Source of the DNA: Anthoceros angustus
Lineage: Eukaryota > Plantae > Anthocerotophyta
NCBI GenBank assembly: GCA_010909165.1
Contig: VJWM01000068.1
Location: forward strand, 1,054,001 to 1,118,000
Reading direction: 5' to 3'
DNA: 64,000 nucleotides
The translations under genes were made by a program, and so were the position numbers. Of this stretch, positions 1 to 64,000 are shown one piece after another (position 1 is the stretch's first letter; every line of letters starts with the position of its first letter). The notes beneath the pieces are model-generated. The model was not told the origin of the DNA, ran no database searches, and worked only from the letters and a program-made list of their open reading frames with translations.

Positions 1-39
1 ATTGTTGTCGATACGGAGACTGCGTATCAGCAGGAGTAA
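1..39 (+). CDS. Probable last codons of an EF-hand calcium-binding protein gene (continues upstream of the window)
   Basis: Frame 1 reads IVVDTETAYQQE-TAA. Bases 10-240 are homologous to 24610-24862, where the same peptide follows an EF-hand-like segment. Confidence 0.35.
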   Translation: MVVDTETAYQQE

Positions 40-429
40 TCTCGAAAGCATGAGATGCTTCTTTGTTTCCAGGTCCAGGCAGCTCTCCATTCCTTTTGGA
101 GGATTTGGGTACTCACATCAAGAAAGTATTCGCTGACTCGGTCGCAAGCTGTTTGCTAGATGCAGCGGAATATCGTACTCCATATGAGGGCAGGTGAAAT
201 GCTTGGAGTGCGGGCGGTTACCAGGGAGTTGATTTTCTTCGTGTGAGCAAGTGCGTTTTTGCGGTGGGATTTCACAACAGAGAAGTGATAATGTCTCTAA
301 AGGAGACGGTTAGCTGTGTCTGCCTACTTTCACCGCTGATTGGTTTTTTGACCCTTGGATGACTGTCCAGTGTCTTTCCGCAGTGCACAAAGTTAGGCTT
401 CCCGTAGAAGCTTATTACTATCTAGTGAA

Positions 430-1440
430 GGTTCTTGTCCTAGGTGCTGGATGATGCTGTACACGGCTATGCAAGACGAAGGCATGGTTGCACCTCATGC
501 TGTAAATTGTTTTTGTGCTTCCTGTATGCATGTGCAGTCGCGGGCTCCCCAGCTCTGAAGCAGGGCAAGCAGCTCCACCGCACAAATTACAGAAGCCGGC
601 CTTGAGGTTGAAATGCTTGTAGGAAACTCTCTCGGACTAATGTGTGCAGAATCCGGCACTTGCTAGTAAAATAATTGCAGTGACATGAAGTGCAACGCGA
701 AACACTCAGCTTGCCAGATGTAGAGATCGGAAAGATGACAAAAGTCCGTAGCATTAGGAGATGTGGGACGGAAGACCAGGTCTGGTTGCTAATCATAAAT
801 TAACGAATGTTCGTAGATAAGCAAGTCGCGCCAAATCCACTTACAACTTGCATTCGAAACAGGGAAATGTTCAGCCGAAACGGGGCTTCCGGCTAGGCGT
901 TCATCCACCTTGAAACGAAGTCATATTTTTATCGAAGGCAGTCCAGGTGAATCATGGTGGACTGGAATTAGCGGTTCCAAGCAGGTGCGCAATCTACCAA
1001 AGTGGCGCACATAGAGCTGGATTTCAGCAAGGCCGCGCATGCTTCTGCGAACCATAGCTGTCTAGCCCGCTGGCCTGGGTTTACAAGGGAGGCGACAGGG
1101 CCAGCAGGTTTTGGGAAGCAGCCAGAGGAACAGGTCCGGCTGCCTGACTGAAAGGTGTGTGAAGAAGGAAGCTTGGAGAAGTTGGTGTAGGAGGAATATT
1201 ACATCTCTACGCCTCCCAGACGAGCTGCTCCAAGCTCTTGTTCGCTTGCTGCTATGGCAGATGGATGAGTGGAGCTTCCTGGTTGTTAATCGCTTGGTGG
1301 ACATGCGTGTAAACTGTGGCAGCTCGGAAGCAGCTCGGCCTGGAGCAAGCGTTCGCGTTCCACAGGCTTGGTGAGAGGGATGTACAGTATTCACTTGGAC
1401 CACGACATTGCCGGATATTCCTAGCCGGGTAACTGTAACT
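430..1440 (+). pseudogene. Degenerate PLS-class PPR gene relic
   Basis: Frameshifted pieces MLYTAMQDEGMVAPHAV / CFLYACAVAGSPALKQGKQLH / AQITEAGLEVEMLVGNSL (~450-670) and VVNRLVDMRVNCGSSEAAR / FHRLGERDV / TWTT / IAGYS (~1270-1430) match P-L-S PPR consensus. Multiple stops and indels. Confidence 0.6.
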
Positions 1441-1734
1441 TCAGATTGGGAATACATAAGGTGAAAGCATTGGCAGTTACCGTGACATGGAAAGAGGGGC
1501 GTGTTTACTAAAACATCTCATCGGTATCCAAGCTCCAATGCAGGAGCACAAGCGAGCGCCAGCGGATGATGTTTCGCCGCCATTCGCCGCGACGCCATAA
1601 CTAAGGCGCCAGCAGAGCTTGCCATTGTTCTCCCTACCCAGCCGTCCATCACACACGCTCGCCTCACCTCGATCCCTCCCTTCTGCGATTTTGTGTGTGC
1701 GAGGAGGGCGCGTCCGCAGCGGCACCGGGAAGCC

Positions 1735-2730
1735 ATGGCCGTCGCCAGCAGCGCCAGCGTCGCACACCTGGCCGCGGTGCCAGCCTCCTCCTTCGTGGCC
1801 GGCTCCAGGACGCGCCTGGGCTCCTGCGCCTGCGTCTCCCTCGGCGTCACCAATGGCAGCCGCGTCTTCGCCATGGCCACCAAGAAGGTCTCGGCCAAGC
1901 CCAAGGCCTCCTTCAGCGGCAAGAAGTCCTGGCTCCCGGGCGTGAGGTTCGGCGGCAACCTGGTGGACCCCGAGTGGCTCGACGGATCGTGAGCCTCCCT
2001 CCCCCTGCCCCTCCAATGCCGCTGCCTACGAGCTCCCGATGTCCATTCCATGATGTTGCTGAGCTGCCAATGTCGGTTCAATGGTGTCGCTGCCGATGTC
2101 CGTCGAATGATGATGTTGCCTGTTCGGCTCGCGCTCGGACTGATGCATTGAGCCTGACATCTCTTGCTGCTCGCCCGCAGGCTGCCGGGAGACTACGGCT
2201 TCGACCCGCTGGGGCTGGGGAAGGACCCTAACGCGCTGAAGTGGTACAGGGAGGCGGAGATCATCCACGGGCGGTGGGCCATGGCGGCCGTGCTCGGCAT
2301 TTTCGTGGGGCAGGCCTGGAGCGGCGTGCCGTGGTTCGAGGCCGGGGCGGCGCCCGGGGCCGTGGCGCCCTTCTCCTTCGGGGCTCTGCTGGGGACGCAG
2401 CTGCTGCTCATGGGGTGGGTAGAGGGCAAGCGATGGGTAGACTTCGTTGAGCCCGGGACTCAGTCCGTGGAGTGGGCCACTCCCTGGTCGAGAACGGCTG
2501 AGAACTTCAACAACTTCACCGGGCTGCAGGGCTACCCCGGGGGCTTTTTCTTCGACCCTCTCCGCCTTGCCGGATCCGTTTCCAACGGCAAGTACGTGCC
2601 CGACTTCCAAAAGCTGGAGCGTCTGCAGCTGGCTGAGATCAAGCACGCCAGAATCGCGATGTTGGCCATGCTAACCTTTTACTTCGAGGCTGGCCAGGGC
2701 CTCACCCCGCTGGGTGCGCTCGGCTTGTAG
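1735..2730 (+). CDS. LHCB6: Light-harvesting chlorophyll a/b protein CP24, 2 exons (1735-1988, 2181-2730)
   Basis: Transit peptide, then [23 protein letters not shown]|[16 protein letters not shown]...[14 protein letters not shown]...[15 protein letters not shown]...[14 protein letters not shown]. The GT-AG intron 1989-2180 splices in frame. Confidence 0.95.
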
Positions 2731-2964
2731 AAACAATGCGCAGCATCGTCTAGGCAGATTTAGAATTCCTCCTCCTGTTTCTCTTCCTTCTTTCTGTTAC
2801 ATTTACTCGATTCTTTCACTCCCTTCTCGCAGCTCTGCCAAGCATCAAACTGTGTAGGTCAGATGGGTGAATCGGTGATGTGATAAGGCTGTGTTATCCC
2901 GTCCACTGGGAGCGGGGGTTTGTGGATAAGGGGCAACCCAGAGATCTATACCACACGGTAACTA

Positions 2965-4244
2965 CAGTCGCCCCCCCCTAATTGGGAACTCTTTAAAAGG
3001 GATTCCTCTTTGAATGGGACCTCCGATCATACTCCCGTTAGTTTACAGTGTAGAAATTGGGACTTTTCCTGAATGGACTGGGACTTCTGAGATACACTTT
3101 CACCTCCTTAAATGGAACTATCGATTTTTTTACTAAAATAATTGAAAAAGAAAGATGAATTGAATAGGTATGAAATAAGTATTGAATAGGCCGTATTCTA
3201 TCAATATAATATAAGCACACGACAATCGAGAATAAGTTATAACGCTCAAGATACTACCAATCCCCAAGTTTATAGACGTACAGTACTAGAGAAAAAGTTA
3301 TAATGCTCGAGAGACTACCAATCACCAAGTCTATATATGTATGTTAATACACAAAGAAGAAAGCATCAGAAAGTGTCTTGCTTTGCTAAGGTGATTAGAA
3401 TCTTGTTTTGCTAAGGTGATCTATTGTTTAAGGTGTTCTCTTGGAGAAAGTTCTTGCCGGAGATAGCAACTCGTAAGCATCACACCTTGACTAAAGGGTA
3501 GAAGAAAGAGTTATGTGAATACTATATTGCTCATCTAAATATGACACAAAAAACATTGCGTGCATGGGCGGAAGACAAGTTTGGCATCCCAGTGTCCAAA
3601 TTGTTGTGTAGGATTCTTCAAGAAAGTGTCCATATTAGCTACTGAAGGGTCCAAATGACTTGCACTCTCTTGAAGAATCCTACACAACACTTTGGACACT
3701 ACGATGCCAAACTTGTCTTCTCATATGTTTTTGTGTCACATTTGGATTAGCAATACGGTATTCACATAACTCTCTTCTGCCCATTAGTCAAGGTGTGATA
3801 CTTACGAGGAGGCATTATTGCTATCTCCAGCAAAAACTTTCTCCAAAAGAATAACTTAAACAGTAGATAAACCTAGCAAAACCGGACACTTTCTGATGCC
3901 TTCTTTGTGTGTAGTAACATACATATATAGACTTGGGGATTGGTAGTATTTAGAGCGTTATAACTTATTCTCGATCGTCATGTGCTTACATTATATTGAT
4001 AGAATACGAAGTCTATTCGATACCTATTTCATACCCATTTAATTTCTTTTTCCTTTTTATATTTTTTTTCAAAAATAAAAAAATCTCATTAAGGGAGGTG
4101 AAACTAAGATGAATGTACCTTTCAAAAGGTCCCAATTACCATTTAGGGAAAAGTTCCATTTTTTACACTGTAAACTAAAGGGAGTAGGATCGGAGGTCCC
4201 ATTTTGAGATGAATCCCATTTATAGAGTTCCCAATTAGAGGACT
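2965..4244. mobile_element. Foldback (near fully palindromic) non-autonomous pogo/Tc5-like element, copy 1
   Basis: Starts TA|CAGTCGCCCCC..CTAATTGGGAACTCT and ends AGAGTTCCCAATTAGAGG. Arms 2965-3628 and 3663-4244 are imperfect reverse complements around a 34-nt loop. Each arm encodes a CENP-B/psq-like HTH start (RKHHTLTKG.KKELCEYYIAHLNMTQKTLRAWAEDKFGIPVSKLLCRILQES). Confidence 0.8.
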
Positions 4245-4684
4245 ATAATCGCCACTCCCAACAGTCTCTCAAACAGTTTGAAACAACCAGCAAACCTTTC
4301 CTTTGTACTACACCAGTCATGTAAGCACTGTTTAGGATGGAGCATCCTCCTTGTGTCACGGAAAATGTCATCTTCCCTGTATATGCTTCTGCAAAGTAGA
4401 CCTAAATGATGCACGACACTGTTTGTGGTGTTCCATGAGAGCACATCCTCTTGAGGAATGCTCTAAAACACTGTTCGTAGCACATGCTAAATGTCTGCTC
4501 TCTAAGCAATGTGTGACTTTTAGAGCACTTCAGCCCTGAAATTTTGGTGGCAAGAAACATGAGCGGGCCGAACAATGAAGATCCTGTTGTTGCAAGGAAA
4601 TTGCTGGCCCTTGTCCTAATAACTGAACCAACTGGAATCACATTTTAGTAGTTTCTTTCCATAACCGTGAGCAGTTCTTACATT

Positions 4685-4925
4685 TGGTTGTTTGGAACTC
4701 TTGCTACCACCTCTCAGTTGTTGAACTTCCTTTGAATAGTTTTCTTTGTTGCATGTTTTCACAGGGTCTAGAGACGGAGGAAATTGGAATGTCGCCTGCT
4801 TGCGCCCAAAAGTCGGTGTTAGAAGAGGTCAAAGAAAACTTACGCCTCGGCATTGCGCCATCCCGCCGCCCGTGCCACTCAAAGCCGCCGACCGCTAAAA
4901 TGGAAGCACCACGGATGGTGGGAAA
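4685..4925 (+). pseudogene. TFIIF-alpha fragment (intron 6/exon 7) fused to the LHCB6 5' UTR copy
   Basis: acag|GGTCTAGAGACGGAGGAAATTGGAATGTCGCC matches the reverse complement of ~32890-33175 (GLETEEIGMSP). Confidence 0.75.
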
Positions 4926-4985
4926 CCTCCCTTCTGCGATTTTGTGTGTGCGAGGAGGGCGCGTCCGCAGCGGCACCGGGAAGCC

Positions 4986-5967
4986 ATGGCCGTCGCCAGC
5001 AGCGCCAGCGTCGCACACCTGGCCGCGGTGCCAGCCTCCTCCTTCGTGGCCGGCTCCAGGACGCGCCTGGGCTCCTGCGCCTGCGTCTCCCTCGGCGTCA
5101 CCAATGGCAGCCGCGTCTTCGCCATGGCCACCAAGAAGGTCTCGGCTGCCCAAGGCCTCCTTCAGCGGCAAGAAGTCCTGGCTCCCGGGCGTGAGGTTCG
5201 GCGGCAACCTGGTGGACCCCGAGTGGCTCGACGGATCGTGAGCCTCCTCCCCTGCCCCTCCAATGCCGCTGCCTACGAGCTCCCGATGTCCATTCCATGA
5301 TGTTGCTGAGCTGCCAATGTCGGTTCAATGGTGTCGCTGCCGATGTCCGTCGAATGATGATGTTGCCTGTTCGGCTCGCGCTCGGACTGATGCATTGAGC
5401 CTGACATCTCTTGCTGCTCGCCCGCAGGCTGCCGGGAGACTACGGCTTCGACCCGCTGGGGCTGGGGAAGGACCTAACGCGCTGAAGTGGTACAGGAGGC
5501 GGAGATCATCCACGGGCGGTGGGCCATGGCGGCCGTGCTCGGCATTTTCGTGGGGCAGGCCTGGAGCGGCGTGCCGTGGTTCGAGGCCGGGCGGCGCCCG
5601 GGGCCGTGGCGCCCTTCTCCTTCGGGGCTCTGCTGGGGACGCAGCTGCTGCTCATGGGGTGGGTAGAGGGCAAGCGATGGGTAGACTTCGTTGAGCCGGA
5701 CTCAGTCCGTGGAGTGGCCACTCCTGGTCGAGAACGGCTGAGAACTTCAACAACTTCACCGGGCTGCAGGGCTACCCAGGGGCTTTTCTTCGACCCTCTC
5801 CGCCTTGCCGGATCCGTTTCCAACGGCAAGTACGTGCCCGACTTCCAAAAGCTGGAGCGTCTGCAGCTGGCTGAGATCAAGCACGCCAGAATCGCGATGT
5901 TGGCCATGCTAACCTTTACTTCGAGGCTGGCCAGGGCCTCACCCCGCTGGGTGCGCTCGGCTTGTAG
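4986..5967 (+). pseudogene. LHCB6: Second LHCB6 copy with several small indels (pseudogene or uncorrected assembly duplicate)
   Basis: Near-identical to 1735-2730 including intron and UTRs, but with frameshifting indels mostly in C/G runs (gaccctaac>gacctaac, gccggggcgg>gccgggcgg). Confidence 0.85.
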
Positions 5968-6200
5968 AAACAATGCGCAGCATCGTCTAGGCAGATTTAG
6001 AATTCCTCCTCCTGTTTCTCTTCCTTCTTTCTGTTACATTTACTCGATTCTTTCACTCCCTTCTCGCAGCTCTGCCAAGCATCAAACTGTGTAGGTCAGA
6101 TGGGTGAATCGGTGATGTGATAAGGCTGTGTTATCCCGTCCACTGGGAGCGGGGTTTGTGGATAAGGGGCAACCCAGAGATCTATACCACACGGTAACTA

Positions 6201-7475
6201 GTCGCCCCCTAATTGGGAACTCTTTAAAAGGATTCCTCTTTGAATGGGACCTCCGATCATACTCCCGTTAGTTTACAGTGTAGAAATTGGGACTTTTCCT
6301 GAATGGACTGGGACTTCTGAGATACACTTTCACCTCCTTAAATGGAACTATCGATTTTTACTAAAATAATTGAAAAGAAAGATGAATTGAATAGGTATGA
6401 AATAAGTATTGAATAGGCCGTATTCTATCAATATAATATAAGCACACGACAATCGAGAATAAGTTATAACGCTCAAGATACTACCAATCCCCAAGTTTAT
6501 AGACGTACAGTACTAGAGAAAAGTTATAATGCTCGAGAGACCAATCACCAAGTCTATATATGTATGTTAATACACAAGAAGAAAGCATCAGAAAGTGTCT
6601 TGCTTTGCTAAGGTGATTAGAATCTTGTTTTGCTAAGGTGATCTATTGTTTAAGGTGTTCTCTTGGAGAAAGTTCTTGCGGAGATAGCAACTCGTAAGCA
6701 TCACACCTTGACTAAAGGGTAGAGAAAGAGTTATGTGAATACTATATTGCTCATCTAAATATGACACAAAAACATTGCGTGCATGGGCGGAAGACAAGTT
6801 TGGCATCCAGTGTCCAAATTGTTGTGTAGGATTCTTCAAGAAAGTGTCCATATTAGCTACTGAAGGGTCCAAATGACTTGCACTCTCTTGAAGAATCCTA
6901 CACAACACTTTGGACACTACGATGCCAAACTTGTCTTGCGCCCATACCGCGTAACACTTTTTGTGTCACATTTGGATTAGCAATACGGTATTCACATAAC
7001 TCTCTTCTGCCCATTAGTCAAGGTGTGATACTTACGAGGAGGCATTATTGCTATCTCCAGCAAAAACTTTCTCCAAAAGAATAACTTAAATGAGATAAAC
7101 CTAGCAAAAGCCGGTTCTCGATGCCTTCTTTGTGTGTAGTAACATACATATATAGACTTGGGGATTGGTAGTATTTTAGCGTTATAACTTATTCTCGATC
7201 GTCATGTGCTTACATTATATTGATAGAATACGAAGTCTATTCGATACCTATTTCATACCCATTTAATTTCTTTTTCCTTTTTATATTTTTTTTCAAAAAT
7301 AAAAAAATCTCATTAAGGGAGGTGAAACTAAGATGAATGTACCTTTCAAAAGGTCCCAATTACCATTTAGGGAAAAGTTCCATTTTTTACACTGTAAACT
7401 AAAGGGAGTAGGATCGGAGGTCCCATTTTGAGATGAATCCCATTTATAGAGTTCCCAATTAGAGGGGGCGAACTG
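6201..7475. mobile_element. pogo-like foldback, copy 2
   Basis: Near-identical to 2965-4244. The right end AGAGGGGGCGAACTG is followed by TA (7476-7477), consistent with a Tc1/mariner-pogo TA target. Confidence 0.8.
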
Positions 7476-7904
7476 TATGTGCAAACTGCCTCACAACCAA
7501 CAGTCTCTCTCAAACAGTTTGAAACAACCAGCAAACCTTTCCTTTGTACTACACCAGTCATGTAAGCACTGTTTAGGATGGAGCATCCTCCTTGTGTCAC
7601 GGAAAATGTCATCTTCCCTGTATATGTACGCAAAGTAGACCTAAATGATGCACGACTTTGTGGTGTTCCATGAGAGCACATCCTCTTGAGGAATGCTCTA
7701 AAACACTGTCGTAGCATGCTAAATGTCTCTCTAAGCAATGTGTGACTTTTAGAGCACTTCACGAAATTTTGGTGGCAAGAAACATGGCGGGCGAACAATG
7801 AAGATCCTTGTTGCAAGGAAATTGCTGGCCCTTGTCCTAATAATCGAACCAAGCTGGAATCACATTTTAGTAGTTTCTTTCCATAGCAGTGAGTTCTTAC
7901 ATTT

Positions 7905-8420
7905 GGTTGTTTGGAACTCTTGCTACCACCTCTCGGTTGTTGAACTTCCTTTGAATAGTTTTCTTTGTTGCATGTTTTCACGTGGTCTAGAGACGGAGGA
8001 AATTGGAATGTCGCCTGCATTGCCGCCCAAAAGTCGGTGTTAAAGAAGAGGTGCAAGAAAACGCCGGCATGCGCCATCCCATGCTGCCGTACCACTCAAG
8101 CGCGCCGACACGAAGCTAAAATGGAAGCCCGCCACGGATGGTGGGAAACCCTCTGACGGAAAGGGAGCCAAAGCACCAACCGTGGTGCTAATATTCGAGT
8201 AGACTATCCTTACCAAGACATATGGATCGAATGGGTTTTGTGAGTTTCGGTCATGCTATCGCCAAGCCAACACCTCTCATGGTGGATGCGAGGCGTCCCG
8301 AGAGATAAGGTAGCCCCTCTTATTCGGCACTTAGTAATTCCCTTGTTCATGAATCTCCGTAATCAAACGGCCGGCCAACTCGGTACCATAATGATTTCAA
8401 ACACCCAAGCCCCAAGACTG
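7905..8420 (+). pseudogene. TFIIF-alpha fragment (exon 7, intron 7, deletion of most of exons 8-9, stop region and 3' flank)
   Basis: Matches the reverse complement of ~32760-33175, then jumps to GAGATAAGGTAGCC...CAAGCCCCAAG (reverse complement of ~32285-32405). Confidence 0.7.
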
Positions 8421-8870
8421 TGGGTCGGTACTGAGTCAGCCTTAACTGAATGCGCTTCTTGCTCACCTGGAGCTTATCCAACCCTCACCTGCGTGCCATC
8501 GGTTGGTCAATCGCCGAGCCCCGACCTGGAAAGAAGCTTCCCGCCTGCGTTGATCCAAATTCGACTTCAAGGCATGCTTCTTGAATGAACGAAGCCGATT
8601 CTGCCTAAGGCGATCCAGATCGCCCCGGATTGAAGGGGCAGGAATTAAACACCACTAGCGGGATAATTCGAGACTTCACATTTCATACCACATATAACCA
8701 CATTCTTCGGCGATTGCGAACCCCTTGCGAGCATCCTCATGCTCGCGAGCATCAAACTGTGTAGGTCAGATGGGTGAATCGGTGATGTGATAAGGCTGTG
8801 TTATCCCGTCCACTGGGAGCGGGGTTTGTGGATAAGGGGCAACCCAGAGATCTATACCACACGGTAACTA

Positions 8871-10130
8871 GTCGCCCCCTAATTGGGAACTCTTTAAAAG
8901 GATTCCTCTTTGAATGGGACCTCCGATCATACTCCCGTTAGTTTACAGTGTAGAAATTGGGACTTTTCCTGAATGGACTGGGACTTCTGAGATACACTTT
9001 CACCTCCTTAAATGGAACTATCGATTTTTACTAAAATAATTGAAAAGAAAGATGAATTGAATAGGTATGAAATAAGTATTGAATAGGCCGTATTCTATCA
9101 ATATAATATAAGCACACGACAATCGAGAATAAGTTATAACGCTCAAGATACTACCAATCCCCAAGTTTATAGACGTACAGTACTAGAGAAAAAGTTATAA
9201 TGCTCGAGAGACTACCAATCACCAAGTCTATATATGTATGTTAATACACAAAGAAGAAAGCATCAGAAAGTGTCTTGCTTTGCTAAGGTGATTAGAATCT
9301 TGTTTTGCTAAGGTGATCTATTGTTTAAGGTGTTCTCTTGGAGAAAGTTCTTGCCGGAGATAAACTCGCATCACACCTTGACTAAAGGGTAGAGAAAGAG
9401 TTATGTGAATACTATATTGCTCATCTAAATATGACACAAAAACATTGCGTGCATGGGCGGAAGACAAGTTTGGCATCCAGTGTCCAAATTGTTGTGTAGG
9501 ATTCTTCAAGAAAGTGTCCATATTAGCTCTTGAAGGGTCCAAATGACTTGCACTCTCTTGAAGAATCCTACACAACACTTTGGACACTACGATGCCAAAC
9601 TTGTCTTGCGCCCATACCGCGTAACACTTTTTGTGTCACATTTGGATTAGCAATACGGTATTCACATAACTCTCTTCTGCCCATTAGTCAAGGTGTGATA
9701 CTTACGAGGAGGCATTATTGCTATCTCCAGCAAAAACTTTCTCCAAAAGAATAACTTAAACAGTAGATAAACCTAGCAAAACCGGACACTTTCTGATGCC
9801 TTCTTTGTGTGTAGTAACATACATATATAGACTTGGGGATTGGTAGTATTTTAGCGTTATAACTTATTCTCGATCGTCATGTGCTTACATTATATTGATA
9901 GAATAAGTCTATTCGATACCTATTTCATACCCATTTAATTTCTTTTTCCTTTTTATATTTTTTCAAAATAAAAAATCTCATTAAGGAGGTGAAACTAAGA
10001 TGAATGTACCTTTCAAAAGGTCCCAATTACCATTTAGGAAAAGTTCCATTTTTACATGTAAACTAAAGGGAGTAGGATCGAGGTCCCATTTTGAGATGAA
10101 TCCCATTTATAGAGTTCCCAATTAGAGCGA
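8871..10130. mobile_element. pogo-like foldback, copy 3 (preceded by LHCB6 3' UTR only)
   Basis: Near-identical to copies 1 and 2. Bases ~8750-8870 repeat the LHCB6 3' flank (~2840-2964). Confidence 0.8.
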
Positions 10131-10549
10131 ATAGATGTGCAAGCCTCACAACCAGCCTCTCTCAAGCAGTTTGAAACAACCAGCAAACCTTTCCTTTGTA
10201 CTACACCAATGTAAGCCTTGTTAGGATGGAGCATCCTCCTTGTGTCACGGAAAATGTCATCTTCCTGTATATGTACGCAAAGTAGACCTAAATGATGCAC
10301 GACTTTGTGGTGTTCCATGAGAGCACATCCTCTTGAGGAATGCTCTAAAACACTGTCGTAGCATGCTAAATGTCTCTCTAAGCAATGTGTGACTTTTAGA
10401 GCACTTGACCACGAAATTTTGGTGGCAAGAAACATGGCGGGCGAACAATGAAGATCCTTGTTGCAAGGAAATTGCTGGCCCTTGTCCTAATAATCGAACC
10501 AAGCTGGAATCACATTTTAGTAGTTTCTTTCCATAGCAGTGAGTTCTTA

Positions 10550-11065
10550 CATTTGGTTGTTTGGAACTCTTGCTACCACCTCTCGGTTGTTGAACTTCCT
10601 TTGAATAGTTTTCTTTGTTGCATGTTTTCACGTGGTCTAGAGACGGAGGAAATTGGAATGTGTACTGCCGCCCAAAAGTCGGTGTTAAAGAAGAGGTGCA
10701 AGAAAACGCCGGCATGCGCCATCCCATGCTGCCGTACCACTCAAGCGCGCCGACACGAAGCTAAAATGGAAGCCCGCCACGGATGGTGGGAAACCCTCTG
10801 ACGGAAAGGGAGCCAAAGCACCAACCGTGGTGCTAATATTCGAGTAGACTATCCTTACCAAGACATATGGATCGAATGGGTTTTGTGAGTTTCGGTCATG
10901 CTATCGCCAAGCCAACACCTCTCATGGTGGATGCGAGGCGTCCCGAGAGATAAGGTAGCCCCTCTTATTCGGCACTTAGTAATTCCCTTGTTCATGAATC
11001 TCCGTAATCAAACGGCCGGCCAACTCGGTACCATAATGATTTCAAACACCCAAGCCCCAAGACTG
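10550..11065 (+). pseudogene. TFIIF-alpha fragment, further copy
   Basis: Near-identical to 7905-8420. Confidence 0.7.
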
Positions 11066-11589
11066 TGGGTCGGTACTGAGTCAGCCTTAACTGAATGCGC
11101 TTCTTGCTCACCTGGAGCTTATCCAACCCTCACCTGCGTGCCATCGGTTGGTCAATCGCCGAGCCCCGACCTGGAAAGAAGCTTCCCGCCTGCGTTGATC
11201 CAAATTCGACTTCAAGGCATGCTTCTTGAATCGGGAGCGAAGCGATTCACGCCCTGGCGATCCGGGCGCCCTTTGGATTGAAGGGGGGCACAGGAATTAA
11301 ACACCACTAGGCAGGATAATTCGAGACTTCACATTTCATACCCACATATAACCACATTGCTGTCGGCCAGATTGCCGAACCCCTTGCGAGCATCCTCATG
11401 CTCCGCAGGGAGCATCAAATGGTACATCAATAAGATGATGACTAATCAAGCAATTATGAAGTCTACAAAATTCCACAACGTGGTGGTCTGGACCTTGGCA
11501 AGACTAATGCATCTCACAGTGTGGCAAATGATCAAAGCTACGATCACCGGAGAGTGCCGAGGAGCCAACTCCCAGGACTCAGGAGTTGC

Positions 11590-12522
11590 TGTTGAAGACC
11601 CGGCTGACCAGCTTGAACAGTTCACACCACTCATCGAACAGACACACCCAACCATCATCCCTGCTCAACCGTCGCACCTCCTCACTCACCTGCACCTACA
11701 CATGCTCACAAGACTTAGCATACATGAGAACAATAGTAACGATGAGATGAAATCTGACTGATCTGTAACAAAGAAAACTACTGTCGTACCTTTGTGCATT
11801 TCCTTATGGTATCAGAGCACCAGGATCAGACATGCCACTGAAAGGGTCACCTCATGGCTCGTGGCAGGGGAGCCCGTCCGTGGGCAAGTCCGGCCCATGA
11901 GGAACACCGATCTCCCCAACCACCTTATTCCCCTCACGGTGCTCTACGCTGCAAATGTAGACCCGTGAAGAGAATCGAACAAGTAGCCACAAATCGAAGA
12001 CAGAGCAAACCCCCTACCTTCGACAACCCGTGCCGAGGAAGCTCTACCATTGAAAATAAGGTCCATGTTGAGACCCGCTGCGCGCAACTTCCTTGGCATC
12101 ATTTTGAGACGTGAAGGACCTCCTCCAGCGTGTGAGGTCCCAATCCCCAATCCATCACCGCCATCGTCGAGTAAACCCTAACCATGTCCACTTCGGAGGA
12201 GCCGGAGGCGCGGTGGAGGCGCATTGCAGGCAGCACCGGTGGTGAGGCCGCAAACCCTATCGCCCCACACTATGCTAACCTCCGCATAGAAATAAAGGAA
12301 AAGGATAGATTCACGGGTGTAGACTACAATGTCTGGGCTACCCGGATGCAAGGACATCTTGAAGACGCAGACCTATGGACAATAGTCAATGGGTCGGTGC
12401 CCTGCCCTGCAAATGGAACCCCAAACTATGATCAGTGGATAAAATCCGACAGAAGAGCCCGCAATCTGCTAATTGCGGGCCTCGACAAAGACATGGTTCA
12501 CCACACCTTCGGTGCCTCAACG
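11590..12522 (+). mobile_element. Truncated 5' end of a Ty1/copia element: LTR 11590-11806, PBS 11807-11818, gag start ~12184
   Basis: TGTTGAAGACCC... LTR, tRNA-iMet PBS TGGTATCAGAGC, and gag-like FTGVDYNVWATRMQGHLEDADLWTIVNG. Broken at ~12522 by a foldback arm. Confidence 0.85.
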
Positions 12523-12523
12523 C

Positions 12524-12805
12524 ATTTAGAGCGTTATAACTTATTCTCGATCGTCATGTGCTTACATTATATTGATAGAATACGAAGTCTCGATACCTAT
12601 TTCATACCCATTTAATTTCTTTTTCCTTTTATATTTTTTCAAAATAAAAAAATCTCATTAAGGAGGTGAAACTAAGATGAATGTACCTTTCAAAAGGTCC
12701 CAATTACCATTTAGGAAAAGTTCCATTTTTATTAAAAACTAAAGGGAGTAGGATCGGAGGTCCCATTTTGAGATGAATCCCATTTATAGAGTTCCCAATT
12801 AGAGC
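12524..12805. mobile_element. Right-arm fragment of the pogo-like foldback (copy 4)
   Basis: Matches ~3950-4240 and ends AGAGTTCCCAATTAGAG. Confidence 0.75.
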
Positions 12806-13224
12806 GTAGACAAACGCCTCACAACCAGCCTCTCTCAAAGCAGTTTGAAACAACCAGCAAACCTTTCCTTTGTACTACACCATGTAAGCCTTTGTTTAGG
12901 ATGGAGCATCCTCCTTGTGTCACGGAAAATGTCATCTTCCTACATGCTTCGCAAAGTAGACCTAAATGATGCAATTTGTGGTGTTCCATGAGAGCACATC
13001 CTCTTGAGGAATGCTCTAAAACATCGTAGAAAGCATGCTAAATGCCTCTAAGCAATGTGTGACTTTTAGAGCACTTGATACCGAAATTTTGGTGGCAAGA
13101 AACATGAGCGGGCCGAACAATGAAGATCCTGTTGTTGCAAAAATTGCTGGCCCTTGTCCTAATAAGCGAACCAAGCTGGAATCACATTTTAGTAGTTTTT
13201 TCCATAGCAGTAGCAGTTCTTACA

Positions 13225-13705
13225 TTTGGTTGTTTTGGAACTCTTGCTACCACCTCTCGGTTGTTGAACTTCCTTTGAATAGTTTTCTTTGTTGCATGTT
13301 TTCAGGGGGTCTAGAGACGGAGAATTGGAATGTCGCCTGTACATTGCCGCCCAAAAAAGTCGGTGTTAAAGAAGAGGTCACAAGAAAACTTCCTCGGCCG
13401 CCATCCCCGTGCCCGTGCCACTCAAGCGCCCGAATGGCTGGGATGGTGGAAACCTCTGTGACGGGAAGGGAGCCAGCGGACCAAACCGCCGTGGTGCTAA
13501 TATACAGTGACTATCCTTACAAGACATATGGATCGAATGGGAATGTGAGTTTCTGGTCATGCCATCGCCACCACGGATGCAGCTTTCCCGAGATAAAGTA
13601 GCCCCTCTTATTCGGCACTTAGTAATTCCCTTGTTCATGAATCTCCAGAATCGAAAGCGGCCCGAGACTCGGTACTAATGATTTCAAACACCCAAGCCCC
13701 AAGAC
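13225..13705 (+). pseudogene. TFIIF-alpha fragment, fourth plus-strand copy
   Basis: Homologous to 7905-8420 and 10550-11065, with a different set of indels. Confidence 0.65.
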
Positions 13706-14221
13706 TCGGTGGGTGTACTCGGAGTCAAGGCACGCTTCTGAATCTGCGACTTCTTGCCGCTGGGCTTATCCAACCCTCACCTGCGTGCCATCGGTTGATC
13801 GGCTTGAGGCTGCTTCCGAATCTGGAAAGAAGCTTCCGCAAGCGATCAAATTCGGCTTCAAGGCATGCTTCTTGAATCAACGAAGCTTGATTCACCGCCT
13901 GCTGCGATCCGGGGGCCTGCCACTTTGGATTGAACGAATTAAACACCACTAGCGGGATAATTCGAGACTTCACATTTCATACCCACATATAACCACATTG
14001 CTGTCGGCCAGATTGCCGAACCCCTTGCGAGCATCCTCATGCTCCGCAGGGAGCATCAAATGGTACATCAATAAGATGATGACTAATCAAGCAATTATGA
14101 AGTCTACAAAATTCCACAACGTGGTGGTGCGGACCTTGGCAAGACTAATGCATCTCACGGTGGCAAATGATCAAAGCTACGATCAGGAGAGTCGAGGAGC
14201 CAACTCGAGGACTCGGGAGTT

Positions 14222-17200
14222 TGTTGAAGACCGGTGACCCGGCGAGCAGTTCACACCACTCATCGAGAGACACACCCAACCATCATCCCCGCTCAACGTG
14301 CACCTCCTCACCACCGCACCTACACATGCTCACAAGACTTAGCATACATGAGAACAATAGTAACGATGAGATGAAATCTGATCGATAACAGAATAAAACT
14401 CTTGTGCATTTTGTGCATTTCTTATGGTATCGAGCACGGGATCGGACATGCCACCGAAGGGTCACCTCATGGCTCGTGTGGGAGCCCGTCCGTGGGCAAG
14501 TCCGCCCATGAGGAACACCGATCTCCCTAACCACCTTATTCCCCTCACGGTGCTCTACGCTGCAAATGTAGACCCGTGAAGAGAATCGAACAAGTAGCCA
14601 CAAATCGAAGACAGAGCAAACCCCCTACCTTCGACAACCCGTGCTGAGGAAGCTCTACCAGATTGAAAATAAGGTCCATGTTGAGACCCGCCTGCTGCGC
14701 AACTTCCTTGGCATCATTTTGAGAGACGTGAAGGACCTCCTCCGCGTGTGAGGTCCCAATCCCCAATCCATCATCGCCAGTCGTGAGTAAACCCTAACCA
14801 TGTCCACTTCGAGGAGCCGCCGGAGGCGCTGGTGGTGGAGGCGCCTGTTGCAGTGCAAAGCACGCTGGTGGTGGCGCCGCCCATAAACCCTATCGCACAC
14901 TATGCTAACCTCCGCATAGAAATAAAGGAAAAGGATAGATTCACGGGTGTAGACTATACAATGGGCTACCGGATGCAAGGACATCTTGAAGACGCACCTA
15001 TGGACAATAGTCAATGGGTGGTGCCGCCCGCTCGCAAATGGAACCCCAAACTATGATCAGTGGATAAAATCCGACAGAAGAGCCCGCAATCTGCTAATTG
15101 CGGGCCTCGACAAAGACATGGTTCACCACACCTTCGGTGCCTCAACGGCACAAACCATCTGGGAACGCTTCAATCAAATGTTCGAAGCCACTGACGCCCA
15201 ACACTCCGCCACTGCCGTAAGGAACTTCCACAACCTTAAATATAAGGACGGGGAAAGTATTCAGGCACACCTTAGCACCTTCCGCACATTGAGAGCAAGA
15301 CTGGCCTCCTGCGGGACTACCCTAACAGAGGATCAGGCGGCCATAGCCCTCCGATGACCTCGTCAAGCCGGGCGACATTTGTGGCAACCCAGAACGGTCT
15401 CATGAAGCAGTCTGCACACGCGAAGAAGCTTAAGCTAGGAGAACTCATGACCCTCTCGGAGGTTATCGCTGCAATAATTGAGGAGGACTCGCTAGGGGTC
15501 CTCAAGAGTGTAGCCCCCGCAAGCTCTTCACCTCACGCTCTAACGAGATGCATACACTAAACAGAATTGGCAAAGCAGAAGGGAGGAAGGTTCTTCCCAA
15601 TCGCCCCGCCAACCCCGTCGTAAGGGGAACTGAATTGGTGAAGTCAGGGCACTATGAGCGAGAGTGCCGCAGCAAGCGTCTGAACCAATGAAACAAGGTT
15701 CCCCAAGTGCTCACCTTACACAGAGACCGCCAACAATTCTGATTACCACGCTGACCACCACCACCGAAGCCGCCTCCGGTACTTGACAACAGGCCACCAT
15801 GTCTCAAAGACTGTGATTGTTTTAGCACCTATCGAATCCTACATGGAGGAGGATCGACGGCGTGGTTGACAACAGTCTGTGGCAATTGGCGCCGCACGCT
15901 TTCTACAGGCGTAATCGAGGCACGATATCACTTTCAAATGTGCTCCATGTGCCAATGGTTAGCAAGAACCTGGTATCTGTGAGCACTCTAACGAATGACA
16001 AGCAGTACGAGATTCACTTCAAAGCTCAAAAATGCGAGATTTGTCCCTATGATAACCCCATTGATGTTACCTGCCACGGATCAAAGGAAGACAGGCTCTA
16101 TCTCTTGGAAGCCTCCTCTCTTCTAGGAACAGCTCATGATCACCTAGCTCGGACTTCGACAAAGGCAGAGATAACCAAGCTTTGGCACCTACGTCTAGGT
16201 CATCCCAGCTTGAGGCGCATGAAAGAAATGAAAGCTAGCCAGCTATATGCTGACCCCCTTCCGGAATTCAATGATTCTCTATTCTGTGAAGGCTGTCTGC
16301 TAGGAAAAAGTAAGGAAGTGCCATACCCACGTGCTTCCTCTCACCGTGCCACCGAGCTACATGAGCCGGTGCATATCGATCTTTGCAGACCCATGTCCAC
16401 ACACTCGTTTGGAGGAGCTTCTTACTTTATGCCTATCATTGACGACAAGTCTCGTATGATTCACACTTACTTCCTTCGGCTGAAGAGTGAAGCCTTTACC
16501 AAGTTCAAGGAGTTCCGCGCAATGGCTGAACTTCAGACCGGCTACAAGCTCAAGCATTTACGCTCGAATGGAGGAGGTGAATTCCTCTCTGGTGAGTTTA
16601 ACTCCTACCTTACAGAACGAGGCATCACTCGACAAGTCACCGTCCCCTATGCTCACACGCAAAACGGTGTGGCCGAGAACAGCAACTGAAGGCTCCAGGA
16701 GATGGCCAGGGCCATGCTCTCACATGCCACTCTGTCACGTGGTTACTGGGCTGAGGCTGTCTCTACCGCAACACACTTGCTAAACCGACTGCCTACCTCT
16801 GCTCTTCCGACACAGACCCCCTTTGAGGCTTGGACTGGACACAGGCCCTCTCTCTCCCATCTTCGGATTTTCGGGGCTGATGCTTATTCATGGATTCCCA
16901 AGGAGAAAACGCCATCAGCTCCACGATTCCAAGACTGGAAAATTTGACGCCGAGCACGTGTCGATATTCGCTTGATACATTGATGGCGTGAAAGGATACA
17001 AACTTGTCCACCCAACTTCACATCAAATCACCATTTCTCGGAGCGTCTATGTTCGCGAGCACCTTGATGCTCCAGGAAACAGCGGGAGCATTATTGGCTC
17101 CTATCCCGACCTCGACGACCCCGTTCGCAATGAGGAGGAGAATATGGTTGAGCTCTCTGAAATTGAGCTCTCTGCAATTGAGCCTCCGCCGGTGCACCAA

Positions 17201-20200
17201 GCTGCCCAGGTTCCCCATGCTGTGCAGCCACCAGTGCACCAACCTGCTGCTCAAATTGGTCCATTCCTCCTCCGGGTCGATTCGTGAGTCAAGCCCGATT
17301 TCCCAAGCCGCCGCACCCGAGTAATTAATCCTGCTCCCGCTAGAGTAAATCCACCAGCTGCCATACTTGAGAGGCGCCAATCCATAAGAGCTCGCCAAGT
17401 CTCACCTTATCTTGGCGACTACCATGTGCGGTCTGCCCACAACCTTCTCAAGCAGAGCATCCCATTGTCCTTGATATGGAGAATCCGCCTGCAGAAACAA
17501 GTACTGAGACCGGCACTACTCCGGCCACCCTCATGGCGAGGGCAATGCTTGCTGCAACTCATGTTCTGGAACCAGCAACTCTCGAAGAAGCACTTGCATC
17601 AACTGACAAGGAAGGTTGGATGAAGGCAGTCCAGCAAGAATATGACTCCCTGATTCAATTGAAGACCTGGGTGCTCACCCCACTCCCTCCCGGTCGCAAA
17701 GCAATTAAATGTAAGTGAACATTCAAACGTAAGTTGAAGTCCGACGGACTTCAACTATGGTCCGACGGAATCAAAGCAAGGCTTGTGGTCAAGGGCTGAC
17801 CAAAGGCCCGGCCTTGACTACGGAGATAACATCTACACCTGCAGATCGCTCAATCGATTAGGTTCCTCCTGGCTATCGCGGCTTAGTACGACCTTGATGT
17901 GCATCGACTTGACATTTCAACCTTCCTTTATGCCACACTAAAGGAGGAAATTTACATGGAGCAGCCACGGATGTATGTGGATTCAAGAGACCTACTTGGT
18001 CCAAGTCTCTCAAGGGCCTATCTGACCTTAAGCAATCACCAGCTGAATTTTATGCTACGATTGATGGCCACCTCATTCAATTTGGCTTTGTCAAGACCTT
18101 AGCAGATCAGAACCTATACTTGCTGCGAAGGGGAGACAAATTCCTGGCGCTAGCCCTATATGTTGATGACTGCATCATGTTTACCAATGATCCACGAAAG
18201 CTACTTGTAGACGTAAAGGAGATGCTTGCTGCCAAGTTTAAAATGAGAGATCTTGGACCCCTGGAATTCTGCCTTGGTGTGCAGATTCGACGGGATAGAG
18301 AAGCCGGCACGTTGACTCTCCTTCAGTCCAAGTACGTTCTCGAAATTCTGGACAAGTTCAAGCTATCATATGCTCGTCCTGCTCCGACTCCGCTTCCAAC
18401 TGGAGTGAAGCTCAGAGCTGACGAGTGCCCCACTACCGAAGTCGAAAAAGAGGACATGGTCAAGGTGCCATACTTGAGTGCCGTTGGTAGCCTCATTTAC
18501 CTCCATGGTTGGACACGTTACGACATCTCCTATGCCGCTTCCACTGTTGCACAATTTATGTCTAACCCTGGCAGGGCACACTGGATGTGCGTAAAGAGGA
18601 TCTACCGGTACCTGAAGGGCACCACTCACTCTGGAATCGTTTACAAGAGATCCACCGATGGCAAGTTCAACTTTGAGGGTCGGATGCGACCGGCATCACC
18701 CACGATGCCCGACAAAGTGTTGTGACCTATGTTTTACTCCTGGCTTACGTAATCCAGGCATCACTGACAAGTCACCGCCCCTATGCTCACACGCAAAACG
18801 GTGGCGAGACAAGAATCAAGGCTCCAGGAGATGGCCAGGCCATGCTCTCACATGCCACTCCACGTGGTTACGGGCCGAGGTTGTCTCTACCGCAACACTT
18901 GCTAAACCGACCGCCTCCCTCTTCCGGCACACTTTGAGGCTTGGACGACAGTGCCCTCTCTCCCATCTTCGGATTTTTGGGGCTGATGCTTATTCATGGA
19001 TTCCCAAGGAGAAACGCCATCAGCTCCACGATTCCAAGACTGGAAAATTTGACGCCCGAGCACAGAAGCTGATATTCGTCAGATACATTGATGGCGTGAA
19101 AGGATACAAACTTGTCCACCCAACTTCACATCAAATCACCATTTCTCGGAGCGTCTATGTTCGCGAGCACCTTGATGCTCCAGGAAACAGCGGGAGCATT
19201 ATTGGCTCCTATCCCGACCTCGACGACCCGCAAATGAGGAGGAGAATATGGTTGAGCTCAATTGAGCTCTCGAATTGAGCCTCGCCTGCAAGCCGGGTTC
19301 CCCATCGGCATGCACCAGCACCAACTGCTGCTCAAATTGGTCCATTCCTCCTCCCCGCCGATTGTGTCAAGCCCGATTTCCCAAGCCTGCACCGGAGTAA
19401 TTAATCCCCGCTAGAGTAAATCCACCAGTGCCATACTTGAGAGGCGCCAATCCATAAGAGCTCGCCAGTCTCACCTTATCTTGGCGACTACCATGTGCCC
19501 TATCTGCTCCAAAGAACCTTCTCCGCCAGACACGGCTCCCATTGTCCTTGATATGGAGAATCCGCAGAACAATCTGAGACCGCACTACTCCGCCACCCTC
19601 ATGGCGAGGCAATGCCCGCAACTCATGTTCGAACCAAAGAACTCCTCAAGAAGCACTTGCATCAACTGACAAGGAAGGTTGGATGAAGGCAGTCCAGCAA
19701 GAATATGACTCCCTGATTCAATTGAAGACCTGGGTGCTCACCCCACTCCCTCCCGGTCGCAAAGCAATTAAATGTAAGTGAACATTCAAACGTAAGTTGA
19801 AGTCCGACGGACTTCAACTATGGTCCGACGGAATCAAAGCAAGGCTTGTGGTCAAGGGCTACAGCCAAAGGCCTGGCCTTGACTACGGAGATAACATCTA
19901 CACCCCTGTGGTGACTGCTCAATCAGTTAGGTTCCTCCTGGCTATCGCGGCTGAGTACGACCTTGATGTGCATCAGCTTGACATTTCAACAGCCTTCCTT
20001 TATGCCACACTAAAGGAGGAAATTTACATGGAGCAGCCACAGATGTATGTGGATTCCAAGAGACCTACTTGGGTCTGCAAGCTGCTCAAGGGCCTATACG
20101 GCCTTAAGCAATCACCAGCTGAATTTTATGCGCTGATTGATGGCCACCTCATTCAATTTGGCTTTGTCAAGACCTTAGCAGATCAGAACCTATACTTGCT

Positions 20201-21317
20201 GCGAAGGGGAGACAAATTCCTGGCGCTAGCCCTATATGTTGATGACTGCATCATGTTTACCAATGATCCACGAAAGCTACTTGTAGACGTAAAGGAGATG
20301 CTTGCCAAGTTTAAAATGAGAGATCTTGGACCAGAATTACGCCTTGTGTGGATTCGATTTGACAGAGCCGCACGTTGACTCTCACCCAAGCACGTTCTCG
20401 AAATTCGGACAAGTTCAAGCTATCATATGCTGCCCCGCCCGACTCCGCCCAGAGTGAAGCTCGAGCCGAGAGTGCCCCACAATCAAGTCGAAAAGAGGAC
20501 ATGGTCAAGGTGCCATACTTGAGTGCCGTTGGTAGCCTCATTTACCTCCATGGTTGGACACGTTCGACATCTCCTATGCCGCTTCTTTGGTACAATTTAT
20601 GTCTAACACAGCGTGGCACTGCGGATGTGCGTAAAGAGGATCTACCGGTACCTGAAGGGCACCACTCACTCTGGAATCGTTTACAAGAGATCCACCGATG
20701 GCAAGTTCAACTTTGAGGGCTGGGCAGATGCGGACTGGGCATCCGACCCTGATGCCCGACAAAGTGTTGCAGCCTATGTTTTTACTCTCGGTGGCTCAGC
20801 AGTCTCATGGTCAAGCAAGAAGCTTGCTACATCTCATTGTCTAGTGCAGAGAGTGGGTATGGAGCATTGTCAAAGGCAGGAAGAGAGGTCATTCATTGTA
20901 GATAGATCCTTAAGGATCTCGGCTATGATCAGTCCGACCCTACCATCCTACACTGTGATAACACAGCTGCGATATCTTTGACGGTGGATTCCATGCTAGA
21001 ACCAAGCATATAGAAGTAGCCTATCACTTCATCAGGCAGTTGGTAGCCAAGAGCATTGTAAAAGTGGTCTATGTCCCCACAGAGTCCAACCTCGCAGACA
21101 TGCTCACAAAGTCACTACCTAGGATCCGTCATGAATCACTTACAACATCCCTAGGACTGGTGGACACTGCAAGGAAGGAACATTCGTGAGATGAGATGGT
21201 TTGAACTGAGCGGGAGTGTTGAAGACCCAGCTGACCAGCTTGAACAGTTCACACCACTCATCGAACAGACACACCCGACCATCATCCCTGCTCAACCGTC
21301 GCACCTCCTCACTCACC
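14222..21317 (+). mobile_element. Ty1/copia LTR retrotransposon, disrupted: 5' LTR 14222-14424, PBS ~14425, gag-PR-INT-RT-RNaseH, PPT ~21207-21216, truncated 3' LTR 21217-21317
   Basis: gag (14986-15357), zinc-knuckle remnant GHYEREC (~15650), LWHLRLGHP and HIDLC integrase, RT KARLVVKGYSQ and LYVDD, RNaseH WADADWA and TKHIEVAYHFIRQ. Integrase precedes RT, as in copia. Many frameshifts. Confidence 0.93.
16600..20790 (+). repeat. ~2.1 kb internal tandem duplication of the copia INT-end/RT region (~16600-18750 and ~18750-20790)
   Basis: GGCATCACT(C)GACAAGTCACC at ~16621 and ~18757; identical RT blocks at ~17620-18700 and ~19665-20720. Confidence 0.85.
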
Positions 21318-21417
21318 ATAATCTTGCCAAAGTTCCGAAACCTGCCTCTAAAGATGCTGTTGAACTTGTTTGGTTAAGTCTTCGACAAACATGCCCAAAC
21401 TGAGATTGTTCCCCACT

Positions 21418-21467
21418 TAGGATGTTGTAAATGGTAGGATGTTGTAAATGGTAGGATGTTGTAAATG
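21418..21467. repeat. 17-bp unit x3 (TAGGATGTTGTAAATGG)
   Basis: Directly visible. Confidence 0.9.
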
Positions 21468-21612
21468 TTTGCTCACGTAAATGTCATTGGAGTACAGCCA
21501 CAAAAATTTGCTCAACAGATAAATATGGAGTGTATTCACAAACGGCCAATCCAGCAAGTACATGGACCGTGCTAAATGTGCACGAAGTTGATGCTTTTTA
21601 GCCAAATGGAAA

Positions 21613-24057
21613 ATAAATTGCAAATAAACATGCTCTACAATTTTTTGTTTTTTTATGATAACCATCCTTAAATTAAAGCACACAAATAAACAGCGCAAAA
21701 GAAAGCACAAGTAGAATCCTAGTTATATATAGTAACTAAGTCAGTCTTTTCAAAGAGCCCGCTCTGCTGGTAATTAATAATTTCCTAGGATCGAGTTAAA
21801 AAATTAAAATCATAACAAAAAATAAAATCCTTGAAGAGTTCTCCGGTTGATCATTATCAGTCAGTGCACATTTGGTCTTGCAATTGCACGTCTTATCAAT
21901 TTGCTGGTCACTCTTTTATGTTATTACGGGCACTGAACAGAGAGACTTTATGGAGAAAGAAAAGAGATGAAAAAAAACACCATATGCACCAAAAAAACAA
22001 AGGGTCAACCCAACAAAGGGCACAGGGCAAGAGGAACTAACTCCCGTGAATCGCTTTTCTCAAAACTACCTTATCGCCCTAACAATCTCGTGATAGGGAA
22101 TAAAAGGCCTACCTACCACCGCCGTTGCGGGCACCCTCTTTTCTATTGGTGACTCCTCGGACAGAATGGTTGGTTTCTCACTTATGACCCTTTGCAGAAC
22201 AAGAAACCTGTTCACATCGGTCACAACTCCACCCTTATGGGTATTGCTAAAGGCATAATATAAATCCAGATACAGGGAGTTCCTGCCTATGTAAAAAGAT
22301 GTCCTACATAGGAAAGGGAGGTGGACATAGGACCTGTCTGTGCTCCTCTATTCTTTCCAAGTCTACTCTTTCTAGTCTCCTCCTCGTCTTCATCCTCCTC
22401 CCTCTGCCTGACCCGCCAGTGTCGTCATCGTCTTCCCTTCCTCCTGGACGTACCCCTGCAGATCCTCAATGCTCTCCACGTCATTTAATGCTGCAGCACC
22501 TGCACTGGAAGCCTTCGGTAGCCAGGGCTGATTGCCATCTGGTGTTTTCCGTGGGTGATGAGCACCTCCAGCTTCTTCAAGTGTAAGCTGTTGTGATGAG
22601 CACCTTCTGGAAGTTACTTGACAACATGGCCCACAGCATACTTATCGAAAACAAAGGGTCAACCCAACAAAGGGCACAGGGCAAGAGAGTGGTCTCAAGC
22701 AGCTGGCCTGGAGTTCTTTGGGATTACCTCAATATGTCTTCCCTCGTTGCACAAACACGTAGTACGTAGCCTGGTCTCCTCCTCGTCTTCATCCTCCTCC
22801 AGCCGGCCCTGGAAGGACTACTGACCAACGTTATCCGCCAGCATAAATTGCAAATAAACATGCTCTACAATTTTTTGTTTTTTTATGATAACCATCCTTA
22901 AATTAAAGCACACAAATAAACAGCGCATAAGAAAGCACAAGTAGAATCCTAGTTATATATAGTAACTAAGTCAGTCTTTTCAAAGAGCCCGCTCTGCTGG
23001 TAATTAATAATTTCCTAGGATCGAGTTAAAAAATTAAAATCATAACAAAAAATAAAATCCTTGAAGAGTTCTCCGGTTGATCATTATCAGTCAGTGCACA
23101 TTTGGTCTTGCAATTGCACGTCTTATCAATTGCTGGTCACTCTTTTATGTTATTACGGGCACTGAACAGAGACTTTATGGAGAAAGAAAAGAGATGAAAA
23201 AACACCATATGCACCAAAAAAACAAAGGGTCAACCCAACAAAGGGCACAGGGCAAGAGGAACTAACTCCCGTGAATCGCTTTTCTCAAAACTACCTTATC
23301 GCCCTAACAATCTCGTGATAGGGAATAAAAGGCCTACCTACCACCGCCGTTGCGGGCACCCTCTTTTCTATTGGTGACTCCTCGGACAGAATGGTTGGTT
23401 TCTCACTTATGACCCTTTGCAGAACAAGAAACCTGTTCACATCGGTCACAACTCCACCCTTATGGGTATTGCTAAAGGCATAATATAAATCCAGATACAG
23501 GGAGTTCCTGCCTATGTAAAAAGATGTCCTACATAGGAAAGGGAGGTGGACATAGGACCTGTCTGTGCTCCTCTATTCTTTCCAAGTCTACTCTTTCTAG
23601 TCTCCTCCTCGTCTTCATCCTCCTCCCTCTGCCTGACCCGCCAGTGTCGTCATCGTCTTCCCCTTCCTCCTGGACGTACCCCCTGCAGATCCTCCAATGC
23701 TCTCCACGTCATTTAATGCTGCAGCACCTGCACTGGAAGCCTTCGGTAGCCAGGGCTGATTGCCATCTGGTGTTTTCCGTGGGTGATGAGCACCTCCAGC
23801 TTCTTCAAGTGTAAGCTGTTGTGATGAGCACCTTCTGGAAGTTACTTGACAACATGGCCCACAGCATACTTATCGAAAACAAAGTCACGCAGAAAGGGCA
23901 GGGCAAGAGAGTGGTCTCAAGCAGCTGGCCTGGAGTTCTTTGGGATTACCTCAATATGTCTTCCCTCGTTGCACAAACACGTAGTACGTAGCCTGGTCTC
24001 CTCCTCCAGCCGGCCCTGGAAGGACTACTGACCAACGTTATCCGCCAGCATAAATTG
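21613..24057. repeat. ~1.2 kb tandem duplication (21613-22842, 22843-24057)
   Basis: Units begin with ATAAATTGC at 21613, 22843 and 24050; contents are nearly identical. Confidence 0.9.
22345..22842 (-). pseudogene. TFIIF-alpha pseudogene fragment (exons 3-4)
   Basis: Homologous to ~33740-34280 (FQKV.HH...LTLEEA, QGGLEEE...YVLRV), with indels. Confidence 0.8.
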
Positions 24058-24170
24058 CTTCCCTTTGAACATCTCCTGCACCCACAGATGCAACCAATAA
24101 GGTCTGCCTGTACGTAAACCAACTCACAGCCAAGCTCTCCCCCATAACTGCTTACACTCACTCAGCAAAT
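23570..24170 (-). pseudogene. TFIIF-alpha pseudogene fragment (intron 2 to exon 4)
   Basis: Homologous to ~33740-34390, including the intron 2 end CTCCTGCACCCACAGATGCA. Confidence 0.8.
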
Positions 24171-24419
24171 TCAACACCGGCAAGGCCCATCAGATAAACT
24201 GTGCTTTGGTGTATATTCACTCTGCCCAGTGTATATTCACTCTGCCCAATACTATTGCCTGTCAACAAGCCTATCATGGGGCAGAAGGAATATACACCAT
24301 CAAGGCTTAGCGCCTTCCCATTTGTAGCCAGTGCTGGTAGTGAGGGACCATTCCAGAAGGAGGTTGGAACTCCCGGCTGCTATCAGGCGAAGCTCCTTTC
24401 AGGGGTTGCTCAGAAGGAC

Positions 24420-24862
24420 ATCCCGGTCAGCAGACCTTAGGCTTTCCTCCTTTCAAGGCAGACGAAACTGTGCTGCAGCTTTATGACAAATGTCTTCAAA
24501 GCTGTGAATGCAGACAGCAGTGGACAGGTAAACAATCAGAGTTTCAGGTTCTGGTGAAAATAATTTTGGAGCATTTCGCGGAGCAGATTGAAGTTAACCC
24601 AGTTGCAGCAGATACGGAGACTGCGTATCAGCAGGAGTCATCTCGCTGTGGCATGGAAACATGAGATGCTTCTTTATTTCCAGGTCCAGACAGCTCTCGA
24701 TGGGCAGATTCCTTTTTGCAGGATTTGTAAACATACACACCAAGAAAGTATTCGCTGACTCGGTCGCGAGCTGTTTGCTAGATGCAGCGGAATATCGTGC
24801 CCCATAAGAGGGCAGGTGCAAATGCTTGAAGTGCGGGCGGTTACCCGGGAGTTGATTTTCTT
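24420..24862 (+). pseudogene. 3' fragment of an EF-hand protein gene plus 3' flank, paralogous to window positions 1-240
   Basis: Frameshifted LGFPPFKADETVLQLYD / NVFKAVNADSSGQVN / SEFQVLVKIILEHFAEQIEVNPV resembles the C-terminus of plant multi-EF-hand proteins as I recall them. Confidence 0.55.
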
Positions 24863-25317
24863 CACTTACTGCCAACCAGACTGACAGGCGAATCATGAAT
24901 GGAATTATATGGATTTGCGGAACACTCAATATCGCGTACACAAATATGCCATCCAGCCTGCTTCCCGTCTGTAGACCTTGTGCGGAGGGGAACAGTGATG
25001 GCACACAGACGTTTGTTTGCGCAATGTGCATCCCCTCATGTTGCGTTTTTTAGCATTATCTCGTAAGTTGCTGTTGTACTGGTTCTGCCATAGATCATTG
25101 TTGGCTACAACCTGCCTGAACCACTTGTGATCCTGCAAAAGAACTATCGTAGAAGCTGTGAGTGATTCTTCTCTGGTATAGACTACAGGCATGCATAAGT
25201 AAGTCTCCACGCAGTTCCTACGGTGTCCAAAGTTGTATTACATTCAGAAATGTACAAGACGGATTAAAAGAACAGAGAGAGATTCAGCCACTACGGAGGA
25301 TGGTGGTACAAGAACTA

Positions 25318-27368
25318 CTATCTTCCTTCCACAGACTCGGTTGTCATTAGCGGAAGTCCAATCGCGCCTGACCACTCCCATTCCAGCGACGTGCCCAGCA
25401 GCTTGGACAAGGTAAACGTGACATCTTTCATGCTTGGCCTTTTGTGGGGATCGTGTTCCACACAAGATCTGGCCAGAACAGCCACTTTGTGCACCGTTTC
25501 CAGAGGATAGGCAGTGCCCAGGACAGGGTCCATCCATGCCTGCAACTTGTGAATAGCATCCTCAGCATCCAAAATAGGGCCGATCATATCTGCCAAGCAA
25601 ACTTCTCGCTCTGCCTGCCCTTTTGTTTTCGTCACTACAGCCTCCTGGCCGGAGAGGAGCTCCAGCACCACCACTCCAAACGCAAACACATCAATCTTGG
25701 TGGAAATCAAGCCATGCTGCAAGTACTCGGGAGGCAAGTACCCATAAGTCCCAGCAATGTGCCGCGTGAGCAAGGCCTCCTGCACCCCTGACCTGGCCAT
25801 CCCGAAGTTGGCAATCTTGGCATGCAGCTTGGCATCGAGCAGGATGTTACTGCTCTTGATATCCTTGTGCACAAACGGAGGATTAATATACTCATGTATG
25901 TACTCCAACCCCGTAGCCACATCCAAAGCAATCTGCAGCCGGCTATTCCAGCTCAAAAACGCCGCAGAGCTCCCATCATGCCCCTCATCGCCTCCCTGCG
26001 CAGCAGACACATGCCGCCGGAGGCAGTCCGACAACGACCCATTCTCCGCAAACTCATACACCAAATACACATGCTCGGACCCCTCATCACTGCACAGACC
26101 CAGCAACTTCACCAAGCTGGAATGATGCACCTGGAACAGGATCTTCAACTCCTGCCTCATGTTCCCCTTCATCTGTTTAATAGCAACATTAGTTCCATGC
26201 AAATTCCCCCTGAAAACCGACCCCTGTACCCTATACTGGGAGCTGAAATTCCCCGTAGCCTCCTTCACCTCCTCGAAACTATACAGCGTAGGCCTGTCAG
26301 CACCCACCATATCCGACATAGCCAGCAACACATCCCCCGCCAACCCCGACTTCCCATCACTCCCCCCCGTCGCCTGGCTCCTGGCACTGGGCACACTCTC
26401 GAAATCCGCAGCATACTTCCCATCCACCTCCTTCCTCCACCTCCGCCTCCTCCTCAAAACCCACAAAACACCCAAAACGCCCACCAGCGCAACCAAGAAC
26501 CCAGCACCCGCCGCCACCCCCCACAATCCCCGCCTCGCTCTTCTTCCCTTCCCTCCGCGCCCACTCCCCCCACCGGCGGAGGCGGCGCCGCCCCCACAGG
26601 CGCCTGGGGCAGAAACGGCAGCGCAGCGACGGGCAGCAACAGCGTGGTCCCGTAGTACAGCATCGCGTTCACCGCCAGCTCGTTCTCCGCAGCCAGATCC
26701 TCGCGCGCCACATTGAACTGATCGGCCAGCAAGCTCAGCACATCCTGCGGCTGCACCACGTACGTGAGCAGCATCTTCGTCTTGTTCGCCTCCTGCGCGG
26801 GGCTGGGGCACGCGCACCGCAGCGGCACGTTCATCGTCTGCCCGATCTGCAGATCCGTGGGCACCAGGTCGGGGTTGGAGACGGTGATGGCGAGCACCGT
26901 CACCAGGTTCTGGAACGTGATGTTGGACAGCTTCAAGTACGTGTCCCCTGACACGATCTGGTAGCTCACGTTCCCCTGGTACCGCCACCCGAGCAGCCCC
27001 CCATTGGCCGTGTAGAGCGCGGAGCAGGCGCAGGAAACCGGCACCCACATCCCCTGCCCCGCCGCAATCTCCCCGGACGCCGACACCGGCATCTTCGGAT
27101 TGGCCTCCGTCACGTTCTCCGGGCTCACCCCGAACAGCACTGCCACCGCCTCCACCGTCCTCGGCCCGCCATCGCCGCCCACCAAGTAGTAAGCAAACGT
27201 GTTGCAAGAGCTGCTCCCGCTGTCGCTCCCGATCGTGGCGTTGCAGACATAGCCGTCGTTCGGCGTCTTCCCGTTGTCGTACGGCTGCTGGCCTGCGCCG
27301 CCACCCACAAAGCAGAACAGCCCAAGGAGCAAGACCCACATCGCCCGCAGCAGCCCGGAATCCGCCAT
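25318..27368 (-). CDS. Intronless LysM receptor-like pseudokinase of the LYR (NFR5/NFP/LYK4/LYK5-type) clade, with one frameshift near 26570
   Basis: Signal peptide MADSGLLRAMWVLLLGLFCF, three LysM modules separated by CxC (VPVSCACS, VPLRCACP), TM helix then RRRRR. Kinase lacks the Gly-rich loop (RVQGSVFRG), has HKDIKSSN and NFG for DFG. Ectodomain (ORF 26454-27470) and kinase (ORF 25318-27339) are in different frames, switching at a C6 run. Confidence 0.9.
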
Positions 27369-28687
27369 CGCCTCGCCCGCCTCACCTCGCAAGGCGCATC
27401 CGCCGCCCCGTGCCCCGGACGCGCATTCCTCTTCAGCGACTCTGAATCGCGGATCGTGATTCTGAGTCACGGTACGCAGCCCGGGCTATTAATAGACTAC
27501 CCTGCCAATTGGCAGCCCTCCCGACAGGAACGTGCGCGTCCGGGTCCCGGGTGGCGGGCGAGACGGACGTCAATCGGGTCTGGAGAGGGCAGGTGAAGGC
27601 TGGTGGGGAGGACACGGATAGCGTGAGGGAATCGTGAATCGCGACTCATAATTCGCGATTCATGATCAGTCATTCGCGAACGGTGAACGGTGAATCGTGA
27701 ATCGTGTGGGCCCGATGGGCGCTGGGTGTGTTGGAGGAGGAGCCCGGGACCCTGGTCTCGCTGTTCGCTCCTCGTTCGCGAGTTGCGACTCGGAGTCTCG
27801 GACAACAGACAGTCAAGAGTGGCGGCACTGGAATGGAAGGTTCCTTCGGAGTTGGGACAACATAAAGGGTGTGACGTACTCCAGACGCCCATGTGCATTG
27901 CTTTTTGGCTTTCTCTGCCAGCTTGGGCCAATGGGAGATGAACTTCCCGCTTTCGCGCGTCCTTTGTTTGTTCCAGGTGTCGTCGGGATCACTGCAGCAG
28001 GGGGTTGCCACTTGCCCGGCACTTCCCCCTCCGCTCCTTGATCTCAGGACAGCGGGAGCCAGTGCCGTCTGTTCTCGACCTCGAATTGGACTTGCACGAC
28101 TTGCCGTCGCCTATCCATCACAGGGGAGTAATGGCGAAGCGTGTCAGTCCTCGCGCTGGGTGCCGCACCGGCGGATATGCACTCCCTGTAACCGAGCCCG
28201 GGTAGCCTCTCCGCCCCTCCGAATCTCTCTCCGTCGTGTAAGCGCCCGCCCGACCCGGGCCGTTTCCCGACTCGCAGCACTCTTGGCCAAAAACGAAACG
28301 AGCTCACGCATCACGACAACTTCCGGCCGCGCTGCTGTCATGTTTCAAACAACTCCAAGTGCGAAGTCCAGGTTCCGATCTGCACGAATAATGCGACACC
28401 TGCCGATAAGGAGCTGATTTGCCAGCAAGGAGCTGATTTGGCAGCTTTAGTTCCAGACAAGTCTTCGAAGTTGGGAATTATTAATGCCTTGGTTTCGTGG
28501 TGTTGCAGGGTTTGTAGGTTGGACTTGGACCTTTGGCTTCTTCTGTAGGTACATATCGTCGCTGGTCTTCGGCACCAGGAACATTGCGCGAGTCGAATTT
28601 AAAATGGTACCCCATAACAAAGCGCGAGTAACCAACATGCCCATTAAATTGGAAAAAAATACATGCTCATTACTGAATTTCGTGGCA

Positions 28688-28768
28688 CGCAGCCTGAGAG
28701 ATTCGAACTCTCGCGGGCGAACCCATGTACTTAGCAGGCACACGCCTTAACCACTCGGCCAAAGCTGC
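28688..28768 (-). tRNA. tRNA-Ser (GCT)
   Basis: GCAGCTTTGGCCGAGTGGTTAAGGCGTGTGCCTGCTAAGTACATGGGTTCGCCCGCGAGAGTTCGAATCTCTCAGGCTGCG: paired acceptor stem, A and B boxes, long variable arm, upstream CAA and AT-rich flank, downstream T-run. Confidence 0.95.
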
Positions 28769-29040
28769 TTGATGCTTGCAATTGAGCTCTATAAAACCTA
28801 AGAACTTTAAATTTTTATCCCATTAGTTCATTGTAAATATATTCCTATTCACATATTTTCTATTATTTATTTTTAAATCTATAAAACTTCTATTCGTCTT
28901 AGGCTGGTCTATTCATTCGTATAAATTAAAAATTTTGAATAAATAAATAAGTAGTTCAACAACATAATATGCAAGTACGTAAATACAAAAATATACTAAA
29001 CAATTCTTAATGCTCTATGAGATTCCTACCCATGACACGT

Positions 29041-29160
29041 TTGTGGTCTTCTTCTCTGGCGGTGAGAAGGAGGGAGCCACCCTTTTCATTATGTTGTCAC
29101 TTGTGGTCTTCTTCTCTGGCGGTGAGAAGGAGGGAGCCACCCTTTTCATTATGTTGTCAC
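29041..29160. repeat. Perfect 60-bp tandem duplication
   Basis: 29041-29100 and 29101-29160 are identical. Confidence 0.95.
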
Positions 29161-30880
29161 TTGATTGCTGACCAAGCTCAGGAGAGGCTTTGGCACAGGA
29201 GGAGTTTCCACATCCTGGGCATATATCTGTTTTAGAGGTGTAACAGTTTGATGAATAAGAGCAATTGCTTGAGGCTCCAATCTCGGATGATGTTCACTAA
29301 TTTCGACAACCTCGTTCAACATCTCTTTTAAGGATTTGGAAGATTTGTTTTCTTTCATCTATATGTTATAGGTGAGAGCTCCAAAGATATTTTCTTTCGC
29401 ACAACAATCCCAAGCTTTTCCTCTAGTGCTTGTAACAATAACTCTTCATCCTGTGCCTCTAGTATACCTACAGTGAAAATGGAAAGTGTGATATAGGCTA
29501 CCGGCCCAGTCACTCTATTTGTTGCAACAAATTGTCGATTCATGGCTAATGTGATTGAACACACTCCCAACATTTGCTACATCTTAACTATGTGCTTGCC
29601 CAAAAATCCTTTTTTTTTTTTCTTGCCCCGCAGGTAGCCCACATGCAGCATGCTATAGCACACTACATGAAGCACCAATATTTTGGCAGCATAGTCATCA
29701 ACAAAAAATGTCGAAGGTTTCAAATCAGTGCTCCTACGTATGATAAGTTTCCGAAATGCAGTCAACCACCTCACAAGAGCTTTTGTGGTTGTCTCTTTCG
29801 TGAGAACCCATGCCATAGGTATTCCGTGAAGGTGCTTATCAAACAAAACCATCGTAAATAGCTGATACCTATCTTGTTCACTCCGAATGTTGAATGCATT
29901 GCTAGTCAATTATTACGTTAGTACTTCACACAAGAATTTAACATGAACAAGGTCTAAATTTAAAGAAAACATACTGCCCTAGCCATACTCGGCCTGTGTT
30001 GTCCACATGCCTTTCTTCATACAATATCAGTTGCCCAACCTCAAGCCACAAAAAAAATTGCTTGAGGGTAAAATGAGCTTGCATCCGTGTTTCGTGCTCT
30101 CACCAGTCCCTGTCCGTGACCTCTTTTCGTACTTTTAATTGATGTATATGGACCAAAAGACTTTGCTTCTGAGTTACGTAGGTCTTGCGGGCCGTAGACA
30201 TTCTAAAATCAACCACAACAAGACATCACAATTCAAATCATACCTTCAACATTCAAACTTCAGTTTTCTGAAGGCAATGCAGCTGAATTATCAAAATCTC
30301 AAGTCACGTACACCTGGTCACTTTGCATGGTCATTATCATTATTCACACGGTAATCTCGCGCTTTAGACCTTGCATAAGGGGCAATGCTGAATTATCAAA
30401 ATCTCAAGTCACGTACACCGGTCACTTTGCATGGTCATTATCATTATTCACACGGTAATCTCGCGCTTTAGACCTTGCATAAGGGGGGGCAATGCAGCTG
30501 AATTATCAAAATCTCAAGTCACGTACACCTGGTCACTTTGCATGGTCATTATCATTATTCACACGGTAATCTCGCGCTTTAGACCTCGCATAAGGGGGGC
30601 CAACCGTAGACTGCTCAACTACGGAGTTCTTATCTTAGCTAGTGTATGTGCACCCTTGTCTTGGGGGGTACCTGGCTCTAGCATAAGAGGCATATGAAGA
30701 GTGCTTAGGTCCTTGGTACGTAGGCTTGCATATCTGATAGGACCCCCAGGTTGTTTTTCCATCCCGCTGATAAAATCCCTTGCTCGGCCCGAAGGAATGA
30801 AAGTGTCCACACCAGGACCTGATGCAAAGCTGTGTGTGTATGTAGCAGATTTCCAAATGAGTGCACAATATCGAAAATTC
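29150..30880 (-). mobile_element. Degenerate Mutator/MULE-type transposase (SWIM-associated family)
   Basis: TFIPSGRARDFISG (N-terminal part), YQLFTMVLFDKHLHGIPMAWVLTKETT...WLTAF...DLKPSTFFVDDYAA (MULE core), and a frameshifted RVDWLV-like motif at ~29500. Confidence 0.75.
30274..30600. repeat. ~107-bp unit x3, inside the MULE relic
   Basis: GCAATGC(AGC)TGAATTATCAAAATCTCAAGTCACGTACACC... at ~30274, ~30382 and ~30489. Confidence 0.9.
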
Positions 30881-32396
30881 TAGGCATTGGGTTCTAAAAA
30901 TCGAATAGGTAGTTTCCACTCAAATTGCTGGTCATCGCCTTAGAAACAAGAGCTTCGTGAGGTGAGGTGCTTCTTCGTGCCTTGCACCTCGAGTACTTCT
31001 CTTCACAGTTTTTTGGGTAATTACGATCAGGGTGGCGGAAGCCGTTTCAACATTAAACATCAATGATAAAAATGGTGAGATGAGGCGCCAGCAGCCGGGG
31101 ATGCAGAAACCTGTGAAGAGGGGAAAGAGGAGTGAAGGGAGAGGGGAGAGGATGAGTGGCATGCCACAAGTGCCCTAGGAGTGGCGGGCCCCACGTTTGG
31201 CCGATCTACATCTACAGCTTCGGCTAGCTATGATTGCAAGAAGAATGGAATGAGTGCAGAAAATCAACAACTTTTGCATAAAAGTCTAACACATAAAAAT
31301 ATGGATCCTATGGTTGAGGGTTGATGGTCAGACCTTCTTCCGAGCAGGAAGGGATTCAAGATAGATTTAAACTAGAAACAATTATTGAAACAAAGTCCAT
31401 AATAAGATAGATTTGAGCTAAAAAACATTATTGTTACTAAGTCCATAACAAGAAACCTCCTGAAGTCATTCATTATATTTATCTAAAAACTTCGAATATT
31501 TGAGCTTGCATGATGTTACATACTCTTGGTACAAGTTGTTAAGTACCAAGTCCCATGATGGAAATCCGTCTTAGTGGACTTAAATAGAATTCTTCTTCTT
31601 CTTCTTCCCAATGTCCAACAAATTTTCTTTCCAAAGAATAGTAGGAAGCTTACATGGAATTTCCCCATCAACCCTAAAATAATCTTATAAGACCCATCAT
31701 TTTCACCAAACACATCGTACAAGACCCTCAAAGCTTTCCGTGAAGTGGCTTGACTCCTAAAAGACCCTCAAAGCTCTCATCGAGTGGCTTTACTCCTAAG
31801 GTCGACTTTCCAACAAACGGTTATGAAGTTTGGAAAATAGTTTAAACGTCCAATTTCACCTGCCGCTTCCGCCGCTTCGGCTTCGGGATGGGCCCGACCG
31901 CGCTTGTCAATATTTTATGTTTTGTACGGGTACAGATATATTTTATGCGTCCCTTGGAATTAGGGTGTTTTAAAATCGTTGTCTGCACTGAGTTGGGCTG
32001 CCATTTTAGTACCGGAGATGTACAGACAAGGGATACCCGAACTTCCCACGGGCCTGGGCTACTTTCTCTCGAAAGTGTGTAGGCTGCGAGACTGTGTGGC
32101 TACCATCCTCGCTCTCTGAATCCGAAATATCCTCTTCAAGATGTCCGTCGAGGGTTTTTCCTGGATCCATCAGCCAGGCGTCCGTCCGCATGATGCGCAA
32201 TGATGTGATGGTTCCGGTTATCACAGGTCGGGAACTCGCACTACGTTTGCGTTATCATGCTCCTCTGATGTAACTACGTCCTTGGGGCTTGGTTGTTCAG
32301 AATCATTGCGGGTACTGAGTTCGGCTGGCCATTTCAAATACAGAGAAATATGAACAAAGGAAATACTAAGGGCCTACCTCAAGGGAGGAGGCTACC

Positions 32397-34913
32397 CTAT
32401 CTCAAGACAATATAGCTGCTGCCATCTTGTTTCTGAATCCGAGAAATCTTCTTTAAAATGTCCGCGAAGGTAGTTTTGTCCTGCTTCCATTAGCAAGGAG
32501 GGGGTCAAAGATGATCCTAATGCTGCGATAGAACTAATGACTTCTGGGTCGGTGTTTACCTCTTTTGTGGTCAGTCTCTGCCTGAACTTGGCCACCAATT
32601 CGTGACTCTTCATAGGACCTGCTGCAAGAATGTTCCTTATGTCATCTTCCATTACAGCAGCCTTGGACATGGGTGCTCCAGCTTTGGCGCCAGCGCCGGC
32701 TACTGGTTTGGCGGGTGACTCTTTCTTCACGCTTGTAGCAGGAGCCTTTCCCGCCTGCATCCACAATGAGCGGAGCTAGCTTGGAGTACAGTATGACCTG
32801 AAACTAATAAAACCCAGTCTGTTCCATATGACTTGTTAAGGATACACAGAATATTAGCATTACCGCAGTTTGTTCCGCTTTGGCTCTCTTTCCTGCTGGC
32901 AGTGTAGGTTTCCCATCATCTGCAGTGGACTTCCGTTTTCCCTTCGCGCTGGGTGCAGGAGTGGCACGGGCAGCAGCTGGAGATGGGGCAGCTGCCTTTG
33001 AGGCAGTCGCTTCCTTCGCCTCTTCTTTAACGCTGACTTTTTTGGATGGCAACAGTACAGGCGACATTCCGATTTCCTCTGTCTCCAGACCCTGTTAAAA
33101 CATGCAACAAGGAATACTCCTCAAAGGCAGTCTAACAACTGAGAAGTGGTAGCAAGCGTTCCAAACAACCAAACTGCCCAGGGTTGTGGGAAGAACCCAC
33201 ATCATCATCTTCATCTTCTTCTTCTACTCCATCAAGATCATCTAAATCTCCCGACTTTCCAAGCAGCTTCTTCAGTTCTTTGCCAGATTGACTGAGCCCA
33301 CCCCCCTCTTGCTGATCACCTTCTTCTCCCTCTGCCTCATCCTCCTCTTCCTACAGACATGATATGACAAGCCAGTCCAATAAATCAAATTAGATACACT
33401 CATAAGATACAGTTCCAGTTTGTTCAATTATTAAGGGTGTTAAACGATGCACCTGTTTGATTTCTGGGGGAGCAGCAACTTCAGGATTGATGTCTTCCCT
33501 TTCCTCAGGGTCATTTCCCACTGCCTCGTCATCGTCCGTGAATGTTTCCTCATGTTCCCAGTCATCTCCTACACACAAGCCGGAGGTACCACTATAACCT
33601 CGGAATCGAAAGAGGTAGTAGCAGCACACATAAATATGATAACAGCACCCTGCACAGACATGGAATTCAGTCAAATTCAGTGTTTACCCTTCTCAGGCTC
33701 GTCCTCATCGAGGTCCAGATCTCGTGCAGGCTCTTCACCATCCTCTTCACCTGTCTGTGCTCCTCTATTTTTTCCGAGTCTGCTCTTCCTAGTCTCCTCG
33801 TCGTCTTCATCCTCCTCGCCTCTGTCTGACCCGGGATTGTCGTCGTCATCTCCCCCCTTCCTCCTGGACCTACCCCCTGCAGATCCCCCAATGCTCTCCA
33901 TGTCATTGAAGGCTGCAGCACCTGTACTGGAAGCCTTCATTAGCCAGCGCTGATAACCATCTGCTGTTTTCCTTCGGTTCCGCATTTGCTCTTCAGCTTC
34001 TTCAAGTGTAAGCTGTTTGTAATGAGCCACCTTCTGGAAGTTATACCTTCAAAACCAAACAACCAGTGCACTTGACAACATATCCCACAGCACATACCTA
34101 ATGAAAACAAAGACACAACAAGGGAAGGGCAAGAGAGCGTGGTCTCGAGCAACTCGCCAGGAGTTCACTGGCGTTGCCACCACACATCTCCCATGGTGCA
34201 CAAGCAAGTAGTATGTAGCCTGTTGTCCTCCTTCCAGCTGGCCTTGAAAGGACTGCTGACCAACGTCATCCGCTAGCATAAATGGCCTCCCCTTGAACTT
34301 CTCCTGCACACACAGATGCAAACAAAAGGTCTGCCTGTCCGTAAACCAACTCACAGCCAAGCTCTTCCCCATAAGCTGCTTACACACCAAATTCAACACC
34401 AGCAAAAAAAAAAAACCCACACCATGCTGCAGAATCCCAGCATCGGCCGCAGACCTCAGCACCCAGAATAGGGTGGAAAGAATTAATACCCGCAAGGTCT
34501 CTGTAGGCTGGCGCCCGTTAAGCCCGTCCCTTTCCATGTTCCACTTAGGGTCAGAATGATTCTTTTTACTCAAGTTGGGCAGACCTTGAAGAAACCTCCC
34601 CACGACGTACTGCTTGTTGCTTACTGGCAGGAGCTTTACATCATGTTCCTGCAAGGAGTCCACTCTAAGAATCAAGCCATCCACAGCAGAGCCAGCAGAC
34701 ACGCAAAAATCAAAGGAAGCGGATACACACCTGGTTGAGACTTGTAATCGGAGCTCTGCATTCCGAGCAAGCCGCCTTGGCATGGGCCATGTGATACCCA
34801 CAGGCCTTACACAATTTCATGTGGCGGCAGATGGTGGTACCCAGATCCCCTCCATTACCGCAGCGCTTGCACACGGGGGCCGCAGACGCTGCGTTCGCCT
34901 CTGGTCGTGCCAT
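32397..34913 (-). CDS. TFIIF-alpha/RAP74: Transcription initiation factor IIF alpha subunit (RAP74), 9 exons: 34913-34731, 34648-34490, 34303-34158, 34046-33688, 33568-33453, 33350-33201, 33091-32864, 32754-32560, 32480-32397
   Basis: Exons sum to 1620 nt in one open frame (539 aa). Plant-type Cys-rich N-terminus CKRCG...CRHMKLCKACG, YKQLTLEEAEEQMRNRRKTADGYQRWLMKA, DDWEHEETFTDDDEAVGNDPEERED, LSQSGKELKKLL, and winged-helix C-terminus ELVAKFRQRL...FADILKKISRIQK. Confidence 0.93.
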
Positions 34914-35209
34914 CGGTTTCCCACTCGCCTTAGAAAGTCCCTCGGGAGGTAAAACTTCAGCAGAAGCCTTCATATGCCGCCAACGTCTCAACTATTCATA
35001 TGAATCCATGTTGACCCACATACAAATACAAGCTAGCCATACATTTATAGAAGCTAACCTGCTTGGGTGTTGGGTTTTCGTTCATTCCGAGCTCAGAAAA
35101 AGAAGAAGAAGAATTTGATTTAAGTCCTCTAAGGCTCTCTATGGAATACCGATATGGTTATGGAATATCGATATGTATGGAATACCGATCTGGTATGGAA
35201 TATCGATCT

Positions 35210-38200
35210 GGTCACGCGGCATCACAGAAAGTCCCGCTGCATACGGCGGAACTATTTCGGCATATCATGCATGACCTCATCGGTTGAGGCTGCGGCCCCC
35301 CGGTGTCCCGATATCGTCAACCTACCCCATGATGCACGAAAAGATTTCACGATACACATAAACTTTTCTTCTCTCGGGTTTAGGGTTGCGTTTAGGTCTT
35401 TTGCCTCGCCGCACCATTGCGGCACGCAATATGCCATCTCTGGTCACGCAGCATCCACAATTTGTTAGGGTTGTTAGCGGTTGCGTTGCCTGACCACCGT
35501 TGCAATTGCATTTGCGGTAGTCATCGTCATGTTTGCGGCGTGAACAATGTGTTTGCCCTTACGCATTGCAAGGCGCAGTGGGCACCGGCTTGCATATGGT
35601 GGCTGCAACGTTCATAGGCCTGCTGCCTATTGGGGGTGCAGTTTCACATAGCACTAACTATCCCGAAACAAGCTTGTACCAGAAGGACCAAGAGAAGGGC
35701 TTCCATGAAAATAGTCGCACATACAAGGCTTGCACCTTAAAGCTGCAGTGCACAAGCGATTCAAAGGCCTCTTGGACTACATAATGTGATCTGTCACGCC
35801 CACGACGTGGCTTGACTGCGTCCGTTCGAGGTACTTTGCTGCCTCATGCACTCCGCACAATGTCTGTGCAGTGCAGTACATATGGGAGGAAGTCCATGCC
35901 CTCCAAGCCCTTTGCATAGGCATTGTCCCTCGTGACATGCAACAACCCTAAACAAGAAAACATGTCATCGTTGTCAACACTAGGCGCTGTGCCGCACATA
36001 AAAGTTTTGCCCCACGACGACCTGTGGTGGCCGCGGGCACGTATTATAATGTGACGTGAAGTATCTAAAAGATCTTTGTGGCATATTTCCGTAGTGTACA
36101 CCCAAAAAGAAAGTCACACACTCCGCGTGATCGGATCGGTATTCCATAGATCCGGGTCACGGCATCCACAATTTGTTAGGGTTGTGGATGTAAAGAAATA
36201 GTCTCGCGCACGGCGGAACTATTTCGGTATGTGGAACAATTTCAGATGTCGCCCATGATTTGCGGCCGACATCGCCAACCTACCGATGATGCACACAAAG
36301 TTTTCACGATACACATAAACTTTTCTTCTCTCGGGTTTAGCTATTAGGGTCATTTTGCAATTCCGTGCTATTGCGGCATGCATCGGGCGTCAGTAGAGCG
36401 GTTGCGCTTGCACCGGCACCGCTTGCAATTGTGTTGCGCTACCACGCTTGCAATTGCATTTGCGCCGCACTCATCGTTTGTGTTTGTGGCATGGCTGAAA
36501 GTGCTTGTTTGCGCAAAGTCACAGTTGTTTGGCACTTTCAGCATACATAGCACTAAGTACTCAAACAAGCTTATACCGGAAGGACCAACACAAGAAGGGC
36601 TTCCATGAAAACACTCGCATATACAAGGCTTGCACCCAAAAAGCTCGATTGCACAAGTGTAAAGTTCAAAGGCCTCTTGGACCACATAACGATCCCGCTC
36701 CACGCGGTGCCTCCCCACTCTGCACTCGCACAATGTCTTGGCGCTTGTTTAATATGTACGGGTGATCCGAACCCTAAAACCCTAAATACTAGGCTAACAT
36801 TGTGTCATAGAAATATTTGCCTTCTAGAACCTCAAGTTGATGTGGTATATATTATACACCGCATTGCATGGCATCTCAAGATGCCGTGGCATATTTCCGT
36901 AGTGTACACCCAAAAACAAAGTCACACGCACGGTCGGCGTATGGAATACCGATCTGGTATGGAATATCGATCGTCACGCGGCATCACGTAAAGTCCCGCT
37001 GTTGGGAACTATTTCGCATATCATGCATGACCTCATCGGTTGAGGCTCGGCCCCGGTGTCCGATATCGTCAACCTACGATGATGCACAAAGTTTTCACGA
37101 TACATAGAAACTTTTTGTTCTCTCGGGTTTAGGGTTGCGTTTAGGTCTTTTGCCTCCGCACCATTGCGTGCAATATGCCATCTACGGTCACGCATCCACA
37201 TTTTTAGGGTTGTTAGCGGTTGCGTTAGCCTTACCGCTTGCAATTGCATTTCGTTGTAGTCATCGTCGTGTTTGCGGTGAATATGTTTGCCCTTACGTGC
37301 AAGGCTGCGATGTTGCTTGGTTGCATCTGCTGCAGCGTTCATAGGCCTGCATTATTGGGGTGCCATAGCACTAACTATCCCGAAACAAGCTTGTACGGAA
37401 GGACCAACAGAAGGGCTTCCATGAAAATAGTCGCACATACAAGGCTTGCACCTTAAAGCTGCAGTGCACAAGCGATTCAAAGGCCTCTTGGACTACATAA
37501 TGCGGGGTGATCCCTCGCCGGCTTGACTGCGTCCGTTCTTTGAGGTACTGGTCGTGCCTCCCCCCTGCTCATGCACTCCCTGCACAATGTCGTCAGTGCC
37601 AGGTGCAGGCGGTACATATGGGGAGGAAGTCCATGCCCTCCAAGCCCTTTGCATAGGCATTGTCCCTCGTGACATGCAGTTCAACCCTAAACAAGAAAAC
37701 ATGTGCATGACATCGAGACACTAGGCGTGTCATAAAAGTTTTGCCCCACGACGAACCTCTGGTGATGTGGCACGTATTATACGTATATTGTACGTAAGTA
37801 TCTAAAAGATGCTGTGGCATATTTCCGTAGTGTACACCCAAAAAAAAGAAAGTCACACACACACTCCCGTGTGATCAGATCGGTATTCCATAGATCTGGT
37901 CACGCGGCATCCACATTTTTTTAGGGTTGTGGACAGAAAGAAATAGTCTCGTCGCATACGGCGGAACTATTTCGGTATGTGGAACAATTTCGGTATGTCA
38001 CGCATGACCCCGGTGTACCGATATCGTCAACCTACCCGATGATGCACACAAAGTTTTCACGATACATAGAAACTTTTGTTCTCTCGGGTTTAGCGTTGCG
38101 TATAGGGTCATTTGCAATTCCGTGCTATTGCGGCATGCATCTGGGCGTCGTATGTGAGCGGTTGCGTTTGCACCGCGCTTACCGTTTGCAATTGTGTTTG

Positions 38201-40420
38201 TGCCGCGCTTACCGCTTGCAATTGCATTTGCGCTGCACTCATCGTTTGTGTTTGTGGCATGGCTGAGTGCGTTTGCCCTTGCGTGCAAAGCTGCAGTGTT
38301 TGGCACTTGCTGCATACATAGCACTAAGTACCCTGAAACAAGCTTATACCAGAAGGACCAACACAAGAAGGGCTTCCATGAAAACACTCGCACATATACA
38401 AGGCTTGCACCCAAAAAGCTGCGGTGCACAAGTGTAAAGTTCAAAGGCCTCTTGGACCACATAGCGATCCTCCACGCCACGCTGCCTCCCCTGCACTCAC
38501 ACAATGTCTTGGCCGCTTGTTTAACATGTACGTGTGGTGATCCGAACCCTAAAACCCTAAATACTAGGCTAACATTGTGTCATAGAAAATATTTGCCCCG
38601 CCTAGGAACCTACCGAAGTTGATGTGGTATATATTATACACCCATGCGTAAAGTCTCAAAGATGCCGTGGCATATTTAAAGGCGTACACCCAAAAAGAAA
38701 GTCACACGCACGCGAAGCCGGTGTATGGAATACCGATCCTGCGTCACGGGAGTGTGTGTGACTTTCTTTTTCGGTGGCTACGAGGATATGCCACGGAATC
38801 TTCGATACTCGTATAATACACGTATACGTGCCACATCGCCTTCACGGTTCGACGGAAAACATTCTATCACACGCTCATCCCCCCGTTCCGATGGTGTCAC
38901 ATGATCTTTTTGATGACGGTGTTAGGGTTTTCATCGTCTACACACAAACATGGCGGGGCAACACATACACACATGAACTTTTTGTTCGCGGTATGGCCAG
39001 CGTTCGGCACCGCAAATCCTCCGCTTACACATGCCGCCACTATATATGCAGGAAGGAGGATGTGGGAGCAACGCTTTGTGTGCTTGCCTACTAACATGCT
39101 TGTGTTGTGCGCTTGGATGTATGGGGCGACTGAAAGATGATCGTAACTTCACCTTTCAAACCGAACATCATGCGAAGGAAACCGGTGCAATGTGCATTAC
39201 AGATCGAACATGCTTCACACACTCCCTCCTCAACCTCATCAAAGGCAATGTCATCGTCCTACAAATCCACTTCGCCCTACGAGACACTGCGAATCGCGCT
39301 GCTCAACCAAAAACATCCGAACATAGTCTGCGCCACACCTCATGGTGGGAGCGCCACAAACAAAAACACCTCCCTACGCCACGCGGAAGAGCCTCAGGTG
39401 CCCTCCATCCTCTTGTGCTCGAACTTGGCTCCTCCTCTGCACTTCGTCACTCGGCCGCCTGCCGTGGAGGGGCCGAATGTCCCTCACCGGACATGGGAGG
39501 TGCACCTGACAGTTATGGCAGCGGCCCCTCGTGAGGTTGGGGAGGCGTGTTCATCCCGACCAATGGGAAGGGGGGGACCCCGGAAGGCGTGGCGGGGACA
39601 AGGAGAGGGTGGTCACCACCAAAGAACCGACTTGCACAGATCGGATCGGTATTCCATGTCACGGTCGCGCGGCATCCATTTTTTAGGGTTGGCATGTCTC
39701 GGTGTGTGGAACAATTTGTGTGTCGCATGGGTGTCGAATATAAATCAACCTACCGGATGCACTAAAGTTTTTTCGATACATAGAAACTTTTGTTCTCTCG
39801 GGTTTAGCGTTCGTATAGGTCATTGCAATTCCGTGCTATTGCGGCATGCATCTGGGCGCCGTATGTGGCGGTTGCGTTGCACCGCTGGTTACATTGTGTT
39901 TGTGCCGCGCTTACCGCTTGCAATTGCATTTGCGCTGCACTCATCGTTTGTGTTTGTGGCATGGCTTAGTGCGTTTGCCCTTGCGTGCAAAGCTGCAGTG
40001 TTTGGCACTTGCTGCATACATAGCACTAAGTACCCTGAAACAAGCTTATACCAGAAGGACCAACACAAGAAGGGCTTCCATGAAAACACTCGCACATATA
40101 CAAGGCTTGCACCCAAAAAAGCCTGCAGTGCACAAGTGTAAAGTTCAAAGGCCTCTTGGACCACATAATGCGATCTGTCCACGCCCAGTGATTACCTCCC
40201 CACACTCTGCACTCGCACAATGTCTTGGCGCTTGTTTAACATGTAATGGTGATCCGAACCTAAAACCTAAATACTAGGCTAACATTGTGTCATAGAAAAT
40301 TTGCCCTTCTAGGAACCTACGAAGTTGATGTGGTATATATTATACACCCATTATGTATCTCAGATGCCGTGGCATATTTGGTGGCGTACACCCAAAAAAA
40401 CAAAGTCACGAAGCCGAGTG
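35210..40420. repeat. Array of five ~0.8-0.9 kb related units (~35210, 36150, 36970, 37895, 39660) containing telo-box-like AAACCCTA/TTTAGGG motifs
   Basis: Shared blocks GTCACGCGGCATC, CAACCTACC.GATGATGCAC, CTCTCGGGTTTAG, TCAAAGGCCTCTTGGAC, GTACACCCAAAAAGAAAGTCACAC. Confidence 0.85.
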
Positions 40421-41300
40421 TATGGAATATCTGCGTCACGGGGTGTGTGGACTTTCTTTTTTGACGCCTTCGAGGATATGCCACGAATCTTCGATACTCA
40501 CATTATAATACTTATGTCGTGCCACATCAACTTCACGCGGGTTCTGTGAAAAACATTCTATCACGTTCATCGGCTGGTGTTGGATGGTGTCATCTGAATC
40601 TTTTTTCATAGCGGTGTTAGGGTTTTCATGGTCTACACACAAACATGGCGGGCAACACATACACACATGAACTTTTGTTCGCGGTATGGCCGCGTTCGCA
40701 GAAGCGCAAATCCTCCGCTTACACATCTTTCACTATATATGCGGAAGGGCGGATGTGGGAGGATCCCCGGTGTGCTTGCCTACTAACATGCTTGCTTGCG
40801 ATTGGATGTATGGGGACTTGACGAGAAGATGATCGTAACTTCACCTTTCAAACCGAACACGCGGGGAAACCATTGCAATGCGAGGCATTACAGATCGAAC
40901 ATGCTTCACACATCCTCCTCAACCTCATCAAAGCAGGGCAATGTCACTGCGTCCTACAAATCCACTTCCGGTCCTACGACACACCGGGCGCATGTTGCCG
41001 TTCAAAAAAAACATCCGAACATAGTCTGCGCTCACACCTCATGGTGGGGCGCGCTCTAAACAAAAAAACACCTCCCTCGCCATCGATCGCGGAAGAGCCT
41101 CGAGCGGGCCCTCCATCCTCTTGTGCTCGAACTTGGCTCCTCCTCTGCAGACTTTCGCCCCTGTCTTTTCTTTGTGGAGGGCGAATCCCTCCGCACCGGA
41201 CATGGGAGGTGCACCGATTTGCCATGGCGGGGCAGTGCAGCATCCACTGTGAGGTTGGGGAGGCGGGTTCATCCCGGCACCAATGGGAAGGGGACCCGAG
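38760..41300. repeat. Two diverged ~0.85 kb copies of a second module (~38760-39630 and ~40430-41300)
   Basis: Shared CTACACACAAACATGGCGG, GATGATCGTAACTTCACCTTTCAAACCGAACA and CCTCCATCCTCTTGTGCTCGAACTTGGCTCCTCCTCTGC. Confidence 0.85.
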
Positions 41301-42018
41301 CTGGAAGGCGTGGCGGGGGCGATTCTTGGGGAGGTGGCATCCACCGCACTTGCACATTGGCCCGATGGCATGGAGGATGCGGCCATTCTTTGCGTTCATG
41401 TATTCCATGAAACCGGCGCGATTTCCAGGCTGCGTTGTCGGCCGATCGTGAGTCATCCATCACTCCCTCCATGTCGGTGCAGTGGACCCTGAGGTTGCGC
41501 ACCTTCTCCACCACTTCAAGAAGGAGGCTGATGGCGCCCGTCATGGCTGCGTCGATTGCAACTGCATTGGACTTCGCCGTTGCTACCATACCTCGGAGCT
41601 CCATTGGAGCTGGATGCCCCACCTTGTTGCGGCCTTGGGCGGTGGCCCCCTCCCCACTGGTGCTGGCCCCATTCACGCCTCTCGGCCGAAGCACCGGGGT
41701 TCGCCCCTCCGGCACTCTCGCCCCTTGCATCTTGGCCTTCGCCCCCAGGCGCCGCCCGGCGCTGGGTCTGCCCCCCATTGGTGCACCCTCTTCCTCTTCC
41801 GGGTGCCCGCCCGGTGCCTCGAGCTCAGCGATGAGCTCGGCCAGCTCTCTCGGCCTTCGCCTCCTCACTCCGCGGCCGCCGTCTCGTTCGATCTTGGCGG
41901 CGCTCCACGTCCTATAGCGGATGCGAAGTTCCGTTTCGTAGATGACCACAGCAGGGCTGGTCTCGTCCACTCCGTCCACACCGCAAACCTCGCGGACATA
42001 TGAGTACGGGCATGGCAA
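41269..42018 (-). CDS. Hypothetical element-borne ORF (249 aa) with a possible coiled-coil end
   Basis: Open 750 nt with protein-like composition (ELAELIAELE, AISLLLEVVEKVRNLRVH). No family recognised, and GC-rich DNA gives long ORFs by chance. Confidence 0.3.
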   Translation of the reverse strand: MPCPYSYVREVCGVDGVDETSPAVVIYETELRIRYRTWSAAKIERDGGRGVRRRRPRELAELIAELEAPGGHPEEEEGAPMGGRPSAGRRLGAKAKMQGARVPEGRTPVLRPRGVNGASTSGEGATAQGRNKVGHPAPMELRGMVATAKSNAVAIDAAMTGAISLLLEVVEKVRNLRVHCTDMEGVMDDSRSADNAAWKSRRFHGIHERKEWPHPPCHRANVQVRWMPPPQESPPPRLPARVPFPLVPG

Positions 42019-43499
42019 AGTTCACCACTTGCAACCCGGCATTACGAGGCATGACAATGAGCGAACCCACCATTGTCAAACACATTGCGAGCGGATTGTG
42101 CGTGGTCACTTACCATCGAGTCTTCCGATTGTTGTCCGGTGGCGCTCCCTCGCCGCCGTTCGCAACCGGTCACGTCTCCTTCGTCGTCCGTGGCGCCTCC
42201 TCTCCCTCCTCGGTTTCGTTCTCCTCCACTCTCACCGGGCGCCCCTTGCAGGCCCGGCACTGGGAGCTTGCCCCACCATCCTCACCGCCTCGTCCCACCT
42301 CCTCCCCCCCCAGACGTCACGAGAAGGAGGCGCAAGGATGCCGGTCCCGTCACGGCATGCGCCTCTGTTTGCACCCTCGCCTTGCGCAACCACATGGGTT
42401 GCGATCCTTTCGCCTTGCGGTAGTTGGTGGTGCAAAGGCGAATGTCGGCTGCGGCTCGAAATGCTGCGGCCCTCGGCGCATGCGGCCGAGCCATCCCCAC
42501 CTGCGCCATTGGCGGGGCATGCGGCGAGCCACCCTCACTGCGGCCATTGGTGGCTGCGATCGGCCGATCCACCCCTTCCCCTACGGGCGTCGGCTGCCGC
42601 GCCGGTCATCCTCCTGCGGCCCTGCTGCATGCGCAACCCGGCTGCGCCGCTGCCCTCGGTGTCTTGCCTTCGACCCCTCATCTGCGGTCCGGGACTTTGG
42701 CTGCATGCAATCGCCCTCTCGCCCTCCGAGGTTTGGGCGGCAGCGTATCCGCTGCCACGGCAACCTTTGTGGGCTGCAAGCAGCGCACCTCTCCGCAGCT
42801 TGTTGGGGGCGCCCCAGGTGGCACGCCACAGGCTGCGGAGGGCTCCACCAAAGCGGCATCGGGATGCGCCCCCTACCATCCGCGACCGAGCCTCACTTTC
42901 TTGCATGCTCGTCCGTGGGCCATCTTCAAGCATTACTGGCAGCCTCGGTGTGGGCTGCGCCTCCGCCTCGCTCCGCTCACGCTGCCGCCGGGCGGGAAGC
43001 GATTGCCCCGCCGCGCCAGCCATTTCCTCATCGTCGCCACCATACAGCGGTGCGCTCCACATGCCCCGGCCGCCATGCCTTCCGGTCGCCTCCCTCCTCG
43101 TCCCGGCCGACATGGGTGTGTCGAGCTCCATGTCTTCCACCTCGCCGCCGCCCATATCGCCTATGCTCGTGAGCTTCCACTTTGAAAAGTGGCACTTGGA
43201 GTTCTTGGTGAAGAGCTGCCCCAACTTGCGCTAAGCGCTCCTGTTATACGTACTTTCAGCTGGCATTTGGCACCCCCAATGCATCACTTCGTTGCCACCA
43301 GGCGACTGTTTGGCGCTTCGCGCCAAGCTGCGGCTCTGCCATTCGATTTCAACACACGCGTTGCGCGCATGTTGCCACTGCGCTTTCGATTGCATGCGGT
43401 TCCAACCTTCTAACTGCGCTAACAGCTTGCTTGGAGTCCGGACAGTCGTTGACCGCTAGTCAACCTACCACTTACCGTCCTTTTCCGATGTGTTCACGC

Positions 43500-46400
43500 C
43501 ATCTATCCATGGCATCTACAGTACTTGCCTTTCCACCTTGCCTATAAATAGGAAGAAAAGTCCTTCTTTGGACCAATGTCACATGTGCATTGCCTATGGA
43601 TGGCATCCACATGGTATGTATGCATGATGGCTGGTTGACATGTGATGCATCGAACATTTGTACCTAGATCTTTGTGCCATGGCACAATCCATGTATGTGC
43701 ACCGTCATGCATGTCGGGAAGGGTACCATGACACATATAAAGGTCACGTGCGATTATAGAGAAGACATAAAATCAAAACCCAAGGAAAAGGTGCCCATGA
43801 CACGGCATCTACGTGACATGGTCACATGCATCACATGTCAACGCATCATGCATACATACCATGTGCATGTGCATCGTGATATATGTTCGACGCGGTACTC
43901 GGCACATACATACGTCAACGAATCTATATAGAAAAGACCTAAAAATCAAAACCCAAGGAAAATGTGCACATGGAAAGCACATGGTATGCATGCATGCAGG
44001 ATGGATGGTTGACATGTGAAGTATGTGAACATGTATACCTAGATGCTGTGTCATGGGCACCTTTTCCATCTATGTGCATCGTGATGCATGTTCGGCAGGG
44101 TACTATGACACATATATAGGTCAGCGCATCTATATTCAAAATACCTAAACACCATAACCCAAGGAAAAAGTCGTTCTTGATTGCATGAATATCAATTGTT
44201 CAAGGCCAAGGACAAGTGGGATTACAAATATACCTAGCTCGCCTACCATCCGATGTGGTGGCACTCCATCAACAGTTCCGGTTTTTTGCCTATATATGTG
44301 GGCTACCCAACCATGGACTACCAACTACACGCTTGCCTATCCACCGCCTATATATGAAGAAACGTCCTTGGCCTTTGGACTCCCATGTGCTGGATGGCAT
44401 GCACATGGTGTGTGTGTTGACATGGTGCATGTGACCTAGCTATGATCTTTGTGTCATGGCACAATCAACCTATGTGCATCGCGATGTTTGTAAGGCCGAT
44501 TACTCGACACATATAGGTCACCGCACCTATATAGAAAATACCGAAATCATAAACCAAGGAAAAGGGCTAGTAGGTTGTTAAGTGCATAAATATCATTTGT
44601 TCAAAGGCCAAGGAGAAGTAGGATTCTACATAGATCAAGTGCCTACCATCGGGTGTGTGGTGCTTCATCGAGAGTCCCGGTGGTTTTGCCTATATATGTG
44701 GGCTACCCAACCTATGATTCTTCGATTGTACATGTTTGTCATAAAGGATAGGCAGCCATACTTTTCTCTTTTCCCTCTTCTCACCTTTGGGAACCGCATT
44801 GTCTAGTGGGAGGCGTGTCCGGTTGTCTTTGTCAATACCTACCTATAATGTCCGCAATGGCGGGTCGCATACCTACTTGTTTCATTCATTTGGTGATTCT
44901 CGGTTTGGTCCAAAGGCCAAGGTCTTCCTTCATTGATTGACATATTGGTGCAAAGGCCAAGGAGTTTTGTTCCCTTCATTGCCAATGTGAAGCTCCAAAG
45001 GCCAATGAGTATTTTCCTTTCATGACGGTCGGGGATGGTCCAAAGGGAAGGCCTTGTCTTATATATAGGCGGCGAGGCGGGATAGGCAAGTACCGTGTTG
45101 GTTGGGAAATGGATTTTCTTACACATGAATCGGACCTTACATTGGACCATTCGTCAATCCGAGTACATTTTAGTCCTTGGCCTTTGGGCGTCAACGAGAA
45201 ATATCATGTCAACTAGTCCTCGGCCTATGGCCCAATGGAAAACAACATGTTGTTTTCGTCATTGGGCCATAAAGGCCGCGAACTAATCTGACATGAAAAA
45301 GCGAAAACACCGTCGTTGTGCTTTGGACCCGACCACTACGAGCGAGCAAATTCGTCGGGGCTTTGGACCGATTACAATTCGGCGGTCTGCCCCTTCCTAC
45401 CGCCATTCCACAACCACTCTTCCACTCGCGATCGCGGCCATTGCTATTATGAGCGGCCCATGCCGCCGCCACCCATGCAAGTTCACGCTATGCCTCCGGT
45501 GATTGCGGCGATCGCAATCAGCACCTCCTTTGGAGGCCATTCCCTGCGCCTCTCCCTCCGTCCGATCGCCGCGCCTCCACCGCGCATTCGAAGGACCTTC
45601 CTCCCACCGCATAAGGCACGGCACGGACGGATGGTGTGCGGCGTGCGAGTGGGCTCACCATCGATGATGCACCAAAGCGCCTTCCCTCCGCATCCGACCG
45701 CGCTGCATCCCGTCTTCCACCACGCGGTCAAACTCCTCGGCGTCATGCCCGGCACCTCACCGGCTGAATGCAATGGCCCATACCCCTTTGTCTCATCGGA
45801 GCACCCCTTTTCGGCCATGACCGACCGCACTTCCATCGCACACTTCTGTTGTCTTCTTCAGTGACGTCCGCCTCGCATCCGATGTACAGCAAAACTTTGA
45901 GCTGTCCACCCCTCGGATTGTCGCGACAACAACCTTGCTCGTGATGCGCACCACCCTCGCGATCGCCATGCGTGCGGTCGCTCCACTGGAAGACCTTCCG
46001 CCTCCAAAACCCCTGCACCTCTTTCCATTTCCCATTGTGATTGTCGGGCGCGGCCGATTGGAACCTCGCGGGGCGCGCCGTTCCGCGCCATTCGACGCGG
46101 CGCCACCGCCAACCCTACGGTTTCCGTATTATTGCGCCCCGACCTTGTTTCTGTCCATTCTCAATTGGTGACGGAAAGCAATTCACGTCGGGAACTGGCC
46201 GTCTGTTCCACAGGGGTGCAGCTGCCTCGATTTTTCGTATCCGGCCATCGCAAACCAAGAAGTGAGTGCGGACAGGCTCAAAGTCTCTTCACATTAGTGC
46301 CCTCTTGTGCGGGGGCCAGGACAAACACAACGAAACCACTTGCGGTCTCTAATGAAGCGGTCCGACTCCGGCCTTTCAAGCGTTCCCATACACGGAGTTC

Positions 46401-49400
46401 ATGCGGATGGCTTCATCGCAGCGTGGCCATCACGAGCTTGAGACATAGGCGGGGCGATGAGTGCGAGGCACGTCCTCGAGGTGCCCAAAATGCGGGAGGA
46501 ACACGACCACCATTGGCCTGCAGAAGTAAACTCATCGGTGATGAAGGTGAGCAGTAGCTCTATCGCCGAATGACATCTCTCGGCGATTTCCGCGAACATT
46601 TCTCTAAAGCTGCGGCGGGCCTCGAATCTCACTCCACGACGCGTCGCCCATCCATGCGTGGCAGTGAAGAACTTGGTGACACTCTCAAACGTGCACTCCC
46701 CTAGACACTCCAACATGGCCCTCTTGTCCAGGCTGTGCACCACATGCGGAACCCCTCTCCCACCCACCCGCCAACGTGCAGGCACTCGGTGAATAAAAGC
46801 TGGTCCTGCACCTTCTTCCGAATGCGCGCCACCTGCCGCCCCAGGACATGCGAGGGCTTCAGGTCGGCCACATGCTTGAAAAATCCGGGGCACATGCGCC
46901 GGACCAGCGGCCGATGAAATCGCAGCCCTGCTCCTCTTATCGCCCAGCGTTTGATTCTTGGAGGATGGCCATGGTGTGGGTGGGTTGTCAACATATCCGT
47001 CTTAAAAGCCCTCTTCAACGTCCTCTGTGCCCGCATCCTTCCACTCCTTGTGCACGCCATCCTTTTGGCTCCCTAGTGCGTCGCGAGTGTGGCAAATGTC
47101 ATGGGACGACTCACCTCAATGCCATTTGCCGGCATGTATACGGTGGCGAAGAACATGGCACAAGGAGGCATCTGCCGTCGTCGGCGCGCACATTTTGCAT
47201 CAATTGCCAAATATCTTACCATGCTTCAGGGGTCGGATGCACTCACATGGTGATGTGGTAATGTGTAACCACCGACACGTTCGAACACGCCGTCCACAAA
47301 TATGGCGACTCCCAGTACTTCGAGCCTCGTGATGCCGTCGTAGGCCGCATCCTGTTCCAACCTCGTGGACTACATCACCATGTCCCGTGCACAGTGCGAT
47401 GCACTCTAAGCGGTGGGAAAGGTCCCCCCTCCCAGCGAAATTGTCGAGCGTTGTTGGCACTCCATGCCCGCCTCAACCCGCAATCACCAATGCGCGTTCG
47501 AACCCCATCGAGGCACCATTGTGCAAATAATGGCATGACTCGCTCACGGAGGGTTAGGATGTCCTCGAATCGCCGCTCCTGCTCCGTTCGACGGCATCTG
47601 AGCCTTCTCGGTCACCGCAAACGCATCGCATGCGGCGCGTCTTCCTCCGCCGCGGAATGCCATAAGCGCCCGCGTCTGCGTCCTTTCTCCGCCTTCCTCG
47701 GTGCATGCTCTGGGCGACCCAAGTGCGGTGGGCTGCGGTGCGATCGGAGCATCTCTCCTCATCCATCGCGAACCTCAAGTTGGTGCTATTCGCGTTATGC
47801 GCAACTCTTCCGTCATGGATCGAAGGTCGTCGTCCATATCCTCGAGAAGGCGGACCAGCCCGGTGGAGGCGCTGCGTCGAAGAACCCACGGATGGTGGCG
47901 ATGTCGAACATTTCCGGCCCGTCCATGCCTTGCACCATCTCGGATGCGAGCCCTTCCCGGTTCGTACTGCGCCCGTCTCCACGATGTTGCAGCCTTGCAA
48001 GCGGCCGCACCCGCATCGGTTTCGCGATCGCCATTCGCCTTCTCGCAAGTGACCCAAAATTTGAAGAAGAACCTCCTCTGGCGATGGCTGCCGATTCACG
48101 CCCCGGCCCGCGCCTTCCCTTCCCACTGCGGTGGTGTGTGCGGAGCTCTTCCACAACTAAAAGGTCCGTTGCCATGCGTTAGAGCCTCTTCCGCTCCGCG
48201 AGGCCTCCATGAGCAGGCGTGCCGCCCCGTCCGCGCCCGGGGACTTCGTCGCCGCCTCCACGAGGCCCTACCGCTGGCGCTTCTGGGCCTTGGGGAGAGG
48301 AAATTGTGCCTCCTCCCACATGTCCCGAGGTCGAGGGTGGGATGCGGCGGGTGCCTCAAGGTCGGGGATGCGGACGGTCGGCGGCGTTGTTGAACTCTCC
48401 TCCCTCGAGGCGCGACCACGACCACCGCGCCGCTCTCCATCCCCCGGTGACATCCACTTCTTCCTCCTCCGGCCAATCGTAAACCTCGAAGGCGCCGCTC
48501 GCTCCTACCTCCGCTGCAGAGGTGTAAATTGCTGTCCGTCCCGGATGTACGGCATTTGCATCGACTGTCGGCTCTGTGTGTCTTGGGGAAATTGGGAGAA
48601 TGTCGCTGGATACCGGACTTGTGTGTGCGGCGGCGGCATCACGGACCACAGCCGGACCCATGCCGGCGAGCTTCGAATAGAGCCTCGCACCCCTCAACAA
48701 TGGGCACACCGTACTTGCGACGGCGTTCCATTGTCGTCGCCCCCATGCACACCGTAAGCTCCACTGCGTGGTCGGCGCGAAGACAACTCGCCGCCTTCTC
48801 CATCTCCCAAGTCGACCTTGGGCAAAGCCTTGTCCGGCGGTACTTGTACCCGAGCGACTTTGTGAACGCGCCTCCGCCATCAAGCGGTGCGCGCTCTTTG
48901 CTTCTTCGGGCCTATACCCGTGATTCGGAGTTGCGTGAATGGGATTGTCCCAACGGCGCCCGCGGCCTCGCTCACTCGCGCGTCTCCATCCTCCCACCGC
49001 GGGCGGATTGCGTAGATGATCCGCCCATTCTCCGCCATATGTGGATGGGCGCACACGCGTTGAACCTCCGGCGGTCCGGCGATGGCGGCTTGGGCGCGGG
49101 GCCGTCATGCGGATATTGGGCATCGGCGCGCCGTGAAGTGCGTGTCGCCGCCGGCCAGCGCAATTACGCCCGGCTCACGCGGTGCGCGGCGCCCGCGATG
49201 GACGCCGCTCCATCCGAGCGGATCGATGACCGCCCATGGGGGCATATTCTTGGCGATCATTGGCGTCTTGCCGTCGTGCGAGCATGTGTGCCATTTCTTC
49301 TCTCTGCCGCCGGTTGTGGTGCCTGCACGTGTCTTCCGAGCGCCATGGTGCACATGTGAAGACCCACACCGCGCCTGTGCCACCCCAACCGTGCGAGCGC

Positions 49401-51970
49401 CTCGATGTGGGACGACGGGCGCATGGAAGGAGATCGATGGCCGGGTCGCAAGCATTGCGCGTGTTGAGTGGGTGCGGAAAGCTGAAATCATATATTCCTC
49501 CGTGTCCCATACGACATAATCTTTGACGCGGCGGCATGTATCTGAGTTCGGTTAGGGAGTGGCCGTCAGCTTGCGTAAGTTTTGGCTCACGATATGCGCT
49601 TCTGCATTGCGACTATGTGGCTGCTTTCAACTCCTTGCCCGCGCCCCCATCTTGCGGATGCTGCGGCTCAACACCCTCATCGCGTTGCCCGCGCATCTTC
49701 GCTCCGCTGGTTTGAGCGGCATGACGCCGGCGTTTGACTTTCCGCTCGGCCGCCAAACATGCGGTATGGTCCCGGCGATCATGGTTCCTTCCGTCACGTG
49801 CGAAGATCGTACATATGTGTCCCAATAACATATTGGGTCCGATATGTTCAAATAAACTATTGGGCGGAAGTGCAATGATGCGCTATCAACGCGCCTCCGA
49901 GCATTTGTGGGACCGCACAATATCGGCGTTGTGGAACAATTCATTGTGTGCTTATTGAAATGCCCTTCTCATCCGATGTCTATGGGCTGCGTTGCATGAG
50001 CGGTCGACCACGTGGTGGGAGGTCTGTTTGGAGGCAGAAAGGCGAGCATTTTGCTGCATGGCCATTGCACAACCATCCGGCTCCTTCCTCGGCCAACATG
50101 CCTTTTAGGCATCCGCCATAATCCACCATCGCTATGCATTAATATCCCTTAGTAGTCCGCGCCATATTCTGCTCTGTACCGGCTCATGAAGTCCATCCCA
50201 TTTTGCTTGCCATAAAATCCGTGAACATGGCCCATCTTGGCTGCCAGACCATTCACTTCATTTTTGATGGCATGGTTGCCCTTGGCCTTCCAGCGCCTCG
50301 TGGTTGGAGATTTGTCAGTCACTCCACATCCGACCCATCCGGGGTCCTCCCCCACCTTACCGGCCCGCTCCGGACAGCGTAGTGCCCGCCCGCGCCATCC
50401 AGCCCGCAGGGAGGCGAGCCGCGGCTGGCAGGCGACCGCCACCCACCCGCACACCCGCACCCCAATGAACCCCACCCCAACCCGCCCGCCAGCCGCCCCA
50501 CCCAACAAACAGCGAAAATGCCGACCCACCATTGCCCAAAATGCCAAATACATAAAATGTATACAATGCGGAATAGTGCAAAATGCCCAAACGCCTAAAT
50601 TTCGCAAATTGCCTAACATTTAAATTCATCAAATTGCAGAAAATGCCATGCATTATGGGAGACAAGTGCAGTTGATGGAGTGATGCGAATGGAGGCATGG
50701 CGGGTTGATGATGAGGTGCAACGGTGCATTGACTATGCGACGACGCGCCCACACTGCACGTTGCACTATGGAGCACTTGAATGCGTTGCGAATGACCCAA
50801 TCTAACACGGTGCACTCCTCGAACTACACGATTGACAATGGATAAAGCATGAGGGTGCATAATCGTTATATATGACATGAACAATGGTCCCTTCATCCAA
50901 GAGCAAAGGAAAAGGTCAAATCAAGTTGGTTGCATGATGCTCCCACGATCCCATATGTCACAAGGAGAAAGAAGAAGTTCGGAGTATGTATGCCTCTTCA
51001 TCCGGAGAAACATGTATAATCAAGAATGAATGGTAGGAAGGCCATATATAGACATGTATAGTGGTCTGTCAGAACACCAAGGAAGCGGGTTGAAACACGT
51101 GCCACCTCTCACCGATGGTAGGCACGTCATGTATTTATCCTACTTTTCCTTGGCCTTGAACAAATGATATTTATGTGCACAACATGCTCGCCTTTTCAAG
51201 ACACGAAGAAGAGATTGCGGTAAGGATGGACCCTTTTCCATGAGCAAACATCTACAATCCAAGTATCAATGGCTATGGTACATATAGACAAAGTGGTCCC
51301 GTGCCAAGCCCAAGGAACAGGTTAAATCACGTGCCACCATGGTAGTACGCAAATCTATTTATAATCATACTTCTCCGGCCTTGAACAAATGATAATTATA
51401 CCGAACAACATACTCGCCTTTTCCTTGGGTTTTATTTATTTTCAATATATATTATGACCTATATATGTGTCATAATCTGAGTCGAACATGCATCACGATG
51501 TACATAGATTGATTGTGCCATGGGAGCATGTAGGTAGACATGTTCACACACATCGCATATCAAGCATGCAACATGACATGCATACCATGTGCATGCCATC
51601 AATGGGCAATGAACATATGATTGGTCCAAGGCCAGGACTTTTCTCCCGACATATAAGCAAGGGATAGAAGGCATAGTGTACAGGGAATCCATGGTTGGGC
51701 ATACATAGGAAAAACCCACAGGGTCTATGTATAATCCTACTTCTCCTTGGCCTTGAATAAATAATGTATATGCACCAACACCATGCTCGCTTTTCCTTGG
51801 GTTATGATTTTAGGTATTTCTATTCTGTGAGACCCATATATGTGTCATAGTCATTCCATAGTACGTGTCAACCGTCCATCATGCATAAAGACCATGGGTG
51901 GGTGGCATGGTGTTCACATCGAGGACATGAGGTTTCCTTGTTAGTGATTGACCTATATAAGTGTCTCTGG
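43500..51970. mobile_element. Nested element with ~1 kb imperfect inverted arms made of ~0.4 kb tandem units (MULE/foldback-like)
   Basis: GCATAAATATCATTTGTTCAAAGGCCAAGGAGAAGTAGGAT (~44585) is the reverse complement of blocks at ~51135 and ~51735; ~43500-43600 pairs with ~51600-51700. Exact ends not resolved. Confidence 0.6.
46400..47330 (-). pseudogene. Possible degenerate MULE-like transposase core
   Basis: Fragments VAIFVDGVF..GGYTL, YLAIDAK...CAMFF, FKHVADLKPSHV (compare DLKPSTFFVDD at ~29700) and RAMLECLGECTFESV, spread over different frames. Confidence 0.4.
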
Positions 51971-54749
51971 TGAAAAACACTGACATGGGCCGCAAGATGG
52001 AGTCATGCAAATGAAATGTAGGTTAGGTGGCCGTCAAAGTGTCGGGTTTGGTGCATGGAAATGAAATCAGTGAAAGTGGTGGGGACAACACGCAAAGCAT
52101 AAGCTCATTCCATTCGTAAATATTCATGGTGTCATGAAAATGTTGCGGGCATACGTTTGGTCAAATGGTTGACAAACACGGGTTTGTAGCCCAATTCCTT
52201 GAGAATGAAAGGAGTTCGTCCATCATCCAGTGATTTGGGTGTGAACAATGTTTCTCCACCGACTTTATGGAGTCGGGCGAAAGGAGCAGACCGTGCCGGC
52301 GTTGGCGGGGAGGCGGGGGTAGGGAGCCTCGGAGGATGCATCCCACCGATTGGATGCAGTCGTGCGCATCCCACTAGTTCGGATGCAGTGGTGGGATGGG
52401 CGAGGACCAGCACAGTGGGTTTGAAATAGGATTCTGGGGTTGAGCGACGTGCCCACCGCGGTGGTCTCGTCCCAACGTGCGAGAAGGAATAGGGAAGGCC
52501 GCGGTGGGCTGGAAGGAAAGCAGCGTGCGCATTAGTGGAAGGAAGCGCGGCGGTGGCGGGTAGGTGCGAAAGGGTCGCCGGCCGTGCGTGTGGAGGATGA
52601 GGAACCCAAGATCGGGCGGAGCGGGCGGCCCAGTGGGTTGGTGAACTCGTGGCGGTTGAAATTGGGAAGCGGCAGTGTAGCTCCACATCTTGTAGATGAC
52701 TGGCAAATCACGGTGATGCGCATGTTGTAGTCAGCCAAGCCGGGAAGGAAGGGGCGGAGGAATGGGAGATGCAAAGCTCAGTACATTCTGCGTGGCCTAT
52801 GGTTCCCATCAACTATTGGGCTGTCAGGTTCTTGGCATTTGTGGAGGACCATCAAAGCGATGTCTGCGCATAGAGGGCTATCGAGAAACTTGCCGCCTCG
52901 ACTGCCGGCGAGGGCGGACCGGATGGAGTGGCGGTGGACAAATTCTGCGAGAGGTCTACGGTGGAGTGCCACATTTTCATGCACCAAGTGTTCGACGGTT
53001 GGCCGTCGGAATGGAAGAGGTGGGAAAGGGAGCTGCCGGCGTGGGCGACCTTAGGATTTGGTTTTCCAGTGCACGCATCAAGTGCCACCTTGTGGAGAGG
53101 TGGCCTAATGAGGTATTATGAATTGGTTGATTTCGTGCGGTATGGAGAAATGGAATGGAATGAGAAGAATGGGCGTTGTTCGAGGATATCAACCCGGAGA
53201 ACCATGTTATACGTACTTGGCGGGGATGCGAGTGCCGGGCGGTGGAAGGAGAACCAAGTGCCGGCCGTGAAGGCACAAAATGTAAGGGTGGTTGCGGTTG
53301 GGAATGGGAGTGATGGTGCGAGCACGCTTATGATGAGCGTGGGGAGTACCATAGGTTCCGCGGTTCATGTAATTCGTTGGAACTGCGGATGGCGATTTTC
53401 GGCTGCGAGGCGGCTGCACGGCGGCCGCGGGCGTCGATAGGTGCAAGCGCTCGAGTTGCGGATCGTTGTAAGGTGCGGTGCGTGCGCGATGCACATTCAA
53501 TGTTTCTGAAAATGCACGTTGCGAAATTTGAGTACGCGTAGCATGGCATGTGGCACGCGGATCGAAGTGCACGTGCGCGATGGCACGCAATGCGAAAATG
53601 CGAAATTTGAGTGGCGCGGTAGCGCATCGTGCAACCGCCTGCGGAAGGTGCGATGACTCACATGTTGGCATATACTGCGGCGCGCGGTCACGGGATGCGA
53701 TGGGAGGCGCGGAGTAAAGGCGTCGGTGGGGATCTCGGGCGATCCGAGGCCGCAGTGGACCTATGATTCCGTGCACAATGAAAGCATGCCATGATGGTGC
53801 GTTGAAGCGAGGCGGTGGAGGAGGAGGGGCGGCGCGAGGAAGGAGCAATCGCGGAGGAGGAGGGGAGGCGAGGGTGAGGAGGCCATGGACATCCGTGCGA
53901 TCGTCCGAGAAGGTGGAGTGGCTGGCGCGGATCCGGCGCACCTTGGGAGGCGTTGTGGATCGATCTGCGGATGTGCACCTGAAGTGGAGACAAGGAGGTC
54001 GGCCCGTGCGCGATCGCATCTGCGTCGGTCACCCATGAATTCTCAAACCTCGCTTGATTGATTGCACTGGATTGCACATTGCGACCATGCTTGGTTGGCT
54101 TTCGAAGGGCGTCACTCGCCCACAACGACCGGCGGTACAAGCGGTGCTATGTGGCCTCTGCGGAAATGTAAGCATTTTGCGGTCGGCATCTGTCAGCCTC
54201 GCCTTGTGTGTTTGCGGTGAGTATGATCCATTCGAGTTTGCGCGGCACGGAGGCGTGGGCGATGGGCGCGTCGTCCCCGCGGCGATCATGCGGGGCGGCG
54301 AGTGATGGTGCGCGCCCGGGCCGGGCAGCGATGGGAGAAGTGGAGGCGGCGGCGGCGACATGCGCAATGTTGTGCGGCCGACATGAGGTTGGGCGGGATG
54401 TGGGGCTTGGAGCACGGTTTTGTATGCCGTCCGGAAGGAGCAACGCCGTCCTCGCCGGAAGGCTCCCTCGAGAAGGACTGCGGATGCAGACGGGCGGTGG
54501 CGCGGGGAGGCCGTGGAAGCGGCGGTGGCTCGCGGAATCTCGGGGCGTGGAGCCGGTGTGGGAGTGGGAGAGCCCGGCAAATCCACTCCACGACTCGCAT
54601 GTCGAGCGTACATGGCCGGAGGAGGCGAGAAATGTGTACGGCTGGTCCGGGAAATGGGTACTCATGGTATTGGAGGTTCGCATTGTCCGCCATGCACAAA
54701 GATTTCATTTTTCGTGGAGAAGGCAGATTGTGGCCTGACCATTGAGAAG

Positions 54750-55930
54750 TGGGTTGGAGGTGGGTGAAGGTGCCTCGTGGGCGGGTCATGACGCATGGGG
54801 CGCGGAATCTTTGGAGCAGCAAGAATTGGCATGGCGTTGGTGCCGTTGTGGATGCAATTCGCGAAGACCCGAGGATTGCAATGCGTGCGACCATCGAGAT
54901 AGGCGCGGTGACCATGCTCTGTGAGAAGTCAATGGAGGCTTCGTGTGGGAGTTTTATCAGAGAAGGACGCCTTTTTCGGCAATCACCGTCGTTCGAAAGT
55001 GGAGGAGGCGGTTGGATGGCACCCTATGGTCGCAGTGAGGGAATGATAGCGATGGATGTTACGCAATCGGAGAAGTGGAGTTGGAAGCTAGTGGTGAGGC
55101 GGTTGGGCGGAATGGGACCGTCACATGTGCTGTGGGCCAGACCCAGGCGGCGGTGGAATATGCGGTGAGGCTCGTTTCTCGGCGGTTGGGACATTGAGCA
55201 TCCTCCCGGAGTTGGATCAACACAATTTTTGTGGGCGCGTCATTGCCGTTATTCGTGTGGGGCGGAGCATTTCATATGTTACTTGGACTTCGAGCGAAGG
55301 GGTATTCCAAACACTGGAAGCATGTGACGATCATCGGGGCATGCCACACAATGGGGGTCGACGGGATACGCCCGATAGCTGGAAGATCCCATGCCTTTTG
55401 TTAGGGGGCCCGTCGTGGAACCCCGCATTGAGGTAAGGCGGCGTTACATTTGCGGGTTTGCCGCGAGCGGCTGAAGAATGAACGGGAGGCGGAGGCCATC
55501 GACATTTGTCGATGGGTAGAACATGTGCATGGAGCGAGAAGTGTGTATGCATGCGGCGAGCGCCCATTCTAGATTGTTCACGGACGGCGTGTTTGTGTGC
55601 GTCGTTGGTTTGGAAGTGTTATGTGGGTGCACGCACTTCAAACAATGAATCAAGCGATACCAAAAGTGACGTGATAGCTACGGGCGCTTTCGACGAACTT
55701 CTGCGGGCGATCTACCTCTGCGGATCGGTGCGGTGTGCAAACCCCGGCCGCAAGCGCTTCAAGCTCGGACCGTCCGTGGAACACAAATCGGAGTGGGCCC
55801 TAACACGGTCGAGCCGCTTTGTCTGAAACCCTTGGCTGCGGACATGCCATTACTCGGGCGGAAAGTGTTAGGAGGATCGAAATCGGCGCCGGTACATTCG
55901 AGAGGTGCATTTGGGGTTTGAAGGAGGAAG
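54750..55930 (+). pseudogene. Degenerate HECT-like E3 ubiquitin ligase domain
   Basis: Motifs in HECT order across frames: GDHAL.EVNGGFVWEFY (~54910-54960), RLFTDGVFVCVVGLEVLCG (~55571-55628), ELLRAIYLCGS / FCGRSTS (~55700), LRTCH (~55840), terminal LGFEG (~55910). Confidence 0.5.
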
Positions 55931-56299
55931 GCGCATGGGCAAGGAAAAGCGCTCCCGAGGGTAGGCGCGGTCAGGAGGTGTTGAGGCCACCGAGTCTCCA
56001 CCTTGGCCATCACGTGGGGCAAAAAGCAGTGAAGGGTGCCCATGGGGCCAGCGCTGCGGCCTTCGAGCAGGCGGAAGAAGGAGGAAGATGGTGGGCGGTG
56101 CGCCCGGCCGAGGCTGCATCAGAGGTCATGGCGGAAGCCCATCATCATGGACGGTGAAAACTTGAGGCAATTCTGCGAGGAGGTGGGGATGAGGGCTGGA
56201 AGGTGGAGATGAAGGGATGCATAGGAGGCGGGTGCGCGCACACCATAAGCGTATGATTTGGCGGTGCGGCACTTGCAGCGGGGAGACCATTGAAAGGCC

Positions 56300-57200
56300 T
56301 ACCGGCGGAGCTAGGCTGCGGCAGGCAGTGACGAGGCTCACGCCGGCTGCGGCATGGCGGTGTATGGGAGGTTGTCCGTGGAGGAGGTGTGCAGTGCCAC
56401 GCACACACCCATCCGCAGCGTGAAGCAGGAATCTGATTCGTGCGGCGGGCTGGCTGGATGGAATCGAAATCCCAAGGAGGCGGGTCACGGAGGCTGCGTT
56501 TTGATGCCGGAGCACATGTACGGCAGTCGGCGGCGCATCCGCGTCGACCAATGCGACACCCATGTACATGTGGCATATGGATTGTAAGTGCGTGATGCGA
56601 GGCATGCGATGTTCGCGGTTGGCGTTGCGGGGAGAAGTGATTGCGAGTTGACGCAATCGGTGGGTTGTTGCCTGGTTTTCTTATGACAAGATGTACCAAT
56701 TCTACTTGAGTGCGGGGCCATAGATGGGGCAACCCATTCGTCCCACAGTTGGTCTGGAGGATAACAAGCGGGGACGGCGATTTTCAACGCCTATGTGGAA
56801 GCGGTGAGGAAGTTTGGGCATCCGCGGATTGTCGGACTACGCGAGCACAATAAGCGGATATGAAGCGAGGCCAAGGGCACATGGAAGCAACTTCATCCGC
56901 CCCTCATGCACAACCGGTAAAAGTTAGGTGCTTGGTCTCGTTTTCCTTATGCCTGTGTGGTGGTGAAGTCGATGAATGCGGGATTATTGCGGAGGATTGA
57001 GCATTTGGCGGTCCTTGGGAGAAGTGGGCATTCCTCTACAAGGGTACATGATGGATATGGTGAGGAGCGTGAGCGGACATCACCAACCACAGCACATCCA
57101 TTCACCGTGACCTTCATGCCCACGATGAGGCGGAGCTCGGCGTTGGAGGCGGTATGGAATAGGCACCGGTGCGGAAGATCGGGCGGCCAGCGAGACATTC
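56300..57200 (+). mobile_element. Degenerate IS3-like DDE integrase-core transposase with introns
   Basis: Motifs in order: GIEIPRRRVTEA, NATPMYMWHMD|gtaagt (56571-56584), GAIDGATH (56714), LEDNKR / TAIFNAYVEAVRKFGHPRI, SDYA (56832), MHN (56906), RIEHL (56993), TFMPTMRR...WNRHR (57150). These fit the consensus GPN.LWH.D, HGAIDG.SR, AV..FG.P.RVRSD, HN.RIE.LW, WN.H. Confidence 0.7.
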
Positions 57201-57739
57201 CGGCCATGTGCTGCTATCGCATTCAAGAAGAAGGTCGACTACAAGGGTGGGTGCGACCACCGCATATGGGGGAGTGAGGAGGCGATGGCGAGGAGTTCGA
57301 TGTGGGTGGCCCTCGGTATGCACAAAGCGTGGCCCCGAGATGCCACCACTCGTGACATAAATTGCGGCGGTGAGCTGACTGTACTGTCCATTTATTTTAT
57401 GCATTGTGGAGGCGAGGCGCATCGGCGCCATTGTGCGAGCACGAGGCCCGAATCGTATGGGCCCTTCTGTGGGTTGTCGAGGCTGCGGATGGCGAGGACA
57501 ATGCATATGCAAAGGGATTGCGGGACATGGACTTCCTCCCGGACATGTATCGGTGCACATGGCACTAACAACACTCTGCGGGGAGTGCGAGCACGAGGCG
57601 CATTGCCCACCTCCACGGTGGGCGGTGAAGCCACCGTGGGCGTGGGCGGCCATCACCTGCTGGTCTATGGTGCAGGTGTGAGGCGTGTGGCCCAGTTGCA
57701 GCCTTAGGGAGTGAGCTAGGTGTGTTGGAGAAAATTGAT

Positions 57740-58300
57740 TTGTCGCTCACCATGACACAGGAGGCGGTGACATTGTCGCTCACCATGACACAGGAGGCGG
57801 TGACAATTTGGATTTGTTTGTTACGGCGTTTTGAGAGTTGAGCCCAGTGGTGGCTTTGTTGTGGTGGAATGTAAAGGGGTTGTGTGAAGATGGTGTGCGC
57901 TTCTTGCTGTATGTTGGCCTTGTCTGGCCTTTGGATGGGCTGCGATAACCCGGTAGTGCAGCGTACATAGGCGCTGCGCTACTCGAGCACAAGGGCTATG
58001 CTGCGAGGCAGCGGGCACTTGTGCCCTCCCGAAAAATGGTGTCTTCTGCGAGGCATGGCTGGCCCCTTGTGCGCCTGACGCTTTGGATGGGTGCAATAGT
58101 AGCGGGCGTACATAGGCGCTGCCTTCTCGAGCACAAGGGCTGTATGCTGCGAGCGGCATACAGCCCTATCTCCGAAAAATAGTGTGCGCTGCGCGAGCTG
58201 TATGGCTGGCCTTGCGCCTGACGCTGGATGGGCGATAGCCGGTAGCGCGAGGCGCTGGCGCCTCGAGCTGGAGGCACAGCTGTATGCTGCGAGCAGCGAG
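57740..58300. repeat. Subterminal repeats of the large element: ~31-bp duplication (~57740-57805) and about three ~130-160 bp units
   Basis: TTGTCGCTCACCATGACACAGGAGGCGGTGACA twice; TATGCTGCGAG...TGGCTGGCC...GCGCCTGACGCT repeated. Confidence 0.75.
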
Positions 58301-59329
58301 GCATGCCCTGTCTCCCTCCTCACGCTATCTCCTCACGCCCGAGCCCTAAAACCAAAACATTGTGTGTGACAACCACAAAAGATTCTACACGTACACCACA
58401 TGCTTAGTGACGAGATCGGGACACGAGGGTGCACCGACCGATGTCGTCAAGTGGCACCGAGAGTTTTCCGCCAGTATGCGAAAACTTTTTGGTCACAATG
58501 GAAAAAAACCCTAAAGGGCTTCCTGACGAGATCGGTATTCCATACGAGTGACCAGATCGGTATTCCATAGTTCGCTGCCACTTTAAGGTCATGCCAATAT
58601 CCATCTATGGCCAGCCTTACTTCTTTTGTTTTGACAGCCGCAAGGTCCAATGTTATTGCCAGGTGCTTGGACCGATGCCCTTGCGAGATGCTCGATTCGT
58701 GAACTGCGTCACTTCACGATCTCCATCGGGGCGGGTGCCTTGAGCATTCTGCGGCCGATCCACCAACAGGTCCGCCTCCTTCGCCAGCAGCATCACGTTG
58801 GCGACTCCTTCCAGAACGACTATGACCCCCCGGCTCCCCACGTCGGGCTGGATATCAACAGCCTCATATCCACGGCCACTGGGGAAGCCAGCGCTTTCGT
58901 CACAGAAGACCTCTTTTCTCCGCAGAAGGTGACCTTCTGGGTGGATTACGACGTCGACAGTCCCTGCCGGTGTCTGCTGCTAAGACGCCCGCCCTGAGAT
59001 CTCAGGCTAAGCTTCTCTTCTCCTACGCGCCTTTCGATTCGTCAAGCTTCATCAACCCGTCCTCGCATGTGGGATTCTCGGCTTCCACTGGAGGTTATAC
59101 GGAGTTGCATTTCGTCTACTCCTGGTCCTTCAGGACGTTCTTCTGACGAACCATCTTTCCTTTCCATGTCTAAGTGACATCGTGTGTTCGAAGCGAGTAG
59201 TAGCCTTGGCCAGTTTTTTGGCCACTGTTTCAAGGTGGAAATGCGCCCAGAGTAGAGTGCGGACGAGAGAGACGTAGAGAGTAATGTAGACTACGTGGAA
59301 GGAGATGGTGGATGTATTGACAAAGGAAC

Positions 59330-60415
59330 TGGCACGAGCCTACAACAATTTCCCTCAAGGCAAGGTATTTGCAGAACGGCCTGAGGGACTAAATACTCTG
59401 AAGGACCTTGTATGGTGTCTGCTTGTTCTTTTGCCCTGCGTCCATGAGACAAGCATGGCCACACTAGCGTGGTATGCGTGGAGGTACTCGAACACGAGCT
59501 GAAACACAGGAAAGGTCTTTGGGTCACCTCTTTTGTTCTTAGCCAGCTCCGGAACTTGGCAACCAGTTTCTCTGTACGTGGCACAGGAGTCAACCAAAAG
59601 CAACCCTCATAAAGTATCGTGCTTTATTCCACCCTCATCCAGAATCCTACATCATCCAAGCTTTCTCCTCACTTGCCAAGAATCTTTTCTGCTCGTTTCC
59701 TGGTTGGCTGAGTCGAGCCCTGTCTTGCTTATCCCCTGCTTCACCCTCTGCCTCATCGTCTTCGTTTTCGTAGGCAAACGTCACAAGCAAGTTGCTTGAT
59801 TCCACTCATGCATGCCGTCAGGTTGGTCTACCAAATGGCCTTCTTAGGTGTTGAACGATGCTCCTGTTTGAATTCTGGGGGAGCAGGAACTTCGGGCTTG
59901 AAAACTGTCCCTCTTCTCAGAATCATTTCCCACTACCTCACCATCGTCCCACAGTGTTTCCTCCTGTTTACTGTCATCTGCACATTAGCACCTGTATGAT
60001 CTCCGCGATTTACCCTAAACCAACGACATCACCTACGCAGGCACGAAATCCAGTCAATTGTAAGCTTGTTGGCTGGAGTGAGTTCAGCACTCACTCTTCT
60101 CAAACCTATCCTCATTCAACATCGGCATTTCTTGCAGGCACTTCAAGAGTCTGTGCTCCTTCGCTCATTCCAGGTCCCTTTTGTCTAGCCTCCTCCTCAT
60201 TTTCAACATCCTCTACCTCTTTCCTTCTGCACCCATCCCCTCCAGATGCTCCAATGCTCTCCACGTCATCAAATGCCGAAGCACCTGCACCAGAAGCTTA
60301 ATTAGCCATCGCTGATAGACTTGGCCTGTTTATTTGTACTAACTCGCATTTCCTCTTCAGTTTCGTTCTCCTTGAACTGTACATAAGCTGCTCTTGGCGG
60401 CACCTTCTGGAACGA
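59330..60415 (-). pseudogene. Older, more diverged TFIIF-alpha pseudogene (exons 4, 5, 6 and parts of 8-9)
   Basis: SFQKV...YQRWLIK..SAFDDVESIG, DDGEVVGNDSEKRD...PEVPAPPEFKQ, EDDEAEGEAGDKQ...LSQPG, LVAKFRSWLRTKE, YLALRE. Has stops, frameshifts and no exon 7. Confidence 0.8.
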
Positions 60416-61058
60416 GTGACCTGACTTCCTGGAACGAGTGAAAAGACAAAACGACAGAAACAATTAAGACGATCCGTAACAAGCGTTCGATTCTTGCGAC
60501 TTCGGTAACCCAGCTAGGTCATCAAATTGCCCCCGGTCCCGTAAATAGGATCAAGTAACAAGCCAACATCCGATAAGCTCAGTTTTAGCTGCCCAGGGCC
60601 GTCCCGTTGTACGGACCAGGCAGCCACGGAGCCGGTCTGTTTTCAGAAGCGCGGCATTCCATAGCTGAGAAAGGAAAGCGGAGTGTAAGGGGCCGCTACC
60701 TGCTCGGCAAAGGACAGCGCGAGATCGGCATCAGATCTTGGTCCGCTGCTTACCGCCTCTGCTCTGTGCGTGAATTGTGGCATCCTGATGCTCGCTTTGC
60801 CATTCCCTTGTGCTTGTTCCGAATTTTGTTGGCCTGAATCGCGGCCGGCTAATCTGTCCTGATGCTGGCTGTGGAGCGCCCGAGGAATGTGGTGTCTATC
60901 TAGCATTGCTAAGCTGGAGTGAGGGTGGCTGGCTGGAATTGCTTGGGAGTGAGGTCATTTGGCTTGCGAGCTGCAGGTGCGCTCTAACGCGGCGTTTGGT
61001 GTGGTGTAGGAGCGGATCCGAGACCTGCCGCACCGTCCGCTGTGTCTGACACGTCTCG

Positions 61059-63182
<2,124 letters not shown>

Positions 63183-63568
63183 GTATGATAATCCGAGCCA
63201 TTTCACAGTTAGGAACGAGCATCCCGACGTGACAGTGGTGGTTATTTATTATAAGGTCAGGACATCATATTATGTACCTATCTAGATCTTCAGCGGTAGG
63301 AATCCTTTATGACTTGCAAGATTGGACGAACTTATTTAGGGAGTGAGTGAATTTTGTTGTCTCAATAAGTTGGCCATGCTGAACTCCAGTTTTTTTTAAC
63401 CTGCCTTACCGTGTCTGTGGAAAGATGCTTGTGATTTTTCCTGTTGACATGAAAAGCTCACCTTATGCACCACGTTCATTCACGTTTCGAGCCGAGATGA
63501 TAATTTTTCCACCAGAGCGGTGGTGTTCAAGAACACCATTAAGTGAGAGCAGCTGCAGTTGTGCAGAG

Positions 63569-64000
63569 CTACTCGGCAGAGGATGATTTGCCTCCCTTTC
63601 CAGAAATTCCAGTTTTCTTTGGCAGAAGCACAGAGTGAATGTTTGGCAGAACCCCTCCGTTGGCGATGGTAACGGAGCCGAGCAGCTTGCTCAGTTCCTC
63701 GTCATTTCTTACTGCCAATTGAATGTGACGGGGCACTATCCTTGTCTTCTTGTTATCGCGAGACGCATTTCCAGCCAACTCAAGCACCTGCGCAAGGAGG
63801 GGTGTGAGAAACAAGACAACATGGACACTAAGAAGCGACAAGCACGAAGACTGTCATCTTCTGCAATTTCCAGCAGTGCCCACAGCGGTGAGCGTGGAAT
63901 CACCTCAGCGGCAAGATACTCGAGCACAGCGGCAAGGTAGACAGGGGCGCCCGCTCCCACACGGGTTGCGTACTTGCCAGCCTTGAGAAATCGGGCAATT
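63569..64000 (-). CDS. H2A: Histone H2A with one intron (63788-63903); 5' part lies beyond the window
   Basis: [32 protein letters not shown]|[72 protein letters not shown]. Confidence 0.95.

Follow-up and report, generated by a model that had tools for sequence, protein, structure and literature searches.

The question raised by this locus is whether the interval 35140-58569 of the Anthoceros angustus window (the whole 64-kb stretch of DNA that was analysed) is one giant, cargo-carrying DNA transposon with an IS3-like transposase, as the original prediction held. Tips of the TA..TA type, inverted arms that are long but degenerate, and a DDE remnant nearest to GingerRoot all agree with the IS3-like assignment. 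The reading we favour, at somewhat better than even confidence, is that the interval belongs to a DNA transposon family of the IS3EU/GingerRoot type and has a real pair of inverted termini at its limits. The locus itself is thus probably IS3EU/GingerRoot, while a single 23-kb element is unproven, and the body of the interval is a patchwork of repeats and badly polished sequence rather than cargo. The superfamily is already described in non-seed land plants (lycophytes and mosses), GingerRoot having been first described from Selaginella lepidophylla and detected in two mosses too (Cerbin et al. 2019, PMC6839031), so the expectation of an element little described in land plants had been overtaken since 2019. 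GingerRoot was later merged with the Repbase IS3EU superfamily as IS3EU/GingerRoot, whose described IS3EU families are mostly from animals and fungi (Kojima 2023, PMC10045372). For a superfamily that has seldom been studied, the locus would supply a further large copy from a non-seed land plant; the "giant" copy is not a gene carrier but a mixture of family units with nested repeats and assembly noise.

Table 1. Features of the interval and its flanks, in window coordinates.
Feature	Position	Strand	Remarks
Left flanking hexamer GCTCTC, candidate TSD copy	35134-35139		Agrees with right hexamer at 4/6
Left terminus	35140-35212	+	Four tandem 18-bp units, TATGGAATAYC at start of each
Left inverted arm	35140-35928	+	Homologous to reverse complement of 57496-58569
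Two head-to-tail copies of 1764-bp unit (X+Y)	35175-38738	+	83% identity; 111 gap events vs 90 mismatches
Internal terminal motif, right tip of unit X	36135-36148	-	Tip-less left-type end directly after
Internal terminal motifs, two copies	36940-36971	+	In second copy of tandem duplication
Internal terminal motif	37879-37892	-	Copy of 36135 motif
Second head-to-tail pair	37972-41318	+	Copies 37972-39597 and 39699-41318; 83% identity
Internal terminal motif, start of unit Z	38724-38737	+	Then inverted right-type subterminal sequence
Internal terminal motif, end of unit Z	39645-39658	-	Ends CCATG
GC-rich stretch	41410-43480		38-bp repeats, overlapping long ORFs; no family match
Block between inverted arrays of ~200-400-bp sub-repeats	43481-51912		Arrays 43481-44792 and 50949-51912; no family match
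G-rich stretch	51913-56650		GC skew +0.24 to +0.32; neither strand matches any family, HECT included
DDE (integrase-core type) transposase domain remnant	56652-57060	+	2-3 frames with stops
Tandem repeats within right arm	57740-58232		33 bp x2 at 57740-57805; 143 bp x1.9 at 57961-58232
Right terminus and extended TIR	58269-58569	-	Two terminal motifs, 58531-58544 and 58556-58569
Right flanking hexamer GTTCGC	58570-58575

The limits of the interval are where the prediction holds best. The end motif TATGGAATACCGAT begins at 35140 and its reverse complement finishes at 58569, as had been noticed, and the outer ends share a near-perfect TIR of 22 nt, followed by degenerate inverted homology over about 250 bp and then by patches to about 1 kb. 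Over the ~250 bp the arms are identical at 162 of 202 aligned positions, with a score of 50.5 against 7.4±2.7 for shuffles, about 16 sd above them, and farther in 35719-35928 is 65% identical to the reverse complement of 57725-57496. Each end starts with TA and bears two to four tandem 18-bp units (four copies of the terminal motif at the left end, two at the right), in which the core TATGGAATACC is followed by GATCTGGTCAC; these repeats are presumed transposase-binding sites, and the ends run on from them into the arms. In complete IS3EU families the termini are invariably TA..TA, and 6-bp TSDs are usual (PMC10045372). The tips here, TATGG... at 35140 and ...CCATA at 58569, have the same 5'-TA...TA-3' form, and the arms cover the ~100-150 bp of TIR typical of IS3EU/GingerRoot, being longer and more degenerate than those described. 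The 6-bp flanks are present as claimed but are not identical, and their agreement at 4 of 6 positions has a calculated chance probability of about 4% for one pair. No 2-, 3-, 8- or 9-bp flank repeat was found at the outer ends and no paralogous empty site inside the window, nor did metagenome scans return the 22-nt TIR or GingerRoot relatives.

The end motif is not confined to the outer ends. It has 12 matches in the window, where 0.29 would be expected, and at least six of them fall within the leftmost 6.3 kb of the interval as the borders of ~1-kb units (X, 35140-36148; Z, 38724-39658; and the Y units), with further degenerate tip copies at 40421 (+) and 41399-41409 (-). Several pairings are therefore possible, the outer pair being one of them, and the recurrence of these tips around internal units speaks against a single 23-kb element. 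An alternative explanation could be a cluster of separate family members: small non-autonomous units would be heaped up on the left, an autonomous copy that has lost its left part would own only the 58569 end, and unrelated DNA plus another element would lie between; we regard this as less probable than the favoured reading, though as its most serious competitor. It is consistent with eight tips of alternating orientation within 6.3 kb, with the homology of X and Y (63-72% identical), with the independent inverted-repeat block at 43481-51912, and with the abundance of unpaired TIRs in GingerRoot genomes, 287 in S. lepidophylla. Nor is the TSD agreement of the outer pair any better than that of 35140 paired with 37892, after which the flank GATCTG agrees with the left hexamer equally well. 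Against a cluster stand the lack of a matching 6-bp flank pair at any of the internal ~1-kb units and the finding that long arm homology (250 bp to ~1 kb) with the 35140 and 36940 ends is present only at the 58569 end, the internal (-) tips sharing only ~25 nt. Under the favoured reading of a family locus with a real outer pair, the whole 23 kb may have been mobile as one unit.

The second line of evidence is the transposase remnant. The motifs WHMD (56571), GAIDG (56714), SDY (56832) and RIEH (56993) are, as reported, all on the + strand, but in alternating frames, and the intron-containing reading frame that had been noted would need at least 4-6 frame changes and passage through several stops within 400 nt; a small intron is possible near 56916-56968. 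The catalytic block is probably not WHMD; it is WFSYD near 56670 that aligns immediately upstream of the GingerRoot sequence. Searched by tblastn with the GingerRoot Sl-GR-005 DDE sequence, the whole window gave its best match at 56714-56833, and collinear conserved blocks can be followed as DKMYQFYLSAG, GAIDGATH, TAIFNAYVEAVRKFGHPRIV and RRIE-AF..EK..YKGT.W. In frameshift-aware alignment to the GingerRoot DDE sequence, the remnant ranked first among 126 bins of 1 kb at each of three penalties. At a frameshift penalty of 6 the real score was 90 against 60.4±5.1 for shuffled queries, none of 300 reaching it; at 8, 3 of 202 shuffles reached the real score, and at 12 the match was not significant (34 of 220), i.e. 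the similarity of 56652-57060 to GingerRoot is significant only if frameshifts are cheap. The Pfam check went the other way: PF24764 (rva_4), which recognises the published GingerRoot sequence at 2.2e-24, matched neither the window pieces nor the X-joined read-throughs of the remnant (58, 125 and 168 aa), for which Pfam gave no match. From the alignments we infer that the remnant belongs to the superfamily. It lies just inside the right arm, and an integrase-core-type DDE transposase with an RNase-H fold would be expected to bind the 18-bp end repeats and cleave at the TA tips, its insertion presumably being staggered by 6 bp. The 118-aa piece 56921-57274 had a sole match in the full protein search, P0001, which is a translated satellite of ten repeats and a false positive. 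Word-index protein searches with the GingerRoot DDE sequence and with the read-through gave no hits, an outcome of little weight given the length filter of that index.

We consider it improbable that the locus represents a TIR element from some other superfamily or an unclassified one, in which case unrestricted frame-hopping through noisy, GC-rich DNA would have produced the GingerRoot similarity and the TA..TA tips would be a coincidence. The silence of the Pfam integrase-core models even on read-throughs, the loss of significance at the strict penalty and the imperfect TSD are all compatible with such an element, but the remnant stays the top-scoring bin at every penalty tried, no shuffle equals it at penalty 6, the tips are neither CACTA nor TG..CA, there is no flank repeat of 2, 3, 8 or 9 bp, and Pfam found no other transposase family in the interval. 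Ginger1, Ginger2/TDD and Polinton/Maverick share the integrase-type DDE core, and Ginger2 and Polinton also 6-bp TSDs, but Ginger termini are TG..CA and Polinton termini AG..TC where those here are TA..TA; Ginger1 and Ginger2 were set aside on these ends, and neither a DNA polymerase nor other Polinton genes were found here. CACTA (En/Spm) elements have CACTA termini and a 3-bp TSD, whereas here the ends begin with TATGG and the two 3-bp flanks, CTC and GTT, are not the same. An LTR retrotransposon was rejected, the ends being inverted and not direct and no rve, RVT or RNase H match being found on either strand. With GingerRoot itself the locus shares the 5'-TA...TA-3' tips, long TIRs, a putative DDE transposase of integrase-core type (the printed Sl-GR-005 sequence has its best match in the window at 56.7-57.05 kb) and the habit of many copies without a working transposase. 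It differs in its size, 23.4 kb as assembled against 3.9-12.9 kb in described intact elements, in tips made of short units repeated two to four times, in degenerate inverted homology reaching ~1 kb, in hexamers agreeing at 4/6 where a 6-bp target duplication is expected, in having no recognised captured gene fragment, and in a remnant too broken or noisy for Pfam.

The claim of cargo found no support in the search of the interior. Pfam on all stop-to-stop pieces of the 23 kb, both strands, recognised no family and hence no cargo gene, the best E value of 0.011 being sub-threshold and to unrelated families; a HECT-like relic suggested at 54750-57200 was likewise unsupported, no HECT match occurring in the 23 kb. 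Instead the body may be resolved into three parts: stacked non-autonomous family units of ~0.8-1.0 kb, tip to tip and possibly in part doubled through assembly or very recent duplication; the 8.4-kb block with inverted repeats at both limits; and GC-rich DNA without recognisable gene. The 8.4-kb block, a separate component that further weakens the case for a single element, is probably a nested or foldback-like element, for which no exact ends or TSD were definable.

Some of the length is suspect for a different reason. About 3.5 kb is error-like head-to-tail duplication, whose junction falls in the shared motif TATGGAATACCGATC, and eight exact head-to-tail duplications occur in the 64 kb. Between their copies most differences are small indels, gap events outnumber mismatches and ts:tv is near 1, whereas true paralogs in the same window show mismatches to gaps of about 4:1 and unique genes nearby, e.g. 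the alpha-tubulin exons, are clean. Differences dominated by indels with ts:tv ~1 are a long-read error signature. That the large size and odd interior are mainly assembly artefacts (unmerged read overlaps, or loops via the shared tip 15-mer) hiding a much shorter, simpler element would fit this signature and the junction in a shared motif, but is very improbable because dropping the duplicated copies removes only ~3.5 kb and leaves the ends, arms, 8.4-kb block and DDE remnant in place, among clean unique neighbours. The copy had been described as dead or poorly polished. The second half of that description stands for the repeat DNA, but "dead" is not a supportable conclusion, since copies with a long-read error signature make it indistinguishable from "unpolished". 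The wider lesson is that, repeat DNA being unpolished in this genome's assembly, broken transposon reading frames should not be read as evidence of biological decay.

A last pattern concerns how the left part was built. Bacterial IS3-family elements are known for abutted-end junctions and tandem dimers (IS911, IS2, IS30 biology), and by analogy the internal junctions here, which put a right end against a left-type end, resemble circle junctions or IR-targeted insertion. They differ in that each junction retains a single 11-bp core and that half of the array may have been duplicated by the assembly, and circles or copy-out would apply to this element only by analogy. The concatemer at 35140-41410, of ~0.9-kb units in either orientation, could conceivably, though we think it quite unlikely, have been left in the genome by abutted-end intermediates resembling circle junctions, or by insertion aimed at resident ends. 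If so, eukaryotic IS3EU/GingerRoot elements would keep the end-joining behaviour of their bacterial IS3-family counterparts, and end-joining might explain the build-up of large elements in this genome. At the concatemer junctions a single 11-bp terminal core lies between near-palindromic flanks.

The interval 35140-58569 is a real locus with a credible pair of outer ends, and it probably belongs to the IS3EU/GingerRoot family of DNA transposons. Re-reading of the sequence placed the motif TATGGAATACCGAT at 35140, its reverse complement ending at 58569, and the adjoining hexamers GCTCTC (left) and GTTCGC (right) exactly where the original prediction had them. With at most two mismatches allowed, 12 occurrences of the motif were counted across the window, versus 0.29 expected from shuffles. 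A 22-nt sequence, TATGGAATACCGATCTGGTCAC, recurs in both ends once the right one is reverse-complemented (the left being read from the third copy of the motif), and is accompanied by about 250 bp of inner, degenerate homology with 162 of 202 aligned positions identical (alignment score 50.5, versus 7.4±2.7 in shuffles). The same arm comparison gave deeper matches of 35719-35928 with the reverse complement of 57725-57496 (65%) and of 37561-37665 with 57598-57496 (80%). End homology and deeper matches together therefore make it credible that the outer ends belong together, as inverted arms up to about 1 kb long. GingerRoot elements, which group with Repbase IS3EU at 99% bootstrap (PMC10045372), carry TIRs of 100-150 bp with TA..TA tips and make a 6-bp TSD (PMC6839031); the locus has such tips and TIRs, but its flanking hexamers are identical at four of six positions, for which we calculate a chance of about 4% for one pair. 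Flank repeats of 2, 3, 8 or 9 bp were absent at the outer ends.

Patterns within the left 6.3 kb do not support the further proposal that the whole interval is a single 23-kb mobile unit. This region can be read as 0.8-1.0-kb units (X, Y and Z types), with single terminal cores of alternating orientation between them, so that the same tips that end the locus also bound internal units. Each junction has one 11-bp core with near-palindromic flanks, X-type and Y-type units are 63-72% homologous, and none of the units has matching 6-bp flanks. After the internal tip ending at 37892 the flank is GATCTG, which resembles GCTCTC as closely as GTTCGC does, and the TSD therefore does not separate one end pairing from another. 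Intact GingerRoot elements measure 3.9-12.9 kb, in searches that permitted up to 30 kb between TIRs, and unpaired TIRs are numerous; gene fragments are often captured, with loss of the transposase (PMC6839031). No paralogous empty site was found within the window, and metagenome scans for the 22-nt TIR and for GingerRoot relatives gave no match. The suggestion that such an element would be little described in land plants is likewise not supported, since GingerRoot is already reported from lycophytes and bryophytes (PMC6839031). Left-type subterminal regions carry GGGTTTAGGGTT, and Y-type units contain two adjacent plant telomere-type repeats (CCCTAAA).

Features of the candidate element and its surroundings, in window coordinates
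Feature	Position	Strand	Remark
Terminal motif, left array	35140-35207		4 tandem copies
Terminal motif, right array	58531-58569		2 copies
Terminal motif, internal copies	36135(-), 36940(+), 36958(+), 37879(-), 38724(+), 39645(-)
Terminal motif, degenerate copies	40421(+), 41399-41409(-)
Unit order, first part	+35140, X, -36148, Y, +36940, X', -37892, Y', +38724
Unit order, second part	+38724, Z, -39658, Y'', +40421, Z', -41409
Head-to-tail duplication (self-comparison)	35175-36954/36939-38738		83% identical
Head-to-tail duplication (self-comparison)	37972-39597/39699-41318		83% identical
Telomere-type repeats	36761-36813, 38536-38588, 40246-40298
Inverted sub-repeat arrays	43481-44792, 50949-51912		6.2 kb between
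Putative DDE remnant	56652-57060	+
TFIIF-alpha paralogs	32395-34801, 59294-60364	-
Legume-lectin domain fragment	58650-58994	+	E 3e-7; just right of element
Alpha-tubulin gene	61654-62751
MULE transposase-domain fragment	29580-29909	-	E 0.001, weak; left of element
Head-to-tail duplication	1675-4927/4926-8150
Head-to-tail duplication	6078-8756/8748-11419
Head-to-tail duplication	9853-12522/12530-15147
Head-to-tail duplication	16596-18739/18731-20787
Head-to-tail duplication	21613-22851/22843-24058
Head-to-tail duplication	61092-61352/61336-61596

Membership in the family also draws on the putative transposase remnant inside the right arm. The four ordered peptide motifs originally read as one intron-containing frame (WHMD, GAIDG, SDY and RIEH) all lie on the + strand, yet they alternate between reading frames. 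The 115-aa DDE sequence Sl-GR-005, printed in the GingerRoot paper (PMC6839031), matched best by tblastn over the whole window at 56714-56833 (E 0.25). When it was used as query in a purpose-written frameshift-aware Smith-Waterman search scoring both strands in 126 bins of 1 kb, the locus at 56.7-57.05 kb gave the highest-scoring bin at frameshift penalties of 6, 8 and 10. At penalty 6 the score of 90 was reached by 0 of 300 shuffled queries (60.4±5.1, maximum 79); at penalty 8 a score of 68 was reached by 3 of 202 (53.0±4.8), and at penalty 12 a score of 53 by 34 of 220 (48.4±4.2). The aligned blocks WFSYD-KMYQFYLSAG, GAIDGATH, TAIFNAYVEAVRKFGHPRIV, SDY, RRIE and, after a 1-nt shift, AF..EK..YKGT.W are collinear and plausibly spaced, with a possible GT..AG intron near 56916-56968. 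The Pfam profile PF24764 (rva_4) recognizes Sl-GR-005 (2.2e-24), and was silent on window pieces and on read-throughs with X at each break. Word-index protein searches with Sl-GR-005 and with the read-through gave no match either, under a length filter that strips this negative of weight. The sole match of the full protein search, P0001, to a 118-aa piece (56921-57274), was a false positive, being a 689-aa translation of a satellite (a tandem repeat of about 57 aa) whose E of 2e-11 sums ten weak matches. Because the alignment support is set against the absent PF24764 match and a protein search returning only satellite, a GingerRoot-like DDE remnant at 56.7-57.05 kb is probable but not proven.

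The interior did not bear out the idea of cargo. Among stop-to-stop pieces with a minimum length of 45 aa (52000-58600, both strands) or 70 aa (38000-52000), none had a Pfam match to integrase, transposase or HECT families, and the few sub-threshold matches in 38000-58600 were to unrelated families (best E 0.011); without a family match a cargo gene is not demonstrated, although noisy sequence would also hide one. At 41.9-43.2 kb, long ORFs in several frames overlap one another, in DNA of 59% GC with 38-bp repeats. Inverted arrays built of 200-400-bp sub-repeats delimit the 8.4-kb block 43481-51912, whose GC-rich interior lacks any family match; this block is probably an element of nested or foldback-like type. 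At 52000-58000 the GC skew jumps abruptly to +0.24 to +0.32, against values near zero or negative elsewhere in the window.

Eight exact head-to-tail duplications were found in the whole window, and in most of the six at 1675-24058 and 61092-61596 small indels are the main difference. Gap events versus mismatches between copies were 66 vs 22, 45 vs 17 and 111 vs 90, with a ts:tv of about 1, compared with about four mismatches per gap between the TFIIF-alpha copies, which are true paralogs in the same window. Gap-rich differences with ts:tv near 1 are the trace that uncorrected long-read error leaves in repeat DNA; nearby unique genes are clean, with 170-aa open frames in the alpha-tubulin exons. 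The tandem copies may stem from overlaps left unmerged, from assembler loops via a shared 15-mer or from very recent duplication; the differences within the six duplications at 1675-24058 and 61092-61596 indicate repeats that are unpolished or overlaps that were not merged. In the worst pairs each copy carries an indel roughly every 30-35 bp, and the remnant's frame breaks about every 70 nt, so the breaks are not readable as biological decay; whether the copy is dead or poorly polished, the two states originally offered, cannot be judged in this assembly.

The interval is flanked by the two TFIIF-alpha paralogs, about 70-80% identical in DNA, the left one being clearly matched by Pfam TFIIF_alpha. 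Further TFIIF-like fragments lie within tandem arrays, at 4.6-13.6 kb and at 22.3-24.2 kb.
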